The position numbers and the translations under genes are program-made. Shown piece by piece: positions 1 through 64,000 of a stretch of 64,000 nt of DNA. The notes under the pieces are model-generated. The model made no database searches and was not told the DNA's origin. It saw only the letters and a program-made list of their open reading frames with translations. Source of the stretch: Ostreococcus lucimarinus (taxonomy: Eukaryota). Within the stretch, counting starts at the first letter, position 1. Each line of letters begins with the position of its first letter. The DNA lies in assembly GCA_000092065.1 (NCBI GenBank), contig CP000594.1; one strand, given 5' to 3'.

Positions 1-418
1 CTCGCATCGCCTCCGCGTGCGTCCCGCGATAATACGACAGTCCTCCTCCACCGTACCGTCGTCGCAGTTCGCGATCGAGCGCGTCCAGCGCTTCGACCAA
101 CCACGCCCTTCGCGCGCCTCTCGTCGTCTCGCCGTCTCGCGTCTCGTCCCACGCGAACACGCACGCCGTCTCGCCGCCGCGCCGTCGCGCCGTCTCCACC
201 GCGGCGAGCAGCGCGGCGTTATCGCTCACGCGCAGGTCGTGGTCTCGGAACCACGCGACGGCGCCGCGACGCGCGTCGTCGGCGTCGCGCTGACGATTTG
301 TGTCGCCCTCGACGTCACGCGTCGCGCGCGGCGCGAACCGTCGTGCGGCGCGCGTCGCGGGCGAGGACGCGCGCGCGGCGATCGGCGTCGCCGAGCTCGC
401 GCGCGCGCCGAGGCGCAT
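1..418 (-). CDS. DNA photolyase/cryptochrome family protein (possibly CRY-DASH-like), 5' part only; the gene continues past the left window edge
   Basis: Minus-strand frame from ATG at 418..416 reads MRLGARASSATPIAARASS...AVAWFRDHDLRVSDNAALLAAVETARRRGGETACVFAWDE...AWLVEALDALDRELRRRYGG. The VWFRxDLRxxDNxAL motif is the photolyase N-terminal alpha/beta domain signature. The Ala/Arg/Ser-rich N-terminus looks like an organellar presequence. This ORF is not in the supplied track because it runs off the window. Confidence 0.5.
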   Translation of the reverse strand, partial: MRLGARASSATPIAARASSPATRAARRFAPRATRDVEGDTNRQRDADDARRGAVAWFRDHDLRVSDNAALLAAVETARRRGGETACVFAWDETRDGETTRGARRAWLVEALDALDRELRRRYGGGGLSYYRGTHAEAMR

Positions 419-492
419 CGCGCGCGCGACGCGACGCGACGCGACGAGCGACGACGAATGGCGACGACGAACGGCGTCTCGTCTGGATTCGA

Positions 493-1398
493 TTAAATGT
501 TGAGCGCGTGCGCGACGGATCCCGCGAGCTTCAAAACGACGAAAGGCGCGACGCCGCTGCACGCGCTGACGGTCTGCGGACACGAATCGGTGATCCAAAA
601 GTTGGCGAACCCGGCGGACGGGTCGGTGAAACGACGCCAAGACTCGTTGGGAAAGACGCCGTGGGTGACGTAGGCGCTCACCGCGGAGGCGCCCTCGCGG
701 CGAAGAACCTTGGCGCACTCGATGAGGGTGCCGCCGGATTGCACGAGATCGTCCACGATGACGATGTGCTTACCCGTGGGTTTGCCCTCCTTGATCGTGA
801 CGATGCGCTTGTCGCCCTCGCGAACCTTGGTGCAGACGACCTCGTCGTACTTGGCGAAAAAGTTGTGAAAGCGCTTGCACGCGCCCTCGTCGGGGTAGGC
901 GATGACGACGTCCGCGGCGTCTTCTAAACTTGCTAATCGCTCCAACAAAAGCGGAATTCCCGATGCGAACAGCGGAGTGACGGAGTCACCGAAATAAAAT
1001 CGCTCCTGAAGCGCGTGAATGTCGAACACGATCATATCCGTCGGCCCGCCTCGCGAGTGCGGAATCGAGCTCAACATTCTCGCCATCGTCACCGCGGTGG
1101 GGATTTCTCCTTCCTTATCCACCCGTTCGAACGTACCGGTGGGGAAAAACGGTAAGATCAATCTGAACGACGCGACGAACATCTTGGGAAGGGAGTATAT
1201 CACGCTAAGCTGTTGGAAAATCACAGACGCGTTGTGAAACGACGCCAAAAACGCCACGTGCCGCCCGTGCAGCTGTTCCGCGTCGTTCACGAAAATGTTC
1301 GGGAAACCATCCGCGAACGTGCGCCACTGAATCTCACCCAACTCAATGTTTCCGTCGATCGCCGCGATCTCTCTCGCCATTTGTTCCATCTGTTCCAT
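493..1398 (-). CDS. Ribose-phosphate pyrophosphokinase, class II (plant PRS4-like PRPP synthetase)
   Basis: A 301-aa ORF aligns over its whole length with the plant PRS4 family: [71 protein letters not shown] and the PRPP-binding loop [16 protein letters not shown] at 1398; an upstream N-terminal exon cannot be excluded. Confidence 0.75.
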
Positions 1399-1848
1399 TC
1401 GTCCGGCGCGTCGTCGTCAGTCGCCGCGTTTGAATTCGACGTCGTCGCGCGTTCGCCCTCGCTCTCGCTTCGCTTCGCGCCGTCGCGCTCGCCGCGCTCG
1501 CGCTCGCACCTCGGTGCAATAAAACAACATCAGCGGCATGGACGACCGCGTCAGGCGCTGGCTCGTCGCTCGGCCGAGCGCGTTCGCGTCGGCGGACATT
1601 TCTTCGCGTTCGCGACGGCGCGTTCGCGACGGCGCGTTCGCGTCGCGGACGGGCGCGCGCCGCGAACCGCGCGCCGCGATCCGCGCGCGCGCTCTTTCGT
1701 CCGCGCGACGGCGCGAATTCCGGCGCACCGAGACGACGCGCGCGAGTGTGCGGCGCTCGGCGCGTCTCGACCGGGACGCCGCGCCGCGCCGCGCCGCTCG
1801 ACTACCGACTACGACTACCATTACAACCCATGCGCGCGCCGCGTCGCG

Positions 1849-2496
1849 CTACATCGCGCGCCCGACGAACGTCGAGCGAGGATACGCCGCGTGCGCGCGC
1901 TCCCACATCACGCACACCCGATCGACGCACCTCAGATGATAAAAAATCTTCCCCGTCAGGCTGAGCGTTCGCGCGCGACACGCGCTCTCCACGAACACCG
2001 TCGCCGGCGTTCGCCACCCCAGCGCGCGTCGCGCCATCGCCGCCAGCACGATCGGCACGCACGTCCCCGGTCCGTTACAAATCACCACGTCCGGTTTCAC
2101 GCGCGCGACGATCGCGATCGCCGCCGCGCACGCGCGCGCCGTCGTCGCCGCGCTCGTCGTCCATCGCTGGCCCACCTCTCGCGCGCGTCCGATCGTCAGC
2201 ACGCGCGCCTCGCCGCGAGCGCCGCGTCGCGAGCGCTCGAACGTGAGCGCTCTGTCGGCGCTCCGCGCGTCCGTGCTCGCGACGACGTACGCCGCGACGT
2301 CCAGTCGGTCGAGCGTTCGCGCGTCGCGCAGGATGCGCAGCATCTCCGCCGTGTGTCCGCCGCTGCCGAGCACGACGAGCGCCCGCGCGCGCCGGCCGCG
2401 GAGCGCCGACTTGTCGAACGCGCGCGTCGCGGCGCGCGCGATCCACAGCGCGACGTTGGCGAGCGCGAGGAGCGCGAGGAGCGAACGCGGTGGCAT
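1849..2496 (-). CDS. ALG14: UDP-GlcNAc transferase subunit ALG14 (N-glycan biosynthesis)
   Basis: 215 aa, the expected size. N-terminal membrane anchor, then the ALG14 signature LVVLGSGGHTAEM and NGPGTCVP, and the VFVES C-terminal region. ATG at 2496. Confidence 0.8.
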   Translation of the reverse strand: MPPRSLLALLALANVALWIARAATRAFDKSALRGRRARALVVLGSGGHTAEMLRILRDARTLDRLDVAAYVVASTDARSADRALTFERSRRGARGEARVLTIGRAREVGQRWTTSAATTARACAAAIAIVARVKPDVVICNGPGTCVPIVLAAMARRALGWRTPATVFVESACRARTLSLTGKIFYHLRCVDRVCVMWERAHAAYPRSTFVGRAM

Positions 2497-2545
2497 GGCG
2501 AGGCGAACACTGCGGTCAAAACGCGACTCGCGCGCGCGCGGCGCG

Positions 2546-3553
2546 ATGTCGCGGCGCGCGGCGACGGCGGTGACGCGCGCGGTGACGCTCGCGTCGCTGG
2601 TCGCGCGCGCGCGCGCGCACGGCGCGCGCGGCGGCGACGAGGGCGACGCGCGGGCGGCGGGGGCGTGGACGGTCGGGGACGCCGCGCGCGCGACGCTGGC
2701 GTCCGCGTGCGTGTCGCTCGCGTCCCTGGTCGGGTGCGCGCTGATGGCGATCGGCGCGCGCGCGGACGCGCTCGCGTGGCTGAGCGACGCGGCGATCGGG
2801 GCGATGCTCGGGGACGCGCTCGGGTGTCAACTGCCGTCGGCGCTCGAGGCGGCGACGCGAGCGCGAGGACGCGACGGCGCGGGCGTCGCGGCGTGCGCGA
2901 CGACGTGCGGCGTGCTGGCGTTTCATCAGTTGGAGGTGATCGTGCGCGCGGTGAAGGCGCGAAACGATGGGAAAGTGGGGACGACGCGGCGGCGTCGAAC
3001 GCCGAGCGAAAGCCGAAGCCGAAGCCGAAGCCGAGGCGCGAGTGGTCGAGCGCGCGAGCGACGCGCGGCGGCGCGAGAGATCGCGGCGAGCGGATGGCTC
3101 AATCTGTTCGCCGATGCCGCGCACAACTTCACCGACGGCGTCGTGATCGCGATCGCGTTCGCCCGGCGCGGCGCGACGCGCGGCTACGCCGCGGCGTGGA
3201 CGACGCTCGCGCACGAGCTTCCGCAAGAGCTCGGCGACTACGGCATCTTACGACGCTCGGGATTCACCGACGTCGAGGCGTTATGGTTCAACTTTCTCTC
3301 CGCCCTCGTCGCCGTCGGCGCGACCGCGCTCACGTTCCTCGTCCTGGCCGCGCTCGACGCCGCGAGCGCCTCCGCGTCGTCCTTCGCCCGACGTCTCGCC
3401 CTCGACGTTCCCTACCTCGTCGAGGCCTTCTGCGCCGGCGGGTTTCTCACCGTCGCCTTCACCGCCCTTCGCGAGGACGATTCGGGATCCGCGTTCGCGC
3501 GCGTTCGCGTGTTCGTCGCCGCCGTCCTCGTCGCGCGTCGCGGCGCCCACTGA
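2546..3553 (+). CDS. ZIP family (Zrt/Irt-like) divalent metal transporter
   Basis: Multi-TM protein with the ZIP signature helices: HNFTDGVVIAIAF (TM4) and HELPQELGDYGIL (TM5). The cytoplasmic variable loop here is Arg/Ser-rich (RSRSRSRG) rather than His-rich. Start taken at the ATG at 2546 (MSRRAATAV, before TM1). The ORF-track start at 2243 overlaps ALG14 on the other strand and is probably GC-rich read-through. TGA at 3551. Confidence 0.7.
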   Translation: MSRRAATAVTRAVTLASLVARARAHGARGGDEGDARAAGAWTVGDAARATLASACVSLASLVGCALMAIGARADALAWLSDAAIGAMLGDALGCQLPSALEAATRARGRDGAGVAACATTCGVLAFHQLEVIVRAVKARNDGKVGTTRRRRTPSESRSRSRSRGASGRARERRAAAREIAASGWLNLFADAAHNFTDGVVIAIAFARRGATRGYAAAWTTLAHELPQELGDYGILRRSGFTDVEALWFNFLSALVAVGATALTFLVLAALDAASASASSFARRLALDVPYLVEAFCAGGFLTVAFTALREDDSGSAFARVRVFVAAVLVARRGAH

Positions 3554-3593
3554 TGCATAAGTAACCCGAGCCCGACTGCGCGCGCCCCCCCTC

Positions 3594-5306
3594 GTGTCCG
3601 CCCCCCCTGCGATTTCCAATATTTCATATTCAACGACCCAAATGACCCAATTAACAAAAAACATGACACACACACACACACACGACGGTTCAGGACTCGT
3701 CGCGATTCAGGCGCCGTCGAGGGGCGCCGGCCGGTCTCCGCGCGCGGTCGTCGCGCCGACGCATCTCGCGACGCGATCGCGCGCGCGACGCGAGGACGAC
3801 GACGCGCGGGAGGCGCGCGAAGCGACCGCCGCGGACGCGCGACGACGCGCGGCGCGATCGACGACGGAGACGCGCGATCGGGCGCGACGCGGCGCGGCGC
3901 GGCGACGGGACGAGGTTCGAATTAATTCCGCGGCGTCATCTCGAGACGCGCGCGGCGAATCGAGGAAGCGCGCGGGGACGCGAGGCGGGCGGTTCGAGGC
4001 GCGAGAGGAGATGTCGCAGGCGGGGACGTCGACGAAGGCGGGACGAGGCGCGGATGGGCGCGAGAGGTTCGTCGTCATTCGCGCGATGGGGCTGAGCGTG
4101 GACGGGAAGGTGGAGGCGGTGGTGGAGAGCGAGGCGTTTCCGACGCTCGAGGCGGCGATCGGGCACAGCGAGTACTTGGCGCAGACGGTGAGAGCGCGCG
4201 GGGGGGTTCGGGGGAACGTGGGACGAAACGGGGGGAAGAAAGGGATGAAGGCGTCGCGAACGACGATTTGCGAGTTGCCGGTGGACACGCAGGTGTGGCA
4301 CGTGACGCCGACGAATATTCCCGGGCCGGCGTATCGAAACGAGGGGCAGCTCATGGTGATGCTGCTGTCGAGTCTGTGCGGACGCGTGGTGTCGAAATCG
4401 CGCAATGGGGTGTTGGATGAGTCGGAGTTCGCGTACAACAACGGCCACGGCGTGCGGTCGGCTCGCAACGGGGGCGACGCGGAGGCGCCACAAATTGCGG
4501 ACGGCATTCCTTACGTCAAAGCAAAGATTTTCGGCCAGAAAACGGCTGACCCATTCATGTTGCGCCCTAACATCTCCAAGGCTGCGTTCAGAACGCTCCT
4601 CCTGCGCGCGGTGGGTAAGTACCTGGCCGACGATCGCGAGCCGTACCCGGTGCTGGCGAAATCAGACGTGCAGCTTCAAGTCGCGCAAGTGGCTCACGGA
4701 GTCCAATACCACGTTCTCGCGATTCGTGCGCTTGGACATTCCGCCGCGGACTTTTCGATGTCCATCGATGATCAAGGTCGAACCTTTGTGCGCGCCGATC
4801 CGGCGCAACCGCCAAACTCGAACCCGAAGTTGGGGCGGCCGTTCGAGCTGTTGTGTCAGTTCCCTTCCCTCGTGCACTTGCAAACGTGCCGCTGCATTTA
4901 TCAAGACGACGTACTGTACATCATTGTGTATCCTCGTAACGCCAAGTCGCGATCACTTCGTTTGTCTTCAGCAGAAATTAGAAACACGTCTTTGCCGGAA
5001 AGCATTCGAAACACCGCGACGGGCGCCGGCGTGGAAAAGGCCAACGGACCTTCGTTTCCGCGCGAAGTAGGGATCGAGGATGGAACAAATAGCGCTAGAC
5101 CGGGCGATGAGATTGCCTTGGCTACCCTTGGTGGCGCTTTTGGGAAGAACGAAGATGACTCTGACTCCGACAACACGGATGACTTCTCGAACGACGAGGC
5201 AGAGGAGCCACGTGCCAAGACTGCGGCGCCCGAGGTTGATGAGAAGACGATAGATTTACCAGACGAGGATGTCGACAGCGAGGTGGAAGAGCCGATGCCC
5301 GAATAG
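3594..5306 (+). CDS. Hypothetical protein with a strongly acidic C-terminal tail; a more likely start is the ATG near 4011
   Basis: Long ORF whose 3' two-thirds (about 4500-5300) is noticeably lower in GC than the flanks and has protein-like composition (FVVIRAMGLSVDGKVEAV..., IPYVKAKIFGQKTADPF..., C-terminal DDSDSDNTDDFSNDEAEEP...DEDVDSEVEEPMPE). No family recognised. TAG stop at 5304. Confidence 0.4.
   Translation: MSAPPAISNISYSTTQMTQLTKNMTHTHTHDGSGLVAIQAPSRGAGRSPRAVVAPTHLATRSRARREDDDAREAREATAADARRRAARSTTETRDRARRGAARRRDEVRINSAASSRDARGESRKRAGTRGGRFEAREEMSQAGTSTKAGRGADGRERFVVIRAMGLSVDGKVEAVVESEAFPTLEAAIGHSEYLAQTVRARGGVRGNVGRNGGKKGMKASRTTICELPVDTQVWHVTPTNIPGPAYRNEGQLMVMLLSSLCGRVVSKSRNGVLDESEFAYNNGHGVRSARNGGDAEAPQIADGIPYVKAKIFGQKTADPFMLRPNISKAAFRTLLLRAVGKYLADDREPYPVLAKSDVQLQVAQVAHGVQYHVLAIRALGHSAADFSMSIDDQGRTFVRADPAQPPNSNPKLGRPFELLCQFPSLVHLQTCRCIYQDDVLYIIVYPRNAKSRSLRLSSAEIRNTSLPESIRNTATGAGVEKANGPSFPREVGIEDGTNSARPGDEIALATLGGAFGKNEDDSDSDNTDDFSNDEAEEPRAKTAAPEVDEKTIDLPDEDVDSEVEEPMPE
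3664..3681. repeat. (CA)n dinucleotide microsatellite
   Basis: acacacacacacacacac seen directly. It lies in the 5' part of the 3594 ORF, where it would encode a THTHTH stretch. Confidence 0.9.
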
Positions 5307-5414
5307 GATGATTTTACGTGATGGACTATTAATAATGCACTCAATGTGAATACACGCTGCGCTACGCTCTAATGTGATGGAATAATGATGCGTTAAATGT
5401 CAGTACACGCTGCG

Positions 5415-7161
5415 CTACCCTCTGTCCGCGTTCAAATCCCCGTCGTTCTCTATCGGTGCCACCTCGTTTTCGTCCGTCTGTAAAGCCTCGAGCACGGCCC
5501 TTCGTTCCATCTCTACGTCGTGATCGATGGTAAATGTAATGCAGGCCAAAATAACGCCACACACAAACCAAAAGGTAAACGCCACGTTGAACGCCACTCG
5601 TCTGCCCATGCTCACGATGAGCAAGGCGACCAGCGCGGGTCCACCGCCTTTACCGACGTCGTCAATTTGTGAGTAAAATGCAAACATACTTCCACGAGTT
5701 TCCGGCGGGTTGACATTCAACAAAATTGCGCGCACATTGGGCGGTGTCACCGAGCAGAAAACGCCGCCGACGAGGCACGACAGGTACAAACCGACCCTCC
5801 CCGGACCGTAGTCGTTGACGTTGAGATAGTAATACGCTGGAAGTGCTCCAATAGCGGTCGTCAGTCCCATTAAAATCGGAAGTTCGCTCTTCTTCTTATT
5901 GTACATCCTCTGACCGATGAATCCTCCCCCAATGGTGCCGAAGGCGGAGCCCAAGCCGAAGACGGTGATGGCCGCCGTGGCGTTTTGCACCGTCATACCC
6001 TTTTGCTTATGTAAAAAGTCGACAAAGTACGAATTGAACACCCCCCACGGCACCGTGCCCGGCAAGCCTTGCGCAAGCACGAGGATGTTGGTCTTCACAA
6101 GCAATTGCTTCTTGACCTTGCTCCAATTCATCTTGGCTTTATACGAAACATCTCCCGCTTCGTCGCCGCTTTCGAGCTCGTCCTCCGTCTGCGCCGTCGT
6201 TTGTTCGTCGGAATCATCCCGCTCAGCGACATTTTTCGTTGAATTCCTTCGCATCGTCATTCGATGAACTTCTTCCTCCTGAGCGCCACGCTTGGGCTCG
6301 TCGACGACGAGAACCATCACCGTTGCGAGCACGACCGCGGGCGCGGATGTGAGGATGAACGGTAGTCGCCACCCGTACGCCGGCCCTACCGTACCCGCCA
6401 CCACTTGTCCGAGCGCCACTCCCGCTCCCGTCGCGATCGTCAAAAAACTCGCCACGTAACTCCGCTCATGACTCGCAAACAAATCTCCGCACCAACGAGA
6501 ACAAACAGCGGTAAAGCATCCGCCCACCGCGATGCCCTGGTCATCGCGCCGAAGCGCAAACAACTGCCAATAACTCGGTCACCCAATACGTCGCCATGCA
6601 CGGCCCTTCACCGATCAGTGTCGTCCAAAAGAACAAACGCACTCGACGCACTCGATCGGCGTAGTACCCGATGATCAGCGACGCCGGCGAGCCGACGACG
6701 AAAAACGCCAGCTGGAGCAACCCGCCCAGCTTGACATCCTTCTCTTTTTCATCCATCCCGAACTCCTCCGCTATGGCGCTCATGTTCGGCCCGATGAGGT
6801 TTTGATCGGCGTACAGGAACAGAGAAGTGGCCGTGATCAACCCGACGACGCCGTAGCGCTTCCATCGCTCGCGTCGCGCAAGTCTACGCCGTTGAAAACT
6901 CACGGAAGATGATGTCCCCGCCGCTGGGATAGCTTCGCCTTCGCGAGGCGCTCGGGACGCGTCGGAGGACTCAGAGGGCATGAAACTTCGCGCGCGCGTT
7001 AAAAGCGATACGATGCACGAACCGCGGCGCGCGCACCGTCGCGCGCGGGCGCGCGCCGATGTACGGCTCGCGCGCGGGCTGGGACGCTCAACAACTCTTT
7101 CGGGACGAGCGCGCGCGCGGCGAAATACACAACACATCATATTTATTGCACTAAGTTTCAT
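5415..7161 (-). CDS. MFS-type transporter (paralogue A of the gene at 44768..46261). As given, the reading frame is broken near 6565-6575
   Basis: Two ORF-track pieces (6541..7161 and 5415..6563, minus) together align along the full length of the intact paralogue at 44768..46261. Shared motifs: YADQNLIGPNMSAIAEEFGM...KLGG, GIAVGG, YGWRLPF, VPWGVFNSYF, LLNVNPPETRGS. They join only if one T is removed from gagttattgg near 6570. Confidence 0.8.
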
Positions 7162-7191
7162 CGAGCGCTCGCGACCAGTCGCGCGGAATCA

Positions 7192-8037
7192 TTATTGACG
7201 ACCTCCTGAGCGCTGCAAAGCGGCGAGTTTCGCTTTAGTCGCCACGAGTTCGCGGCGGAGCGCGGCGTTTTCCTCTTCGAGCGCTCGCATCGCGCTCTCG
7301 CGCTTTTCGCGACTTCTCGCCGCGCTCTCGCGGTTACGGAACAGCCGCTCTTGCATGCGGAGCGCTTTCTCGGCTTCGGTCTCTTTCGGGGCGCCTTTCG
7401 GCTTCCGTCCCATCTTGAGCGGGGCGATGGCTTGTCGAAACGCCGGAGGCGTGGCGATGCCGCTGCGCTTCTTCAACCGCTTGGGTTCGTAGGACACGCC
7501 CGGAACGGTGGGAACTATCATCATCGACACCCGGGACGGCGCACTCCCCGTCGTTTTCGTCGTCGTCGTTTTCTTCACCGCGGTCGCCCTCCCGTTCGTC
7601 GCCCTCTTCGCCTTCGCCTTCGCCGTCTTCCCCGCCGTCACCGTCGCCGTCGTCGTCGCCGCTTCATCCCCCCCGGCGTCCGCCAGCGCCAGCGCCGTCG
7701 TCAACTGCATGAAATTCATCGTCGGCAGGCTCGGCAGGCTCGGCAGGCTCGGCTCGCGTCCCCGCGCCGTCCCGCTCGCGCCGCTCGAATTAATCTTCGC
7801 CCACACGTCTCCCATGCTCTGCCGTCCCGCCTCGTCCGGCAATCGATCGAATATTTTCGCGTCGATCGTCGACGCCTGTCGCGCCACCGCCGTCGCCACC
7901 TCGCGCATCGTCGCCGTCGCCGCGTCCGCGCCTCGTCCGAGCGCGTCCAGCGTCAGCCCGAGCGCGGGGTCGTCCGCGTGCGCGCTCAGCGTCGGGACGA
8001 GCTCGCGCGCCCATTTACGCAGCGAATCATCGCGCAT
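7192..8037 (-). CDS. bZIP transcription factor
   Basis: C-terminal basic region plus leucine zipper: KALRMQERLFRNRESAARSREKRESAMRALEEENAALRRELVATKAKLAALQ (N-x7-R basic motif, heptad Leu). Real coding probably begins at the ATG at 8037 (MRDDSLRKWAREL) or 8094. The ORF-track extension to 8487 overlaps the divergent neighbour and is GC-rich read-through. TAA at 7192. Confidence 0.7.
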   Translation of the reverse strand: MRDDSLRKWARELVPTLSAHADDPALGLTLDALGRGADAATATMREVATAVARQASTIDAKIFDRLPDEAGRQSMGDVWAKINSSGASGTARGREPSLPSLPSLPTMNFMQLTTALALADAGGDEAATTTATVTAGKTAKAKAKRATNGRATAVKKTTTTKTTGSAPSRVSMMIVPTVPGVSYEPKRLKKRSGIATPPAFRQAIAPLKMGRKPKGAPKETEAEKALRMQERLFRNRESAARSREKRESAMRALEEENAALRRELVATKAKLAALQRSGGRQ

Positions 8038-8144
8038 CACCGCGTCGTCACCGTCGTCCGTCGTCGCGTCGCGTCGCGTCGCCGCGCGCGGCATCGCGTC
8101 GCGTCGTGCCGCGTCGCCGCGCCGATCGACCGGTCGCGCGCGTC

Positions 8145-8166
8145 GATATCGCCACGTGGCGATATC
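8145..8166. promoter_or_regulatory. Perfect 22-bp palindrome GATATCGCCACGTGGCGATATC centred on a CACGTG G-box/E-box, in the bidirectional promoter between the bZIP gene and the coiled-coil gene
   Basis: Seen directly; the reverse complement is identical. It sits about 110 bp upstream of the bZIP ATG (8037) and about 285 bp upstream of the divergent gene ATG (8452). Confidence 0.4.
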
Positions 8167-8451
8167 TGGATATTCGACGAGTCCCGACCCGTCGATCGAG
8201 CCCAGATCCGATCGCGCGGGTGCCGACCGACGCCGCCGCGCGCGACGGCGACGGTTCGCGCGCGACGGTATTTTTGGACGGCGCGCGACGGCGCGCGACG
8301 GCGCGCGCGCGCAGAGCGCGGCGCGCGACGCGCGGGCGAACGCGCGCGACGGTGCCGGCGACGCGCGCGGCGACGCGCGGTCGGCGCGCGACGGCGCGCG
8401 CGAGGAAACGGACGCGCGAGGACGCGACGGTTCGTCTCGCGCGCGGACGCG

Positions 8452-10842
8452 ATGGGAGGCGCGCGCGACGACGACGTCGCGACGCACGCGGAGCGGGCGC
8501 GACGGGAGGCGCGAGCGATCGAACGGCGAGCGACGCGGTTGGAGCGACGCGCGGAGGCGCTGCGGGCGCGGCGAAAGGCGCTCGGGACGGAGGCGCGGGA
8601 GGAGGACGTGGCGGCGGCGCGGTGCGCGGCGGAGGCGGAGCGCGAGGAGGCGAGGATTCGAGCGCGCGGGCGCGGTGAGACGGTGGAATCGCTGCGGGAG
8701 AAGCGAGACGCGGTGATGAGGACGCTAGAGGAGGCGAGACGGCACGAGGCCGAGCGGTTGGCGCCGATGGTGGTGAGCGCGCGGGAGGAGTGCGAGATGT
8801 TGCGCGAGGAAATCGAGGGATGCGGGAAGCGCGCCGAGGCGCTGACGGGGAGCAGAGACGAGCGCGAACGACGCGCGTGCGAGGTCGAACGCGCGTGCGC
8901 GAGCGTGCGAGAGGCACTGAAAATCGAGCGAGAGAGATTAAAGTGTGAGAAAGCGGTGTTGGGGAAAATACGAGCTGAAAAAGACGCACTGTTTGAGACG
9001 TTGACGCGCGCTCGAGCCGACGCGGCGACGCTCGAAACCCGCGCGGAGACGCTTCGATGCGCAGAAACCGATGCAGAGACGTCGGTGCGACGCAACGAGC
9101 AAGAATTGAGCGAACACGTGAGTAAGAACGCGAAGTTTGACGAGCAGCTGTCGACCGCGGAGAGAGGTTTAAACGATCTCAAGGCGCTCTTGGAGCGGGA
9201 ATCGTTGGCGCGAGACGAAATCGCCGCCGAGGGCGTGCGCCGCGAGCTCGATCGACGCGCGTGTCAGAAGTCTTTGACTCGAGCCAAGCAGACGTCGCTT
9301 CGTGAGACGCGTGCAAACGCACATCTTACGTATCTCGTGAACGAAATGTTGACGAACGCACGCTCGATTGCCGACATTGTCGAGGACGTCGAAGGGACAA
9401 AGGCTGCGCTCGAACGTGAGCTCGCCACGGCGGTTCGCGACACCAAGCGTACCATAGAAGAGCAAAACGCGCTCAGACTCGACGTGAACGAGCGTAGGGA
9501 AGAGTGCAAGGTAGAAATCACCAAAGGAGATTTGCTTGCGCACACCGTGACAGTCACCGTGCGCCAAGAAATAGCAGATTTAGAAGATGAGGTAAAATGT
9601 CTTCGTCGCGAGGAGGCGGCGAGAAATCGAATACAAAAGTACGTCGCCGACAGGGTCTCGCGCGCGATGAAGCGTCACCAAGGCGTGCAGCAAAACATAG
9701 CACAACTAAAATCGCTATTGCGTATCCGCGATGCGGAGATGATGGATGTGAAGTCAAATATCGACGACGCGCGAGAGCGCCGCTCGCACTTTGAACGCCT
9801 GCGAGAATTGACGACGACGCAACGCGACGCGTTCGCGACGATCGTGAGAAAATCTGGCGTCATCGCCGGAGCTACTCGAGAAAAGAATGAATGTTTACAT
9901 TTGAAAACGTTCGAGCTCGAGCGTCAAGCGCAAGAGAAAGATTGGGAAGTTTCCGCGGCGCGCGGAGAGACAGATGCGAAGAAGCGCGAGAGGGATGCGC
10001 GCCGAAATCAAAACGACGCCGTCTCGCACGTCATCTTGCGCGCCAGAGCGGACATGGAGGTGAGTGAAACCGAACTCGGAAAACTACAAAACGAGCTCAA
10101 GGCCGGGAAGTGCGATCAAGAGCTTTTATTCGAGCAATCAAAGGCGCTTGTGAAATCACGTCAGGCAGTCGCCATGGAGTTGCTCGACCGAAACGACGAG
10201 TTGTGTCAACTGTGCGATCGTATCGCCACGTCCGAAGACGTCAGCCGGCAGTGCGAAGAAGAGCTCGCGCTGCGTGTACATGAATATGAAACACTACGCC
10301 GTCAAGTACACGACCTAGAGCGTTCCCTGATCGTCGCGCGGCGAAACGTCGCCGCCATACCGCGCTACCAAGCCGAGATTTCGAGCAAGCGCTCGACGCT
10401 ATACGAGATGCGCGTCTCGGCGGAGAATCTGAGTCAGCGATTGGAAGATCCGAACGAGCACACGCGGTGGCGATTAATTCATGGTCCGAAGGGTGAGCAA
10501 GAAAACGACGTTGACGTGGACGTTTTCAACGATAAGCTTGCGAGCGTGGGATCGAGAATTCAAGATCAAGAGCGCGAGCTCGCGAGGCGTCGACTGAGAT
10601 GTCAAGACATCGATCGAGAGATTGAACGTTTGCGAGCGGTCATCGCCGAAAATGCAGACGAAGCGATCGAAACTGCGTCGTCGCTCAATCGAGCGAAATC
10701 CAAGCTCTCGGCCGTCGAGCGAGCGCTCCTCGCCGCGGTGTCCGAACTCACCATGTATCGAGCGCTCACCGCCGCGCTCGCCGACGCAAAATCGCGAAAC
10801 ATCGCCGAGATCGATGCCTTACGCTTGAGTTTAGAGACGTAA
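8452..10842 (+). CDS. Long coiled-coil protein (about 797 aa), possibly an axonemal/ciliary coiled-coil protein (CCDC39/40 or CFAP58-like). Family assignment is tentative
   Basis: Continuous heptad-rich sequence (E/R/K/L/A-rich; many ExLxxLxxE segments). Composition is lower GC than surroundings from about 9200 onward, and it ends with TAA. Only the part from the ATG at 8452 is taken as coding. The ORF-track extension back to 7351 is antisense to the bZIP gene. Confidence 0.55.
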   Translation: MGGARDDDVATHAERARREARAIERRATRLERRAEALRARRKALGTEAREEDVAAARCAAEAEREEARIRARGRGETVESLREKRDAVMRTLEEARRHEAERLAPMVVSAREECEMLREEIEGCGKRAEALTGSRDERERRACEVERACASVREALKIERERLKCEKAVLGKIRAEKDALFETLTRARADAATLETRAETLRCAETDAETSVRRNEQELSEHVSKNAKFDEQLSTAERGLNDLKALLERESLARDEIAAEGVRRELDRRACQKSLTRAKQTSLRETRANAHLTYLVNEMLTNARSIADIVEDVEGTKAALERELATAVRDTKRTIEEQNALRLDVNERREECKVEITKGDLLAHTVTVTVRQEIADLEDEVKCLRREEAARNRIQKYVADRVSRAMKRHQGVQQNIAQLKSLLRIRDAEMMDVKSNIDDARERRSHFERLRELTTTQRDAFATIVRKSGVIAGATREKNECLHLKTFELERQAQEKDWEVSAARGETDAKKRERDARRNQNDAVSHVILRARADMEVSETELGKLQNELKAGKCDQELLFEQSKALVKSRQAVAMELLDRNDELCQLCDRIATSEDVSRQCEEELALRVHEYETLRRQVHDLERSLIVARRNVAAIPRYQAEISSKRSTLYEMRVSAENLSQRLEDPNEHTRWRLIHGPKGEQENDVDVDVFNDKLASVGSRIQDQERELARRRLRCQDIDREIERLRAVIAENADEAIETASSLNRAKSKLSAVERALLAAVSELTMYRALTAALADAKSRNIAEIDALRLSLET

Positions 10843-10963
10843 ACGAAACGATCTTGATGACGTGAGCGATTACGACGACGACCACGACGACGCGCGCTTG
10901 GACGAACGCATTCAAGCTAAAAGAAAAGAATTACAACCGCTGGGTCTTCGCGCGGTGCTCACC

Positions 10964-11239
10964 CTAACTCGCTAGTATTCCCAGTAGCACCAACACGCCC
11001 GCGATCGCGCTGTACTTGAGCGTCGTAAAAATCAACGCCCACGTCACGCTTATCAGCTTCACCCCAACGACCGCGAACCACACACCGAGCAATCCAAACA
11101 AAACCCCCACCGCCGCGCCCTCGGGCGTGAGCTTGTCCCCGCCCGGCAGCTCGCTCGTCGGCATGCTGAACACGTTGGTATCCGCCTTGTATCGCTGTTG
11201 GTACTTGAACTGATCCAAAAACCACGCCGCTTCGGACAT
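10964..11239 (-). CDS. Small hypothetical membrane protein (about 91 aa, two C-terminal TM helices)
   Basis: MSEAAWFLDQFKYQQRYKADTNVFSMPTSELPGGDKLTPEG, followed by two hydrophobic helices (AAVGVLFGLLGVWFAVVGV, ISVTWALIFTTLKYSAIAGVLVLLGILAS). ATG at 11239. The upstream part of the track ORF is Arg-rich GC read-through. Confidence 0.4.
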   Translation of the reverse strand: MSEAAWFLDQFKYQQRYKADTNVFSMPTSELPGGDKLTPEGAAVGVLFGLLGVWFAVVGVKLISVTWALIFTTLKYSAIAGVLVLLGILAS

Positions 11240-11534
11240 TTGCACGTCTTTCTGCTCTTCTTCGCGCGCGCGACGACGGCGTGGCGATTTCGCTCGGACG
11301 AGGGCCGTTGAGGTTGGCGTTGGGGTTCGCACGCACCGCGAGTTCGGGACGCGGACGCGCACGCCGGCGCGCGCACGGTGCGCAACGACATCTGATTGAT
11401 GTCTCGGCGCGGTCGCGCGAGGCTGCGTCACGAGTTCGAGCGAGGCGCGCACTGCGGCGAAGGCTGGGTCGCCCAGCGAGCGAGCGTCGAGAGTAACTCG
11501 AGAGTCACGAAAGCAATGAATCAATCAAAATCAG

Positions 11535-12506
11535 CTATGTTTCCGTGGTGACGTACGTGTACACGTCTCCCGATCGCCCGAATCCTAGGGGTAGTTTTTT
11601 ACCCACGATGCCCGCGTAATCGCCGACGCTCCATCGGACGCACCGCTCGTGGAGCGCGTGCGCGTGCGAACCCGGCTCGATGTTTGGATTATTCAAGAAC
11701 TCGTCCACGCTCGCCCACTTCGCGCGCTCGATCTCTGTTTCCTGAATCTTAATCTCCCTCGACGCTCCATCCTTGACGCGCAGGCCGACGCAAAAGAATA
11801 AATCAGATTTGCCAAACAACCCAAAGTGGCCGTGTCGACACCCCACGACGGCGTCGAACGTCGTCTCGATCCCAGTCTCCTCCAACACTTCCCGCACCGC
11901 CGCGTCGGGAATGTCCTCCCCAGCCTCCAACAACCCCGTCGGCATCTTCCACAGATCTCTCCCGCTCGCCGGACCTCGTCGTTCCTGCACGAGGAGCACC
12001 TTTTCGTTTTCGCCGTCGTACACAAACGCCCCGACGCCAACCTGATGCGACGCATTATTCGGTATCGTCGACGCCTCATCGCTCGGCAACCACGTCGTCA
12101 TCATCACATACGTTCTTTCGGCGTGATGAAACTCAAATCCGCGCTCCTTCGCCACCGGAACCAACCGCGCGTCGTCGAGCGCGAGCTTCAGCCACACCCC
12201 TCGCGCGCCGCTCGCGCGCCACGTCGCCAACCACCCTCCCAGCGTCGCGTCGAACGCCTCCGGCGTGCGCGCCGCCCTCACGAACGCATCGTGCGCGTTA
12301 TCGACGATGATCCCACCGTATCGATCGATCGTCCACGGCGCGTTCGTCGCCGTCGCCATCGACGTCCCCGCGGTCGCCGTCGTCGTCGTCGTCGCGTCGC
12401 GTCGTCGCGTCGCCTCGCGCGTCGCGCCGTGGCGCGTCGTTTTTCGCACCGTCGCTCGAGCGCGTCGTCGCGCGCACGCGACGAGCGTCCTCGCGAGCGT
12501 CGACAT
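11535..12506 (-). CDS. Nudix hydrolase (plant NUDT2/6/7/10-type ADP-ribose/NADH pyrophosphatase-like) with N-terminal targeting-like extension
   Basis: Nudix box GLLEAGEDIPDAAVREVLEETGI (GX5EX7REUXEEXGU). Pre-Nudix domain WLKLALDDARLVPVAKERGFEFHHAE. The N-terminal region is Arg/Thr/Ala-rich (MSTLARTLVACARRRARATVRKTTRHGATREATRRR), suggesting a transit peptide. Alternative start at 12359 (MATATNAPW). Confidence 0.75.
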   Translation of the reverse strand: MSTLARTLVACARRRARATVRKTTRHGATREATRRRDATTTTTATAGTSMATATNAPWTIDRYGGIIVDNAHDAFVRAARTPEAFDATLGGWLATWRASGARGVWLKLALDDARLVPVAKERGFEFHHAERTYVMMTTWLPSDEASTIPNNASHQVGVGAFVYDGENEKVLLVQERRGPASGRDLWKMPTGLLEAGEDIPDAAVREVLEETGIETTFDAVVGCRHGHFGLFGKSDLFFCVGLRVKDGASREIKIQETEIERAKWASVDEFLNNPNIEPGSHAHALHERCVRWSVGDYAGIVGKKLPLGFGRSGDVYTYVTTET

Positions 12507-12705
12507 GCGCGGCGCCGCGCGACCGCGCGCCGCGCGCGCGTCCGCGCGCCCACACACGCGGGTGTCGCCCCGCCACATCCCGGCACCCATATACATACCA
12601 TCAAACACACCCAAAGTACGCATACAAACCACATACGAAATACCACGCGAAATCCATCATTAAAATCAGGCACCCCCCGCCGCGCCCCATCGCGCGACAG
12701 GCGCG

Positions 12706-12717
12706 TCGATTTCGAAA
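12706..12717. promoter_or_regulatory. 12-bp palindrome GATTTCGAAATC in the Nudix/RPA1 divergent promoter, next to an unusual A/C-rich tract (about 12590-12670)
   Basis: Seen directly. Located about 60 bp upstream of the RPA1 ATG (12774). The function is unknown. Confidence 0.25.
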
Positions 12718-12773
12718 TCCCGCGTCGCCCGCGCGCCACTCCGCGACGCCGCGCGCGCCCGAGCGCACGCGCG

Positions 12774-15466
12774 ATGCCGCCCGCGCTGACGCCGAACGCG
12801 ATATCCAATATTCTCGAACAGACCCACGGATCGCAGGACTTCAAACCCATCGTCCAAGTGTTCGATCTGAAGGAATTGAAAACCAAACCCGACGCCGACG
12901 ACGCCGCGAAGCGATTCCGCGTCCTCGCGTCCGACGGTGGATTCGCGGCGCAGGGATTGTTCGGGGCGGAGTTGAACGCGATGTGCGAGCGAGGGGAAAT
13001 TACGAAATTCACGGTGCTGCGGTTGAGAGAGTACATCGTGAACGATCTGAACGGGAGACGGTGCGTGCGCGAGATGGGTTGGGATGGGCGGCGCGGCGCG
13101 GCGCGGCGCGGCGCGAGGGGCGAGACGAGACGCGCGAGGATGGAGACGCGCGATCGAGGGATCGCGATGATCTTGGATGGAAGCGAGGAAGGCGGCGCGA
13201 TGCGCGAGGGGGGTGACTGACGATCGTGCGAACGGACGAATGGTTTGAACGTAGGATTTTGATCGTCATGGACGCCGAGGTGATGGATCGGTACGACGCC
13301 GTCATCGGACAGCCGCGGGTGTGGCAGCCGGGGACTGGGACGAACGCGTCGACGGGGATGAACGCGGGGGGGATGCAACAGCAAAGAAACGCGTACGGAG
13401 GAGCGCCGGCGGCGCAGGTGGAAGGCTACGGGTCGGGTGGAGGGAACGGCGCGAATCTGGCGACGGAACCGCCGCGCGCGAGCGGTGGCGGGTACGGTGG
13501 CGGCGCGCCGGCGGCGCAGGGGCAGTATCGTCGAGATGGTGGCGCGGTGGCGCGCAATGAGCAGCCGAGGTCCATCACGCCGATCCATGCGTTGAACCCG
13601 TACCAGAACCGTTGGACTATTCGCGCGCGAATCACGACTCCGTTGGAGTTGCGCTCGTATTCGAATGCGAAAGGCGAAGGTAAGGTGCTCGGCTTTCAAG
13701 TGCTCGATGCCGACGGAACGGAGATCAAGTGCGTGTGCTTTAACGACACCGCCGTGCGCCTCGCGGGGGAGTTACGTCAAGGCTTGGTGTACGAAATTTC
13801 CAAGGGAGCAATCGTCACGCCGCGCGACCCGCGGTACGCGATTTATCAGTACGAAATTAAGTTGGATAACCACGCGACGTTCGTGCCGTGTCCAGACGCC
13901 GAACGCGACATCAAGAAGATGGTATACAAGTTCAAGAAGCTTTCTGAACTCGACGCGCTCAACGCCGGAGATATGGTGGATGTCATTGGCATCGCATACT
14001 CTGTGGGTGATTTGACGACGATCATGAAGCGCGACGGTTCCGAAACTTCGAAGCGTTCTGTGATGATTCGCGACGACTCGGACACATCCATCGAGTTCAC
14101 GCTTTGGGATCCGCACTCAGTCGAGATTGGCGGGCAAATCGAAAGCTTGATCGCTAGCGGCGAAAAACCCGTCATCGCGGTGAAGAGCTCTCGATTGGGC
14201 GAGTTCCAAGGCAAGAACATGGGCACCGTGAGCAGCACGATGGTAGAAATAAATCCCGACAGTTCCGAGGCGACGCGCATGCGCGTTTGGTTTGATCAAG
14301 GCGGCGCCGATAAAACTTTCAACTCCTTGAGCGGTTCTGGCGGTGGCGGCGGCAAAGGCAGTGGTGAATTGCTCTCGTTCTCGACTGTGAAAGAGATCGG
14401 TGAAGAACTCGTGGCTAAAAATGAGGGCGTGGCGTACCTGAGTTGCTGCGGTATCATAAAGCACATCAAACTCGGCGCGGAAGGTAACTTCTATCCCGCG
14501 TGTCCGTTGCTTAATGGTGAACGCACGTGCCAAAAGAAGCTGCGTAAAGATGACTCGACTGGTGAATGGAAGTGCGAACGTCACGCCGGTGAAAAAATCG
14601 AAGCCGCGGATTGGCGTTACATGTTTAGCATGGTTTGCATGGATCACAGCGATGAGTATTGGGTGAGCGTTTTCGGTGACAAGGGTGACAAGATTTTCGG
14701 GATAAGCGCCGCTGAAATGAAGGAAATCTACGACCGTGAACCGGAGCGATACGAAAACATGATCAGTGACGCACTGTTCAACGATTACTCTCTACGCGTT
14801 AAGGTCGCCGTTGACAACTACACCGACGTACCCCGCGCCAAGGGCAGCTTGGTTGAAATCGAGCGCGTCAACTACGTAGACATGAGCAAGAAGTTGATCG
14901 GCAAGATTGCAAAGCTTCACGCTGGCGAAGAACCCGAAGTGTACGTGCCGCCTACGAAGAAGCGTGCTTCCGATGTCGGTTACGGGCAGGAGAACAAGAT
15001 GCCGGCGTTCAACGGCGGTTGGAACCAAGCGGGTGGGCAAGCCAACGGTGGTGGCGCGAGTGCCGCGAACGCCGCGAACGCAACTTGCTACAAGTGCGGT
15101 CAGACCGGTCATTTTGCGGCAGCCTGCCCGAGCGGTGGCGGCGGCGGCGGCGGTGCGTCGTACAACCAATTCAATGGCAACGGCGGCGGTGGCGGCTTCA
15201 ACAACAACGCTCCGAAGAAGGGCGCTTGCCACAAGTGCGGCGGAGAGGGACACTGGGCGCGCGACTGTCCGAACGCGGCCTACATGGGCAACGGCAACGG
15301 CGGTAATCAACCGGTGCACAACGGCAACGGCTACGGTGGTGGCGGCTACGGTGGCGGCGGCGGCGGCTACGGTGGCGGCGGCGGCGGCTACGGCGGCGGC
15401 GGCGGCGGCTACGGCGGCGGCGGCGGCGGTTACGGCGGTGGTGGCTACGGCGGCGGTGGTTTTTAA
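12774..15466 (+). CDS. RPA1: Replication protein A 70-kDa subunit (RPA1) with C-terminal CCHC zinc knuckles and a Gly/Tyr-rich tail. Two exons: 12774..13060 and 13255..15466
   Basis: Exon 1 encodes the RPA70N OB fold (ISNILEQTHGSQDFKPIVQVFDLK...RFRVLASDGGF...ITKFTVLRLREYIVNDLNGR). The donor CG|GTGCGT at 13061 and acceptor cgtag|G at 13254 restore ...NDLNGR-RILIVMDAEVM, matching RPA70N. Exon 2 holds DBD-A (ITPIHALNPYQNRWTIRARIT...), DBD-B, and DBD-C with the zinc ribbon (CCGIIKHIKLGAEGNFYPACP...C..ERH). Then two CCHC knuckles (CYKCGQTGHFAAACP, CHKCGGEGHWARDCP) and a (G)nY repeat tail. TAA at 15464. Confidence 0.85.
13061..13254 (+). other. Spliceosomal intron of RPA1 (194 nt, GTGCGT...TAG)
   Basis: Phase-2 intron inferred from the frame change between ORF 11826..13220 and ORF 13226..15466, and from the restored RPA70N alignment. 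Confidence 0.75.
15325..15466 (+). repeat. Tandem GGC/GGT-rich coding repeat encoding (GGGGGGY)n, a low-complexity tail of RPA1
   Basis: ggcggcggcggcggctac units repeated about six times. Protein: YGGGGYGGGGGGYGGGGGGYGGGGGGYGGGGGGYGGGGYGGGGF. Confidence 0.85.
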
Positions 15467-15552
15467 AATCAGATCACGAACAAACGCACGAACGCACGAA
15501 TAGATGACACGCGCATGTAACATGAACGAACGAATACAACAAATTACAAACA

Positions 15553-17238
15553 CTATTCGTCGACGAGCGGAAGCGCGTCTCTCGAACGGATGGCTGGAAG
15601 CATAGCCGGAATCAAGTTCAGGTAATCTTCCAACAGTCCTGTCGTGGTGATGAACTGCCACGTGAAGAAGGCCATGACGAGTGATACGAAAAGCGTGGCG
15701 ACGAAAGCGCGCTCGCGGAAACCCGAACGCCGGATCATAGCGATCGTCGTTGCCATGACGGGATGAATCGTCATTCTGAAGTAGAACATCGGATAGAAAA
15801 CGACGAGCGCGACGGAGTACACGGCCAAGTGTCTCAAGTACTGACGACGCTGTGACCCAGACATTTGCTGCCACGTAAGACCTCGCCACGAGCCCGCTAA
15901 AGCTCGTCGCGGCGGTCTTGGAACGAAAGGTTCATGCTTGCACTTGACGCAGTGACACTTACCACCCACGATGCAACGAGGCAAGATGTGGGGCGAAAAC
16001 TTTTCATGCAGCTTTTCGATGCCATCGTCGTCCGCTTGGTAAATCAAAATGCGTCCCTTTGTGCTACTACTCACGACCTCGAGTAATATTTGCAACGCAC
16101 GTCTCATGAGCCACCACACATTGATGCAATGCACCTCGCACGCCAGCTCCGGGTAGTTGGCGTCGAGCGTCACGAGAGTCGTGGCGACGAGGGAAATCGG
16201 AAGCGAAGTCAAATCGATACCCGAGCAATCGACGAGCGCCACCAAACGACCTCGCATGACACCATTTGACTTCTTCAACCGCATCCACTCCTGCTCGGCG
16301 TGCGTCATCACCGCGGCAACGACTTCGTCCAAGCCTTCCATGCCCACTGCGTCCATGGCGGCTCGAAGTCTCAGCACGAGTTGATAACCGCCGCTCCAGC
16401 TTTGCTTCGGACCGTGAATGTATACCACGTTCTCAAACTGCTTCAGCTTGGCGTCGGTCAAGAACTCATACCTTCTGCGCCATTGCAACGATCGTTCCAC
16501 GGCTTGCGCCGCGGCGGACGTGTGCTTCCACTGTAACAAGAAAGCCGCGAGTTGGGTGTCGGTGAACTTGGCTCTCGCGGTCGGCGAGAGTTTATTTTTC
16601 AAAGCGTGAATCTCGTATTCGCGGGGAATTAACAGTGCGTTCCCGTATCCAGTATCTGTCGCCACCACACCAGTGTACACGGCGGCTGGCAGTCGATGTA
16701 ATCTATTCATTCCGCCCTTGACCCAACCGACGGGGCGCAGCAGCGCGTGCCTTTGCCTATGGCTTTCGGCGTACTCTCTCGATTGATTGATGCTCTCGTC
16801 GTCGCTCTCTTCATCGCTACCTATGTCTTCGTCACTGGCGTACTCTCCGTTCGTCCCCGTTCCCGATCCACGTCGACGCCTTCGTCTGTTCCTAGCCCCC
16901 GTGAATCGCGCGATGGTGCTCAGCTGTCCCTCCGCGTGCCGCATCGCGTACAGCACGTCCCTCGGCAACGTCTCCTCCAAAACCTCCCACGCCTCGTTCA
17001 CCGCCGCCCTATACGAACTCACCTCATTCTTCACCTTATTCTTCGCCAACAACTTCCCCAACCGCTTCGCGTGTCGCTGCAGCTTTATCCGCACCGCCGG
17101 AATCTTGCACACGCGCGCCGCCATTTTCGCAAACTTCCGCACGAAACATTTATACGGCGCCGACGCCGCGACGAGCAGCGCCACGCGTCCCGTGATCGTC
17201 GGCAGCGGCTTACTCGACGCCAGCCCCTTCGTCATCGT
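15553..17238 (-). CDS. CRAL-TRIO (Sec14-like) lipid-binding domain protein with C-terminal transmembrane segment(s)
   Basis: Central region KLKQFENVVYIHGPKQ...GYQLVLRLRAAM...RLVALVDCSGIDLTSLPISLVATTLVTLDANYPELACEVHCINVWWLMRRALQILLEVVSS...GRILIY resembles the CRAL-TRIO fold. Two hydrophobic helices near the C-terminus. The start is uncertain: the track ORF runs to 17619, but the N-terminal 130 aa are Ala/Arg-rich. Confidence 0.45.
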   Translation of the reverse strand, partial: TMTKGLASSKPLPTITGRVALLVAASAPYKCFVRKFAKMAARVCKIPAVRIKLQRHAKRLGKLLAKNKVKNEVSSYRAAVNEAWEVLEETLPRDVLYAMRHAEGQLSTIARFTGARNRRRRRRGSGTGTNGEYASDEDIGSDEESDDESINQSREYAESHRQRHALLRPVGWVKGGMNRLHRLPAAVYTGVVATDTGYGNALLIPREYEIHALKNKLSPTARAKFTDTQLAAFLLQWKHTSAAAQAVERSLQWRRRYEFLTDAKLKQFENVVYIHGPKQSWSGGYQLVLRLRAAMDAVGMEGLDEVVAAVMTHAEQEWMRLKKSNGVMRGRLVALVDCSGIDLTSLPISLVATTLVTLDANYPELACEVHCINVWWLMRRALQILLEVVSSSTKGRILIYQADDDGIEKLHEKFSPHILPRCIVGGKCHCVKCKHEPFVPRPPRRALAGSWRGLTWQQMSGSQRRQYLRHLAVYSVALVVFYPMFYFRMTIHPVMATTIAMIRRSGFRERAFVATLFVSLVMAFFTWQFITTTGLLEDYLNLIPAMLPAIRSRDALPLVDE

Positions 17239-17766
17239 CGCCAACGCCTTGACGACGAGCGTTTCGATCCTTCGTCTTCGCGTCCCGACCGCGTTCGCCT
17301 TTAAAAATCCCAACGTTCGTCGTCCGCGGTGGTTGACGCGATACATCTCTCCCGCGCACACGCACGCCGCGACCAGCGGGCCGCGTCGTCGTCGGGCTTT
17401 GCGCAGCCAGACGACTCGCGCGGCGTAGCTCGCGAACTGCGCCGTGGGCGTCGTCGCGCGGTACAATTCGCGCGCGACCGCCGCCGTGGACGCCGTCGCG
17501 AGCGCGACGGCACCGCGACCGAGCGGGCGCGTCGTCGCGCGCGCGACGACGCGAACGGCGACCTCAGCGGTAGCACCATCGTCCGCGCGCGTCGACGACG
17601 CGCCGGACGACGGCGTCATGACGCGCGTCGACGACTGACGCGGCGCGCGCCGAACGCGCCGCGCGGCGACGCCGCGAGCGACGAACGACGCGCCGCGAGA
17701 TCACGCGAAACGACGCCGCGATAACGCTACGACGAATACATCGAATAAATAGACGCGCCTACGAAT

Positions 17767-18321
17767 CTACGAATCGCGATCGCCGCTCGAATCGCGATCG
17801 CCCGCCTCGAGCGCGCCCGTCAACATCGCGCGCCGAAGCGTCAAGTTATCCTCGCGCGTCCGGTCGATCGCCTCAGCCTTCATCCAATCGTAATCGAATC
17901 CCTCGGCATCGCACGCCAGCACTTTTCTCGTCTCGATGATTCGCACGGCGACGAGTCGGTAATCCAGCTCTTCGTGCGCCATGAGTTCCGCCAACCACGC
18001 GCTCGCGTCGGCGCGCAGCGGCTTGGCGTGCAGGTAATCGATCAGTTTCGGCGCCATCGGCGAGCGGTGTCGCGTCCCTGACATCTGGTCCAGGACGACG
18101 CGGACGGCGGACATGGTGAGGAGGTCGGCGAGCGCCTTGGCGGCCTTTCGCGGCGGCGTGAGACCGTCGAAGTCGACGGTGGCGAAGAAGTCCGCGCCGA
18201 GGGCGTCGTCGTCGTCGGCGGCGGCGCGCGCGCGAGGCGAGGCGCGCGCGCGCGCGCGAGCGCGCGCGACGCGACCGGACGTGGACGCAGCGGCGGCGCT
18301 CGCGGCGGCGCTCGCGCGCAT
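17767..18321 (-). CDS. RBCX: RbcX-like Rubisco assembly chaperone with N-terminal Ala/Arg-rich transit peptide
   Basis: AVRVVLDQMSGTRHRSPMAPKLIDYLHAKPL...DASAWLAELMAHEELDYRLVAVRIIETRKVLA parallels cyanobacterial/plant RbcX (ALRTVLAQLGETNPPLALWLHNF...EKYIEELFLEKPDLALRIMTVREHIA). ATG at 18321. Confidence 0.6.
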   Translation of the reverse strand: MRASAAASAAAASTSGRVARARARARASPRARAAADDDDALGADFFATVDFDGLTPPRKAAKALADLLTMSAVRVVLDQMSGTRHRSPMAPKLIDYLHAKPLRADASAWLAELMAHEELDYRLVAVRIIETRKVLACDAEGFDYDWMKAEAIDRTREDNLTLRRAMLTGALEAGDRDSSGDRDS

Positions 18322-18426
18322 GACGGCGCGGCGCGCGCGGGTGTGAGGAGGACGCGCGGTCGACGCGCGCGAGCGGGACGCGAGGGGCGTCGGTTGACGT
18401 CGGTTCAGCGCGAAAGGTGCGTCGAT

Positions 18427-20721
18427 TCAACAGACGAGCGGGCTGGCCGGAGCGGCGGGACGGAGCAAAAGGAGCGTCGCGCACAGAGCGACGAGACCGA
18501 GCTCGGTGGACGTCAACAGGGACGGGATGTGGGCGGCGCCGGCGTCGACGACGGCGGAGACGACGTTCGCGAGCGAGGCGCCGGACGCGAGGAGAGCGCG
18601 GCTGTCGGCGCCGACGATGGCGTAGAAGACGACCCAGGGCGCCATACCGAATGCGGTTCCGGCGACGATGGCGCGGATGGGGACTTGAGTGAGACCCAGG
18701 AGGTAGTTGGTGACCGTGAACGGGGCGTGCGGGAGGAGACGCATCAACGAAACTTTGGAGGCTTGCACGAGGGCGTCGCCGTCGCCGCTCACGGCGCGGT
18801 TCACCTTTTTCAACTGCGCCGCGATCGATCGACGCGCGGGCGCACCGATGCCCGTTTGCTGCGCCAAGTCATCGCTGATTTGCCTATACCCTCGAGCGCG
18901 GCTCGCGCTCGCCGAGATGGCGGCGGCGCACACGGCGGCGCATAAACCGAGCGCCGCGCCGTACGCGGGACCAAAAAATAAGCCAGCCATGATGAACAAA
19001 GGCTGCGTAGGAACGAATGGAATTATCGCCGCGAGCGTGGTGATCGCGGTGAGGCACAATGGCGCGAGCACGGGACCAGCTTTACTGATCGCGGACTCGG
19101 CGACGTTGAGCCAGCTCGTCGCTCCGAACGCGGCCTTGACTTTGGTCGCCGTGGCGATCGGACCGGCTTGTCTCGCGTAAACCAGCGCGCTCACGGCGGC
19201 GGCGAAGATGGCGACTTGCAAAATGTGTTGACCACTGATCAAAAAGTCAAACACAGCCACCGCGCGTCGGCGAATACCGATGGCTTTGATCGCCTTGCGC
19301 AAGTTTCGCAACTTGAAAAATCGCTCCAACCCTTTCGAGTACTGGTTCTCTCGGAGATTTCTATTGGACGACATCCATCCCCACTTTTCGACGTCTGCGC
19401 GACTTGCCGCACCCATGCGTTGGCGTTCGCTGTCGTTCTCGAGCAACATCTTGACGTGCTCGGCGGCTTTGTCGTAGTCGTACTCGGGGTAGAGCAAGCC
19501 GACGTCGCCCGGATTGGTGAGGATATCGAGTAAGCCACCGGCGGCGACGGCAACGACGGGTACGCCCGAAGCCATGGACTCCATGACGACAAAACCGAGC
19601 GTCTCACTCGGGCTCGGCATGACGAACACGTCCAAAGACGCGTACGCTGCGGACAAATCGTCTCCCGTGATCATCCCCGTGAAAACTGTATTCGTTCCGG
19701 CAAAGTGCTCCTCGAGCCTTTTACGTTCGGGTCCGTCTCCGATGATGGCCAAATTCACGTTCGACGGTAATTTTGCGAGAATATCTTTGAGATCTCCCAA
19801 GCGCTTTTCCGCGCCGAGGCGTCCGACGCACCCGATGATCGGACCGTCGCGACCGCCGCTCAGACGCTTGCGCATCTCCTCGCTCTTAAAGCTCGGATTG
19901 AACGCCACCGTGTCCACGCCCTTGTCCCAGACTTGCAAATTTTTACACCCTTCTCCTCTCAACTCGTTCTCCAGAATGCTCGAAGTCACCAACGTCGTCG
20001 ACGCGTAGCCGTTCCAAAACCGAATCAAGTCCCACATCGGCTTGACCAACCCCGCCCACGTGTACCTCGGAATGTAGTGCGGAATGTGCGTGTGATACGA
20101 CTCCACGAGCGGTATATCCATCGCCTTACAGTACGTCATCGCCCCAAAAATCATCCCTCCCGGCACCGCGCAGTGCACCAAGTCCGGTTTATTCTCCTTA
20201 AACTCCCGCCACACCCGTCCGTCGAGCCCGAACGAGCACAGCAGCGTGTCCGTCCCGTAAAACGGCAGCACGAACCCTCTCAACCCGATCACCTTCGCCC
20301 CGTGATACTCCTTCGGCGGATCGCGATCGGGCGTGATCACCACCACGTCGTCTCCCATCTCTCGCAGGTTCTCGATCAATCGCAGGAATCGATTCTTCAT
20401 CCCGCTCACGTGCGAAAACGGGCTCGGCTCCACGAAGATGGCCACGCGTCGTTTCGGTCGCGCGTCCGTCGTCGCCGTCGCCGTCGCGGTCGTTCGCGTC
20501 GTCGCGCGTCGCCTCGCGACGACCACCGCGGCGTTCCGCGTCGCCGTCGAGCGCGCGTCCGCGCGTCCCGCGTCGCCGTCGCGTCGTTTCGGTCGGAATA
20601 TACCACCGCCCGTCGTCGTCGTCGTCGTCGCGCGCGTCGTCGTCGTCGTCGTCGCGCGCCGCGGTCGCGCCGACGCTCGAGGCGCGCGCGTCATCGCGCG
20701 CGTCGCGAACCTCGCGTCCAT
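18427..20721 (-). CDS. SQD2: Sulfoquinovosyldiacylglycerol synthase SQD2 (GT4) fused in one ORF to a C-terminal DedA/TVP38/TMEM64-type membrane domain. N-terminal chloroplast transit peptide
   Basis: The N-terminal about 430 aa align closely with plant SQD2: RVAIFVEPSPFSHVSGMKNRF, YHGAKVIGLRGF, SYHTHIPHYIPRYTWAGLVKPMWDLIRF, IGDGPERKRLEEHF, VFTGMITGDDLSAAYASLDVFVMPS.SETLGFVVMESMASGVPVVA, and KWGWMSSNRNLRENQYS at the SQD2 C-terminus. The same frame continues without a stop into about 300 aa of multi-TM sequence carrying the DedA/SNARE-associated signature (PFVPTQPLFIMAGLFFGPAYGAALGLCAA...RARGYRQI; GLTQVPIRAIVAGTAFGMAPWVVFYAIVG). Start at the ATG at 20721; the track start at 20760 is GTG. Confidence 0.75.
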   Translation of the reverse strand: MDARFATRAMTRAPRASARPRRATTTTTTRATTTTTTGGGIFRPKRRDGDAGRADARSTATRNAAVVVARRRATTRTTATATATTDARPKRRVAIFVEPSPFSHVSGMKNRFLRLIENLREMGDDVVVITPDRDPPKEYHGAKVIGLRGFVLPFYGTDTLLCSFGLDGRVWREFKENKPDLVHCAVPGGMIFGAMTYCKAMDIPLVESYHTHIPHYIPRYTWAGLVKPMWDLIRFWNGYASTTLVTSSILENELRGEGCKNLQVWDKGVDTVAFNPSFKSEEMRKRLSGGRDGPIIGCVGRLGAEKRLGDLKDILAKLPSNVNLAIIGDGPERKRLEEHFAGTNTVFTGMITGDDLSAAYASLDVFVMPSPSETLGFVVMESMASGVPVVAVAAGGLLDILTNPGDVGLLYPEYDYDKAAEHVKMLLENDSERQRMGAASRADVEKWGWMSSNRNLRENQYSKGLERFFKLRNLRKAIKAIGIRRRAVAVFDFLISGQHILQVAIFAAAVSALVYARQAGPIATATKVKAAFGATSWLNVAESAISKAGPVLAPLCLTAITTLAAIIPFVPTQPLFIMAGLFFGPAYGAALGLCAAVCAAAISASASRARGYRQISDDLAQQTGIGAPARRSIAAQLKKVNRAVSGDGDALVQASKVSLMRLLPHAPFTVTNYLLGLTQVPIRAIVAGTAFGMAPWVVFYAIVGADSRALLASGASLANVVSAVVDAGAAHIPSLLTSTELGLVALCATLLLLRPAAPASPLVC

Positions 20722-21449
20722 CGTCGCGGGCGTCGGCGCGAGCCCCCGCGCGTCCCGCACTGCCGCGCGCGATGGACGCCCCGACGTCGGCGCTCGCGAT
20801 CGACCGCGCGGCGGTCGACCGCATCGCGCGCGCCGCGACGCTGTCGACGCTCGCGGGCGCGCTCGCGGGCGCGGCGCTGGCGCTGCGACGACGCCGACCG
20901 CAGGCGGTGGCGCCGACGCACGCCGTCGCGGGCGCGGCGAACGTCGGCGCGTGCGGCGCGGCGCACGCGACGACGCTCGAGGCGCTGGACAGACGGCCGG
21001 ACGCGCGAGGCGCGACGACGCACGCCGTCGCGGGCGCGTGCGTCGGGACGGGCGCGGCGTGGGTGAGGTGGGGACGACGCGCGGCGACGGCGGGCGCGGC
21101 GTGCGGCGCGGCGGCGGCGGGCGGCGCGAGGGCGTGCGCGACGGCGCTCGAGGGCGCGGGAGAGCGCGGGTACGAGTTCCCGAGGTGGTTTCCGGTGCAA
21201 ATCGTGCGAGAGGAGGGGCGCGAGGACGAGCTGCTGGCGCTTATGGGGCGGGCGCAGCGAGGCGAGCTGTCGGCGGAGGACGAGGCGAGGACGCGGGACG
21301 CGTACGCGCGGTGGAAGATGCGTCGAGCGGGGAGAGGGTAGAGGCGCGCGCGGCGAAGCGGTGAAGTGGAAAAGTTAGCGTAGAATACAATCGCGATCGG
21401 CGAACGTCGGTCGAGACGCGACGCGACGCGACGCGCGCGCGCGCGAGGC

Positions 21450-22115
21450 TCAAATCATCGAAGGCGGCGTCGCGCCGAGAGACGCTAAACGTTTGAGCAT
21501 GTCTCGCCCGAAACTCCCCGGCGAGTCGTCGCGCGCCAGAGGCACCGAAATTTCAAACGGGAAGCTCACGACGTCGCTCGTCGTCACCGGCGGCACGTGC
21601 GCCTTCATCTCGTTCACCAATCCCAGCACGTGTCGCTGCGTCCCGACGACTTGGTCTCGCAGCGCCTCCCGCGCGCGCGCGCGCTCCGTCTCGTCCAACT
21701 CCTCACCCCTAAAAATCTCCAATCCGATCCTCCACTGTTCCCAGTACCCATTCGCCGCGCGCGCTTCCTCCCGTCGCGTTCGTCCGCCGCTCAGCGCCTC
21801 TCGCAGCGCGCCGCCGCGTCTCGGCTTGTCCCGCTCGCGCTCGTAAAAGCTCACCGCCACGTCCGCCTCCCCGCCTCCCGTCTTCAGCGCCCATCGCACG
21901 AGGGCGTTTATCTTCTCCTCTATCTTCCCGTCCACCGCGCCGTCGCCGCACGCGACGTAGTGCACGTCCACGCGCTCGCATCGCGCGTCCCGAGGCGCGC
22001 AGCATCCGAGCGCGCGCGCGAAGACGATCGTGTGCAGCAGCGCCGAGAGCACGTCGCGCACCTGCGACAGCTCGCATCGCAGCGGCGGCAGCGCGAACAC
22101 CTCCCGCGCCCGCAT
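21450..22115 (-). CDS. ATG101: Autophagy-related protein 101 (ATG101)
   Basis: VLSALLHTIVFARALG (compare human AMLAVLHTVLLHRSTG), DVHYVACGD, VAVSFYERERDKPRRG (compare SLEFYQKKKSRWPF), and WEQWRIGLEI (compare WEVWTVKVHV). Size about 221 aa from the ATG at 22115. Confidence 0.6.
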   Translation of the reverse strand: MRAREVFALPPLRCELSQVRDVLSALLHTIVFARALGCCAPRDARCERVDVHYVACGDGAVDGKIEEKINALVRWALKTGGGEADVAVSFYERERDKPRRGGALREALSGGRTRREEARAANGYWEQWRIGLEIFRGEELDETERARAREALRDQVVGTQRHVLGLVNEMKAHVPPVTTSDVVSFPFEISVPLARDDSPGSFGRDMLKRLASLGATPPSMI

Positions 22116-22195
22116 GCGCGCGCGCGTCGACGCGCGCCGCGATGCGCGGTCGCGGCGCGGTCGCATCGCGATTCCGTCGCCACCGCGGCGTAACA

Positions 22196-22202
22196 CTATA
22201 AA
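22196..22202 (+). promoter_or_regulatory. Candidate TATA box (TATAAAA) about 80 bp upstream of the 22278 ATG
   Basis: cactataaaacgcgcgg seen directly in an otherwise GC-rich 160-bp divergent spacer between ATG101 and the 22278 gene. Confidence 0.3.
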
Positions 22203-22277
22203 ACGCGCGGACGCGACGACGCCGACGGTGTCGCGCCGCAGAAGACGACGCGCGCGACGCGACGCGACGCGAGCGGC

Positions 22278-24437
22278 ATGGACGAGCGAGCGGCGCTGCT
22301 CTCGCGCGCGGTCGCGGACGCGGAGGAGCGGACGCGCGCGGAAACGCGCGGGCGCGCGCGCGCGCGAGGGAAAGATGGGAAAGTCTCGACGTCGCGATCG
22401 GACGACGACGACGACGCGGTGCTCGAAAGAAGCGCGGGACGGGGTCGACGGACGCGGGCGATGATGGTGACGATCGGACTGGCGTGCGCGGTGGGATTGG
22501 CGGCGCTCGGGGCGCGGACGCGCGGCGGAGACGGCGGACTTTTGGGCGGGCGCGGCGCGAGCGACGGCGCGGCGACGAAACGGGGCGAGCGCGGACGTTC
22601 GTCGCGCGCGAAGACTTCGACCGGGGGCGCGCGCGCGAGTGTGGATTTAACGGCGGAGACGGAGAGCCGGGAGGTTGTGCGCGTCGCGGGCGTGGAGGAC
22701 TTCACGGCGAGCGATTCGCGATTGGCGGGTTACAGCAAGCTCGAGGTCGCGGACGCCATCAAGCACGCCGTGGAGTTTGTGAAGAAGGAGCAGTTGGAGG
22801 AAAAGCGACTTGAAGCGAAAACGTCGTCTGACGTGGGCGGGCTCGGCTCGGATGAGATCCCGGATGAGGATACCTGGGGCACGCCGATGCACCTGATGGC
22901 GAGACCGGGCGCGGCGAAGGACAGAGACGCGCTCAAGGTGACGCTGAGCAAGCTGCTGACGACGCACGACGTTGAATTGGTGTCAAAGAACGTCAAAATC
23001 ACCGCCAGTGTAAATCCGAAGAAATGGCCTGATGGCTTAGATCGCGCGGTGTACGCGCTCAAGTCGGTTTTTGAAATCCTCGGAGGCGACTACTTGCACC
23101 CGGATTTCTCCCTATTGAAAGGTTTGGACTGGATCGAAGCGCCGAACTCGCGTGATTTAGACGGTAAGATCGCCGGTGCATGGGGCGCGCTCTCTAATCA
23201 CGTCGGCACACTCTTCGGTCACATGTACCAGTGGCAGCTCGCCAAGGATTCGATGAACAAGGCCACCATCATCGTCGACAGCGACGGCCTCGCGCCGACA
23301 AAGCTCGGGGTGCCGGTGTCGTCGTTCGGGGCCATCATAGACAACGTGCCGGCGGAGTACGATATCATCTTACTCAACACTTATCCCGATGTCGAGAACT
23401 CGCACACGGTCGCGGAATTTCCCGATCACAGAGGGCACGACCTCAAGCTCACAACTTGGAAATCGCCCGGGCACACCGGCTTGAGCACTTACATAATCTC
23501 GTCGTCGTTCCCGGATAGAGTGTTCGCGTACGCCGCACAGAAGGGTGCGGGCTACTTAGACTCTTGGATTGTCGATGATTTGTGCACTCGTAAAGTATGC
23601 GATGACGATGGAGAAATTGTCGGCATGGGCGCAATCACGGCGAGCCAGCCTTTGCTGCGATGCTACCGAGCACACGGGGTCATTGAAACGCATCACGACA
23701 AGCAGAGCGACCAAGCGACGACTGTGATCGCTGAGAACGTGGAAGCAAACACGACCACTGTGCTAGCGACTGGTAAGTTGGTTGGCGATCACAAACACGC
23801 GACGAAGGAAGACGACAAACCGGGCAAGGCCAAGGGGGTGTCTGACGACTCGCTCAAGAAAGTCATGGACGAGACTTTGGACGAAGACTCTGAGCGGCGT
23901 GCCAGTCAGAAGAAGTCTTCACACCATGACAACGACTCCGATCATTCGTCGAAGGAGTCTTCGAACAAGGATTCCGACGCCGACGCGAAAAAATCAAAGC
24001 ACGCGCATGTCCACGAAGCCGCTGCGCTCGAGGCGAGTCTCGGCGTGACGCCCTTTGCTCGCGAGTCTCACGCGACGAAGCCGACCGGGTTAACGAGCGA
24101 TTTCATCTTCGATTCAATGCACGAGCTCAACGCTGAGCATGGATCTTTGATTCACAAGAAGTTTTCCTTGTTGCACAAGCATCAGCACGAGCGCGAGCGC
24201 GTTGAGGCGATGATAAAGCGTCTTCATGACCTGAGGGCGTCGGGCAAGGAGGCGACAGCTCAGGACATCTTGAGCGCGGTACCGACGGAGGAAGAACCGA
24301 TCGCGGAACCGATCGTAGAACCCATCGCCGTGGTGCCTCAGAGCGTGGTAGAGCCGGCGCGCAAAGAAGAATTCGAGGCGAAGAAGCCGGCGCCCGAGGC
24401 TGACGCAGAAGTCGGCAACTTTCTGACGGGGCTCTGA
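22278..24437 (+). CDS. Hypothetical type-II membrane protein (single N-terminal TM; large lumenal/extracellular domain; Lys/Asp/Ser-rich C-terminal region)
   Basis: A 719-aa ORF with a clear ATG and TGA stop. Hydrophobic helix MMVTIGLACAVGLAALGA at residues about 62-80. Lower GC than the flanks and protein-like composition throughout. No family recognised. Confidence 0.45.
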   Translation: MDERAALLSRAVADAEERTRAETRGRARARGKDGKVSTSRSDDDDDAVLERSAGRGRRTRAMMVTIGLACAVGLAALGARTRGGDGGLLGGRGASDGAATKRGERGRSSRAKTSTGGARASVDLTAETESREVVRVAGVEDFTASDSRLAGYSKLEVADAIKHAVEFVKKEQLEEKRLEAKTSSDVGGLGSDEIPDEDTWGTPMHLMARPGAAKDRDALKVTLSKLLTTHDVELVSKNVKITASVNPKKWPDGLDRAVYALKSVFEILGGDYLHPDFSLLKGLDWIEAPNSRDLDGKIAGAWGALSNHVGTLFGHMYQWQLAKDSMNKATIIVDSDGLAPTKLGVPVSSFGAIIDNVPAEYDIILLNTYPDVENSHTVAEFPDHRGHDLKLTTWKSPGHTGLSTYIISSSFPDRVFAYAAQKGAGYLDSWIVDDLCTRKVCDDDGEIVGMGAITASQPLLRCYRAHGVIETHHDKQSDQATTVIAENVEANTTTVLATGKLVGDHKHATKEDDKPGKAKGVSDDSLKKVMDETLDEDSERRASQKKSSHHDNDSDHSSKESSNKDSDADAKKSKHAHVHEAAALEASLGVTPFARESHATKPTGLTSDFIFDSMHELNAEHGSLIHKKFSLLHKHQHERERVEAMIKRLHDLRASGKEATAQDILSAVPTEEEPIAEPIVEPIAVVPQSVVEPARKEEFEAKKPAPEADAEVGNFLTGL

Positions 24438-24526
24438 TCTAGCGTAAACAAAATTTTAATGAGCGAAATGTAGCGAAATAATAGGAATTACTGAATGTTT
24501 GGTCGCGGTGAGGTCATTACAACCGC

Positions 24527-24538
24527 GTGACGCGTCAC
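24527..24538. repeat. 12-bp palindrome GTGACGCGTCAC (ACGCGT core) in the AT-richer convergent 3' intergenic region between the 22278 gene and RPL5
   Basis: Seen directly. Followed by a second TGACGCA half-site (gtgacgcgtcacaaagtgacgca). Confidence 0.3.
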
Positions 24539-24610
24539 AAAGTGACGCATCTCGCGACAAACGAAGACTATATGGTGTCTACGCGTCGGTGACGTGAAAC
24601 ACGACAACGC

Positions 24611-25855
24611 TTACGCGGCCGCACGAAGAGCTTCGAGCTTGGCCTTGAGGTTGGCCTTCTTCTCTTCGTACGTGAGCTTCGGAAGCTTGAACAGACGCCC
24701 AGCGTCCGCCGGCTTCACGCGTTCCTTCTTCTCGTGGACGGGGTCTTCGCGAATGGCATCGAGGACGTCCTCCATGGCGTCTTCGAGCTCAGTCGGGTCG
24801 AAGTCCGCGGCCAAGTACTTGGCAAACTGCTGTTCGAACTTTTCCGGTTCCTCCTCTTGCAGCTCTTCCGCGTACTCGGCGACAACACCACCCTTGATGT
24901 ATCGCTCGAGAGTGTCCGGATCGTGGGACTTGTCTTGGAGATCGTACCCAGCGAATCGCTTTTCGTTGTGCGGAATGTCCAACCCGCCGTCCACCGCACC
25001 CTTGAGCGCAGCGAACACTCGCGCGCCGGTCGACGTTCGCACCAAACCGGTGTCCAAGAAGCACTTGAACGGGCGCGCTTCCTCATCACCTTGTTCAACG
25101 TGGTAATCCTCCCCGAGGTCCTCCGTCTTACCCTCGTACGCATCCGCCAAGCCGTACTTCGTCAACAGTCGTCGCGCGCACAGCAACCCGGTCGCGTACG
25201 TCGCGGCGTAGTTCGTCAAACCCGCCTTCATCCCGTACTTCGGCAACTCGTGCGAGTACGCGGACGCGATGCACACGTCACCCGCGAGCGTGGCGTAGAC
25301 AACTTGGCAAATCACATCGCGGTTCGTAAAGCGCACGACGAATCGGTACTTCGGCGAGTTGTACTTGTTCTTGTCCTGCGTGATCAAGCGCTGACGAGCG
25401 TAGTAATCCGTCTTGCCTGCGAGCGCGAAAACGTCCCGCGTCCAGCGCGAGCGCGTGATTTAAATCGTCAGTCCACACTCTGCGCGCTCGCACGCCCGCG
25501 CGCGCGTCGCGCGCGCGCTCGTTCGCGCCCGCGCGCGCGGTGCCGAAAAACCCTCGAGCGCGCCACCGCGCGGACATCGATGCGCCCCACGTCGCCGCGC
25601 CGCGCGCGCGCGCGATCGCACGCGTTCGAAACGAAGCATACGAATCATCCGCATCGAACGACGCGATCGACGCCGTCTCGACGGCGTCGACGCGTCGGTC
25701 GCGGCGCGATGATCGTCGCGCGATCGAGAAAGCCCTAAACGCGATGCCGAAGACGTACCAGCGCGGCGACGCGCGAACTTGACTTGGAAGCGCGAGAAGT
25801 ACGCGTTGGTCTTCGCCACGGATTGGGACTTGCGTTTGACTTTTCTGCGACCCAT
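24611..25855 (-). CDS. RPL5: 60S ribosomal protein L5 (uL18). Two exons: 25759..25855 and 24611..25416
   Basis: Exon 1 MGRRKVKRKSQSVAKTNAYFSRFQVKFARRRA-G; exon 2 KTDYYARQRLITQDKNKYNSPKYRFVVRFTNRDVICQVVYATLAGD...KGAVDGGLDIPH...TYEEKKANLKAKLEALRAAA. Donor G|GTACGT at 25758, acceptor ctcgcag|G at 25417. TAA at 24611. Confidence 0.9.
25417..25758 (-). other. Spliceosomal intron of RPL5 (342 nt, GTACGT...CAG, phase 1)
   Basis: The junction restores RRRAG-KTDYYAR, matching the universal RPL5 N-terminus. Confidence 0.85.
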
Positions 25856-26331
25856 GGTTGCGTCGTGTGACACGCGAGGCGCGCGCGTCGAAAAGACGGA
25901 GCGCGACGGGCGGGGCGTGGCATCGTGCGCGCGAGGATGGTGTGGTCCGTGTTTGTAGTTTACGATTTTGTTCCAAAGGCGTACTGCTACAGGCGCTCGC
26001 GCACGACGACGGGCACCGTTCGCTCGCCCACGGGTTCGCCGCGAATGAAGAGCGGAATGTCGTACTCGCCGAAATCTACGATCGGGCGCTCGAGCATGAG
26101 CGCGCCAGGGGTAAGATTGAGGGATTTCTGACGTCGAATCTGGAGAGAGACGAAGGCGCGGCGGTGAGTCTTCGCGAGGGTAGAAATCAAACAAACGCCG
26201 GGTGTCGGCGGTGCTCGACGGTCGTCGTCGTCGGTGTCGTCGTCGCGTCAGAATAATGTCTCCTCACGGGTTATAGGCATGAATCCGTCCATTCAGACGG
26301 AGGCGCGATGCTATCAGGTGACAATTTCTCT

Positions 26332-26592
26332 TCACTCGCGAACGAAGACGAGACGAGACGAGATGAGAATCGAATCGACGGAGCGCGCGTCAGTCGAATC
26401 ACGCACCTCTTCAACGATATTTTCCCGCGTCACCGCGATGCGAGGTTTCCCAGTTTTCTTGTCCTTAATTCTTCTAAAAGCGATCGCCGGTTCCGCGGTG
26501 AGCATCTTCATCACCGTGGCGCGTTCCTGCGAGTACGTACGATCGTCGTCGGCGTCAGTCCTAGCGCCATTGGCGTTTTGATTCATCGTCAT
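26332..26592 (-). CDS. Small hypothetical ORF (86 aa) in a lower-GC island between mL41 and RPL5. Coding status is uncertain
   Basis: MTMNQNANGARTDADDDRTYSQERATVMKMLTAEPAIAFRRIKDKKTGKPRIAVTRENIVEEVRDS.... Three overlapping ORFs occupy this AT-richer patch. No family recognised. Confidence 0.2.
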   Translation of the reverse strand: MTMNQNANGARTDADDDRTYSQERATVMKMLTAEPAIAFRRIKDKKTGKPRIAVTRENIVEEVRDSTDARSVDSILISSRLVFVRE

Positions 26593-26772
26593 GATTGACG
26601 ACGTGCGACGTTCGCGCGCCAGATACTTTGCTCAGACAGCCAAGGGAAACGTTTTGTAAACACCGGAGCCGAAACTCGAATCTTCAGAAACTCTAGTCCG
26701 TAGAAAGTTCCAGTCATCATCGCAGGCGTATCAAATGCCTCGACTTCGTCAGCGTCGTCATCACGGCGACGG

Positions 26773-27282
26773 CTACTCGATCATTTCTCCCATCGCGTCG
26801 CTACGTACCTTGCGTTTGTGTTCCTCCTCTTGCGCCGTCGCCGCGGCTTCGTCTCCGTCCTCCCCCCCCGCCTCGATTCGCGCCCTCTCCCGCGCCGCCA
26901 ACCGCTCGCGCGCCGCCGCTAACTTCTCCGCATTCACATACGTCGCCAACTTCCCCGGCACGAGATGATTCCTCGCCCGTCCCGGCCGCACGTGCGCGAC
27001 CTCGTCGACGTCGCCGAGCCCGCTCACCGGCGCCCTCAGAATCACCTCCACCCTCCGGTTCGCCTTCTTCCACCACCGCCGCTCGACGCGCATCGACGCC
27101 GGCATCACCCCAGCCTCCCCCACGCGCGCGCTCGCGCTCGACGCGATCGACAGCGCGCGCGCGCGCCCCGGCACCGTCGAACCTCCCGTCGGCGCGCGCG
27201 CCTCCACCGCGCGCTCGCCGAGCGCCCGCGCGAGCGCGCGCGTCGCGCGTCGCGTCGCGTCGCGCGCGCGCGGTCCCCACAT
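26773..27282 (-). CDS. MRPL41: Mitochondrial ribosomal protein mL41 (MRPL41/MRP-L27 family) with presequence
   Basis: [52 protein letters not shown] matches the mL41 core (VEGMGYVGDIVSV...[25 protein letters not shown]). ATG at 27282. N-terminal Arg/Ala-rich presequence. Confidence 0.6.
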
Positions 27283-27660
27283 CGCGCGTCACGCGTTCGT
27301 CGCGCGCGCCGTCGCCGTCGCGCGCGCCGTCGTCGTCGCGCTCTGCCGCCGCGCGCGCCGATCGACCCACCGATCGATTCGTTTTCAATCGAACCTCGAG
27401 CGAGGTTCGCTCGCGCGCGCTCGATCGACGATCGTCGATCGACTCCGGGGCGTCGAACGCGGCCTCGCGGGGGCAGAGCGCGACGACGCCGCGCGCGCGA
27501 TCCGTCTCTTTGCGACGCGCGAAAGCCGACGCTCTTTCGAGATGCCGACGAGGTGCGGGCGATGAAACGGCGAGCGATGCGATGCGTTCGATCGGGCGCG
27601 ACGTCGCGGCGCGCGCGCGGTCGCGCGCGCGACGGGAGGGGCGAACGCGGCGTGGACGCG

Positions 27661-28422
27661 ATGGCGAGCCCTAGCGATCGGTGTGCGGCGTGGACGCGCC
27701 CGGGCGAGCGGCGCGAACGCGCGCGGGCGCTCGCGCGCGCGCGGTTGGGCGTGCGGGATTGCGATGCGTCGTTTCGAGGCGCGCGCGGGCGGGCGTGCGG
27801 GGGAGACGCGCGCGTTCGACGCGCGCGTTCGGCGCGTTCGGAGGCTTTAGGGTTTTTAGGAGGACTCGACGCGGGACGCGTCGCGGAGCGCGCGGCGCGG
27901 TGGTTCGCGCGATGGCGCGAGAGCGATGGAAAAACTTCGGAGAATCGTCGACTGACCGAGGACGTGTGTTTGTTTGCGCGCGCGATTAGGTTGCATAAGA
28001 ACCGCAAGAAGCGCGGGCACGTGTCCGCGGGTCACGGCCGTATCGGTAAGCACCGCAAGCACCCGGCGGGTCGCGGTATGGCGGGTGGTCAACACCATCA
28101 CAGAATTATGATGGATAAGTATCACCCGGGTTACTTCGGTAAGGTTGGTATGCGTCACTTCCACAAGCTCAAGAACCACTACCACTGCCCGACCATCAAC
28201 ATTGACAAGCTTTGGACGCTCGTCGGCGAGGAGAAGCGTGAGGAGTGCGCCAAGAACACGTCTCAAGCGCCGGTGATTGATCTCACTGATCACGGTATCT
28301 TCAAGCTTCTCGGTAAGGGTCAACTCCCGAGCCAACCGGTCGTGGTGAAGTGCCGTTACATTAGCAAACTCGCCGAAAAGAAGATCAAGGATGTCGGCGG
28401 CGCGTGCATTCTCACCGCGTAA
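27661..28422 (+). CDS. RPL27A: 60S ribosomal protein L27a (uL15). Exon 2 27990..28422 is secure. Short exon 1 27661..27680 (MASPSD-R) is tentative
   Basis: Exon 2: (R)[78 protein letters not shown]...[13 protein letters not shown], ending TAA. The acceptor gattag|G at 27989 follows a pyrimidine-rich tract. The only upstream ATG giving an RPL27a-like N-terminus with a GT donor is atggcgagccctagcgatcg|gtgtgc at 27661. Confidence 0.8.
27681..27989 (+). other. Probable spliceosomal intron of RPL27a (309 nt, GTGTGC...TAG)
   Basis: Inferred from the missing N-terminus of the exon-2 ORF and the acceptor context. The donor assignment is tentative. Confidence 0.5.
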
Positions 28423-28585
28423 AGGGCGTCTCTCGAATTCGGGTTCGTCTTCTGGGTAGTCTGGGATTAGTACCGCGCGTTGTTATGAGTAACATTCATC
28501 TCACGCGTTCATCAACCTAACCACATCCATCGAGCACGACTCCGCCCGCCTCACTCGTCGCCGCGCCGCGGAATATTCACTTCAA

Positions 28586-29182
28586 ATGTACCACGTCCTC
28601 ATCGCCGCTTTCGCCACCTGCGTCGCGTGCGAGCTCTTCGAGACCGAGAAAATCTACGCCACCGATGATTACGCGATCGCCAAGCGTCGCATCGAGCTCG
28701 CGCGCGAGCGCATCGCCGTCGCCGAGGCTCAAGTTCGCGAAAAAGGCGAACGGAAGAGCGCGCGTTTGGAGCAAGCGCAAGTCGCGCTCGTGCACGCCGA
28801 GCAAAAGATGAAACAGATGTGCATGGCCACGGGACGGACGTTCATGATCGTTACGTTCATCGGCGCCACGGCGGTCAGATGGTACTACTCGTACCCCGAA
28901 CAAAAGACTGGGTTCCGACTGCCGTTCGCCGCGCCGATGCGCTGGGCGCTCGGAACTGGCGAAGACGAACGCGATTTAAATCCCACCGCGGCGTATTTCA
29001 TCGTGACGTATCTCTGGCGCGTGGTGTTCGGGGATGTGCTGGGGCGTAAGACGAGACAGATCGAGGCGTATTGGAGCACAAAGGACACGGAACGTTACAT
29101 GGCCGCGCATCGACAAACCTTCAACTCGTTGACTCGCGACTCTACGATGGCGGTGGCGCCAAAGGTGAAGAAAATGCGATGA
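28586..29182 (+). CDS. GET1/WRB-like tail-anchored protein insertion receptor (CHD5/Oxa1-superfamily topology)
   Basis: TM1, then coiled coil (DDYAIAKRRIELARERIAVAEAQVREKGERK; compare WRB DEFARYARLERKINKMTDKL), then TM2 FMIVTFIGATAVRWYYSYP (compare WRB ISLIWKYYSVP), then a TM3 hairpin. 198 aa; ATG at 28586; TGA at 29180. Confidence 0.55.
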   Translation: MYHVLIAAFATCVACELFETEKIYATDDYAIAKRRIELARERIAVAEAQVREKGERKSARLEQAQVALVHAEQKMKQMCMATGRTFMIVTFIGATAVRWYYSYPEQKTGFRLPFAAPMRWALGTGEDERDLNPTAAYFIVTYLWRVVFGDVLGRKTRQIEAYWSTKDTERYMAAHRQTFNSLTRDSTMAVAPKVKKMR

Positions 29183-29272
29183 TCACGAACGCGTGTGATA
29201 GATTAGTAGATAGTTTTGTAGCCAGTTGAGCGCTTATTATTACATACGGCTTGGGAAAGGGGGAACAAATTA

Positions 29273-31211
29273 TCAATCCTTGTCGAAGGAGGAGCTCACG
29301 GAGATTTCGCGTGAATCGTACTGGTCCAAATCGTCCGTGGGGTCGGCTTGAAGCAAGCTCGCGAATTCGTCCATGTCGATTTTACCGTTACCATCGATAT
29401 CAGCCTCACGGATACACGCCTTGACGATGGCGGCGCGAACTGAATCGTTTGATTCGCTTGACTCTTCGAAAATCAATTGCGCCACTTCCTCGGCGTCAAT
29501 TTGACCGCTATTGTCCTTGTCGAGAATGTTGAACGCACGCTCGACCCACTTGGGGTACTCACTCGTCTGTTCAATCTTTTCCCAATCCAACAGCGCGGCG
29601 ATGAATTCGTTGACATCAATCAAACCGTCGCCAGACGTGTCCAACGAACCTAAGAGCTGCTTGCTCTCTCGCCCTGTGACGTCGTATCCAATCTCCCTCA
29701 ACCCCACCTCGAGCTCGCCGAGCTCGGACCATGTTATCACCTGAAGTGTCCAACTTCGCGAACAATGCTTTCAAGGTCTCGATGTCCGCATCTCGGGCTT
29801 GGGACAACGTCTTGATGTCGTCTTCGTCCTCGCTCAAGAGTTCTCGGGCGATGAGCCTGAGCACCGAACGCTTGAGCAAACCTTGAGTGGCGAAACGCTG
29901 CAGTCGAGCGACGACTTGACCGTCCAACGCGGAATCCTGCCCCTTTGCTGCCTTTGCCTTCCAACTCGCCGACGTCTGCGTGAGCCAGGGGTGAAGGAGC
30001 GCAGCGCGAGCTATCGGTCGGGCTTCAGGATCGCGATCGAGTAGTTTGCGCACAAAATCCTTCGCCTCGTCGCTCACTTGGGACCAGGGATCGGACTCGA
30101 GGTCAACTTCGTCCTCAAGAATAGCCCTAAACACTTCCTTGGCGTTCGGTCGAGCGTTGACTTTATCGATGAAAGGCAGACGCCCGCTCAAAAGTTGATA
30201 GGCGACGACGCCGGCGGACCACACATCGGCTTGACTGCCGTAGTTGCGTTCAATCACCTCGGGTGCCATGTAGCTCGGCGTTCCACATCGGCGCGCGAGC
30301 ACTTCTCCTTTGGGGGGCAATTTACCCGCCAAACCGAAATCCGTGGCTTTGAGAGGCGAGTCGTCATCTTCGGTTTGGAACAAAAAGTTATCCGGTTTGA
30401 TGTCGCGATAGATAATCCCCCGACTGTGGCATTGCACCGCCGTCCGCAGCACGCTCTTCACCAATTGCGCCGCCTTTTGCTCGCGATAATCATTAGAATC
30501 GTTCATAGAGATGCGATCGAGCAACTCTCCGCCCGAGCACAACTCCATGAGAAGATGTACGCACTCGTCGTCTTCAAACGCGTCGTAAAGGTACACCACG
30601 CTCAACGAAGCTCCGATGGTTTGCATCACCTCCACCTCGTTCCTCAGCTTGCCGTGATAATACTGCACCGCCGCTTTCGATGCCGGCGCAGTCTTCCACG
30701 GCGCCTTCTTCAGCGTCTTCAACGCGAACGCCTCCCCGGTTTTCTTGCTCGTCGCCTTGCGCACGACGCCGTACGACCCCGCCCCCAGCGGCTCCTCATC
30801 CAAGCTCGGCACGTCGTACAGCTCGTGCAGATCCCTACGAAACCCAAAATCTGGTTTTAACTCTTCATTCGTGAAATCATCGAACGGACTATCGATCGTA
30901 TCCGCCACCTTCGGCGCCGGTCGTCTTCGCTCGCTCGGCGTCGCGCTCTTCTTCTTCTTCCCGCCCGCGCTCGCCTTCCCCTTCGACCCTTTATCGTCAT
31001 TCTTCGCCAACCAATCGCTCAGAAACCCTCGTCGCACGACCTCTACCCCTCGTCGCGCGTCCGCGTCGCGTCGCGCGAGCCGCGTCGCCGCCGTCGACCG
31101 ACCGCGCGCTTTATCTTCCCTTTTCCAACTTCCACCCCTCGCGATCGCGCGCGCGACCGCCGACGCCCGCGTCGTCGTCGCGCACCGCGTCGTCGTCATC
31201 TCGCACGACAT
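29273..31211 (-). CDS. Calcium-dependent protein kinase (CDPK: Ser/Thr kinase domain, junction and 4 EF hands). As given, the frame breaks inside EF-hand 1 near 29738
   Basis: Kinase motifs: GAGSYGVV, AFALKTL, HSRGIIYRDIKPDNFLF, KATDFGLA, GTPSYMAPEV, DVWSAGVV. The junction and EF hands (LDTSGDGLIDVNEF, LDKDNSGQIDAEEV, ADIDGNGKIDMDEF) lie in a second ORF in another frame. EF-hand 1 is read partly in each frame: DTSGDNM / ITWSEL. Confidence 0.85.
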
Positions 31212-31335
31212 TCGCGGCCGTCCGAGCTCGCGCTTCGCCCGCCGCGCGTCGCGCTTTCGCGTTTTCGTCGATTTCGCGCGTCGTCCCGATCGCGCGGTCG
31301 GTCGACGTCATCACATCGCGTCGTCGCGCGCCGCC

Positions 31336-32239
31336 ATGGGCGCGTCGCACAGCGCCGAAGCGGCGATCATCGACGGTAAGACGATCGCGTCGACGATTCG
31401 CGCGGAGATCAAGGGCGAAGTCGACGCGCTGCGCGCGAAGCACGGTAAAGTTCCGGGACTCGCGGTGGTCATCGTGGGCGATCGCAAGGACTCGCAGACG
31501 TACGTCCGCATGAAGCGCAAGGCGTGCGAAGAGGCGGGCATCGAGAGCTTTCACGCCGAACTCCCGGCGAGCGCGAGCGAGGCGGAGGTGCTGGCGACGG
31601 TGCGGAAGTTTAACGCGGACGCGCGCGTGCACGGGATACTGGTGCAGCTGCCGCTGCCGAAAGGGATGAACGAGGAGCGCGTCCCTGGCGGAGATATCGC
31701 TCGAGAAAGACGTCGACGGGTTTCATCCGGAGAATATCGGGAAGCTGGCGATGAAGGGACACGAACCGCTGTTTGCGCCGTGCACGCCGAAGGGGTGCGT
31801 GGAGCTGCTGAAGCGAAACGGGACGGTGTTATCCGGAAAGAACGCCGTCGTCGTCGGACGATCAAACATCGTCGGCATGCCGGCGGCGATGCTTTTGATG
31901 AAGGAAGATTGTACCGTAACCGTGGTGCACTCTAAGACGCGGGATCCGAAGAGAATCTGCCGCGAAGCCGACGTCATCGTCGCGGCGTGCGGGAGCGCGG
32001 AGATGGTGAAGAAGGATTGGGTGAAGAAGGGCGCCGTCATCATCGACGTCGGTACGAACAGCGTGGACGATAAGACCAAAAAGGCTGGCTATCGCTTGGT
32101 CGGCGACGTCGACTTTGCCGAGGTTAAGAAGGTGGCGAGCGCCATCACGCCCGTGCCGGGCGGCGTCGGTCCCATGACCATCGCGATGCTTCTCTCCAAC
32201 TGCCTGGATTCTGGCAAGCGAGCCATCGCCAAGGCGTAA
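31336..32239 (+). CDS. FOLD: Bifunctional methylenetetrahydrofolate dehydrogenase/cyclohydrolase (FolD/MTHFD). As given, there is a 1-nt frame break at about 31683
   Basis: N-terminal piece [19 protein letters not shown]...[29 protein letters not shown]...[19 protein letters not shown]-terminal piece in the +1 frame [23 protein letters not shown]...[11 protein letters not shown]...[13 protein letters not shown]...VHSKT...VIVAACG...IIDVGTN...[16 protein letters not shown]. They join if gtccctgg (CCC) is read as gtcctgg. Confidence 0.85.
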
Positions 32240-32377
32240 TCTCATCTTTCGCTCGTCCATGGGTCCTCTATTTTTAATACGTATCGTCGTTGAATTCATT
32301 CTTCACTCTCGTTCGTCCCCGCGTCCCGAAGTTCAAACGCCGACCAGCTGTCGCCAGTCATCGCCGCGCCCTTCGCC

Positions 32378-34756
32378 ATGCGGGGCGCGCCCCCGCCCCT
32401 GTACCCGTGGCAGGCCGAAGCGATAAACCTCGTCGCCGCGTCGCGTCGCTCGCTGTGCTACACGGCGCCCACGGGCGGCGGTAAAAGTCGCGTCGCCGAT
32501 GAGTTGTTACGACTGTCCCTGACAAACTTTCCCGCGGCGAAAGCGCTCGTCGTGCTGCCGTACGTCGCGCTCGTGCGGGAAAAAGTGGCGTCGTTGGAGT
32601 CGTTGTTACGCCCGCTCGGGATCAAGGTGAGGGGCTACGCCGGGGTGGAGTGCGAGGGGGCGCCGTTGGGGAGCTCGAGAGAGCGCTGCGCGGTGACGAC
32701 GATTGAAAAGGCGTCGTCGTGCGTCAATAGACTGTTCGAAACGGGCGAGATATCGCTGCTCAGCGTCGTGGTGGTGGATGAGCTGCACATGGTCAGCGAA
32801 GACGAACGTGGGTGCGCGCTGGAGGGGATGTTGGCGAAGATACGACACGGAGTGAAGTCGGGAAAGGTGTCGAGCGACGGCCCGCAAATCGTGTGCATGA
32901 GCGCGACGGTGGGAAAGTCATCGATGGAACGCTTAGCGAGGTGGTTAGACGCGGAGATTTACGTCAGTCATCATCGGCCGGTGGAGTTGAAAGAGTACGT
33001 GGTGTGCGTGGGTGGGGTGTATGCGAAGGAGAATCGAGGTGAGGCGGGCTGGGAGCTGACGCGCGTGGCCGATTCGCCGTCGCGAGTGGAGTTGGAGATC
33101 GTCGCCGAACTGGTTGGTCAAGTGTTCGTCAACGCGCACAGCTCGTTGGTATTTTGCTCGAGCAAGAGTCAGTGTTCAGTTTATGCGACGAAATTGGCGA
33201 GCTTGCTTCCGGTGAATCCGAACACGGCGCACCTGCGAGAAGAGTGCGTGGCGAGACTCTACGAAGCTGCGGAGGGCGAGCCCGACCAAGCGCTAGTAGC
33301 GTGTGTTCGCTCCGGTCTCGCGTGGCATCACGCCGGATTAACGACGGCAGAGAAGAGAGTAATCGAAGAGGGCTTTCGAGCTGGTGCGATTTTAGCGCTC
33401 ACATGCACGACGACTCTTGCTGCGGGCGTCAACTTGCCCGCTCGCCGTTGCGTCATCCTTCGCGGCTTCATCGCCGGTTTACCGACGCCTTCGATGGCTC
33501 AGTACAAACAAATGGCTGGTCGAGCTGGAAGAAAAGGGCAAAGCGATTTCGGTGAATCTTTCCTAGTCACGACGAAACAAGAGGCCGTGGATTGGGCGCG
33601 AAATCTAGTACTCGGCGAGCTACCGGCTTTGGAGTCGCGTCTGTTTCCTCCTGCAATCAAGCGCCATGACATGCCCGTGACGCCAGAACAACGACGGTTT
33701 TATCTCGAATCCATCGCGTGTGGAGTACTCAAGACAAAGGAAGACGCCGGTGAGCTGGCTTGTCGCACGTTTGCTTGGACATCTGGACGCGATAACGCGT
33801 CAATTCTCGCCCGTCAAAGCCGAGCGTTGAAGGAAATTTACGAAAAAGGGCTGGTTGTCGCGCGCTCCGGCGCGCATTGCGCTGAGTGGTGCTCTACTCC
33901 AGAGGGATTCGCGTTCTACAAGTGTACTTTACCGATAGCACACGCTAAGACGCTGCGGAAAGAGTTGTCTTTCGCGCTTACGAATGGATTGAATCTTTCG
34001 ACGAAGACGCACTTGCTATTCTTTTGCGTGTCGAACGAAACCAACGTCTTCGCAGCAAACTTGAATTGGCACGCGTGGAGCGATTGGATGAGTCGATACG
34101 ACAGTATTCATGAACTTGGGGAGAAACATTTGAATGTCACCCGACAGTACGCAGAAAGAGCGCAGCATCGACAAGGGATATCAGACCAAGCCAAGGCGAC
34201 TCGGTCGCGCCATGAGCGTCTCGCTGCGGCGTTGCTGTTGAGCGACGTGTTGGCGAGCGACGACACCACCGTCGACATTGCGCGCAAATGGTCAACGTTA
34301 TCGAACAATCCCGTCAACCGTGGGATGATTCAATCTCTTCAAAACAGCGCGGCGACGACGGCGGGCATGGCGAGCGTGCTGTGCGAACAGTGCGGCTGGC
34401 ACGCGCTCGCAGGTCTTTTGCAAAACGTTAGCGAAGAGTTGCAAGCTGGCGCGCGACGAGAGCTATTACCGCTGATGCGTCTCGAAGGCATGACCGGCGC
34501 AAGAGCACGAGCTCTACATAACGCCGGACTAACGACGCCTGCGAAAATCGCGGCACTTCAGAGCGATAAGTTTGACAAGCTGCAAGATGCTTGCCTGCGT
34601 TCGCTGACGCGATCGAGAAACGGCGGCTTGGATCAAGCCATGCGTACCACGGCGTGGAGAATCGCAAGCGCTCTCGTGCAATCGGCTCGTGAAGCGACAA
34701 TCGAGGAGGCGAAACGGGCGTTGGAAGACGATTCTAACGCTGAATGGTTAAATTAA
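32378..34756 (+). CDS. Hel308/HELQ-family (PolQ-like) superfamily-2 DNA helicase
   Basis: Motif I APTGGGKS, motif II VVVDELHM, motif III MSAT, motif V TTTLAAGVNLPARRCVI, and motif VI QMAGRAGRKG. C-terminal winged-helix region and HhH-like segment (LEGMTGARARALHNAGLTTPAKIAAL), as in Hel308 domain 5. 792 aa; TAA at 34754. Confidence 0.75.
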   Translation: MRGAPPPLYPWQAEAINLVAASRRSLCYTAPTGGGKSRVADELLRLSLTNFPAAKALVVLPYVALVREKVASLESLLRPLGIKVRGYAGVECEGAPLGSSRERCAVTTIEKASSCVNRLFETGEISLLSVVVVDELHMVSEDERGCALEGMLAKIRHGVKSGKVSSDGPQIVCMSATVGKSSMERLARWLDAEIYVSHHRPVELKEYVVCVGGVYAKENRGEAGWELTRVADSPSRVELEIVAELVGQVFVNAHSSLVFCSSKSQCSVYATKLASLLPVNPNTAHLREECVARLYEAAEGEPDQALVACVRSGLAWHHAGLTTAEKRVIEEGFRAGAILALTCTTTLAAGVNLPARRCVILRGFIAGLPTPSMAQYKQMAGRAGRKGQSDFGESFLVTTKQEAVDWARNLVLGELPALESRLFPPAIKRHDMPVTPEQRRFYLESIACGVLKTKEDAGELACRTFAWTSGRDNASILARQSRALKEIYEKGLVVARSGAHCAEWCSTPEGFAFYKCTLPIAHAKTLRKELSFALTNGLNLSTKTHLLFFCVSNETNVFAANLNWHAWSDWMSRYDSIHELGEKHLNVTRQYAERAQHRQGISDQAKATRSRHERLAAALLLSDVLASDDTTVDIARKWSTLSNNPVNRGMIQSLQNSAATTAGMASVLCEQCGWHALAGLLQNVSEELQAGARRELLPLMRLEGMTGARARALHNAGLTTPAKIAALQSDKFDKLQDACLRSLTRSRNGGLDQAMRTTAWRIASALVQSAREATIEEAKRALEDDSNAEWLN

Positions 34757-34814
34757 AACCAGGCTAGTAGGCATAGGTAGAATTAGACGTAGAGAATAAT
34801 AGGCAGCGGCGCGA

Positions 34815-35768
34815 TTACTGAAACGGCAAAGAGATGCCGAGCCCCTCGTTACCCGGAGCACGGTACTTCTTCTTGTTCGGAGTCGTCAATCTAAAGCTCT
34901 TGATCGTCTCGTCGAACCCACGGGCGAGCTCGTCCCAGTAAATCTCGGGGGCGCTCGAACTCAGCGTGTACAAGTACCCATCCCGCTCAACCGTCACGCC
35001 GTAACTGTGTCGAAACGTCGTCGCCTCCGGCTCGCGCAAATTCGGTGAGCCTTGCGATATGTACTCGTAGTAATAATACGGCACATCATCGATGACGTTG
35101 ATGATCGCGTTATCCACCTCGGCCAGACTCACGCGCTGTCCGCTCGCCACCCGTCCCGTGGCTTTATCCGCCAGAACCGCGTTCGCCACCTGCTTCGCCG
35201 TCCACTCCTTCACGGCTTTCGATTCAAGCGCTGGGGGCGTGTTGCTCACCGTCACCACCGTCGTCAACGGTCCTTTAAAACTCAACAACTCGTACACGAT
35301 GCGTTGCCGAGCGTTCGGCGACATCGGCTCCGCGCTCGAGTACGTATCCCGCTCTCGGCTCACCGCCCAACTGATCGGCTTCCCGCTCTCCGCTTCCACC
35401 GCGTACGTGAACTCATACGCCAAACTCTCGCTCACCACGCGCTTCTTCTCGAGTTCGCGAACCTTCGACGCCGTCGGCGGCGCCGCCGCTTCGATCGCCG
35501 CCGCGCCGTCGATCGCCGCGTCGTCCTCCTCCCCGCGCGCGCCCGGCGCCGAAACGACGCTCGCGACGCTCGCGAGCGAGAGCACGTGCACGAACGCCCG
35601 GCGCGAGGGCGCGTTCGCGCGCGCGGTGTCGTCGCGCGCGTCGTCCCCGACGACGGCTCGACAGGATAGGCCGACGCTCTGGCGCCGCGCGACGGCGCGC
35701 GCGGGACGCCTGCGAGCGTCCAAGGACGCGAAAACGCGCGCGAGCGATGCGCGAGACATCGCAAGCAT
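34815..35768 (-). CDS. PsbP-domain protein (thylakoid lumenal PsbP-like/PPD family) with bipartite transit peptide
   Basis: An N-terminal presequence with an RR motif, hydrophobic stretch and AxA-like site (SRRAFVHVLSLASVASVVSAPGA) suggests Tat lumen targeting. The core YEFTYAVEAESGKPISWAVSRERD...RIVYELLSFKGPLTTVVTVSNT... has a PsbP/Mog1-type pattern. Confidence 0.5.
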   Translation of the reverse strand: MLAMSRASLARVFASLDARRRPARAVARRQSVGLSCRAVVGDDARDDTARANAPSRRAFVHVLSLASVASVVSAPGARGEEDDAAIDGAAAIEAAAPPTASKVRELEKKRVVSESLAYEFTYAVEAESGKPISWAVSRERDTYSSAEPMSPNARQRIVYELLSFKGPLTTVVTVSNTPPALESKAVKEWTAKQVANAVLADKATGRVASGQRVSLAEVDNAIINVIDDVPYYYYEYISQGSPNLREPEATTFRHSYGVTVERDGYLYTLSSSAPEIYWDELARGFDETIKSFRLTTPNKKKYRAPGNEGLGISLPFQ

Positions 35769-35872
35769 GTGTGCGGGCGAGGCGGGGGGCGTCGGGAAGT
35801 GCGGCGGTTTCGCGGCGGCGACGGCGCGGCGACGAATTCGCGCTGTGCTTTCGCGCTGCTAATCATAACGTT

Positions 35873-37906
35873 CTAGTTAACTAAGTCGACGTCCACGATC
35901 ACGGGGATGTGGTCTGATGGAAATTGCGCGTTTGGTAACGCGGTGTGCGCGAGGACGGCGGACATGTCGGGGAGCGGCGATGTGGCGCGCGACGCGAAAT
36001 CGCTCGTCGAACACCACACGTAGTCCAACGCGCCGACGAATCCGCCGACGTAATTCGTCCATTCGAGGAATCCACCGGCAGAGAACAGTGGTCGCGCGGT
36101 TCGCAAGTGTGCGCCACAGCCGATCGGGACCGCGCTGGCGTCGGGGACGACGGATGAAGCGAGCGCGGCTTGCTTCGCCGAGACGGCGGCGAAGCCGTCA
36201 TCCTGCGCTCGCTTAATATCACTAAACGCGCGACGAGCAATCACGTGGTCGTCGGCATCCATCGTTAACCCAGGCGCGAGTCCACTCTCGCGTCGAAGTG
36301 TGAATGCAGCGACGGCGTGACAGTTTTTCAACGTGCATCCGCATTTGACGTGCTTCTTCACGGCTGCGATTGCGTTTGCGTCGTCGCTCGATTTTTCGTC
36401 GCATTTACACGACGCGCCCCACTCTTTATCCAGCGTACGAGCGCAAAGAGACATGAAAATACCTCGTTCTGCGAGCGCTCGTAACTCAAAGGTATTGGTG
36501 ACTTCATCAAAGTTGCGATTGAATGTCTCGTATCCTGTACCATCGTCACAAATATAGAAGAGATCTCGAGCGGCGTCTCGCGATGACGTCCCGCCCCACC
36601 GAAATAGACTACCACGAACCCAATCCTCGTCACTCGCGGAAATCTCGCCTTTGGTGAGATATCTGATGACGCCATCTTCAGGCTCACCGTTAAAATCGCC
36701 GCACAATACGAGTGGATCGCCGGCGGCGAACGCCGTTGCCCGAGTCGTAAATTCGTGAGCTTGCAAGACTCGTAAGTGCATCGCCCCTGGGTGAAAAAAT
36801 AAGTGAGTGTTACCGACGCACAACGACTTGCCGCTCGCGCGTACTTTCACGCGCGCGAGCTGCGCAATGGACGTGATCTTTTTGAGAGCCATAGCCAACT
36901 CTGCGTTATCGTCATCCGCGATCCAGCGCCGCAAAGCTTTGTCTCCGATTTCCGTGAGTTTGATCGCTTCTTCGCGCTCGATGCTTTCAAACTTGCTCAA
37001 TGCGAAGAACATCGCGCATCCTTCCAACGTCTGACCGCTCTTACCGACCCAATCTGTCGCGATATATCCGTTTGCAGTGAGTACGGGCACGAACAACGTT
37101 TCGTGGTACTTCTTGTCCACTTCTTGTAGCGCCACGACGTCGGCTTTTGATCGTAAGATATCTTCCAATACTAGCTGCAAGCGTCGTTCCACTTTAGCCA
37201 ACGCCGTGTCAAAGTAAGGAAACATCGTTCCCCAAGTGTGCGCGTACGCATCGGCCAACACGTTGTACGTCATGATACGATAATCCGCCGACGTCTCGGC
37301 GCTCGGCTCCAACCGTCGCAACGCCTCCGACCGATCAACGCCCAGCCGCGTCACAACGTTCGTAAACTCAAACCTCTCGTCCAAAGCCTCAACCGCTAAT
37401 CTTTTACCGAAATCCTCTTTTGTGGGCGTGTACACGCGCCCTTGGCCGACGATCTCGCCGTCCGCGTACCATCGCCAGTCGACTTCGTCGTGCTGGCAAA
37501 ATTCCAATCCGTGCGCGGTCGCTGGAAGCGGATATCCCACCATGGCGTAGTCCACGCTCGAGCACCCCGCCATCTCCGGCGCATCTAATCGTACGAGATA
37601 CGATATCCGCGTCTCGCAGTCATCGATCGTGAGGACGCTTCCCTCGGACCACGCTTCGGCGTGCGTAGCGCTCCCAGCCACCGGCGCCCCGTCGCGCTCG
37701 AGCGTCACCGTCGTGGTTCCAGAAGCCGTCTTTCCCCGCGCCAGCGTTTTCAATAAGCGCTGAAAACTCTTTTCTATCGGTTCCGCCGCGTCGCGATGCA
37801 GCGTCTTCGATGTGCCGTCGCGCATCGGCACTTTTATCGTCACGCGCTGCTTTTCGACAAATCTTTTGACGTCGACGTAAAGTTCGTCGCAGGGCGCGTC
37901 GGACAT
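35873..37906 (-). CDS. CCR4/nocturnin/PDE12-type endonuclease-exonuclease-phosphatase (EEP) family nuclease with N-terminal extension
   Basis: EEP catalytic motifs in order: MTYNVLADAYA, DVVALQEVDKKYHETLF, GCAMFFALSKFE, LCVGNTHLFFHP, LVLCGDFNGEPEDG, and the C-terminal DYVWCS...PSDHIPVIVDVDL (CCR4 PSDHxxL motif). A Cys-rich insert (CKCDEKSSDD...VKCGCTLKNCH) sits inside the domain. Start 37906 (MSDAPCDEL) preferred; 38056 is possible. Confidence 0.6.
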   Translation of the reverse strand: MSDAPCDELYVDVKRFVEKQRVTIKVPMRDGTSKTLHRDAAEPIEKSFQRLLKTLARGKTASGTTTVTLERDGAPVAGSATHAEAWSEGSVLTIDDCETRISYLVRLDAPEMAGCSSVDYAMVGYPLPATAHGLEFCQHDEVDWRWYADGEIVGQGRVYTPTKEDFGKRLAVEALDERFEFTNVVTRLGVDRSEALRRLEPSAETSADYRIMTYNVLADAYAHTWGTMFPYFDTALAKVERRLQLVLEDILRSKADVVALQEVDKKYHETLFVPVLTANGYIATDWVGKSGQTLEGCAMFFALSKFESIEREEAIKLTEIGDKALRRWIADDDNAELAMALKKITSIAQLARVKVRASGKSLCVGNTHLFFHPGAMHLRVLQAHEFTTRATAFAAGDPLVLCGDFNGEPEDGVIRYLTKGEISASDEDWVRGSLFRWGGTSSRDAARDLFYICDDGTGYETFNRNFDEVTNTFELRALAERGIFMSLCARTLDKEWGASCKCDEKSSDDANAIAAVKKHVKCGCTLKNCHAVAAFTLRRESGLAPGLTMDADDHVIARRAFSDIKRAQDDGFAAVSAKQAALASSVVPDASAVPIGCGAHLRTARPLFSAGGFLEWTNYVGGFVGALDYVWCSTSDFASRATSPLPDMSAVLAHTALPNAQFPSDHIPVIVDVDLVN

Positions 37907-38086
37907 CGCGGACGAAGGCTTCGAACGCGCCGCGACGCGCGTTTGACGATGGCGCGAATCGGGGCGAGGGAGACGGGCGGTGACGAGGGATGCGCCTCGC
38001 GGCATTGACGAGCGCGCGAGTGCGGCGGCGGCTGGACTGGAGCGCCGTCTATTCATAATAAAAATAATCTCTATCACGTTTGCCCG

Positions 38087-39796
38087 TCAGAGCGAGTACA
38101 CCGCGGCGGTGGCGGGATCCGGTAATAAGTCATCGTTGTTCCACATCGCGTCGTCGAGCTCTTCGTCGGATAAGTTGGCGTCGCCGGGACGCTTCATGCG
38201 AACCGACGTGCGCGCGCTCAGATTTTGATGCACGGGTCGCAAGGTGAGGTAGAGGAGGGTCGCGATGTATACGCCGAGCATGCTGAAGATGATGAGACCT
38301 AAGAACACACCCGCGAAAGAGCCCCACACGAGCTTAGACTCGACGATGGCCGTGGAGATCAAAATCACGTTGGCGCCGATGATTCCGCCGGAGAGCCAGA
38401 TGGTGTAACGCAACCGCTTCGCCGACACCGCCATGGGACCCATGATTCGCTCGCTCGCGGTGAACTTGATGAGGGGAATCAGCGCATACGGGAGCTGTAT
38501 CGCTAAAATTGTTGATGATATCACGATCAAGGACTCGGAGTACTTATCGCCAGCGGCCAAAACGACGATTAAAGACGGCACGATGGCGCACATGCGCGTC
38601 ACAAACGCTCGAAGCACCGGGTTGACACGAAGCTCCAAGAACCCATCCATGACGAACTGACCGGCATACGTTCCAGTAATAGTGGAACTTTGCCCCGACG
38701 CGAGCAGCGCGGCGGCGAAGAAACCTTTCGCCGCCGTGCCGAGCACCTCCTTCAACATTTGCGGCGCGTACTGCAACGGACGCTCGCGCACCTGGCGCAT
38801 TTCCTCCGGATCGGTCAAGTGCGCGTAATTCGACGCCGCGACGATGACGACGGCGAAGTTGATGAACAACGACACCGAGAGCGCCATCCCAGACTCGACG
38901 ATATTGTACTTCTACGCCATCCTCAGACTCTTTTCGCCTAAACTAAACCCGCGGCTCAACACCAGAGCGCTGTGCAAGAATAAATTATGCGGCATCACCA
39001 CGGCGCCGACGAGAGATACGGCGATATACAGCGCCTTGCTTCCCGGCAATCGAGGCAACACAATCCCCGCCACCACAGAGGACGCTTTCGCGTCCACAAA
39101 CGTGACTTCAGCCAAGAAACACAACGACATCACGCCGACGAGCGCCGCCATGAACGCCTCCAACTTTCGCACCCCGAACGACTGCAACCCCAAAAACACC
39201 ATCGTCGACATCGACGTCAGCACCACTCCCACCCACGTGGGAATTCCAAATATCAATTTCAGCGCCAACGCCGTGCCGATGACCTCCGGAACATCGCTCG
39301 CGATGATCGCCAGTTCCGTCATCGCCCACAGCGCGTACCGCGTCGGGTCCGGATACTCCTCCCGCATGCACCGCGCCAGGTCCCACCCCGTCGCCAGCGC
39401 CAGCCGTATCGTCAGACCTTGTATGTACCACCCCCCCAGCGTCGCCCAGAGCAACACCCAGAGCAATTTATACCCGAACAGCGTTCCCGCCTGCAAGTCG
39501 CTCTCAAAGTTCCCCGGATCCACGTACGCGATGCACATCAAAAATCCCGGTCCCATGAACCGCCACAGCGTCTTCAGGTTGAACCGATGATCGTCGTCGT
39601 CCAGGCCCTCGATCTCGACCCCCGCCGCGGCGCGCCGCGCCCCGTCCTCGCCTTTCGCGCGCGCGCCGTCGCCGCGCGCGTGCCATCGCGTCCCCGTCCC
39701 CGCCGTCGTCGTCCCGCCGTCGTCGTCGCCCTCGTGCGACCGCGCGGCGCGCGCGGCGCCGTCGAGCACCGGCGCGTCGTCGCGGTCGTCCTCCAT
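38087..39796 (-). CDS. NRAMP/DMT1-family divalent metal transporter, interrupted as given by an in-frame TAG at 38912..38914
   Basis: DPGN motif (AYVDPGNFESDLQAG), the TM6 motif GAVVMPHNLFLHSALV, then ...LRMA-TAG-KYNIVESGMALSVSLFINFAVV (consensus ...KYFFIESGIALFVSFLIN). Both flanking ORFs are in the same frame, separated only by the TAG. Confidence 0.85.
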
Positions 39797-40462
39797 CGCG
39801 CGCGCGCGTCGGCGCGCCGTCGCGGTGTCGCGCCGCGGTGTCGCGCCCGCGGTCTCGTCCCGAGCCTACAACACGGACGACTCGCACACCTCGACGCGCG
39901 CGACGCCGCCGCGCGACGCCGCACACGCGCGCGCGCCGCGCGCGGACCTCGCGCGCGACGTTCCTCGCGCGCGCGGCGTCCCGAAGCGCGCGCGCGATCG
40001 CGCGACGCGACGCGACGGCGACCGAACGCGATCGGTTCGCGCTTTGAATCGTCGCGACGACGACGATGTCGACGTCGCCGACGCGACGATCCTCGCGACG
40101 AGGCGCGCCGACGCCCGACGGCGAGACGATGGACGATGGAGGCGGAATCGCGCGCGACGCGCGCGCGGCGGCGTCGCGGGCGAACGTGAAGGTGCGATTC
40201 GATTTCGGAAACCTTTTGAGAATTTGAATTTCGGACGGCGACCGACGCCGAGCGGAGGCGCGCGCGGATCGAGGATCGAGCGAGGCGCGCGATCGGCGCG
40301 CGGCGGAGACGGCGGTGGACGACGGGCGCGAAAGCGCGGGCGCGATGGGGCGGCGCGCGGGAGGGATCGGACGGGCGGGGAAGACTGACGGCGACGCGCG
40401 CTCGAAATCGACAGGTCGAGACGGAGGAGGGGAAGGAGGACGCGCTGGGACGAGGACGGCGG

Positions 40463-42736
40463 GTGCGAACGGCGAAGCTCGAGACGGGGGACGATGGAAG
40501 GAACGGGAGCTCGACGCGCGCGGGGTCGTCGACGCCGAAACGGGGGAGTTCGGTGGAGAACGAGCCGGCGTCGAAGAGCGACGGGACGACGACGGTTTCG
40601 GCGTTGAGCGTGCTCGGCGTGCAGGCGCCGCGAGTCGTGGGTAAGCGAACGCCCAGGAAGCCGTCGAGCGCGTACGTTAACTTTGAAAATGCGGCGGAGG
40701 TTCTAGTTTCGCTGTCGCCGCAGATCAACCGCGAAGCGGTTCGCGCGGCGCAGCAAAATAGCCCGAGTAGGAGCTACGCGACGAAGAGTCAAATCGCGGA
40801 CTTGGCGTTGGGTAACGTGACGACGCCCAGACGAAAGCGCGCGCGGGCGTTGTTCCCGGATGAAGTGTTCACGACGAGCACGGCGAACGGTTCATCGCCC
40901 GCTAGAAGGAAGAAGCCGATGTCGGCGGCGGATGAAGACACGCTCTACGGCGCTCTAGACGGATTGATGACGCTCGCAGAGAACGTCGCGGCTCCATCGC
41001 CGCAACAGACGGATAGCATGAAGAAGAAACGTAAGCAAGGTAGTGGACGACCGCGCGGCTCGTACGGGTCACCTTCACGCCACCTGCCGCCGTTACCGAA
41101 GTATGCGCTCAAGCCGACGCCGATGCCGGTCGGGAAGAAGATGTTGAAGATAAACAGGCCTCGGCGCCACGTTTCGCGCGAGATCGAATCTGTTGGTCTC
41201 GGCGCGGCGTCCTCACTCTTTCACGATCATCGTCTGAGCGAAACGGCTGAGGCGACGACGACGACGCAAGGAGACAACCGGGCGCGTTTGCTCATCGGTG
41301 CGCACGATCCGTTGACGAGACGCTGGGCAAACGCCAACTTCTTCACCGCTGGTACGGACAAGGGCTGGTTTGAAGACAGTGGCTTCTCACGATGGTTGCA
41401 GCACATTGGTAAAGGCGATATGCGCGTCGCTACGCGCGAAGAATGGCAAAAAGTCCGTCGAAAATTACCAAAGACGAGACGCCTTTCGCTCAAATTTTTG
41501 AAGGACGAGCGTGTGGACTTGGAGTATTTCCGACACGCCGCGCGCGAGATGACAAACTTGAAATTGCACGGTACGGTTCTAACGGATGAGCTTAAGGCCT
41601 TAATGCTCAAGTGGACGGGTGGCGTTCCGGTCCCGTCGCCGCTCGAAGTCGGGCAAACGGTGTTGGCGGTGCATCCCCGATTCCATTCGCCGTACATAGG
41701 AAACATATTGATTGTCGAGCGCGCCACCTGTCGCGTACAATTTGCACGTCCAGAACTCGGTGTCGAGCTCGTCCGAGACATCGATATCATGCCAGTAGAC
41801 GCCAACCAAGAAGAGATGGATCTGATTGCTGCGGGGACCGCGGAACAAATCGAAAACGAAGCCTTCAACGCTGGTTTCCGAGGAATTTACGATCCGCTGC
41901 CGGTGGTCGGTGGCGGTGGCCACGCCTACGGCGCCGGCGTCGCAGTTGCCGCACAAATGCGTGAGATGGACGTCCGTTTGCTCAACGAAGCTCAACAAGC
42001 TCTCGAGCGCAAGCGCGAGCTCGTCGATGCGTTGCGGATGAAGAATGACGCCGCGGAGGAGTTCAAAAAGAAACCAGAACGCGTCAAGCAAGCGGCGGAG
42101 ACGAACGGCGAAGCGCTTAAATTCCAACGAGAATACGCCGCCATCGTTCTCGCCTTGCGCGGCGCCAACGCGGAGTTGGAGGGTGCTTTAGTTCGCTTGC
42201 GGCAGCAACAGGGATATCACGACAAACCCCTCGGGTTGTGGCGGAAAATCAAGAGTCAGAATTTGGGCGACGGTCATCGCGCTCTCTCTCGATTCGCCCC
42301 ACCATCCGCGACGCCGAGCTCGGACGAACTCTACGCTTCGACGGCGGAAGACATCGTCGCCACCGCCGGCATGGGCGCTCGTCGCATCGTTTACCACGTG
42401 CAAACCACCACCAACGCCGGCGCCGAGAGCACGGCGACGCTCAATCCGAGTCTCCAGGAACCTCTCGGAACCGGCGCCACTAAGTCCGATCTCCCTCCCA
42501 CCGCCGCCGACGTCGACGCCGAAAAGCTCAAAGTCACCCAGCTCGTCACCGCCATCGTCCAGGCCGCGCTCACCATCAAAGCCTGCGCCGACCGCGGCGC
42601 CAGCGCGAGCGTCCTCGACGCCTGCCTCCGCCGCGTTTCCGATTCCCTTCGCCCCGTCGCCGTGAGCAATCGCGCCGCTTTCGACGCCGTCGAGCGCGCT
42701 CTCAAAGACCTTCGCGACGTCTTTCTCATCCGTTGA
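40463..42736 (+). CDS. LIN9/ALY (Mip130) DIRP-domain protein, MuvB/DREAM complex component
   Basis: DIRP domain RRWANANFF...ATREEWQKVRRKLPKTRRLSLKFLKDERVDLEYFR (compare LIN9 LTRVEWGKIRRLMGKPRRCSSAFFEEER) and the conserved C-terminal region VGQTVLAVHPRFHSPYIGNILIVERATCRVQFARPELGVELVRDIDIMPVD. The track start at 40463 is GTG. The first in-frame ATG is at 40919, so an upstream exon or non-ATG start is possible. Confidence 0.65.
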   Translation: MRTAKLETGDDGRNGSSTRAGSSTPKRGSSVENEPASKSDGTTTVSALSVLGVQAPRVVGKRTPRKPSSAYVNFENAAEVLVSLSPQINREAVRAAQQNSPSRSYATKSQIADLALGNVTTPRRKRARALFPDEVFTTSTANGSSPARRKKPMSAADEDTLYGALDGLMTLAENVAAPSPQQTDSMKKKRKQGSGRPRGSYGSPSRHLPPLPKYALKPTPMPVGKKMLKINRPRRHVSREIESVGLGAASSLFHDHRLSETAEATTTTQGDNRARLLIGAHDPLTRRWANANFFTAGTDKGWFEDSGFSRWLQHIGKGDMRVATREEWQKVRRKLPKTRRLSLKFLKDERVDLEYFRHAAREMTNLKLHGTVLTDELKALMLKWTGGVPVPSPLEVGQTVLAVHPRFHSPYIGNILIVERATCRVQFARPELGVELVRDIDIMPVDANQEEMDLIAAGTAEQIENEAFNAGFRGIYDPLPVVGGGGHAYGAGVAVAAQMREMDVRLLNEAQQALERKRELVDALRMKNDAAEEFKKKPERVKQAAETNGEALKFQREYAAIVLALRGANAELEGALVRLRQQQGYHDKPLGLWRKIKSQNLGDGHRALSRFAPPSATPSSDELYASTAEDIVATAGMGARRIVYHVQTTTNAGAESTATLNPSLQEPLGTGATKSDLPPTAADVDAEKLKVTQLVTAIVQAALTIKACADRGASASVLDACLRRVSDSLRPVAVSNRAAFDAVERALKDLRDVFLIR

Positions 42737-42854
42737 CGCTTTTAACCACCACCCGCATCCCTGCGTCCCAATCCGCGCGCGCACCGTCAAAACGCGCCGC
42801 GCGCGCCGTCGCCGCGTCCGAGTCCCGCGAGAGCTAAAAGCGCGCGACGCCATC

Positions 42855-44033
42855 ATGCGCGCGAGCGTCGCTTCCGGCGCCGTCGCCGCCGCCGCGCGTC
42901 GCGCGTCGTTCCGGAATTCCGTCGACAATTCAGTGGCGTCCCTGCGACGACCGAAGCGCGTCGCGACGAGCGCGCGTCGACGCCGATCGTCGACACCGCG
43001 CGCGCACCACGGACCGATGACCAATCTGCAGTTCACGCCGGACAGCGCGCTCGCGGGAGGGCTGATTTTGGGGTCGATGGTGGTGGCGAAGCGATTGAAT
43101 TCGGGACGCAATTTGGGCGTGAGCGGGGACACCAAGGCGTTCGCGCGAGGCGAGGGTCGAGCGACGAGCGCGGCGTTTTTGATCGGACTGCTCGCGGCGG
43201 GATACGCGGCACCGATGATTCTGGGCGCGCAGGCGGCGGTGCCGATGGTGGACGCGACGCGAGCCATCGCGGCGGGCGCGCTCGTCGGAGCGGGGAGCTC
43301 GCTCGGAGGCGGGTGCACGAGCGGACACGGAATCTCTGGGATCGGACGATTGGACGTGCGAAGCGTGGCGTTCACGTGCGTGTTCATGGTCGTCGGTGCG
43401 ATCACGGTCGCGGCGACGGGAACGATGGATGAGTTACACGTGTCGCAAGCGACGAAGACGATCGACATGCTCGCGCGCTCGCCCGAGGCGAAAACGATTT
43501 TGTACGCCAAAATTTTCGCCGCCGGTGCGGCTGTCCAAGGCGTGCTCTACGCGCTCGCTAAGCGTGAGGGCGGAGGAATCACGGACGTCGTGAAGAAGCT
43601 CGAGCTCGTGAGCGAGTCCGTCGCCGGACTGTTTTTCGGTCTCGGTCTCGTCGTGAGCGGGATGACGAATCCGGCGAAAGTCGCCGGTTTTCTCGCAGTC
43701 ACCACTCAAGCTTTCGATCCGTCCTTGATGTTCGTCATGGGCGGCGCGCTCGCCCTCGTGGTTGTTTCTATGTTCCTCGCGAAGAATGCCTTGGGCGTCT
43801 CTCGTCCGGCCATGGCGCGAGAGTTCTCGACTACTCCGAAGTACGTCGACAAGTCTGTTTTGATCGGAGGCGCGCTCTTCGGCGCTGGCTGGGGCTTGGG
43901 CGGCGTTTGCCCCGGCCCGGGCCTCGTCAATCTCGTTCTGAACTCCGGTCGCGAGATCACGCTCTGGTGCGTCGCGTACTTTGCCGCGCAAGCCGTCCAA
44001 CAAAAGCTCTCCTCCCAGTACTCTCTCGAATAA
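42855..44033 (+). CDS. YeeE/YedE-family (TsuA-like) sulfur-compound transporter with N-terminal targeting sequence
   Basis: Two conserved Cys loops typical of PF04143: SSLGGGCTSGHGISG and GWGLGGVCPGPG; about 9 hydrophobic helices. The overlapping minus-strand ORF 42188..43510 is rejected. Confidence 0.7.
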   Translation: MRASVASGAVAAAARRASFRNSVDNSVASLRRPKRVATSARRRRSSTPRAHHGPMTNLQFTPDSALAGGLILGSMVVAKRLNSGRNLGVSGDTKAFARGEGRATSAAFLIGLLAAGYAAPMILGAQAAVPMVDATRAIAAGALVGAGSSLGGGCTSGHGISGIGRLDVRSVAFTCVFMVVGAITVAATGTMDELHVSQATKTIDMLARSPEAKTILYAKIFAAGAAVQGVLYALAKREGGGITDVVKKLELVSESVAGLFFGLGLVVSGMTNPAKVAGFLAVTTQAFDPSLMFVMGGALALVVVSMFLAKNALGVSRPAMAREFSTTPKYVDKSVLIGGALFGAGWGLGGVCPGPGLVNLVLNSGREITLWCVAYFAAQAVQQKLSSQYSLE

Positions 44034-44767
44034 CCGCCGTCCCGCGGCTGCAATACCAAACTTCACAACGTACCCTCACACCCCCGCGCGCGCGGCGCCG
44101 TGCGATCAGCGATGCTCTCGACGCGCGCGCGAGCGGCGCCGCCCTCCTTCGCGCGCGTCTCGAGCCGCTCGCGTCGCGCTCGCGTCCCCGCGGCGTCGCC
44201 GCGCGCCGTCGAGTTCGGCGCGCGGGACATCGCTTCCCTTCCTCGCGTCGCCGCGTCGTTCGCATCCGCCGGAAAACTAAAGTCGCCGGCGCCCCAGCGC
44301 GCGTCTCGCGACGTCAAAGCCCGCGGCGTGCCCGTTCTCTCGTCGCTTCCGCTCGTCGGCTGGGCGTTTTCGTCCCCAGTCGTGCTCGTGGTCTACGTTT
44401 TCGTCGCGATTAGGATGTATCTCGGCTACGACAGGACCACGTTCGGAAGCGGCGTGCCCAAGATCGCCATGTGCGGCCTGTGGCCCGTCTTGGCCGCGCT
44501 ATCGGCGTCGTTTCGCGAGAATTTAAAGCGCTCTTTGTAAGACTTGAGGATTTGAATGCGCCCGGGACAGGCGTCAGAACGCGACGCGACGTCGCGTCGT
44601 CGCGCGCGCGTCGTCGGACCCGCGCGCGCGCTCGAAGGCGGAAAAGACTCGCGCGCGCGATCGCGCGCGCTCGAACTCGCGCGAATCGCGACGCGCGCGT
44701 CGATAGGCGCGCGTGAACGTCGACGCGCGGTGACAGTTGCGTCGAGTAAATCGCCGCGCGGCGGCGC

Positions 44768-46261
44768 ATGCGCCCTGGCCGATCGTCGCTCAGCGGACAG
44801 AGTTTGAACGAAGAACACCGCGCGCGCGCTCACGCGCGAGGGAGGACGTCGCTCGGGATGTCGGCGTCGAACAAGCGCGCGTTCGTGTTCACGTGCCTGG
44901 GCCTCGGGTTGGTGTTCGCCGATCAAAATTTGTTAGCGCCGAATTTGACCGCCATCGCGAACGATTTGAATCTGTCGCCGAATGAGCGGGACTATAAATT
45001 AGGCGGGCAGATCGCGTTCGCGTTCTTCTTGCTCGGCGCGCCGGCGGCGGTGTTGATCGGGTCGATGGCGGATTACTATCCGCGCACGAAGCTCTTCGCG
45101 TGGACGATGCTGTTGGGATCGTGCCCCAACGTCCTGGCGTGGATGCCGGGGGTGACGACTTTTGGTCAGTTGTATTGGTTGCGCGCGCTGACGGGAATCG
45201 CGGTAGGCGGCGCGGCGCCGTTGACGTACTCCTTAATGTCAGACTTATTTCCGCCGAGCGAGCGGACGAAGATGAGCGCGGTGACGGGGCTATCGATGAC
45301 GCTCGGGATCGTCTGCGGGCAAGCGATCGCGGGATTTTTGGGGGAGTCGTACGGCTGGCGCTTGCCGTTCGCGGTGGTGGCGATTCCGGCGATATGCGTG
45401 GCCATGGTGCTGATGTTCTTTGTCGAGGAGCCCGAGCGCGGGGCGATGGAGGCGCCGCCGGACGAGGAGGCAAGTCTCGAGCAAGAGTCGCTCGTCATCC
45501 AATCGTCCTCACGACCCTCGACACCGCCGATACCACCGCGAGGGCTGCACTTCAGCGCGACCGCGGCGAAGATGTATGCGCGAAAGTTGCACGGCATCGT
45601 CTCCGTGCGCACCGTGGCGTTGTTCTTGGCGCAAGGCGTGTCGGGTTGCGTGCCGTGGAGTATGATCAACACGTTCTTCAACGATTACTTAGCGCAAGAT
45701 AAGGGGTTAGGTGTGAAGCAGAGCACGTCGATGCTGATTTTATTCGCCGTCGGCGGCATGTTAGGGACGATTTGGGCCGGGTGGTACGGCCAAATTCTTT
45801 TCAACAACAAACCGGAGAACGTATCGATTTTCATGGGATCGAGCGCAATCGTGGGGGTGTTCCCGGTGGCTTACTTGGTGTTGGCGAATTACGACAACTC
45901 CGCGTCCGACATCGCGATCAAGTCGATCTTATCCTTTATTTCGGGAGGCATCGCTTCGTGCGTCGGCGTGAACATTCGAGCGCTGTTGCTCAACGTCCTG
46001 CATCCCATGAATCGCGGCACCGCGTTTTCCCTCTTCATGCTCACCGACGATTTAGGCAAAGGATTCGGACCTCTCGTCGTCGCCGGCTTCGTCGCCGCGT
46101 TCGGTCGCGAGACGGCCTTTTTCATCTCGGTTTTGTTCTGGATTCCTTGCGGGTGTCTTCTCGCCGCCTCGTGCTACACGCTGAAACGAGATTTACAAAC
46201 CGCCGCTGCGCGTTACCAAACAGAACGCGCCGAAGAAAATCGTTCGGTTCGATTGGATTAG
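44768..46261 (+). CDS. MFS-type transporter (intact paralogue B of the gene at 5415..7161)
   Basis: 497 aa, 12 predicted TM. Motifs FADQNLLAPNLTAIANDLNLSPNERDYKLGG, GIAVGG, YGWRLPF, VPWSMINTFF, LLNVLHPMNRGT. TAG stop at 46259. The start could be the internal ATG at 44858 (MSASNKRAF). Confidence 0.8.
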   Translation: MRPGRSSLSGQSLNEEHRARAHARGRTSLGMSASNKRAFVFTCLGLGLVFADQNLLAPNLTAIANDLNLSPNERDYKLGGQIAFAFFLLGAPAAVLIGSMADYYPRTKLFAWTMLLGSCPNVLAWMPGVTTFGQLYWLRALTGIAVGGAAPLTYSLMSDLFPPSERTKMSAVTGLSMTLGIVCGQAIAGFLGESYGWRLPFAVVAIPAICVAMVLMFFVEEPERGAMEAPPDEEASLEQESLVIQSSSRPSTPPIPPRGLHFSATAAKMYARKLHGIVSVRTVALFLAQGVSGCVPWSMINTFFNDYLAQDKGLGVKQSTSMLILFAVGGMLGTIWAGWYGQILFNNKPENVSIFMGSSAIVGVFPVAYLVLANYDNSASDIAIKSILSFISGGIASCVGVNIRALLLNVLHPMNRGTAFSLFMLTDDLGKGFGPLVVAGFVAAFGRETAFFISVLFWIPCGCLLAASCYTLKRDLQTAAARYQTERAEENRSVRLD

Positions 46262-46337
46262 CCCTTCTTCGCGCCCGCTGTAGATTATCCCTCATTTCAA
46301 TCCGACGCGCTCGCGTCACTAATCCCCTCGCCGCGCC

Positions 46338-47228
46338 ATGGCGCCCTTCAACCTGAAAACGATCAGCGTCACCCGCGCCCACCACGGCACCTTACATCGG
46401 CTCCAACACGACTCCGAAACCTTGAGCTCGGTCGCGACTTTCGCCGTGTTCGTTCCCGGCGCGGTCGAAGACTTCAAAGACAAATTCCCCCTCTTGTTGT
46501 ACCTCTCCGGATTGACGTGCACGGACGAAAATGTGGCGCAGAAAGGGTGCGCGTTCGAGCACTGCCACGCGCGGCGCGTGGCCATGGTCATGCCGGACAC
46601 GTCACCGCGAGGAGACGACGCGGCGGACGACGAGGCGTGGGATTTAGGGAAGGGGGCTGGATTTTATGTAGACGCGTCGGCGGCGCCGTGGTCTCGACAC
46701 TACAAAACGTACTCGTACGTCACGAAAGAGCTGCCGAAAGTGCTGCGGGCGTGCGATTTTGCCGATGCGTTGGATCACGAGCGAGTGTCGATCTCGGGGC
46801 ACTCGATGGGGGGACACGGGGCGTTGACGTTGGCGCTGAGAAATCCAAACGCGTACGCGAGCGCGAGCGCGTTCGCTCCGATTGCTAATCCGACGGCGTC
46901 GGATTGCCCGTGGGGACAAAAGGCGCTCAAGGCCTACCTTGGGAGCGCGGATTGCGATGAGGCGAAATCGCACGACGCGACGGAGCTCGTGAAGAGCGTC
47001 GAGGCGGGCACGTTTAAGATGCCGATTTTAATTGATCAAGGCGCGGCGGACTCCTTTTATAAGACGCAGTTGCACCCTGAGCGTTTCGTGGACGCGGCGA
47101 AAGAGCGTGGATGTGATGTCACGTATCGTCTGCACGATGGTTACGATCATAGCTACTTTTTTGTTTCCACGTTCATGCGCGAGCACATCGAGTTCCACGC
47201 CGCGGCGCTGGGAAGTCTTAAAATTTAA
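46338..47228 (+). CDS. S-formylglutathione hydrolase (esterase D / FGH)
   Basis: Full-length match to the esterase D family: LLLYLSGLTCTDEN, VMPDTSPRG, GKGAGFYVDA...W..HYKTYSYVTKELP, the nucleophile elbow GHSMGGHGAL, AFAPIANP, and the C-terminal HDGYDHSYFF. Confidence 0.9.
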   Translation: MAPFNLKTISVTRAHHGTLHRLQHDSETLSSVATFAVFVPGAVEDFKDKFPLLLYLSGLTCTDENVAQKGCAFEHCHARRVAMVMPDTSPRGDDAADDEAWDLGKGAGFYVDASAAPWSRHYKTYSYVTKELPKVLRACDFADALDHERVSISGHSMGGHGALTLALRNPNAYASASAFAPIANPTASDCPWGQKALKAYLGSADCDEAKSHDATELVKSVEAGTFKMPILIDQGAADSFYKTQLHPERFVDAAKERGCDVTYRLHDGYDHSYFFVSTFMREHIEFHAAALGSLKI

Positions 47229-47282
47229 TGACATTGATAATCGGTTGTGAAAGTAATTATACGGTTGAGAAGGACCGCTTGA

Positions 47283-48559
<1,277 letters not shown>

Positions 48560-48678
48560 TCAGTGGCGACGCGCGAACGCGAAGGGGACGTTTTTCGCGA
48601 CGACGATTCGACGACGACGGCGCGGGAAACGACGAGGCGTCGCGACGGACGGCGCGCGGAGTTACAAGCGAGCGTCCG

Positions 48679-48906
48679 CTACGGCTTGGCGCTCGCGAGG
48701 GGGGCGACGTACTGCGTGGACTGCTGAAACGCCTCGATCTCGCGGTGAATCGCGTCGACGGCGTCGGGCTGGACGAGGACGCGACGCGCGTCGAGGTCGA
48801 CGACGACGAACTTGCGCTCCGCGGGCGCGACGTCGTTGAGGTGGAGGATGTACTGCTTGATGGGGACGTCGGCGGTGATCATGACGCCGTGGACGGCGGA
48901 GACCAT
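48679..48906 (-). CDS. Small roadblock/LC7-fold protein (putative dynein light chain roadblock-type or related). Low confidence
   Basis: A 75-aa ORF, ATG at 48906. VHGVMITADVPIKQ (compare robl VQGIIVVNTEGIPIKS) and ERKFVVVDLDARRVLVQPD (compare KNEIMVAPDKDYFLIVIQ). It is shorter than canonical roadblock proteins, and a middle helix appears to be missing. Confidence 0.3.
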   Translation of the reverse strand: MVSAVHGVMITADVPIKQYILHLNDVAPAERKFVVVDLDARRVLVQPDAVDAIHREIEAFQQSTQYVAPLASAKP

Positions 48907-49020
48907 GGCGCGCGCCAGGCGCGGTCTGCGGGTCGCGGCGACGACGCGCGCGGCGAAGGGAGAAATGGGCTAAAACGAGGGCTAAAACGAAGACCGATGG
49001 CGAGGTCGGTGATGGCTAAA

Positions 49021-49977
49021 TCATGGCGCGCCGTAGAGCCGCGCCCACGGTGGACGCGGGGCGTGGACGTCGACGCGGAGGTTGGATTTGGGGTGGCGAA
49101 ACGCGACGCGCTCGGCGTGGAGCAACGCGCCGGCGACGCGACGCGCGGAGAAAGGCGCGTCGATCGGTCCGTCGCGAGTCGCGGCGATCGGTCCGCCGTA
49201 TCTCACGTCGCCGACGAGCGGAAGTCCGAGCGACGCGCAGTGAAGTCTGATCTGGTGCGTGCGACCGGTGAGCGGGGAGCAACGCGCCAACGCGACGCGG
49301 TGTCGTCGGCGGTCGGCGTCGTCGGCGGTCGGCGGTTCGCAAAATCGCAGCGCCACGCCGTCGGTGATCACGCGCTCGACGATGATCGTGGTTTCGGCGT
49401 GCTTGACCTTGACCTTTTTGTTCCCGGGAAGCGCGCGGCCGATGTCCGCGGCGTCGTAGAGACGGAAGAGGCCGTATTTCGCGCGGCCCCAACCCGTGAA
49501 TACTCTGCGATGATCTTCAACGCCGTCGTAATCCGCCGTCGCCGCGCACAGCGCGACGTACGTCTTCTGCACCGTGCCGTCGGCGAATTGCGCCGACAAG
49601 CTGCGAATGGCGTCTCGATTTCGCGCGACGACGAGACATCCGGAGGTGTCGCGGTCGAGTCTGTGAACGACGCGCGCCGACTCCGAGGCGTTGAACGGCA
49701 CGTCCCGCGTCGTCGCGCGGTTATCGACCGTGGTCGCATCATCGCATTTCACCATGCCTCGCTCGACGAGGCGTTCTATATCGTGCACGTACGTCTGCGC
49801 AGGCTTGTTCAGGACGTAGACGTCGTCGTCGACGTACACCGCGAGCAACGGGACGCCGGCGGCTGCGTCCGCTCTCGCCGCGCGTTCGCACGACTCCGCG
49901 CGCTCGCCCTCGATCGCGCGCGCTGCATCACTCGGCGGCCCAGGACGGAGCGTCGGTTTGGGATATTCGGTCGACAT
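49021..49977 (-). CDS. RluA-family pseudouridine synthase
   Basis: Motif II HRLDRDTSGCLVVA and the GRTHQIRLH motif. Start preferred at the ATG at 49977 (MSTEYPKP). The track start at 50064 would lie 10 nt from the upstream gene's stop. TGA at 49021. Confidence 0.7.
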   Translation of the reverse strand: MSTEYPKPTLRPGPPSDAARAIEGERAESCERAARADAAAGVPLLAVYVDDDVYVLNKPAQTYVHDIERLVERGMVKCDDATTVDNRATTRDVPFNASESARVVHRLDRDTSGCLVVARNRDAIRSLSAQFADGTVQKTYVALCAATADYDGVEDHRRVFTGWGRAKYGLFRLYDAADIGRALPGNKKVKVKHAETTIIVERVITDGVALRFCEPPTADDADRRRHRVALARCSPLTGRTHQIRLHCASLGLPLVGDVRYGGPIAATRDGPIDAPFSARRVAGALLHAERVAFRHPKSNLRVDVHAPRPPWARLYGAP

Positions 49978-50074
49978 CTCGCCGCGAGGCGATAAATGAT
50001 GAGACGCAGGGCGAAACCTCGAGCGTCCAGCGTCGCAAACTTTTGCGACGCGAATGACGCTCACCCCATTTTAC

Positions 50075-51052
50075 CTACGGTACAGCACAGTGACGACCGC
50101 CGATATACGCATACGTCGGTCTTTCATAACGTGGAATCCGCGTCGCACTCTTGAGGTAGCGATCGATCGGCGGTTCGCGAGCGACGGCGGTTAAGAATTC
50201 ACCACACCGCGGCAAATTCAGACGCGTCGCGAAATCGGGCACTAAATCCTCCTCCGCGAGCTCGAACAGCGTTTCGAATAAAGCTAAATCGACATACGTC
50301 AACGACTCGCCGACGAGCCGCGAATTTCCGTTACGCTCTAGGATTTCCTCGAACACGCGCAGCGCCTGCCGCGAACGCGCCGGCACCGATAAATTATTCA
50401 CGCGATGCGTCTCTTGAAACCTCGCGCACTCAGCGTCTTCGCGTCTTTCAATGCTCTCTTTCAATGCCCTCGCGCTGTACAGCTGTCCATCGTGCGTCAA
50501 TCCGCCGTTGCGAATAGTGTGCCAATATTGCATAAAGAGTTCGTCGACGCGCGCGCGCTCATACTCGTTCGCGCCGTCCAAACTCAACTCTCGCCCCAGG
50601 TATCTGATTATCGCCGTTTCGTGGGAAACGTCGTTCGCACACCCATCGATGTCTACCAAACTCGGCGTCTTCCCGAACGGCGTCTTCGGTTTCACTTTCG
50701 GCCACGCGAGGTAGCCGACGACTTCGACCGCGTGCGGCGCTCGCGCGAGTTCGAGCATCATCCGAATTACCTCGGCGCGATTCCGCATCGGCATGTACTG
50801 CAGCCAATATTTCGCAGCCTTCGCGCCGTCGCCGTCGCAGTGGCGGTACATCACCGCGTGGACGTCCGTGCTCCATAAATCTTTCGACGCGAAGAGTTGC
50901 TTTTTCAACGCCTCGGGCGTGATTTCCGCGAGCGTTTCGTCGCGTTTCGCGCGCGCGGCGACGCGTCGCGCGCGCGCGCGCGTCACAGTCGCGCGCGGTC
51001 TCGTCGCGCGCCGCGCCGCGCGCGGCGTCGGCGCGGGTCGCGCCGCGAGCAT
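50075..51052 (-). CDS. Glutathione S-transferase-fold protein (thioredoxin-like N-domain plus GST_C) with N-terminal presequence
   Basis: N-domain PKTPFGKTPSLVDIDGCANDVSHETAIIRYLGRE (cis-Pro loop and ES/T...Y.. pattern). C-domain helices LTYVDLALFETLFEL. Arg/Ala-rich N-terminus (MLAARPAPTPRAARRATRPRATVTRARARR). Confidence 0.5.
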   Translation of the reverse strand: MLAARPAPTPRAARRATRPRATVTRARARRVAARAKRDETLAEITPEALKKQLFASKDLWSTDVHAVMYRHCDGDGAKAAKYWLQYMPMRNRAEVIRMMLELARAPHAVEVVGYLAWPKVKPKTPFGKTPSLVDIDGCANDVSHETAIIRYLGRELSLDGANEYERARVDELFMQYWHTIRNGGLTHDGQLYSARALKESIERREDAECARFQETHRVNNLSVPARSRQALRVFEEILERNGNSRLVGESLTYVDLALFETLFELAEEDLVPDFATRLNLPRCGEFLTAVAREPPIDRYLKSATRIPRYERPTYAYIGGRHCAVP

Positions 51053-51110
51053 CGTTTTAAAGATGATTTCAGGAGAAACAGGATGATAAAGTGATATTAC
51101 AGCGCGCGCG

Positions 51111-52821
51111 CTACGAGGACGCGAGACGCTTGGGAGAGACGTCGACCGCCACGGCGTCGACGAACGCCACGCGATCGTCGTCGATGACCTCTAAGTCGGG
51201 TGCGAGTAACTGCACGTAACGGTCAAAGTAAATCAGTTGTTTGATCAAGATGCCGAACGCTTTGGGGAGTTTGATTTTGTTCTCCTCGGCGGCGACGATC
51301 AAGTCGGAGGCCAACTGCGTCACTTGCTGTTGGTCGACGGTCACGGCGGCGCGAGGGGTGCCGTCGAAGGTGTCTTCATCGACAAGAACAGTCGGTTCGA
51401 TGGAATCTAAGGTTTCGTAGACTTTGCGTAAATCATTAGCGAATTTCTTGACGTCGACTTCGCCGTCGGTGGCCCCCATCGTCACCAGCGCGAGCGCCAT
51501 GCGCTCGTAATCGCGCGCGGCGGTGGATTGGAAAAAAGCTTGCACCGCGCCCCAAATTGACGGGGAAATTTTGCCGACGATGCCGAAGTCGATGAAACCA
51601 ACGCGCCCGTCCGGACAAACGATCAGATTACCCGCGTGCACGTCGGCGTGAAAACTCTCGCACGCCAGCACGCTGCCAAACCAAACGTTGAGCGCGTTGA
51701 TGAGCGTCGCCTCGGGATCGCGCGTGCTCACCGAACGAATCGCCTCCAAGTCCGTGAGCGGGACGCCAGAGAAGTACTCCATCACCATCACTCGTTTACC
51801 ACTAAATTGTTTGTACACTTGCGGCGCCTTGGCGATGTTCGTCAGTTCCGCGTCTTCAAGGTATCGTCGAAAAGCGTCGACGTTTTGCGCCTCCTTTCTA
51901 AAATCCGTCTCCTCCAACATCGACTCTCGAATGTCTCCGACGATGTCCACCAACGATGTTCGCGAGAGTTCAGGATTCAAAAACTGTAACACCTTGCTCA
52001 CGATTTAACACAAAGCTCAAATCCGCCTTGAGCGTGTCCTCGACGTTCGGTTTCAGCACCTTGACGACGACGTCTCGCCCGCTTCCGAGCAGCGTCGCTC
52101 GATGCACCTGCGCCACGCTCGCGCTCGCCAAAGGCACCGGATCGATCGTCGCGAACACATCATCTATAGAACGTCCCAAGTCTTTCTCGATCGTCCGCTT
52201 AATGATGGAAAAATCCGTCACCTCGGTCGCGTCCAGGCACTTTTGAAACTCCTCCACGTACTCCTTCGGAAACACGCTCGGCGCGCTCGCGATGAACTGT
52301 CCCAATTTCACGTACGTCGCCCCCAGCGCCTCAAACGTCCGTCGCACGATCACCGGCGCCGTCGGCGGGTTCTCCATCGACAACTCCCCGAAAGATCTCA
52401 CCGCCAGCGCCGCGAGCGACTCCACCGCGTTCAGCGTCCTCGCCACGCCCGGCGTCCCCGCGCCCGCCGCGATGCCCGCGATTTCGCTCATCAGCACCCT
52501 CGCCTCATCCGCCCTTCGCAACGCCTCCCGCGCGTCGAACGTCGCGCTCGCGCTCGCGAACGGGTTCGCCTCGAACGCGTTCCCGTCGTCGCGCGCGCCG
52601 GTCTCCCCCGGGATCGACCGCGAGCGCGCGCGGCGCGTCACGATGCGTTTCGACGTCATCGCGTTCGCGCGCGTTTTCGACGTCATCGCGTTCGCGCCTC
52701 GTCGCCGCGCATCGCGCGACGCCGACGCGTCCGCAACGCGCGCGATGTGCGCGCGCATGCTCGCGCGCGGGTTCGATCGTCGCACGCGCCGCGCGTCGCC
52801 GAGTGCGGCGCGCGTCTTCAT
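51111..52821 (-). CDS. ABC1/ADCK (UbiB-family) atypical kinase with transit-peptide-like N-terminus. As given, there is a 1-nt frame break at a T5 homopolymer near 51978
   Basis: N-part YVKLGQFIASAPSVFPKEYVEEF...ASASVAQVHRATLLGSGRDVVVKVLKPNVEDTLKADLSFVLN. C-part (other frame) VLQFLNPELSRTSLVDIVGDIRESMLEETDFRKEAQNVDAFRRY...APQVYKQFSGKRVMVMEYFSGVPL...FHADVHAGNLIVCPDGRVGFIDFGIVG. The joint lies in gtttttgaatcc. Confidence 0.85.
52645..52700. repeat. 27-bp tandem duplication inside the ABC1 N-terminal coding region (encodes RANAMTSKT RANAMTSK)
   Basis: gcgtttcgacgtcatcgcgttcgcgc / gcgttttcgacgtcatcgcgttcgcgc seen directly, adjacent. Confidence 0.7.
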
Positions 52822-52892
52822 CGCGTCAAAACGCAGCGCGACGAGCGACCTCGTCGCACGCGCGCGCGCACGCCGCGTCGGAAGCGACTCGA

Positions 52893-53129
52893 ATGGCGTG
52901 GACGAACTTCATCATCACCGCCACGGGCCTGATCGCCGTCGCGTCGCTGATGCGCACGGACGTGCGACAATCGTCACGAATGTTGAGACAGAATTTAAAA
53001 ACCATTCGACGCTGGGTCGAGGACGGCGCCGAGGCGACGGCGAAGACGAGCGAAAAAACCCTCGGGGACACCGCGGTCGGGAAAGCGATGAAAGAGATGC
53101 GCGACGAGGCGATGAAGAAGAAGGATTGA
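52893..53129 (+). CDS. Small hypothetical single-TM protein (about 78 aa)
   Basis: MAWTNFIITATGLIAVASLMRTDVRQSSRMLRQNLKTIRRWVEDGAEATAKTSEKTLGDTAVGKAMKEMRDEAMKKKD. One hydrophobic helix then a basic/acidic tail. Only 71 bp from the divergent ABC1 ATG. Confidence 0.3.
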   Translation: MAWTNFIITATGLIAVASLMRTDVRQSSRMLRQNLKTIRRWVEDGAEATAKTSEKTLGDTAVGKAMKEMRDEAMKKKD

Positions 53130-53283
53130 GGACGAGGTTGAAAGGCTTTTTGAGATTGGCGCAGACGCGGCGAGGTCGACGTCGAACGAGGGAGAGGTTT
53201 GCGTCGATCGATACGCTAGGCGGAAGTGCGGTCGAACTGCGTTCGGTTGGAGGGCGACGCGCGGAGGGGCGATCGAGGACGAG

Positions 53284-54498
53284 ATGAGTTCGCCGTTCGG
53301 GGCGAGGATCGAGACGCCGGCGTTGAGCGGGAAGTCGGCCAAAGCGATGCGGAACGCGAGCGCGGCGTGGGGTTGGACGTGTGTGCTCGTGTTGATGTAC
53401 GAGGCGCTGGTGCGAGGGATCGATGAACGGCGCGTGCACATGCTGAACGTGTATTATCAAGCGCCGACGGTGGCGACGCTGGCGTGTTTGATGTGGGCGC
53501 ACAACTTGCGAGTGTGGCACCGGTTGCGATTGACGCCTTCACCGTTGATTTGTTTTGGGGTTGAGCAAAACGAGTCGGTGACGTTTGAGCACGTGTATCG
53601 ATTGGCGCACGCGAGCGCGTTAGCTCTCTTGACCTCGGCGGTTTTGTTTCTATACGCGTACGACGTGGACGAACCGTTCGCCGCGACGACGATTTTGTTG
53701 GCGACGTATTTCGTTCCAATACTCGTCGCCATGTGGCCAAATAGAACGAAAGGGCTTGGAGAATTACGGTCGTATACGCGACGGTTGCTTTATAACTGCT
53801 TCACTCCCTTGGTGCGGCCGGTCGGGTTCGCTGATTTCTTCTTCGCCGACATCTTGTGTTCGTTGGCGAAATCTTTGAGCGATTTAGAACGCGTTGTTTG
53901 CAGCGTGCGACACCGCGTGATGCTCATACACACCGCCGCGGGTAAGTGCGGTGATAGAAGTATCATGATTCCCGTCGTGCTCATCATACCGTCCGCGATT
54001 CGACTGCTGCAGTGTCTGAGGCAGTTTGCCGACACGCGCGAGCCAAAGTGTCTGTACAACGCATTCAAGTACACGAGCGCGTTCCCGGTCATCATCATCT
54101 CCGGATTCCGGCACTTCATCGATCACGACGATTGGGTCTTCTTTTGGCGTCCGCTTTGGATCGGGTTTTGCGTGTTCAACACGTGTTTTAGCTTTTACTG
54201 GGACATCAAGCACGACTGGGGGCTGTCGTTGCTCGGCGGCGGCGCGCCTCGGCGACCCGGCGAGAAATTTCCGTTTGGATTGCGCGAGCGTCGCATTTAC
54301 GGCGCACCCAAGGTGTATTATCGGGCAATTTGGTTGAATTTCTTCTTGCGGATAAGTTGGACCTACAAGCTCGCGTCGCACTTGCGACATCATAGCGCCG
54401 TGCTCTGGCTCGTTACCGCCGCTGAAATCACGCGACGATTTCAATGGTCGTTGTTCCGCGTCGAGGTGGAATATTTGAGACGATTGCAGCACGCGTAA
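53284..54498 (+). CDS. EXS-domain membrane protein (ERD1/XPR1/SYG1 C-terminal family; ERD1-like, no SPX domain)
   Basis: EXS signature GFADFFFADILCSLAKSLSDLERVVC, multi-TM with the conserved W/F-rich C-terminal helices (WIGFCVFNTCFSFYWDIKHDWGL, YYRAIWLNFFLRISW). 404 aa; TAA at 54496. Confidence 0.7.
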   Translation: MSSPFGARIETPALSGKSAKAMRNASAAWGWTCVLVLMYEALVRGIDERRVHMLNVYYQAPTVATLACLMWAHNLRVWHRLRLTPSPLICFGVEQNESVTFEHVYRLAHASALALLTSAVLFLYAYDVDEPFAATTILLATYFVPILVAMWPNRTKGLGELRSYTRRLLYNCFTPLVRPVGFADFFFADILCSLAKSLSDLERVVCSVRHRVMLIHTAAGKCGDRSIMIPVVLIIPSAIRLLQCLRQFADTREPKCLYNAFKYTSAFPVIIISGFRHFIDHDDWVFFWRPLWIGFCVFNTCFSFYWDIKHDWGLSLLGGGAPRRPGEKFPFGLRERRIYGAPKVYYRAIWLNFFLRISWTYKLASHLRHHSAVLWLVTAAEITRRFQWSLFRVEVEYLRRLQHA

Positions 54499-54567
54499 AT
54501 AGCATTCTAGTACCGATATAGGTTATTATCACAACATCACGACTCTCTATCGATCCGTAAACACCCG

Positions 54568-55336
54568 CTATTTCGCGTGCGCGGTGAGCCATTTCAGGCA
54601 CACGTCGATGTTTGTGGAATTCTTGCAACTCACGTTGTAGCAGCACACCTCCCTCCCGGTCGCGCGTTTCAGCTCCATCGCCTCCACCACGTCCTGCACG
54701 CGCACCGCGCTCTCTAAATCGCTCTTATTCCCGAGCACCAACAACGGAATCTCCCGCAGCGTCTCCCTCTTGAGCAACCCGTGCAGCTCGTTCCTCGCCG
54801 TCTCAAACAATTCCTTCGCCGCCGCATCCACGACGTACACCACGCAATCCACGCCTCGACAGTACCGTTCCCACGTTCCCCGAAACCGTTCCTGTCCACC
54901 GAGATCCCACGTCTTCACGCTCACCCCATCCCTACGCAGTCTCCGCACGTTGAATCCCACCGTCGGAATCATATCCTCCTCAAACGTCCCGCCGCTCAGC
55001 GCGTCGATGAACGACGTCTTCCCGGCGTTCTGCAGCCCTGCGCGCGCGCGTTCGCGAAACGTCTTCGTCAGTCCCCGCGCGCGCGTCCCCGCGCCGTCCT
55101 CGCGCGCGATCGAATTCGTTTCGTCGCGATTCAAATCAAAGTCCGACGCAACCGCCATCTTAAATCGCTCTCGCGCGCGCCGCGTCTCGCGCGCCGCGTC
55201 TCGCGCGTCGCCTCGCGTCGTCGTCGGCGTCGCTCGACGCACCGATCACGACGATCTCCATCTCGCGTCCGAAGAACAGCGCGCGCAACCACGCGACGAA
55301 GGCGTCCCAGTACGAGCGCGCGTCGTCGCCCATCGC
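54568..55336 (-). CDS. ARL8: ARF-like small GTPase ARL8. Exon 1 55246..55336, intron 55038..55245, exon 2 54568..55037
   Basis: Exon 1 MGDDARSYWDAFVAWLRALFFGREMEIVVI-G (amphipathic N-helix typical of ARL8). Donor G|GTGCGT, acceptor gcgcag|GG. Exon 2 GLQNAGKTSFIDALSGGTFEEDMIPTVGFNVRRLRRDGVSVKTWDLGGQERFR...LVLGNKSDL...CYNVSCKNSTNID. Spliced length 186 aa, equal to ARL8. TAG at 54568. Confidence 0.85.
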
Positions 55337-55550
55337 GCGTCGAGGTGTGAGGGGGACGACCGCGCGGCATCGCGAGACATTACGCGCCGCGCCGACGCGC
55401 GTGCATGGATCCCGCGAGACCGTTTTCGACGTGCGTGAGAGAAACTCGCGCGACGCGCGCGATGCGACGTCGCGCGCGACGCGGCGGCGCGGGCGCGCGA
55501 CGCGGCGGCGCGATGGATGACGATCGATTTGAGATTTCGCGAGCTGTCGA

Positions 55551-55877
55551 GTGATTAAAAATAAAACGACGACGCGAAGACGCGGACGCGCGACTGACGA
55601 GGGCGAGGGCGAGGCGAACAGGACGGTGGTCGTGCCGCTCGAGGACGAGAGACGCGCGAGGGCCGTGGGAGGGGCGCTCGGGGTGGATAAGGAGTTGCAA
55701 CCGAGGGTGGTGCGAAAGACGGTGACGACGCGCGAGAGGGAGAACGGGGACGGTTGGGAGGTCGTCGCGACGTTCGAGGCGAGCGAGTTGAAGGCGCTGA
55801 GGAGTGCGGTGAGTGGGTATTACGATTTGTTGACGGTGAGCGTGCGGACGGTGGAGGCGTTCGAGGAGGAGATTTGA
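55551..55877 (+). CDS. Pcc1/LAGE3-family protein (KEOPS/EKC complex subunit); 5' end unresolved
   Basis: RTVVVPLEDERRARAVGGALGVDKELQPRVVRKTVTTRERENGDGWEVVATFEASELKALRSAVSGYYDLLTVSVRTVEAFEEEI aligns with LAGE3/Pcc1 (FTLSVPFPTPLEAEIAHGSL...RVVGKDLTVSG..LVVRWKAEDCRLLRISVINFLDQLSLVVRTM). The track start is GTG, and there is no in-frame ATG, so there is probably an upstream exon. TGA at 55875. Confidence 0.5.
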   Translation: MIKNKTTTRRRGRATDEGEGEANRTVVVPLEDERRARAVGGALGVDKELQPRVVRKTVTTRERENGDGWEVVATFEASELKALRSAVSGYYDLLTVSVRTVEAFEEEI

Positions 55878-55926
55878 ATCGGCGGTACGGGCGAGAACGG
55901 GCGAGATGCCGACGCGCGAGTATCAG

Positions 55927-58900
55927 ATGAGCGATTATCACACGTACGAGGCGATCGGGAAAGGGAAGCACAGTACGGTGTATAAGGGGCGACGGAAGAA
56001 GTCGATTCAGTACTTTGCGATGAAGAGCGTGGAGAAAGGACAGAGAAATCGAGTGATGCACGAGGTGCAAGTGATGAAGGCGTTTTCCCACGAAAACGTG
56101 TTGAAATTCATCGCGTGTTACGAGACGCAAAATCATCTGTGGTTGATTCTGGAATACTGCGTCGGAGGTGATTTGTTGACGCTGCTGTCGCAAGATCTCA
56201 AGCTTCCCGAACCTTCCATCATGACGTTCGCGCGCGATATGTTCGTCGCCGCGCGAGAGTTGCACAGTAAAGGACTGGTGCACTGCGATTTAAAGCCAAG
56301 TAACATGTTGCTCGACGAAGAAGGGCGGATTAAGATTTGCGGATTCGGACTCAGTCGCAAGGTTTCCACTGTCGTGGCGTCTTCGGGTACGCCCACGCAG
56401 CTGTCGCGTCGAGGGACACCGTGTTATATGGCTCCGGAGATGTTTACACAAGAGGGCGTGCACTCGTACGCGACGGACTTGTGGGCGTTGGGGTGCGTGC
56501 TGTATGAGTGCGCCACCGGACGACCCCCGTTCACGAGTACGTCGTTGACATCATTGATCGAACAGATTTTAGAGCACGAGCCCGCACCGTTGCCCGCGGC
56601 GTATGGTACGACGTTTAAGAATTTGGTCTCTGGGTTGCTCATCAAGCGCCCGCACGCTCGTTTGACGTGGGACCAAGTCATTAACCATGAATTTTGGACC
56701 GAGCGCGGAGGGCAATACTTGGACGATCTTGGTGACTTAGTGACGCTTAGACTCCCACCGCAGCCTTCATTCGACGCGCTCGCGGCTAAACTGAAGAGCG
56801 AGGATTTGGCGGCGAGACTGCGAATGCTTGGAAACGCAAGAGCGTCGGGGGCGGTGGACGTGCGCGATTCTTTCATGCCCGTCTTGACGCAAAGTTTACG
56901 AGATAGCGTAAACGTCTCGCGACTGTCGAGGATTGCGCGTTCAAATTTGGAGCGAGAAGAAGTCGGTTCGTACGCGCCTAGCGGTGCTGCAGCTATCGAA
57001 GGCGACCCCTTGCAAGTCGCTGCCATTCACGAAGACGTGGAGTTGGAGAATCCAGACGCTGAGCTCAACTTCACCGCTCCGAGCGGGAACGACGATTTGG
57101 ACGTGGACATGGAAACCGAAGACGTTATCATACCTTCAGCTCCCAAAACGCCTCCTAGGGGAGGTCGTCGTGGTGACGATGATTACGCAGATGAAAACAG
57201 AGCAGAGAACTTTGCCGATCCCGCTGAGTCGTTTGGTGACGAGATGCAGTCGGACAGCGATGACGCAACTCGCATCGTGCTCACACCTTCCGACCGCGGA
57301 CGCTATGTTAGTAGACACGCGTTCGCCGGGCTTCGACGAGTCGCTCGTTACAGACGGCAGATGATGAGTTCGAAGAAACGTCGTCTTCGATGCGTCGCTT
57401 GGCGCCGCTTCCGGCGGAGACGCCGGCGGTGATCGGGAGGACAGAAAGTAGGATGCCTTCGCTGGCGGCAAGGAATGATGTGCTGGCAAAAAGTGTCGAT
57501 TACGACAAGTTCAAGAAGCTGTGCACGCATTCGACCGATTTGACCGTGCGACCCATCGTGTCCAATCACAGAATTGAAGTGGTGAAAGACGCGCCTCACG
57601 ATCCAGAAAAGTTGCCCTTCAAAGAATTGAGCGTGGACAAAATGTTGGCGACTTCTCAGAGCGAGCTCGAAGCGTTTCTGACTCGTATTTACCGCTCCGT
57701 GGCGCACCCTTCAAACGTTCAAGAAAAAGTTAACACTTTGGCTTATTTCGAGACGTTGTGCACCGAGGCGTCGAGCGCGAACGTCTTGGCGAATTCATCC
57801 TTGATGTCAATGTTCGTCCGAGTGCTCGGTAGCAGCAAATCTCCACCGTTGAAGATCAAGCTTTGCAGCATCATGGGCTTGTTGATGCGACATGCGACGC
57901 ATATTAGCGATGAGTTCGCGAAGAGTGAGGCTGCAAAAGTACTGGCGGGCACTATGAGCGACGAAAACTCTCGCGTGAGACGCCGAGCTATGGCGGCGCT
58001 CGGGGAACTGTCGTTTTACGTCGCGACGCAGCAGAGGCCAGACGCATCACAAGTATGGGGTATCACCGACAGTGTGATTGAGGTCTTCATCAAGACGTTA
58101 GAAGAGGAAGAAGATGAAATTACTAAGCACTACGCGTGCAAGAGCATCGAGAACATAGTCTCTCACGAGGGCTCAACGTGGATACAAGACGCATTCGCGG
58201 AGTGTCGCGTCGTAAGTGTTTTGTTTTCAATCGCGACGAATGACGCCGTAGACGACCAGCTTCGTGGTACTTCGGCAAGTGCGCTCGCAAGAATCGTTCG
58301 GCTCAAGTCGGAAACGCTTCACCCACTGGTCGGCGAAGAGGATTGCGATGGTTCAAATGCACGCGATGGCCTGGTGAAAATGCTTAGAGATCGTGAGAGA
58401 AAAGTACAACAGGCGGCACTCAACGTGTTGTGTAGAGCGCTGGTGGATGAAAAGTCGCGCTTGATTGCCACTATCATGGAAGTTCAAACGCTTTTGCCCA
58501 TTCTTGCTGGATTGTACGAGCGAAGTCAAACGCCCATCATCAAAGCCAAGTCGTTGCTCGCGATGGCGCTTTTGATTCGCGCGCATCCAAAATGGTTGCA
58601 ATCGCTTTGCAAGGCGCGCGTTTTGCCGATGTTGGATCGTCAACCGACGCAAATGGACCCTTATTTACAAGAATGTTTCGATACGTTCGTCACCACCGTT
58701 GTGGCCCTCGTGCCGGTCGTGAACACTGGTATCTTGCAGTACGTCGAGCGATCGCTCTCCACGGGATTGTCATCGGAAAACGCCATGCGACCGCAAGCGT
58801 TTGAGTTATTTCCTGTGCTCATTCATTTGCTGCAATCGACTGTCATGCGACCAAAAGTATTGACCAGTGCGTTTGTGATCGACATTGCGAAGTACATTCG

Positions 58901-59720
58901 CGCCGCTGAGGCTGAAGAGCATTACCCTGGTCGCGACGAGCTTCGCGTGGGAGTTATGGCGTTGCTCGAGACGTGCGCACAGTGTACGAATGAGTTGATT
59001 CATAAGGTTGATGCGTTGACGCGTCACTTATTACCGGCGCTGTGCGACTTACTCGAAGGAAGTGCGCACGTTGAAACTCGTTTCTTGGCGCTGAAGCTCA
59101 TCTACGAACTCTTGCTGCCATTGCGTTTGGATTTGGATATCGCCACGCAAAGCGGTCTCGATCGAAAAGTCGTTGCGCACCACTTGGACCAGCTCTTGAT
59201 GCAAGACTTGTTCCCGATGTGCCCTGCGTTGATCGATAGTGAAGACCCAATCCCATTGTACGCTTTGAAACTTCTCAGCGGCACGCTGGAGATTGAGCCC
59301 GCGCTTTGTCGCGAAATCATCGCCTTGGGTTTGGCGCCAAGATTCTTTGAGTTTCTCTCGCTCGAGCACACGAACAACAACGAGCACAACATACATCTGT
59401 GTCTCGCCCTCGCTCGATGCAAAGCGCTCAGCACGCAATCATTGTGGGACTTCGACGCCCCTGCGAAAGTCGCGCAAGTATGTGCGTATAGCTACGAGCG
59501 AAACGTCACGCAGTTTGTCGAGCCCGCGCTCGGCATCGCCGCCACCCTCCTTCGCCGCGCCGCCGCCGACGCGCCTCGCGCCGCCGGAGACGCCGTCCCA
59601 TCCGAAATCACCCCTCTCCTCGAGGTCGCGCCGACGCTTCGTCGGCTTGCAGCGACCATACCCGACGGTGCGCTCGCGCGCGATATCACTCATTCCCTCG
59701 ACACCTTCAACGCGCATTAA
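55927..59720 (+). CDS. RUNKEL/ULK4-like protein: N-terminal Ser/Thr kinase domain plus C-terminal armadillo/HEAT repeat region. The two halves are in different frames as given (junction about 57300-57360)
   Basis: Kinase: MSDYHTYEAIGKGKHSTVYKGRRKKSIQYFAMKSV...HENVLKFIACYETQNHLWLILEYCVGGDL...HSKGLVHCDLKPSNMLLDEEGRIKICGFGLSRK...RGTPCYMAPEMF...DLWALGCVLYECATGRPPF, near-collinear with Arabidopsis RUNKEL. ARM part: DLTVRPIVSNH...MFVRVLGSSKSPPLKIKLCSIMGLLMRHATHISDEF...RRRAMAALGELSFYVATQ...LYPALIDSEDPIPLYALKLL...NIHLCLALA, also RUNKEL-like. Either a 47-nt intron (57307..57353, GTTAGT...TACAG, phase 0) or indels join the frames. Confidence 0.85.
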
Positions 59721-59979
59721 TTGTAACACAGAACTCGCACGCGAGTCAACAGCACGCTGTCAACTCACACACAGATGCTCATTCGGTCAACAATCGACCG
59801 CACACCACGCGCGCGTCGCCGCACGACGTCGAGCGACACAGGGAGCCGTAACGGAACCGCACGGAACGTCACCTTCCGCCGCGCGCGAACGCTCGCGATA
59901 GACAACCGACGCGCGCGTTGTCGCAACGTCGACCGGGACACGAAGCGTTTTTTCAACCGTCGCGCGCCTTCGCGTCATC

Positions 59980-61280
59980 ATGCCTCGAGATCACACCCGC
60001 GACGCCAAGCCGTGGACCGCGGAGGAAGATGCAGCGTTGTTGACGCTACAAGGCGCGCATGGGAACAGATGGAGCGAGATCGCGCGCGCGATGGGCACTC
60101 GGAGTGGACAACAGTGCGCACAGCGGTGGCGACACAAGGTCAACCCAGGGATCCGACGGGAGCGGTGGAGCGAGGAGGAGGATGAAAAGGTGCGAATGCG
60201 GTTCGATAACGTGAGCAAATGATATTGGTTACATGCGTTGTGTGCGCAGAACACAATTTTGGTCGCGTGGCGGGAGAGATATCGTCGAGTGGTCCCGCGC
60301 GGTCCCGCGTCGTCTCAAACGATTTGACTGGACGAAGAGAGCGATTTGATTTGACGTGACAGTTGAAGACACTGAAAGAGCGCTACGGGTCGAGATGGGC
60401 AACGATCGCGCGTGAAATGGGTGGTCGCACGGATCAGCAATGTATGGGACGGTGGAGACGACATCTCGATCCGACAGTGACTCGCGGCGCGTGGGCTCGG
60501 GACGAAGACGAGCTCTTGTGCGGGTTGTACGACGAGTACGGTCCGCGATGGTCATTCATCTGTCAGAGCGTTCCGGGTCGCACCGCGCAACAATGTCGCG
60601 CGCGATGGTTTCAAGTCGACGGTAAGCCCAGGGAAGAGCGCGATCATCGCCCGTCCAGGCGGCAATCGCCCGTCGAGACTTCATCTCATGGACCCGCGGA
60701 GGATCATCCAGCGCGGCGATTTTCCGATCATGAAGGGTTGGTGACGCGTACTTCGATCGATTCGATGCCCATGGCGAGTCTGTCGCCAACACCAGTCGCT
60801 GAAAAACGACCATTCAGTCACATTCTGGCCGAAGTCAGCGCGCGCACGACGCAAAAGACTGGATCGTTAATAGAATCCGCCTCCATAGCGACTGCGCTCG
60901 GGCGCGCTTCGCCGGCGACTCTCTCAAAGCGCAAACAAGTATCGACAGCGCTGGATCCGATGTCGCTTTGGCGCGACGTCGGCGGTACGAAAGCCGTCGG
61001 TAGCTTGGCGCCGACACTCGTGGAAGATGGTAAGCGCAAACGCGGACGCCCGTCGAAGACGGTGGACGCGCCGCGGTCGCCGATGGCGAGGCTTTCGGTA
61101 CAATCTCCTCGCGCATCATCGGTGTATGCACCGCGAACGCGCGCGCGAGCGTCGACGGCATCTGCATCATCCAAATCTACGCCTCATTCGTCAGTGATTG
61201 GTCGATCGACAGAAGAGGATAAACTCTCCGTTTTGCTCGGCGTCGCGCTCGGTCGAAGCGACGGCGCGGCGCCGCGTTGA
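59980..61280 (+). CDS. Three-repeat (R1R2R3) Myb-domain transcription factor. Exon 1 59980..60189, intron 60190..60362, exon 2 60363..61280
   Basis: R1 WTAEEDAALLTLQGAHGNRWSEIARAMGTRSGQQCAQRWRHKVNP. R2 (split by the intron after EEDEK) WSEEEDEK|LKTLKERYGSRWATIAREMGGRTDQQCMGRWRRHLDP. R3 WARDEDELLCGLYDEYGPRWSFICQSVPGRTAQQCRARWFQV. Donor AAG|GTGCGA, acceptor gtgacag|TTG. Confidence 0.8.
60190..60362 (+). other. Spliceosomal intron of the Myb gene (173 nt, GTGCGA...ACAG, phase 0)
   Basis: Restores a canonical Myb repeat 2. Confidence 0.75.
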
Positions 61281-61380
61281 ATCGGCTAGGGAAAAATAAT
61301 GTTGGTTTGCTGCTCGTGTTGTAACGACAAACTACGAAGAGAAAAACGTTTTTATGAGCGCTGGATTCGGGAGTCGATAG

Positions 61381-62111
61381 CTACGCCGCGACGCACTCGA
61401 GGAGCGCTTGAAAGTCCGCCTCCTCGTTCGCGTCGGGGAGGGCGTCAAAGCGCGCGTCGTCGAGCCACGCGAAATCGTCGATGTCAATCCCATCGAGGTC
61501 ATCTTGACTTTCTGAATGAATCCCCGATTCTGATTCCGCGCCGCGGGCGAGGTCGCCGTCCAGGCTCCCGAGCGCGCCCTCGACGTCGTCCGAGTTCGCG
61601 CTCGGCGAGTTCGCCCGTCGTCGTCGTTTGCGGTTGGCATATTCATCGCGCTTTTCTCGCCGGCGCGTGGCTCGTCCCCGCGCGTCGCTCCAAACGGGCC
61701 CTCTCCGACGCGTCGACGAGACGAATCCCTTCGTCTCCTCTTCGCGTCTTCGATAGCCCTCGCGACGCGCGCGAGTTCCGAGCGCGTAGTCCGGCTTCGC
61801 GACCGCGTATAATCCGCCCCCGACGACGACGGCGTCCGCGCCGGCGTCCGCTCCCCATCGCTCGCGCGCGACGACGCCACCCTTCCGTCCCATCCCGCGC
61901 GCCGCTCGCGCGTCAGCTCCGACAGCGCGTCCTTCAGCACCGCGTTCTCCGTCGCGAGCGCGCGCGTCAACCGCTCGAGCGCGTCCACGCGTCGCCGCGC
62001 GTCCCGCTCGAGCGCCCGCTTCCGCGCCCGCGACGCCGCGCTCGCCGCGCGATTCGCCTCGAGTCGACGCGCGCGTCGCGTCGCGTCGTCCGCGTCGCGC
62101 GTCGCCATCGC
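61381..62111 (-). CDS. bZIP transcription factor (second in the window). Basic region/zipper in one frame and acidic C-terminal region in another as given
   Basis: Frame A MATRDADDATRRARRLEANRAASAASRARKRALERDARRRVDALERLTRALATENAVLKDALSEL (N-x7-R basic motif plus heptad Leu). Frame B (ORF 61381..61893) ends with a classic acidic/hydrophobic activation-domain-like tail (DDLDGIDIDDFAWLDDARFDALPDANEEADFQALLECVAA) in a lower-GC stretch, with a TAG stop at 61381. The frame change is needed near 61890-61905. Confidence 0.5.
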
Positions 62112-62170
62112 GCGCGCGTCGGCGTGTGCGTCGACGCGGTCGGCACCCGCGGCGTCGGACGCGTGGTCGC

Positions 62171-62300
62171 GCGTTTCGATTGGTCGGCGGCGTGCATCGC
62201 GCGTTTCGATTGGTCGGCGCACGTGCGTCGATTCGCGCGTTTTACACCGCGCGAACGCGATGTGCGCATATATGCGACGCGGGTAAACCCTACACGTGCG
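62171..62300. promoter_or_regulatory. Promoter-like motif cluster between the bZIP-2 and ARID genes: tandem 29-bp repeats each carrying an inverted CCAAT box (CGATTGGTC), two CACGTG cores (GCACGTGCG, ACACGTGCG), a CATATATG element, and a duplicated GGGATCGCGCGCGCGCGCG unit further on (about 62350-62415)
   Basis: Seen directly: ...cgcgtttcgattggtcggcggcgtgcatcgcgcgtttcgattggtcggcgcacgtgcg...gcgcatatatgcgacgcgggtaaaccctacacgtgcgcgcg... Confidence 0.35.
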
Positions 62301-62960
62301 CGCGTGTGTCCGTTCCGTGTGTGTGTTACGGTCTCGCATTTGAACGCGTCGCCGCGGGATCGCGCGCGCGCGCGGTCACACGACGAACGCGCGCGCGGGA
62401 TCGCGCGCGCGCGCGACGTCCGACGCGACGCATCGACGGCGACGCGTTTACATCGACGCGCGCGACGCGCGAAATCGGCGCTCGAACGCGACGGACGCGC
62501 GGAGCGACGGTATTAACACGCGCGGACGACGGGGCGACGGCGCGGGCGATCATGGAGGCGACGACGACGACGACGACGACGGGCGCGGGAGAGCGCGACG
62601 AAGCGCGGCGATCGCTCGAAGCGCTCGGTGAACGCGAGTTTCTGGATGATTTGGTGCGCGGCGACGCTCGAACGCGCGAACGGGGACGGAATAGGGGATA
62701 TTAAGAATGCGGACGCGCGAGGGCGATTGGCGCGCGGCGCGAGGGGCGGACGCGCGAAGCGCGCGACGAGGACGCGGGCGCGGCGACTGACGACGACGCG
62801 ATCGACGGTGATTGGTTTTCGCGATAGATATTGACGCTGAGGAAGGATCCGGCGCTCGCGCGAGAGGTTCCCGAGGGCGTGGGTGGGTGACGACGCGCGG
62901 CGCGAATCTCGTCGGAGCGGCGAATCGTCGCGATTTCGGAGGCGCGCGCGGCGCGTTTGA

Positions 62961-63461
62961 TTCGGCGCGGCGCGGACGAGCGATCGAGAGACTGACGACG
63001 AGGACGACGACGCTCGATCGCGAATCGCAGACTACTCGCAGTTCCCGCAGCGCACGGTGAATGGTTTTAAACTGGATTTGTTTGGGTTGTATCACAACGT
63101 GTGCGCGCGGGGAGGTTTTCCCGTGGAGACGAATGGGTCGGCGAGCAAGGTGCCGTGGTCGTGGAGCAAGGAAATTTTCAAGGGCATGGCGAACTGGACG
63201 GACAACCATCGGTGCACGTCGGTGGGGCACGATTTAATCTGCAGCTATCGCAAGTACTTGCTCGCGTACGAGCAGGCGCACCCGGAGGACGTCGACACGA
63301 GCGGCGCGCCCGTGGACGCGAACGCGGTGCCGCGCGGCGAGCAGACGATTCGAACGCGCGTGGCGACTGGCGCGCCGCAACGACGACGCGCGGGCGAAGG
63401 CGGCGCGGGAGGGAGTGGACGCGGGCGCGGACGGCCGCGCAATCCCGACGGCGGCGGTGGA

Positions 63462-63499
<38 letters not shown>

Positions 63500-64000
63500 A
63501 CCGCCGGGATTGCCCTCGCGAGGCGGGAACAATTTCAACTTTTCCATCGGCAATCGCGTGCGCGTGTACTGGCCGAGCGATAACGATTGGTACTCGGGGA
63601 TGGTCGTGATGCAGGAGACGACGCCGGAGGGGGTGGTTTACAGTAAAATTGATTACGACGATGGTGATGAAGAAGTTTTGAATCTTTCAAACGAGATTTG
63701 TGAGTGTTTGGACGACGACGAAGATGGATTAGTGTATCGCCCGAGACCGAGCTCGAGGCGAGGCGCGAACACGGGCACTCCTGGGCAATTGGCGTTGGAG
63801 TACCAAGGTGGACACGAGCACGAGACGATGCGGCAGCCGATATCTATGGAAGAAGTCCTCGAGGCGATGAATCGTCGGGAAGCAGCGCGAGGTTTGTTTG
63901 AGCTATCGGCGGAACCGCACGAGGCGCAGGAAACGTTTCGGCTCGGGTACATGATGGGCGTTCGTCGCGCCGCGTTCAAGGCGGTGGATGTCATGCAAAC
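62961..64000 (+). CDS. ARID-domain chromatin protein with AT-hook/(GR)n segment and a Tudor/Royal-family-like domain; partial, running off the right edge. The 5' exon is not located
   Basis: Frame 0 is open from 62961 to the window end. ARID: DYSQFPQRTVNGFKLDLFGLYHNVCARGGFPVETNGSASKVPWSWSKEIFKGMANW...LICSYRKYLLAYEQAHPED. Then GRGRGRPRNPDGGGGRGRGRGRGRGRGRP (AT-hook-like RGRP cores). Then IGNRVRVYWPSDNDWYSGMVVMQETTPEGVVYSKIDYDDGDEEVLNLSNE (Tudor/Agenet/PWWP-like Y/W cage pattern). No in-frame ATG before the ARID start, so an upstream exon is likely. Confidence 0.65.

Follow-up and report, generated by a model that had tools for sequence, protein, structure and literature searches.

Independent assemblies and the broken genes

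The 64,000-nucleotide stretch of DNA analysed here (the window) appears to hold eight conserved genes broken by small indels or a nonsense codon, which raises the question of whether the breaks are real lesions, misread features of normal genes, or flaws in the sequence itself. The whole window is Ostreococcus lucimarinus nuclear DNA, and two of its products are identical to proteins of strain CCE9901 (ABO99561 and ABO99565). We compared it with 3-15 independent metagenome contigs per region that are 99.2-99.8% identical to the window (n=3 for 1-16.5 kb, n=6 for 22-45 kb, n=5-10 for 43-64 kb, plus 10 contigs of the closest sub-lineage), leaving out positions 16553-17600 and 20607-22372; the MFS-A region was aligned with MAFFT against L013-L015. 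Of the eight breaks claimed, seven are present, and no independent assembly has any of them, which makes them private to the window. Over 41 kb of coding-dense sequence, none of the window's frame-breaking differences occurs in 6-15 independent contigs, and intact versions of the broken genes are called in the comparison contigs, including the 10 of the closest sub-lineage. The eighth gene, bZIP-2, has no lesion, and the original list of lesions was incomplete.

Three of the breaks differ in detail from the sequence-only reading of this DNA. The MFS-A transporter gene (5415-7161, minus strand) is broken near 6570 as proposed, but the single extra T in GAGTTATTGG held responsible is wrong: we find seven window-private extra bases (net +7), at plus-strand positions 6492, 6503, 6513, 6538, 6539, 6549 and 6577, all within 86 nt. 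They split the reading frame into 206-aa and 382-aa pieces; L015 carries an intact 579-aa ORF, and the CCE9901 protein ABO99705 (P0126) reads SYWQLFALRAMTGIAVGGCLPLLFSLCGDLF across the site. In the CDPK gene (29273-31211, minus strand), a single private extra base falls within the EF-hand loop DTSGDNMVELGE, where the coding strand has GGTCCGAG and relatives have GGTCGAG; contig alignment places it at 29726 rather than 29738. This base is missing from L001-L006, in all of which an intact 645-aa gene is called, and in the transcript-derived MMETSP protein P0074 residue 494 continues into 495 once base 29726 is skipped. The truncated CDPK product is on record nowhere else. The ABC1/ADCK kinase gene (51111-52821, minus strand) likewise has a real and private extra base, located at 52004 (coding-strand AAA for AA in GTGTTAAATCG) and not in the T5 run at 51978; CCE9901 ABO99718 (P0098) and the environmental protein P0091 are 100% identical to the window's product on either side when one base is skipped.

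Three of the other four breaks lie where they had been predicted. The FolD gene (31336-32239, plus strand) has a private extra C at 31683 (CCC for CC); environmental contigs encode an intact 300-aa FolD identical to CCE9901 ABO99527, and the frameshifted product past residue 116 has no match in a collection of 5.8 billion protein sequences. The NRAMP gene (38087-39796, minus strand) contains an in-frame TAG at 38914-38912 that is TAC (Tyr295) in all other contigs; plus-strand base 38912 is C in the window and G in every other contig, including those that begin within the gene, and an intact 569-aa NRAMP is called in L001-L006, L042, L043, L047, L048 and L051. The gene for ADH3, or S-(hydroxymethyl)glutathione dehydrogenase (minus strand), has a private extra base at 47917 (TTT for TT), across which a 313/314-aa exon is called in environmental contigs. 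The RUNKEL/ULK4-like kinase gene (55906-59720, plus strand), expected to be broken at about 57300-57360, carries two private insertions, TT for T at 57288 and GGG for GG at 57328; the gene is intact, at 1270 aa, in every environmental contig and also in CCE9901 ABO99535. The corrected frame is thus uninterrupted in the MMETSP CDPK and in the MFS-A, FolD, ABC1 and RUNKEL proteins of CCE9901, the latter seemingly being products of another copy of the region (see below).

Further private indels lie outside the genes first listed. A 1-nt deletion at 11252, in a small membrane-protein gene (about 10967-11430, minus strand) covered by only two comparison contigs (L014 and L015), probably separates the membrane part from the start and a transit-peptide-like segment (MSLRTVRAP...). 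A second 1-nt deletion, at 40376 on the plus strand (G5 to G4), lies in the N-terminal extension of a DIRP/LIN9-like gene and possibly counts as a lesion, but only if the gene really uses the long start (970 aa; 815 aa in MMETSP). Two 1-nt insertions, at 60202 and 60330 on the plus strand, are in non-coding DNA upstream of a Myb gene. Among the contigs compared, we found no other frame-breaking differences in genes with recognised domains.

We consider it extremely unlikely that the breaks are misread introns or sites of programmed recoding (frameshifting, stop-codon readthrough or editing) in genes that are expressed normally. The seven genes align continuously across their breaks, with only the listed single bases in excess and no intervening sequence; no relative has the extra bases, which leaves nothing conserved about them; and TAG does not encode an amino acid elsewhere, the codon being TAC in every relative. 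For these seven genes, the contig comparison refutes such an explanation. It does draw some support from ADH3, which has a real intron nearby (48289..48385, minus strand; 97 nt, GTGCGC...CGGACTGAC...CAG) that is found in all contigs and is no lesion, and from bZIP-2, the one break of the eight that is a conserved frame change fitting an intron.

A conserved frame change in bZIP-2

The break proposed near 61895 in bZIP-2 is not a private indel, as the change of frame is common to all relatives. The same two-frame layout is found in every environmental contig and also in the more distant L039, L010 and L040. A candidate GT-AG intron of 122 nt (61759..61880, minus strand) would join the bZIP exon in frame 0 to an acidic C-terminal exon in frame 2; its length is 2 mod 3, which restores the frame, and a branch-like CGGACTAC lies 27 nt upstream of the AG, as in the ADH3 intron. 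The homologous intervals measure 197 nt in L040 (GT) and 209 nt in L039 (GC), and L040 keeps both the frame-2 stop and the motif EA(D/E)FQALLECVA. Our database searches found no spliced or transcript-derived bZIP-2 protein. The frame change is probably an intron and not an error.

A parallel for bZIP-2 is offered by the bZIP mRNAs that are cut by IRE1 (HAC1, XBP1, bZIP60 and CrbZIP1; PMC11077094). In these, as in bZIP-2, the basic-zipper and acidic C-terminal parts are encoded in different frames, the excised stretch is 2 mod 3 long, and the switch falls in strongly structured, conserved RNA. Unlike them, bZIP-2 has neither CxGxxG loops nor twin hairpins at the switch, and a GT-AG intron fits. 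CxGxxG is missing from the switch zone (61790-61650); there are two loop matches in all, at 61838 and 61832, which overlap at 6 nt apart, and the consensus fold is one extended hairpin. The twin CxGxxG stem-loops expected at both cleavage sites of an IRE1-type cytoplasmic splicing substrate are lacking.

An apparent second copy of the region in CCE9901

The product of the window's EMC3-like gene (28586..29182, plus strand) is identical to CCE9901 ABO99561.1, down to its private G>C changes, one at 28895 and the other at 28915, and this variant is on record nowhere besides ABO99561. A 142-aa gene (44112..44540, plus strand) likewise has a product identical to CCE9901 ABO99565.1. CCE9901 has two EMC3 proteins, ABO99561 and the environmental-type ABO99526, and the series ABO99526, 527 and 528 comprises the environmental-type EMC3, the intact FolD and a helicase. 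The intact MFS-A, FolD, ABC1 and RUNKEL proteins of CCE9901 belong to the same 708,927-bp chromosome. Given the EMC3 identity, the window appears to be a second copy in the public reference, and accession order implies that the other copy would lie about 67 genes away, a layout drawn from protein identities and accession order rather than from DNA. V279 of RUNKEL is specific to the strain and common to both copies; EMC3 A104P and L110F and RUNKEL D1005H are copy-specific.

The earlier expectation that gene models from this sequence would be damaged also holds, judging by accession numbering. From ABO99561 to ABO99565 the numbers advance by 6 in UniProt and 4 in GenBank, against 9 and 5 expected, which leaves room for the unbroken genes only and implies that CDPK, FolD and NRAMP are unannotated in the window's copy.

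The window might instead stem from another assembly of low accuracy, made from a CCE9901-like strain with, say, unpolished long reads, and no duplication would then be needed. Its insertion-dominated single-base errors do look like raw long-read consensus. However, the window's EMC3 has two changes that are found only in GenBank ABO99561, the second CCE9901 EMC3 (ABO99526) adjoins an intact FolD, and the gaps in the accessions match the window's broken genes exactly; we regard such an origin as highly improbable.

Type and distribution of the private differences

The private differences look like errors in both type and clustering. Fourteen of the 15 private insertions copy an adjacent base (0.47 expected for random insertions; P = 2e-4). 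All are 1 nt long and sit at runs of one or two bases (1 to 2 or 2 to 3), and they cluster, with 7 within 86 nt, 2 within 41 nt and 2 within 129 nt. There is no depletion in coding sequence, which holds 13 of the 15, while the indels that differ between environmental contigs almost always lie outside coding sequence or have lengths divisible by three. Being clustered single-base duplications that are absent from every independent assembly and do not spare coding sequence, the breaks support the earlier suspicion of sequencing or consensus errors. Two parts of that suspicion are not borne out: runs of one or two bases are no true homopolymers, and the guess at a platform (454, Ion Torrent or nanopore) is unsupported.

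Among window-only coding substitutions, in which copy-specific and strain-specific changes are inseparable, 28 are non-synonymous or nonsense and 16 synonymous (24:21 for polymorphisms among environmental contigs), a ratio that fits relaxed selection as well as error. On the plus strand, G>C outnumbers C>G by 11 to 3; the NRAMP stop codon is one of these asymmetric G>C transversions, as are all three proven copy-specific missense changes.

Based on these data, we propose, with a probability of roughly 0.7, that the breaks stem from consensus errors where part of the CCE9901 reference is present as a redundant copy of low quality; flaws of a sequence copy, and not biology, are most likely what breaks the seven genes. 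The window would be a redundant second version of a CCE9901 chromosome region that measures 54 kb or more; within it, errors in base calling or assembly (some 15 over-calls of one base, a handful of under-calls of the same size and some miscalls, the NRAMP stop among them) would have split seven to nine genes. The intact genes would be carried by the other copy, and annotators would have left CDPK, FolD and NRAMP unmodelled in the window's copy because the errors split them. We infer both that errors, not mutations, underlie the differences and that the two copies sit where accession order suggests. The CCE9901 assembly is said to be finished, and one error per about 4 kb over 54 kb is for that reason surprising.

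Base-caller over-calls and compressions are familiar from low-coverage consensus in Sanger, 454 and long-read data. The window resembles them in its neighbour-repeating insertions, in clusters of less than 100 nt as from the poor tail of a read, and in G/C miscalls in GC-rich DNA; it differs in that the affected runs are of one or two bases and not long homopolymers. A precedent from the same genus is the revision of the O. tauri reference from v1 to v2 (Blanc-Mathieu et al. 2014, PMC4378021), in which re-sequencing corrected errors that had split or lost gene models, although in the window the flaws crowd into a single copy of a region that the assembly seems to contain twice. In O. tauri only about 11 changes accumulated genome-wide in 8 years (PMC4378021), so the changes in the window are too many for evolution in culture.

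The chief alternative to consensus errors is that a segment of 54 kb or more was really duplicated in the lineage of CCE9901 and that the redundant copy is decaying by neutral frameshifts, nonsense and missense changes. The sequence-only reading had held that real pseudogenisation of so many genes would be extraordinary; this argument is weakened, since the same chromosome holds a second, intact gene set (judged from proteins and numbering), and decay of the window's copy would thus not be lethal. That real decay is tolerable with an intact copy elsewhere counts against reading the breaks as errors. Such decay would also account for copy-specific missense changes besides indels and for V279 in both copies, and indels and substitutions among window-only differences stand at 18:69, a ratio no different from the one for real mutations in mutation-accumulation data (48:238; P = 0.42). 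Duplicated pseudogenes in recent segmental duplications, for example in human (PMC2978362), similarly present a gene block twice, with one copy frameshifted or stopped and the other intact.

Unlike such pseudogenes, the window's clustered, insertion-biased 1-nt changes do not match spontaneous mutation in this class of algae. Mamiellophyceae mutation-accumulation lines show 15 insertions and 33 deletions, a deletion bias of 2.2:1, with deletions averaging 9.8 bp (PMC5455958), against 15 insertions and 3 deletions in the window (Fisher P = 2e-4). Seven independent insertions within 86 nt follow no known spontaneous pattern. Nor is the decayed copy seen in natural populations: its variants (EMC3 P104/F110, the truncated CDPK and the frameshifted FolD) are absent from more than 1000 sample blocks carrying the locus, and environmental contigs of 100-280 kb span the region without a break. 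Taken together, we judge a decaying duplicate unlikely. That a real, strain-specific duplicate of at least 54 kb in CCE9901 is decaying by an unusual mutational process is a decidedly doubtful proposition. If true, that process would make templated +1 insertions at non-repetitive sites, in local clusters, together with strand-asymmetric G>C transversions; a pattern of this sort might result, for instance, from error-prone DNA synthesis in the course of break-induced replication.

Private lesions in seven genes

The window has a G+C content of about 62% and closely packed long ORFs for eukaryotic proteins. Its 792-aa helicase and 404-aa EXS protein have residue-for-residue matches in more than 1000 public metagenome assembly blocks, and three proteins of the O. 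lucimarinus reference strain CCE9901, XP_001421234 (FolD), XP_001421235 and XP_001421242 (ULK4/RUNKEL-like), fall in clusters with window proteins. For comparison we used independent metagenome contigs with 99.2-99.8% identity to the window: L013-L015 (window 1-16553), L041 (17600-20607), L001-L006 (22373-44740), L007-L012 with L035-L038 (43283-64000) and L042-L051 (34100-54540), an environmental sub-lineage with the window's variant of a 142-aa protein. One contig, L010 (ERZ10646527 contig_11810), matches 43284-64000 at only 97% identity, with gaps opened about 100 times over 19 kb, and has fragmented ADH and esterase genes. L010 resembles a long-read assembly that has not been corrected; by comparison, lesions in the window are far sparser.

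Eight gene breaks proposed by the sequence-only reading were examined by three-frame translation and multiple alignment with these contigs. The breaks in FolD at 31683 (CCC for CC) and ADH3 at 47917 (TTT for TT) and the in-frame TAG in NRAMP at 38912 are exactly as described, the NRAMP codon elsewhere always being TAC (Tyr295). Four further frames are indeed broken, with different details: CDPK at 29726 rather than about 29738; ABC1 at 52004 (AAA for AA), outside the T5 run originally named; RUNKEL, placed at about 57300-57360, by two insertions at 57288 and 57328; and MFS-A by seven extra bases in 86 nt (6492-6577) instead of a single T. The lesions of these seven genes are private to the window, being absent from all comparison contigs, in which intact genes are called for CDPK (645 aa), FolD (300), NRAMP (569), ABC1 (524/569), RUNKEL (1270) and the ADH exon (313/314 aa); the MFS-A ORF in L015 is 579 aa. 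The eighth break, assigned to bZIP-2 at about 61895, has no private indel nearby in the contig alignment. The original observation was largely right, but it under-counted the lesions and should not have included bZIP-2.

ORF comparison and frame inspection added one probable and one possible lesion. The first, a private 1-nt deletion at 11252, splits a small membrane-protein gene, parting its start from the rest. The second, also a private 1-nt deletion, affects the N-terminal extension of the DIRP gene at 40376 and is relevant only if the long start is used. Private insertions at 60202 and 60330 are both non-coding. A 12-nt deletion at 42762 is natural, because it is also found in L047.

None of the seven breaks is an intron, because homologous proteins align continuously across each one with only the listed single bases in excess. 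Reassignment of TAG in NRAMP was rejected on the codon of its relatives, and recoding was excluded for all seven genes. The truncated CDPK and frameshifted FolD products were sought elsewhere and not found. A 207-aa database protein (P0368, from an ENA contig of 11,446 bp) has 50% identity over 100% length to the frameshifted FolD product; judging from this match, the contig of a related organism may have a FolD frameshift at a similar place. Separately, compared with window 5415-7161, the CCE9901 MFS-A model (P0126, ABO99705) lacks 31 residues (93 nt), a segment that every environmental ORF encodes; this illustrates the surplus of false 3n introns reported for the O. lucimarinus annotation (PMC3475488).

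A probable second copy of the region in the reference chromosome

CCE9901 ABO99561.1 matches the window's EMC3-like protein at every residue. Two G>C changes private to the window account for A104P and L110F, which both proteins carry, and the variant has no record other than ABO99561.1. A second CCE9901 EMC3, ABO99526.1, is the common environmental form; next in the numbering come ABO99527, an intact FolD, and ABO99528, the helicase. Given two CCE9901 EMC3 proteins, we rejected the window as the sole CCE9901 locus. RUNKEL (ABO99535), MFS-A (ABO99705) and ABC1 (ABO99718) are also intact in CCE9901, in the same 708,927-bp record. Window RUNKEL has the strain-specific V279 in common with ABO99535 and D1005H in addition, and the window's 142-aa protein is identical to ABO99565.1.

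The two EMC3 genes are 67 entries apart in UniProt numbering and 35 in GenBank numbering. Between ABO99561 and ABO99565 the numbering advances by 6 (UniProt) and 4 (GenBank), against an expected 9 and 5. This spacing fits the unbroken genes only; therefore CDPK, FolD and NRAMP must be unannotated in the window copy, in line with the earlier expectation that gene models would suffer. Accession order and the slightly different EMC3 proteins (ABO99526-ABO99535 versus ABO99561-ABO99565) lead us to infer that a region of at least 54 kb is present twice on the reference chromosome, as direct copies at a distance of about 67 genes, and that the window is the damaged copy. Self-BLAST found no repeats within the window, and the literature searched, from which the 2007 genome paper was absent, has no mention of an O. 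lucimarinus duplication. That the window comes instead from another assembly of this strain, one of low accuracy, seems improbable to us.

Exact O. lucimarinus EXS (P0016, window 53284-54498), EMC3 (P0242) and esterase (P0287, 46338-47228) proteins also occur in larger NCBI records, of 104,430,999 and 140,429,288 bp, which suggests that Ostreococcus DNA contaminates, or is integrated in, chromosome-scale assemblies of other organisms.

Error or decay

The best reading of these lesions, to which we give a probability of about 0.7, is that they would be consensus errors in a redundant, poorly supported copy of the region. Private 1-nt insertions (n = 15) outnumber private 1-nt deletions (n = 3), and 14 of the 15 copy an adjacent base (1 to 2 or 2 to 3), compared to 47% for random insertions (P = 2e-4). 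Among the 15 there are clusters of seven in 86 nt, two in 41 nt and two in 129 nt, and 13 fall in coding sequence, whereas indels variable among the environmental contigs nearly all lie outside coding sequence or have lengths divisible by three. Mutation-accumulation lines of four Mamiellophyceae show 33 deletions to 15 insertions, with deletions averaging 9.8 bp (PMC5455958); the window's 15:3 ratio of insertions to deletions differs from theirs (P = 2e-4). Evolution in culture is also too slow for this many changes, because O. tauri gained only about 11 genome-wide in eight years (PMC4378021). Insertion excess, base copying, clustering, coding hits and culture rate all favour error.

Real decay of a duplicate is no longer absurd, because an intact copy is present in the genome, but we consider it unlikely: the lesion spectrum and clustering count against it, the variants of the damaged copy are wholly absent in nature, and environmental contigs cross the locus without interruption for 100-280 kb. 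Two measures are neutral. The indel:substitution ratio (18:69 in the window, 48:238 in mutation-accumulation lines; P = 0.42) does not separate error from real mutation, and the non-synonymous:synonymous ratio (28:16 at window-only sites, 24:21 at polymorphisms) does not separate error from relaxed selection. Error is thus the best-supported interpretation, once three points of the original attribution are amended: the runs concerned are short and are not homopolymers, bZIP-2 is a conserved intron-like feature, and the genes are still in the genome.

On the plus strand, window-only G>C changes (28895, 28915, 30294, 35533, 38912, 41839, 44016, 48916, 58920, 62420 and 63404) number 11 against 3 C>G (P = 0.06). 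Among the 11 are the NRAMP stop codon and each of the three missense changes demonstrated to be copy-specific. This excess could be a class of miscalls or a strand-biased mutational footprint. At 15340-15361, where two comparison contigs are available, seven private substitutions lie within 22 nt, which may reflect locally poor quality or a small event, either gene conversion or a complex change.

Biological novelty is low and the value of these findings is in curation. Users of the region will meet split, truncated or missing models of CDPK, FolD, NRAMP, ADH3, ABC1, RUNKEL and MFS-A and might be misled into inferring gene loss or, given two copies, an expanded gene family. With the lesion coordinates listed, the reference can be corrected directly, and abundant metagenome contigs can serve to check a culture-derived reference for errors. 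Were the lesions real, the region would offer a rare, dated case of a whole block of genes turned into pseudogenes, in a eukaryotic genome that is among the most compact.

A candidate intron in bZIP-2

The basic-zipper part of bZIP-2 (62108-61384, minus strand) is in one frame and its acidic C-terminal part (ending FQALLECVAA, stop 61384-61386) is in the -1 frame. All close contigs share this layout, as do L039, L010 and L040, which are more distant. L040 retains both EAEFQALLECVA and the position of the frame-2 stop. A TAA in frame 2 occurs in L039 and L040 at the site matching window 61788-61786, and downstream substitutions between L039 and the window fall at frame-2 wobble positions. A GT-AG interval at 61880-61759 is 122 nt long (2 mod 3), carries CGGACTAC 27 nt upstream of its AG, and fits a candidate spliceosomal intron like the window's confirmed ADH3 intron (48385-48289; GTGCGC…CGGACTGAC…CAG); the homologous 5' site in L040 is AAG/GTGCCG. 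Splicing there would yield a bZIP protein of 201 aa. Protein database searches returned no transcript-derived or spliced form, so the junction is one that we infer. They also returned no NCBI or MMETSP protein for the gene, which is therefore apparently unannotated in Ostreococcus references; metagenome gene callers report an unspliced 335-aa frame-0 ORF or a 170-aa frame-2 ORF. The frame-switch zone lacks an IRE1-type CxGxxG twin hairpin, no X_XXY_YYZ slippery site was seen by eye, and the region has no Rfam match.

An ultra-conserved block of about 130 nt (window 61790-61660, minus strand; L039 3643-3774; L040 1308-1427) is predicted to fold into one extended, conserved 120-nt hairpin with 42 pairs. 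Its apical stem has 8 bp and its GNRA loop reads GGGA, but GAAA in L040, where the stem sequence is different. The candidate 3' splice site (61759/61758) is inside the 5' arm. On this predicted fold, the hairpin could regulate splicing or intron retention and so give two alternative C-termini, a possible regulated event that may merit attention. Upstream of bZIP-2, the environmental contigs differ from one another by many substitutions and small indels in the hypervariable intergenic stretch 62090-62600, whereas its flanking genes are near-invariant.

Follow-up and report, generated by a model that had tools for sequence, protein, structure and literature searches.

The closest described counterparts of the element analyzed here are the G-box and ABRE-type elements of plants, which are recognized by bZIP dimers of the GBF, HY5 and ABF/ABI5 types. 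In light-responsive units of the rbcS type, the G-box is paired with flanking GATA/I-box motifs. The ACGT cores bound by bZIP proteins comprise both G-boxes and C/G hybrids, and HY5 of Arabidopsis binds its own promoter, in the form in which this work (Abbas 2014; Binkert 2014) is cited in bioRxiv 10.1101/2020.02.10.942334; the same preprint also proposes autoregulation for CrHY5 of Chlamydomonas. ABRE-type binding prefers GC flanks (bioRxiv 10.1101/128371). The cis-regulatory elements of Mamiellales picoalgae are poorly charted. Conserved intergenic motifs are said to have been obtained by phylogenetic footprinting of Ostreococcus in Piganeau et al. 2009 (J Mol Evol 69:249; cited in PMC2850359) and, like the element described below, these are short conserved words in the diverged spacers of O. 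tauri and O. lucimarinus. This pair of species is mismatched in the core of the present element, so that a two-species footprint may have missed it, although an earlier listing there is possible; among the papers searched, none linked a G-box to an Ostreococcus gene, and Monnier 2010 (PMC2850359) contains no motif analysis. The complement of candidate binders is small, with 8 bZIPs in O. tauri, including HY5-like (group H) and G+J-like genes (PMC2492810), and fewer than five bHLH proteins in chlorophytes (PMC2839125). Other O. tauri genes have been named HY5 orthologues in a study that does not discuss the G-box of the bZIP gene considered here (De los Reyes 2017; PMC5508029).

The element is located at 8145-8166 of a 64-kb window (the whole stretch of O. 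lucimarinus DNA that was analyzed, 64,000 nucleotides), where GATATCGCCACGTGGCGATATC forms a perfect, gapless 22-bp palindrome with CACGTG at its centre (8153-8158). The perfect 22-bp inverted repeat on CACGTG described in the initial annotation is thus present exactly, and it is unique: GATATCGCCACGTGGCGATATC has a single match in the window, even with 3 mismatches tolerated, and no match in 100 dinucleotide-preserving shuffles of the window. There are 3 perfect palindromes of at least 22 bp in the window compared to 0.095 expected from 200 dinucleotide-preserving shuffles; the other two, at 17528-17553 (26 bp; CGCGTCGTCGCGCGCGCGACGACGCG) and 27421-27442 (22 bp; TCGATCGACGATCGTCGATCGA), are CG/CGAT low-complexity repeats, and the one at 8145-8166 is the sole long palindrome of complex sequence among the three. 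A 20-bp perfect palindrome at 44651-44670 (GCGCGCGCGATCGCGCGCGC) is also of low complexity, and palindromes of 12-22 bp are, in the window as a whole, ~2-30 times more common than in dinucleotide shuffles. Within the 22-bp form, which is that of the reference strain and 2 of the 21 wild contigs, a 20-bp palindrome (8146-8165; ATATCGCCACGTGGCGATAT) is common to all O. lucimarinus-type contigs, and the palindromic G-box core (8151-8160; GCCACGTGGC) is identical in 7 lineages that span 39-99% bZIP identity. The core contains CACGTG with the central ACGT, GC flanks and ACGTGGC half-sites on both strands (8151-8160). A third GATAT-type repeat, GGATATTC (8168-8175, plus strand), which is species-specific, immediately follows the palindrome on its distal side.

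This sequence shares with the plant G-box and ABRE-type elements the hexamer, the ACGT core, the GC flanks, the two-fold symmetry and the position near a gene start, and a natural C/G-hybrid variant, TGACGTGG, occurs in one Ostreococcus lineage. Unlike these elements, the putative site belongs to a prasinophyte picoalga and is set in a 20-22 bp palindrome with AT-rich arms, and its O. tauri counterpart has a CACGCG core that is not expected to suit land-plant G-box binders. Similarly to rbcS-type units, GATATC hexamers are found on both sides of the G-box, with the third GATAT copy adjoining; however, GATATC is not the I-box GATAAG, and the arms are confined to O. lucimarinus except for one arm in the L027 clade, so that such a module would not be ancestral. 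Altogether, the element can be considered a well-supported but ordinary, conventional candidate for a promoter element that resembles the HY5-type arrangement of land plants.

The palindrome lies in a divergent intergenic spacer of 357 bp (8095-8451) that separates a bZIP gene (7192-8094, minus strand) from a gene for a 796-aa protein (8452-10842, plus strand). The 300-aa product of the bZIP gene, translated from the annotated ATG at 8094, is an exact match to the deposited O. lucimarinus CCE9901 protein ABO99706.1/ABO99736.1; together with a neighboring CRAL-TRIO protein, which is ABO99738.1, this assigns the window to the CCE9901 reference genome. From the ATG at 8094, it is 51 bp to the near edge of the palindrome and 61 bp to its centre (51-72 bp for the whole span). 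The distance of about 110 bp that had been given initially holds for the second in-frame ATG, at 8037, which matches the start used by most other lineages (M..(D/E)SLxxWA); similarly, the shared promoter, originally put at 415 bp, measures 357 bp between the ATG at 8094 and the ATG at 8452. The identification of the downstream gene as a bZIP gene holds up, given the presence of the domain, the Pfam assignments of the orthologues (PF00170/PF07716) and the invariant basic region. The domain spans residues 242-295 (7210-7371, minus strand), with the basic region ERLFRNRESAARSREKR. It displays the N-x7-R pattern followed by leucine heptads: N254 and R262 are part of ERLFRNRESAARSRE, which is invariant in 21 aligned bZIP homologues, and the heptads fall at L272-L279-T286-L293, where the orthologues have L instead of T286; the heptad leucines are invariant or nearly so in the same 21 sequences. 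The window protein itself scores 21.3 bits (E=2.9e-4) against Pfam bZIP_1 (PF00170), for which the curated cut-off is 27.6, and most of the orthologues bear precomputed matches to PF00170/PF07716 (bZIP_1/bZIP_2). In a PDB sequence search, the protein showed weak matches to NFIL3/CREB and designed coils alone, and a comparison of the bZIP domain alone with named relatives produced 2 uninformative matches among 14 scored candidates. The encoded basic region, NRESAARSR, is of the ACGT-binding type. The N-x2-SA-x2-SR signature that it contains is shared with the ACGT binders of land plants.

The 796-aa neighbor, which matched no Pfam family in a profile search, is syntenic in most lineages and is absent beside the bZIP gene in the L060 lineage. 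The spacer is very GC-rich but contains an A/T island (8268-8280; CCAAAAATACC on the minus strand, that is, on the bZIP strand) that O. lucimarinus and the 85% sister clade (L007, about 2870-2885) share without any change; it may serve one or other of the divergent genes as a TATA-like element. The half of the spacer nearer to the 796-aa gene (8230-8420) consists of imperfect repeats of GCGCGCGACGG (repeat-search families D2 and D5-D10), which are inverted relative to copies located at 7022-7058, downstream of the bZIP gene. Within the bZIP coding sequence, at 7722-7753, there are three perfect tandem copies of TCGGCAGGC that encode an (LPS)n stretch; the orthologues have a single SLPSL(P/S) motif in this position.

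The locus was compared with about 60 orthologous loci from metagenomes and O. tauri, which represent 10 lineages with 39-99% protein identity; a protein search, exact-protein look-ups and a metagenome scan with the protein alignment had supplied 66 loci. In each locus, the DNA upstream of the conserved N-terminal bZIP peptide was scanned. The order of the 796-aa gene, the bZIP gene and an MFS transporter gene is kept in nearly all of these loci. Read in the orientation of the bZIP gene, the site is gatatcGCCACGTGGCgatatc in the O. lucimarinus reference and in two wild contigs, L064 (Tara) and L065 (bZIP identity ~99-100%; palindrome of 22 bp), gatatcGCCACGTGGCgatatT in the 19 other wild O. lucimarinus contigs (~98-100%; 20 bp), and, in the sister clade (84-85%), gaattcGCCACGTGGCgagatt in L007 (14 bp) and ...GGCggattg in L014 (12 bp). 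It reads tttctcGCCACGTGGCgccttc in L010 (45%; 12 bp), cattgtGCCACGTGGCgtcttt in L016-22 (44-46%; 10 bp), gaatacGCCACGTGGCgacatg in L023-26 and L046 (40%; 12 bp), aaacacGCCACGTGGCgatatatc in L027-38 (41%; 12 bp) and aatgttGCCACGTGGCacaaac in L039-44 and L049 (39%; 12 bp). No palindrome length applies to the three other cases, namely gtGCCACGTGGAca, ~243 bp before the ATG of L048 (46%), TGACGTGGCAcatt, ~90-98 bp before the ATG in L015 and L060 (50%), and aaactcGCCACGCGGCgac, ~30 bp before the ATG in the O. tauri lineage (RCC1115 and three metagenome contigs; ~39-51%).

The core, GCCACGTGGC, is found at the orthologous position, just upstream of the bZIP start, in 7 of the 10 lineages, within spacers that are otherwise unalignable between clades. 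The remaining three lineages have one-base or half-site variants: GCCACGTGGa in one lineage, the C/G hybrid TGACGTGGCA in the L015/L060 lineage, and GCCACGCGGC in all four sequences of the O. tauri lineage. CACGTG is accordingly intact in 8 of the 10 lineages, and 9 of the 10 retain one ACGTGGC half-site or more. The GCCACGTGGC pattern occurs once per locus, always in the orthologous place, in 56 of 56 loci (three of these loci are each 22 kb long). In a comparison of k-mers of 9-12 bases over the 500 bp upstream, GCCACGTGGC and its sub-words have the widest distribution (7 of 8 clade representatives), and CG low-complexity words are the sole competitors. By a first-order Markov estimate, the chance of GCCACGTGGC in a 200-bp stretch is 2-4e-4 per lineage, the lineages not being fully independent trials given the common ancestry of orthologous sites. 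Between O. lucimarinus and the 84-85% sister clade, TCGCCACGTGGCG is invariant, and the distal flank contains a ~140-bp indel and scrambled sequence, so that the G-box is kept while its surroundings diverge. Taken together, the k-mer ranking, the unalignable spacers, the scrambled flank in the sister clade and the low Markov chance combined with a single orthologous copy indicate conservation beyond the shared ancestry of a slowly evolving spacer, and purifying selection on the core throughout the divergence of the Ostreococcus lineages appears to be the best explanation. The part of the initial annotation that proposed a G-box-type site for a dimeric factor at the centre is borne out by the retention of the core in orthologous promoters: it would have been undermined by a dispersed repeat or by absence from these promoters, and GCCACGTGGC is present in 7 of the 10 lineages, once per locus. 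The proposal that the whole 22-bp palindrome is the functional unit is not supported, given that the GATATC arms are lineage-specific and that 19 of the 21 wild conspecific contigs have a palindrome of 20 bp.

Several local features of the orthologous loci deserve mention. O. tauri, whose orthologous locus is BE221DRAFT_188407, has GCCACGCGGC as a fixed homologue of the G-box (L009, 2529-2566; L061-L063, about 2441-2480). Ahead of this homologue come a second CACGCG (ACCACGCGTC, which includes ACGCGT) and, 17 bp upstream, TAAAAATAAA; in the four contigs of this lineage, the GCCACGCGGC block is constant and the sequence just downstream is variable. In L007 (3180-3260), the ATG equivalent to 8094 of the window is out of frame with the bZIP ORF, probably through a single-base indel in the assembly, and is in frame in the close relative L014; the gene caller stretched the L007 bZIP ORF across the G-box.

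The same loci indicate which of the two divergent genes the element serves. In every case, the distance from the site to the bZIP start is shorter than that to the divergent gene. In L060 (1-2617), the 796-aa gene is missing between a small membrane-protein gene and the bZIP gene, so that the spacer is tail-to-head; the NUDIX and small membrane-protein genes that lie beyond the 796-aa gene in the window are here the upstream neighbors, co-oriented with the bZIP gene. In the L015/L060 lineage, where the divergent neighbor is gone, TGACGTGGCACATT still precedes the bZIP ATG by ~90-98 bp. The element has thus remained with the bZIP gene after the loss of the neighbor, and it is to this gene, not to the divergent one, that it belongs. 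General enrichment of the G-box as a promoter word in the window is ruled out, with 25 copies of CACGTG observed and 22.9 expected, and 21 of the 25 falling into predicted coding sequence on a crude, GC3-based gene map. Within the window, GCCACGTGGC occurs once and CCACGTGG twice. Given the lack of CACGTG enrichment and the mostly coding location of the copies, the site is gene-specific within the window.

We infer that GCCACGTGGC, which in most lineages precedes the start codon by ~30-120 bp (by 243 bp in L048), would act as the proximal-promoter G-box of the bZIP gene, and that a bZIP dimer would bind it, with one monomer on each ACGTGGC half-site, and thereby control transcription of the gene. 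We consider it probable that the element is such a conserved, gene-specific proximal-promoter G-box, bound by a bZIP dimer, although the site could be in the 5' leader instead of upstream of the transcription start. The main competing assignment of the binder is a bHLH or another non-bZIP factor, for example, the single subfamily-IVc-like bHLH-LZ protein of Ostreococcus acting on the CACGTG E-box, in which case the bZIP gene would be tied to the pathway of that factor and not to a bZIP loop. CACGTG, which is intact in 8 of 10 lineages, is indeed also the E-box of class B bHLH proteins, O. tauri has a bHLH of the IVc type, and the CACGCG of O. tauri is an N-box that is bound by some bHLH classes (PMC2839125). 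However, TGACGTGGCA of the L015/L060 lineage is a C/G hybrid of the standard bZIP kind and no longer an E-box; it keeps the bZIP half-site and breaks the CACGTG that a bHLH needs, which favors a bZIP over a bHLH. Furthermore, conservation extends to the GC flanks (GCC...GGC), as is typical of bZIP/ABRE-type recognition (10.1101/128371), the core being GC-flanked like the sites preferred in ABRE-type binding, and bHLH proteins are very few in chlorophytes (PMC2839125). A bHLH reader is thus improbable, and a bZIP dimer remains the preferred candidate.

Which bZIP would bind is a separate question. The gene's own product, acting in positive or negative autoregulation, has roughly one chance in three, and another ACGT-binding bZIP, such as the HY5-like or G-group-like Ostreococcus factors, is at least as likely. 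The arrangement is similar to that of autoregulated HY5, as portrayed in the citing preprint, in that a bZIP gene with an ACGT-type NRESAARSR basic region has a bZIP site of the high-affinity type immediately upstream. It differs from the HY5 loop in that the candidate site shows no co-variation with the protein, and the likeness to HY5 drawn here is one of arrangement. In O. tauri, the core is changed to CACGCG, with the loss of ACGT, and the basic region of the bZIP is unchanged; this lack of co-variation between site and protein does not favor a strict self-recognition loop. With respect to GCCACGCGGC, either the loop is dispensable or altered in O. tauri, or the binder tolerates the change, or else the binder is not an ACGT-dependent bZIP. 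The most far-reaching version, in which the site is the operator of an ancient self-regulating bZIP switch that is kept throughout Ostreococcus and whose arms were symmetrized in O. lucimarinus, by selection or template switching, to tune dimer binding, appears rather unlikely. If correct, it would turn the 20/22-bp palindrome, the C/G hybrid and the CACGCG of O. tauri into an allelic series for the evolution of a minimal autoregulatory loop, within a transcription network that ranks among the simplest in free-living eukaryotes. With a clean, single-copy, conserved G-box and only ~8 bZIPs and <5 bHLHs to consider, the question of which factor reads the G-box is experimentally tractable, all the more so as O. 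tauri is transformable and luciferase reporters are available. The general understanding of G-boxes is unchanged by these observations, the value of which lies in a defined test case and in an example of a short palindrome extended into a long one.

This extension is specific to O. lucimarinus, where the A/T-rich flanks of the core would have become mirror images, so that a 12-14 bp palindrome grew to 20 bp, or to 22 bp in some strains, among them the reference. The palindrome is 10-14 bp long in other lineages and 20 bp in 19 of the 21 wild O. lucimarinus contigs; the 22-bp form is limited to the reference and two wild contigs (L064, L065). Position 8145 is polymorphic, with G in these three sequences and A in 19 of the 21 wild contigs, and the palindrome at the species level is therefore the 20-bp one. 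As judged from this distribution, the 22-bp length is a recent, polymorphic extension of the conserved core. The GATATC arms are specific to O. lucimarinus, one of them resembling the GATATATC flank of the L027 clade. A comparison with the sister clade shows three substitutions, at +/-8 and -9, all of which create symmetry. The arms may be neutral, or the product of hairpin-templated mutation seeded by the core, or selected, be it as sites for partners of the GATA or MYB type or for DNA shape. We lean slightly toward the view that the arms beyond ~+/-7 have no function of their own and are of neutral origin, through chance substitutions or a quasi-palindrome template switch from the 12-14 bp core; this view covers the 22-bp extent alone and not the core. 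It agrees with the shorter palindromes in all other lineages and the coexistence of 20 and 22 bp within the species, with the symmetry-making substitutions at +/-8 and -9, which template switching would be expected to produce, and with the outermost pair being a segregating polymorphism. However, the four extra complementary pairs would arise by chance with a probability of ~0.005 per lineage, or ~0.05 over 10 lineages (from base composition, ~0.26 per pair), which is mildly unlikely for chance alone; in addition, A/T-rich flanks are common to all lineages, and the GATA/GATAT motifs, with their third copy at 8168-8175, could serve partners of the GATA or MYB type.

The outermost pair also affects a neighboring word. 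On the bZIP strand, the T-to-C change that completes the 22-bp palindrome turns TTGACG into TCGACG and removes a TGACG motif beside the G-box (8141-8145, minus strand), which reads TCGACG in the window. As a weak observation, read directly from the sequences, wild O. lucimarinus shares TGACG beside the G-box with the 85% sister clade, with O. tauri RCC1115 and with the L039 clade.

The symmetry of the element might alternatively reflect an RNA hairpin that the bZIP mRNA forms in its 5' leader for translational control, or a DNA cruciform, rather than a duplex bound by protein. If transcribed, the palindrome is predicted to adopt a minimum-energy fold in which a 9-bp stem closes an ACGU loop. 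Its distance from the ATG is just 51-72 bp, and in L039 the change at +/-6 is two-sided (T...A for C...G) and preserves pairing, although symmetric changes are equally expected for a homodimer site. However, the conserved part is the central 10-base sequence, including the would-be ACGT loop, and not the pairing of the longer arms, and in the majority of lineages the stem would have 3-5 bp at most. Furthermore, the 96-nt leader folds no better than its shuffles (z = -0.58), and the lineage with the C/G hybrid destroys the pairing yet keeps the ACGTGGC half-site. A hairpin or cruciform is accordingly very unlikely and, with sequence and loop conserved and pairing not, the RNA hairpin was rejected as the main explanation.

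Finally, the sequence reads like a polylinker, with EcoRV, PmlI and EcoRV sites in succession, and a probable problem of sequence quality lies nearby, where 7 extra bases are present at 6493-6578 relative to wild contigs; these features would fit a cloning or assembly artefact, and a dispersed repeat or the end of a mobile element can also be considered. Against all of these, there is one copy in the window and one per locus in 56 loci, in the orthologous position throughout, and the site is found in independent metagenome assemblies from many samples, two of which have the identical 22-mer. Origins of this kind are therefore extremely unlikely: the several non-orthologous copies that mark a dispersed repeat or a mobile-element end were not found in the window or in the 56 loci, the palindrome was absent from the viral contigs in which it was looked for, and an EcoRV-PmlI-EcoRV cloning artefact is ruled out because wild contigs carry the site.

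The 7 extra bases at 6493-6578 occur at six places in ~90 bp, compared to wild contigs with 100% identity elsewhere over 1.6 kb. They break up a 519-aa MFS transporter gene, leaving two ORFs (5415-6563 and 6541-7161), which looks like a low-quality stretch of the reference or a strain-specific pseudogene. The identical bZIP protein (7192-8094) is deposited for CCE9901 under two accessions, ABO99706.1 and ABO99736.1, and a CRAL-TRIO protein (15553-17619) exists in two near-identical versions, ABO99708.1 and ABO99738.1; the version in the window (ABO99738.1) is found on 1 contig and the other on 98. These paired accessions suggest a duplicated segment or redundant gene models on the 708,927-bp chromosome.

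What the first reader, a model, noticed from the sequence alone, without database searches (positions are those of the whole stretch)
18427..20721. Single ORF fusing sulfolipid synthase SQD2 to a DedA/TVP38-type membrane domain
The about 430-aa SQD2 glycosyltransferase (match through the canonical C-terminal ...NEQYS motif) continues without a stop into about 300 aa of multi-TM sequence. That segment carries the DedA/SNARE-associated (TVP38/TMEM41/TMEM64) glycine-rich re-entrant signature. Plant and Chlamydomonas SQD2 end right after NEQYS, so this domain architecture is not one I recognise as described. DedA-superfamily proteins have been proposed as lipid scramblases/flippases, so a synthase-plus-flippase fusion for an anionic thylakoid glycolipid is functionally coherent. 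Caveat: this sequence has several indel-type frame errors elsewhere (see other findings). A lost stop between two adjacent genes must therefore be excluded.
Basis: partly seen in the sequence, partly recalled or inferred. Interest (0 to 1): 0.7.

Follow-up and report, generated by a model that had tools for sequence, protein, structure and literature searches.

The report
Sulfolipid synthase fused to DedA-type membrane protein
In this picoalgal genome the enzyme that makes the chloroplast sulfolipid SQDG is encoded as one protein with a DedA/Tvp38-type membrane module, a family whose animal members scramble lipids between membrane leaflets, and this conserved fusion gives a testable clue to how plastid lipids cross membranes.

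Summary
An uninterrupted minus-strand ORF (18427-20721, 764 aa from the first ATG) encodes five parts in order:
- an 86-aa low-complexity presequence;
- a complete SQD2-type GT4 glycosyltransferase;
- a basic linker helix;
- one transmembrane helix;
- a VTT/DedA domain (PF09335, 47.7 bits against a cut-off of 33.9).

It is not a lost stop codon. Ostreococcus tauri has the same architecture in conserved synteny (81% identity), and so do about 30 further protein clusters down to 42% identity. dN/dS against O. tauri is 0.10 for the GT domain, 0.21 for the linker and 0.18 for the VTT core.

Core chlorophytes and land plants have an unfused SQD2. Chlorophytes encode the nearest VTT relatives as separate genes. 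69 bacterial GT4 relatives found by a GT-motif-seeded scan lack the module.

The predicted topology puts the catalytic domain and the VTT termini on the same membrane face, as in TMEM41B.

The likeliest function is synthesis of SQDG at the stromal leaflet, coupled to lipid scrambling or placement by the VTT module. That function is inferred, not shown.

The protein is already in public databases under generic names, but I found no paper describing the architecture. I rate it a new variant of known kinds, of moderate to high interest as a Rosetta-stone link between SQD2 and chloroplast Tvp38 proteins.

The parts
18427..20721 (-). Complete coding sequence of the SQD2-VTT fusion protein (764 aa plus stop), with no intron or frame break needed
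   Evidence: colinear with the O. tauri orthologue
20464..20721 (-). N-terminal presequence (aa 1-86). It is rich in R, A, T and S, and is inferred to be a plastid transit peptide
   Evidence: pLDDT below 50; 28% identity and dN/dS 1.02 against O. tauri; 19 K+R against 5 D+E. Targeting was not tested with a predictor
19909..20406 (-). GT4 N-terminal lobe (Pfam Glyco_transf_4, aa 106-271)
   Evidence: model pLDDT mostly 85-95
19399..19881 (-). GT4 C-terminal lobe (Pfam Glycos_transf_1, aa 281-441)
   Evidence: invariant GRLGAEK motif
19579..19605 (-). EX7E catalytic signature of GT4 enzymes (ETLGFVVME, aa 373-381)
   Evidence: E373 and E381 are invariant in the 17- and 29-sequence alignments
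19336..19350 (-). ENQYS motif (aa 458-462), equivalent to plant NEQYS. It marks the end of the conserved GT core, and the frame continues
19231..19377 (-). Long basic linker helix (aa 449-497; 12 K+R). Part of it aligns with the C-terminal tail of unfused SQD2
   Evidence: single helix H449-496 in the model; charge count; alignment A1
19168..19230 (-). First transmembrane helix (aa 498-518), preceding the DedA domain
   Evidence: hydropathy; H498-518
18607..19014 (-). VTT/DedA domain as matched by Pfam PF09335 (aa 570-705). The structural domain starts at about aa 548
   Evidence: pLDDT 80-94; dN/dS 0.18
19000..19020 (-). Turn of re-entrant loop 1 (PFVPTQP, aa 568-574). P568, P571 and P574 are invariant, followed by G580, G584 and G588
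   Evidence: invariant columns; helix break at 567-572
18718..18732 (-). Turn of re-entrant loop 2 (PHAPF, aa 664-668). It has two invariant prolines two residues apart, preceded by invariant R661
   Evidence: matches the loop 2 description in Okawa et al.
18463..18510 (-). Last transmembrane helix (aa 738-753), which returns the C-terminus to the side of the GT domain

Best explanation
This is a genuine, conserved nuclear gene of an Ostreococcus-type green picoalga. It encodes a bifunctional plastid membrane protein.

Shown:
- One ORF joins a complete SQD2-type GT4 glycosyltransferase to a Tvp38/TMEM64/YdjX-type VTT (DedA-superfamily) membrane module.
- The junction and the VTT signature residues are conserved and under purifying selection across lineages only 42-55% identical.

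Inferred:
- The presequence targets the protein to the chloroplast.
- The GT domain sits on the stromal face and transfers sulfoquinovose from UDP-sulfoquinovose to diacylglycerol.
- The basic linker helix lies on the membrane surface.
- The membrane module has one TM helix, re-entrant loop 1, TMH1, a basic extramembrane helix, re-entrant loop 2, TMH2 and a final TM helix. It anchors the enzyme and acts as a lipid scramblase. It equilibrates newly made anionic SQDG (and/or its diacylglycerol substrate) between the two leaflets where the lipid is made. This relieves leaflet imbalance and makes the lipid available for transfer to thylakoids.

I put the gene and its architecture being real at about 0.95. 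I put the scramblase coupling at about 0.45.
For: Architecture:
- Pfam GT4 plus PF09335 in one ORF.

Conservation:
- O. tauri protein of 756 aa with 81% identity and the same domains.
- About 30 further cluster representatives at 42-55% identity carry both domains.
- Invariant P568, P571, P574, G580, G584, G588, R661, P664, P667, F668, Y673, T689, G692, P695, Y700 and G704 across 29 fused proteins.
- Seven of these (the three loop-1 prolines, G580, G584, G588 and R661) stay invariant when standalone relatives are added, as do P664, P667, Y673, G692 and G704.

Selection:
- dN/dS is 0.098 for the GT domain, 0.21 for the linker and 0.18 for the VTT core, against 1.02 for the presequence.

Synteny:
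- The order ATG101, a 189-aa gene, SQD2-VTT, RbcX, CRAL_TRIO is shared by the window and O. tauri. The ATG101...SQD2-VTT...RbcX part is also kept in a relative with 52% identity.

SQD2 identity:
- The best named homologues are plant and algal SQD2 (42-55% identity over the GT domain).
- The EX7E motif is invariant.
- O. tauri contains SQDG (PMC7407893).

Topology:
- The AF2 model is confident in both modules, with helix breaks exactly at the two proline turns.
- K+R counts are 12 in the linker and 8 in the extramembrane helix, against 3 and 1 in the opposite loops.
- This reproduces the experimentally mapped TMEM41B topology, with both termini on the cytoplasm-equivalent side (Okawa et al.). 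The GT domain is therefore attached on the correct face.

Scramblase-like features:
- This is the pattern that separates the COG0398/eukaryotic scramblase-like branch from the UndP-flippase branch (PMC10127716).
- TMEM41B and VMP1 are scramblases (PMC8077175).

Plant parallel:
- Arabidopsis has a chloroplast Tvp38-family protein, TVPFP. Its loss alters thylakoid-envelope contacts.
- SQD2 was enriched in the 'lightThy' intermediate-density membrane fraction of the same study (PMC13381928).

Precedent for synthase plus translocase in one protein:
- MprF (PMC11980842).
Against: - No biochemical, transcript or proteomic evidence was accessible, and no RNA-derived sequence spanning the junction could be identified.
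- No DedA or VTT structure is solved, so the fold cannot be checked against experiment.
- Scramblase activity has been shown only for distant family members. It has not been shown for any plastid or COG0398 protein.
- The aromatic residue of the family's F/YxxxR/K motif is missing in the Ostreococcus sequences, though it is present in other fused lineages.
- Substrate specificity of the GT domain (UDP-sulfoquinovose or UDP-glucuronate) cannot be read from the sequence.
- Plastid targeting is inferred from composition only.
- Plants and core chlorophytes manage with separate proteins, so physical coupling is not essential for SQDG synthesis.
Confidence: 0.5

Rival explanations
1. Anchor or targeting only. 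The VTT module has no transport role here. It serves as a multi-pass membrane anchor that places SQD2 in a particular plastid membrane subdomain, such as an envelope-thylakoid contact site, replacing the peripheral association used by unfused SQD2.
For: - Unfused SQD2 already ends in a basic or hydrophobic tail, part of which aligns with the linker. Membrane attachment is therefore the ancestral role of this region.
- Arabidopsis TVPFP localises to discrete puncta and affects membrane contact geometry.
- Pseudoscourfieldia SQD2 has a hydrophobic C-terminal tail of about 90 aa without PF09335, which shows that simple tails can evolve here.
Against: - A pure anchor would not need the family's re-entrant-loop residues. 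Those residues are invariant across all fused lineages, and most of them are shared with standalone relatives.
- The VTT core has dN/dS 0.18, much lower than the C-terminal tail at 0.62.
- One TM helix (aa 498-518) would be enough for anchoring.
Confidence: 0.25
2. Different chemistry. The GT domain is not (only) the SQDG synthase but makes another diacylglycerol glycolipid such as glucuronosyl-DAG. Alternatively, the VTT module moves a substrate unrelated to the GT product, acting as a general plastid glycerolipid scramblase or an ion-coupled transporter.
For: - From my own knowledge, not tested here: plant SQD2 is known to also make glucuronosyldiacylglycerol.
- NCBIfam gives only sub-threshold hits to other lipid GT4 families.
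- DedA-superfamily members handle diverse lipids, for example UndP and PE.
- Okawa et al. note a resemblance to ion-coupled transporters.
Against: - The GT domain groups with bona fide SQD2 sequences and has 42-55% identity to them.
- JGI's automatic annotation calls it a sulfoquinovosyltransferase.
- O. tauri makes SQDG, and no second O. tauri SQD2-like protein appeared among the 120 best hits.
- The loop tips lack the acidic and dibasic residues linked to PMF-driven UndP transport.
Confidence: 0.15
3. Artefact. Two adjacent genes (SQD2 and a Tvp38-like gene) were merged by a sequencing or assembly error that removed a stop codon or shifted the frame.
For:
- Two metagenome gene calls that are 99-100% identical (P0005, P0010) lack the PF09335 annotation.
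Against: - P0005 and P0010 read through the junction and diverge only inside the VTT module, at aa 624 and aa 554. They are frameshifted calls, and neither has a stop at the junction.
- The open junction occurs in O. tauri (NCBI genome), in a 2-Mb contig of a relative with 52% identity, and in dozens of independent assemblies.
- The linker has dN/dS 0.21 in this frame.
- The linker leaves no room for a UTR or promoter.
Confidence: 0.02

Closest known systems
SQD2, UDP-sulfoquinovose:diacylglycerol sulfoquinovosyltransferase (CAZy GT4) of plants and green algae
   Same: - Full GT-B catalytic domain with both Pfam lobes, the EX7E and GRLGxEK motifs, and 42-55% identity.
- A basic C-terminal helix follows the (N)EQYS motif.
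   Different: - Plant and core-chlorophyte proteins are about 440-530 aa and end about 30-70 aa after the motif.
- This protein continues for about 300 aa into a multi-pass membrane module.
Tvp38/TMEM64/YdjX (COG0398) branch of the DedA superfamily, including chloroplast Tvp38 homologues (At1g22850; Arabidopsis TVPFP), cyanobacterial Slr0305, and the chlorophyte 'VTT domain-containing proteins'
   Same: - PF09335 match.
- Two proline-turn re-entrant loops, each followed by a TM helix.
- Flanking TM helices and a basic extramembrane helix.
- Motifs PLxPTQPL...GLxFG and RLxPxxPF..NY.LG shared with standalone green-algal proteins (E about 1e-35 to 1e-38 against a fusion-only profile).
- JGI labels fragments of the fused genes as YdjX (TVP38/TMEM64 family).
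   Different: - The known members are standalone proteins of about 200-460 aa.
- The domain fusions reported for bacterial DedA proteins are with PAP2, rhodanese and pyridine-nucleotide oxidoreductase domains. None is with a glycosyltransferase.
- I could not test a direct relationship to Arabidopsis TVPFP because I did not have its sequence.
TMEM41B and VMP1, ER phospholipid scramblases with a VTT domain
   Same: - Same domain family.
- Same predicted topology: N- and C-termini on the cytoplasm-equivalent side, four TM helices and two facing re-entrant loops.
- They act where glycerolipids are made on one leaflet.
   Different: - Distant in sequence.
- ER rather than plastid.
- Not fused to a synthase.
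- Scramblase activity has been shown for them and not for this protein.
MprF, the bacterial lysyl-phosphatidylglycerol synthase fused to a lipid translocase or scramblase domain
   Same: The logic is the same: one polypeptide modifies or produces a charged lipid on the inner leaflet and carries a membrane domain that moves it across the bilayer (PMC11980842).
   Different: - There is no homology in either half.
- One search found no Pfam families other than GT4 and VTT.
- This is an analogy of design, not family membership.

Membership tests
SQD2 (GT4 sulfoquinovosyltransferase) | GT-B enzyme with Glyco_transf_4 and Glycos_transf_1 lobes | tested here: met
   Pfam E 4e-23 and 6e-31; alternating strand-helix (Rossmann-like) secondary structure in the AF2 model with pLDDT mostly 85-95
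SQD2 (GT4 sulfoquinovosyltransferase) | EX7E catalytic motif of retaining GT4 enzymes | tested here: met
   ETLGFVVME at aa 373-381; E373 and E381 invariant
SQD2 (GT4 sulfoquinovosyltransferase) | Closest named relatives are characterised or annotated SQD2, and the GT domain groups with them | tested here: met
   42-55% identity to plant and algal SQD2 over the whole GT domain. It sits within the SQD2 set in an NJ tree. NCBIfam bacterial GT4 equivalogs all score far below their cut-offs
SQD2 (GT4 sulfoquinovosyltransferase) | Transfers sulfoquinovose from UDP-SQ to diacylglycerol | not testable with these tools
   Needs an enzyme assay or a knockout. Indirect support only: O. tauri contains SQDG (PMC7407893)
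SQD2 (GT4 sulfoquinovosyltransferase) | Plastid targeting | tested here: inconclusive
   The 86-aa N-terminus is basic, hydroxylated, low-complexity and fast-evolving, which is consistent with a transit peptide. No predictor or localisation data were available
DedA superfamily / VTT domain (PF09335) | Significant match to the PF09335 profile | tested here: met
   47.7-48.1 bits against a gathering cut-off of 33.9; the same in fused homologues
DedA superfamily / VTT domain (PF09335) | Re-entrant loop 1, TMH1, extramembrane region, re-entrant loop 2, TMH2. Loop 2 turns at two prolines one or two residues apart (Okawa et al.) | tested here: met
   Predicted only. There are helix breaks at 567-572 (PFVPTQ) and 663-667 (PHAP), invariant prolines, and a basic helix at 627-644 between them. 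No experimental structure exists for comparison
DedA superfamily / VTT domain (PF09335) | Keller & Schneider motifs F/YxxxR/K and GxxxM/VxxxxF/Y | tested here: inconclusive
   R608 is nearly invariant and is preceded by F or Y at -4 in most fused lineages, but by Ala in Ostreococcus. The glycine motif could not be placed with exact spacing
COG0398 (Tvp38/TMEM64/YdjX) scramblase-like branch, as opposed to COG0586 UndP flippases | [quoted passage not shown] | tested here: met
   No D or E in aa 548-606. Only R661 is invariant at loop 2. The criterion comes from PMC10127716. The window module gave no hit to the NCBIfam UptA equivalog
COG0398 (Tvp38/TMEM64/YdjX) scramblase-like branch, as opposed to COG0586 UndP flippases | Lipid scramblase activity | not testable with these tools
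   Needs a reconstitution assay
MprF-type bifunctional lipid synthase/translocase | Homology to MprF domains | tested here: not met
   Only GT4 and VTT families were found by Pfam at E<=1. The resemblance is functional logic only

The most novel reading that the evidence does not exclude
The fusion is a Rosetta stone. Under this reading, plastid Tvp38/COG0398 proteins (Arabidopsis TVPFP, the chlorophyte VTT proteins, cyanobacterial Slr0305-like proteins) would be the long-sought scramblases for thylakoid glycolipids, and would work physically with SQD2 at envelope-thylakoid biogenesis sites. The GT-domain tree does not unite the three fused groups, and the VTT tree is unresolved. So the link may even have been made more than once in green algae, which would be strong evolutionary evidence for functional coupling.
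Probability: 0.3. Interest if true: 0.8.

Novelty: new variant of a known kind. Interest (0 to 1): 0.6.

Why it matters
- How plastid lipids made on one leaflet of the inner envelope reach the other leaflet and the thylakoids is an open problem. The function of chloroplast and cyanobacterial Tvp38/DedA proteins is also unknown.
- A conserved natural fusion of one of these proteins to a specific thylakoid-lipid synthase names a candidate substrate and partner. It also provides a compact system for testing the idea: one gene in a small, low-redundancy picoalgal genome.
- It predicts an SQD2-TVPFP functional link in plants.
- The organisms concerned (Ostreococcus and the related lineages seen in marine metagenomes, with clusters of up to 598 member sequences) are abundant picophytoplankton.
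- From my own knowledge, not tested here: sulfolipid substitutes for phospholipid when phosphate is scarce.

Tried and rejected
1. Single-sequence search with the C-terminal 300 aa found only fragmentary gene calls of the same gene. A profile was needed.
3. NCBIfam has no specific family for the module.
4. Transcript evidence. The 2,787-bp JGI contig carrying the identical protein is genomic: it runs into the RbcX gene and has no poly(A). The header of the Tara member P0504 looks to me like a metagenome gene call rather than a unigene, so I do not count it as RNA evidence.
5. Organism names for the diverged fused lineages. Three cluster look-ups returned only metagenome labels. Assigning them to Micromonas, Bathycoccus or other genera is therefore only an inference from composition, abundance and synteny.
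6. Gene adjacency as the origin of the fusion. In Astrephomene the standalone VTT gene has no GT4 neighbour.
7. Single or multiple origin. NJ trees support the core fused clade on the GT domain (200/200). They do not unite all fused proteins, and the 129-column VTT tree is unresolved (core clade 102/200). A first attempt with Biopython timed out.
8. Bacterial fusion. 69 GT4 relatives were found in the GTDB species genomes, and none extends past query aa 485. The scan was seeded only on GT motifs and returned no cyanobacterial SqdX, so it is not exhaustive.
9. The Euglena plastid proteome paper that mentions both 'sulfoquinovosyltransferase' and 'SNARE' is unrelated.
Full report
**1. What is there**

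The window holds one uninterrupted minus-strand reading frame at 18427..20760. The first ATG is at 20721, which gives a 764-aa product. Pfam finds the two lobes of a family-4 glycosyltransferase: Glyco_transf_4 at aa 106-271 and Glycos_transf_1 at aa 281-441. About 130 residues further on it finds a VTT domain (PF09335, formerly SNARE_assoc) at aa 570-705, scoring 47.7 bits against a gathering cut-off of 33.9. The last 300 residues alone give the same hit.

- The gene is on the minus strand.
- The motif is ENQYS (aa 458-462, nt 19336-19350), not NEQYS at about 19450-19650.
- Unfused SQD2 proteins do not end right at this motif. Plant, Selaginella and Chlamydomonas proteins in alignment A1 carry about 30-70 further residues, and Pseudoscourfieldia over 100. 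Part of this tail aligns with the basic linker helix of the fusion.

**2. It is not a lost stop codon**

- A search of 5.8 billion proteins returned an identical JGI protein and the O. tauri orthologue (NCBI; 756 aa; 81% identity). It also returned about 30 further cluster representatives at 42-55% identity. All carry both GT4 and PF09335.
- More fused fragments appeared in the exhaustive profile search.
- Near-identical fused ORFs of the window's own cluster were assembled independently on 62 and 11 contigs.
- Two 99-100% identical gene calls without a PF09335 annotation (P0005, P0010) read through the junction. They diverge only at aa 624 and aa 554, inside the membrane module, so they are frameshifted metagenome calls.
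- Synteny is conserved. The order ATG101, a 189-aa gene, SQD2-VTT, RbcX, CRAL_TRIO is found in the window and in O. tauri. The ATG101...SQD2-VTT...RbcX part is also kept on a 2-Mb contig of a relative with 52% identity.
- Codon-level comparison with O. tauri gives these dN/dS values:

| Region | dN/dS |
|---|---|
| Presequence (aa 1-86) | 1.02 |
| GT domain | 0.098 |
| Linker | 0.21 |
| VTT core | 0.18 |
| C-terminal tail | 0.62 |

The membrane module is thus translated in this frame and is under constraint. I could not obtain RNA-level evidence. The contigs I could inspect are genomic.

**3. Anatomy**

Residues 1-86 are basic, rich in Thr, Ser and Ala, poorly conserved and unstructured in the model. 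I infer a plastid transit peptide.

Residues 87-448 form a confidently modelled GT-B domain (pLDDT mostly 85-95). The EX7E motif (E373...E381) and the GRLGAEK motif are invariant.

A single long helix (aa 449-496) carries 12 Lys and Arg residues and is followed by a transmembrane helix at aa 498-518.

The DedA domain proper follows:
- a half-helix (aa 548-566);
- the turn PFVPTQP with three invariant prolines;
- a glycine-rich half-helix that merges into TMH1 (aa 573-606);
- a basic extramembrane region with a helix at aa 627-644;
- a half-helix (aa 650-662);
- the turn PHAPF with two invariant prolines two residues apart, preceded by invariant R661;
- a half-helix (aa 668-676);
- TMH2 (aa 682-713);
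- a loop and a final TM helix (aa 738-753).

This matches the arrangement described for the DedA domain and mapped experimentally for TMEM41B: four TM helices, two facing re-entrant loops, and both termini on the cytoplasmic side (Okawa et al.). The charge distribution follows the positive-inside rule for this topology. There are 12 and 8 K+R on the side of the GT domain, against 3 and 1 on the opposite side. The catalytic domain is therefore attached on the topologically correct (stromal) face.

**4. Who has it, and what the separate parts look like elsewhere**

Land-plant, streptophyte-alga and core-chlorophyte SQD2 proteins lack the module. So does the prasinophyte Pseudoscourfieldia marina protein.

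A profile built only from fused modules was searched against 1.84 billion representative proteins. It found 946 proteins at E<=1e-10. After the fused genes, the best hits are standalone proteins of 200-460 aa. Those with names are green algal:
- Neomeris and Astrephomene;
- from the mixed profile: Pleodorina, Volvox, Gonium, Chlamydomonas incerta, Trebouxia, Tetradesmus, Haematococcus, Monoraphidium and Sanguina.

They share the two signature motifs, PLxPTQPL...GLLFG and LRLTPxVPFSxSNYxLGL. In Astrephomene the standalone gene has no GT4 neighbour.

In a bootstrapped NJ tree of the GT domain, the window, O. tauri and the lineages at about 50% identity form one clade (200/200). Two other fused groups (P0026; P0069/73/89/91) fall elsewhere. 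The unfused Pseudoscourfieldia protein is sister to the core clade. The VTT tree is unresolved. One ancient fusion with later fission and several independent fusions both remain possible.

None of 69 bacterial GT4 relatives extends into a VTT module. That scan was seeded only on GT motifs.

The diverged fused lineages come from marine metagenomes and carry no organism names. That they are other Mamiellophyceae is my inference from synteny, composition and abundance.

**5. How it most likely works**

Shown:
- a conserved single polypeptide joining an SQD2-type enzyme to a Tvp38/YdjX-type DedA module;
- family-defining loop residues under constraint;
- a predicted topology that puts the enzyme on the same face as the module's termini.

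From established knowledge and papers:
- O. tauri contains SQDG.
- VTT proteins TMEM41B and VMP1 are phospholipid scramblases acting where lipids are made on one leaflet.
- The COG0398 branch lacks the acidic and dibasic loop-tip residues of the UndP-flippase branch and resembles the eukaryotic scramblases. This module shows the same pattern: no D or E in aa 548-606, and only R661 invariant at loop 2.
- Arabidopsis has a chloroplast Tvp38-family protein whose loss changes thylakoid-envelope contacts. SQD2 was enriched in the intermediate-density 'lightThy' membrane fraction of the same study.
- MprF is a precedent for a lipid-modifying enzyme fused to a translocase.

Inference: the GT domain makes SQDG on the stromal leaflet. 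The attached module then equilibrates SQDG (or its DAG substrate) across the bilayer and/or positions the enzyme at a biogenesis subdomain.

I give about 0.95 to the architecture being real and functional. I give about 0.45 to the scramblase coupling and about 0.25 to a pure anchoring or targeting role. The conservation of the loop residues argues against a mere anchor. I give about 0.15 to different chemistry on either side and about 0.02 to an artefact.

**6. Comparison with what is known, and novelty**

The GT half passes the tests I could apply for SQD2 membership. The membrane half passes those for PF09335 and the COG0398-like branch. Activities cannot be tested here.

The domain combination is already present in public protein sets. 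It is annotated as 'sulfoquinovosyltransferase' by JGI, and NCBI/UniRef name the O. tauri protein 'hypothetical protein' and 'Glycosyl transferase, family...' (truncated in the output). The sequence itself is therefore not new.

I found no paper that mentions the architecture. I checked:
- the green-algal glycosyltransferase survey;
- the chloroplast Tvp38 paper;
- the DedA evolution and subfamily papers, which list only PAP2, rhodanese and oxidoreductase fusions;
- recent Ostreococcus lipid and transcriptome papers.

The library does not hold most subscription-journal papers, so a prior mention cannot be excluded.

I classify it as a new variant of known kinds.

**7. Verdict**

Interest is moderate to high (0.6). 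This is not a new kind of molecule, but it is a conserved natural fusion that ties an uncharacterised plastid membrane-protein family to a defined lipid pathway. It makes an open question, how thylakoid lipids are moved, directly testable.

Noticed in passing
window 15553-17619 (-): Two genes downstream lies a 688-aa protein with a CRAL/TRIO (Sec14-like lipid-transfer) domain at aa 450-548 and a hydrophobic C-terminus. It is syntenic with O. tauri. A chloroplast Sec14-like protein (CPSFL1) is listed among the chloroplast proteins in the paper read. The proximity may be coincidental.
   Followed up: partly
window 17767-18321 (-): An RbcX-like gene starts only about 105 bp after the stop of the fusion gene. 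One public gene model (P0237, metaclust) merges the end of the VTT module with RbcX, which is an annotation artefact of this tight spacing.
   Followed up: partly
window 20500-21250: GC content is about 80% around the 5' end of the gene and the intergenic region. This produces many long spurious ORFs in all six frames, which can mislead ORF-based annotation here.
   Followed up: no
P0152 in the cluster of P0014: A 120-aa 'glycosyltransferase, partial [Pseudomonas aeruginosa]' (WP_430962135.1) clusters at 90% identity or more with an algal SQD2-VTT protein. This probably reflects eukaryotic contamination in a bacterial assembly.
   Followed up: no
P0416/P0076 and P0415/P0067: In Chlamydomonas incerta the standalone VTT gene (HXX76_007081) and an SQD2-like gene (HXX76_007099) lie on contigs of the same length (2,161,561 bp) with locus tags 18 apart. 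In Tetradesmus obliquus both lie on a contig of 7,755,718 bp but 172 tags apart. This is loose linkage at best.
   Followed up: no
P0057, Pseudoscourfieldia marina SQD2: This unfused SQD2, which is sister to the fused clade in the GT tree, has a hydrophobic C-terminal extension of about 90 aa with no PF09335 match. It could be a degenerate remnant of the module or an independent anchor.
   Followed up: partly
L002-L004, L006 (P0073, P0091 group): The fused genes of this diverged, 65-69% GC lineage are called without the first 55-130 residues or so of the GT domain. This suggests an intron or a miscalled start. The organism is unknown.
   Followed up: no
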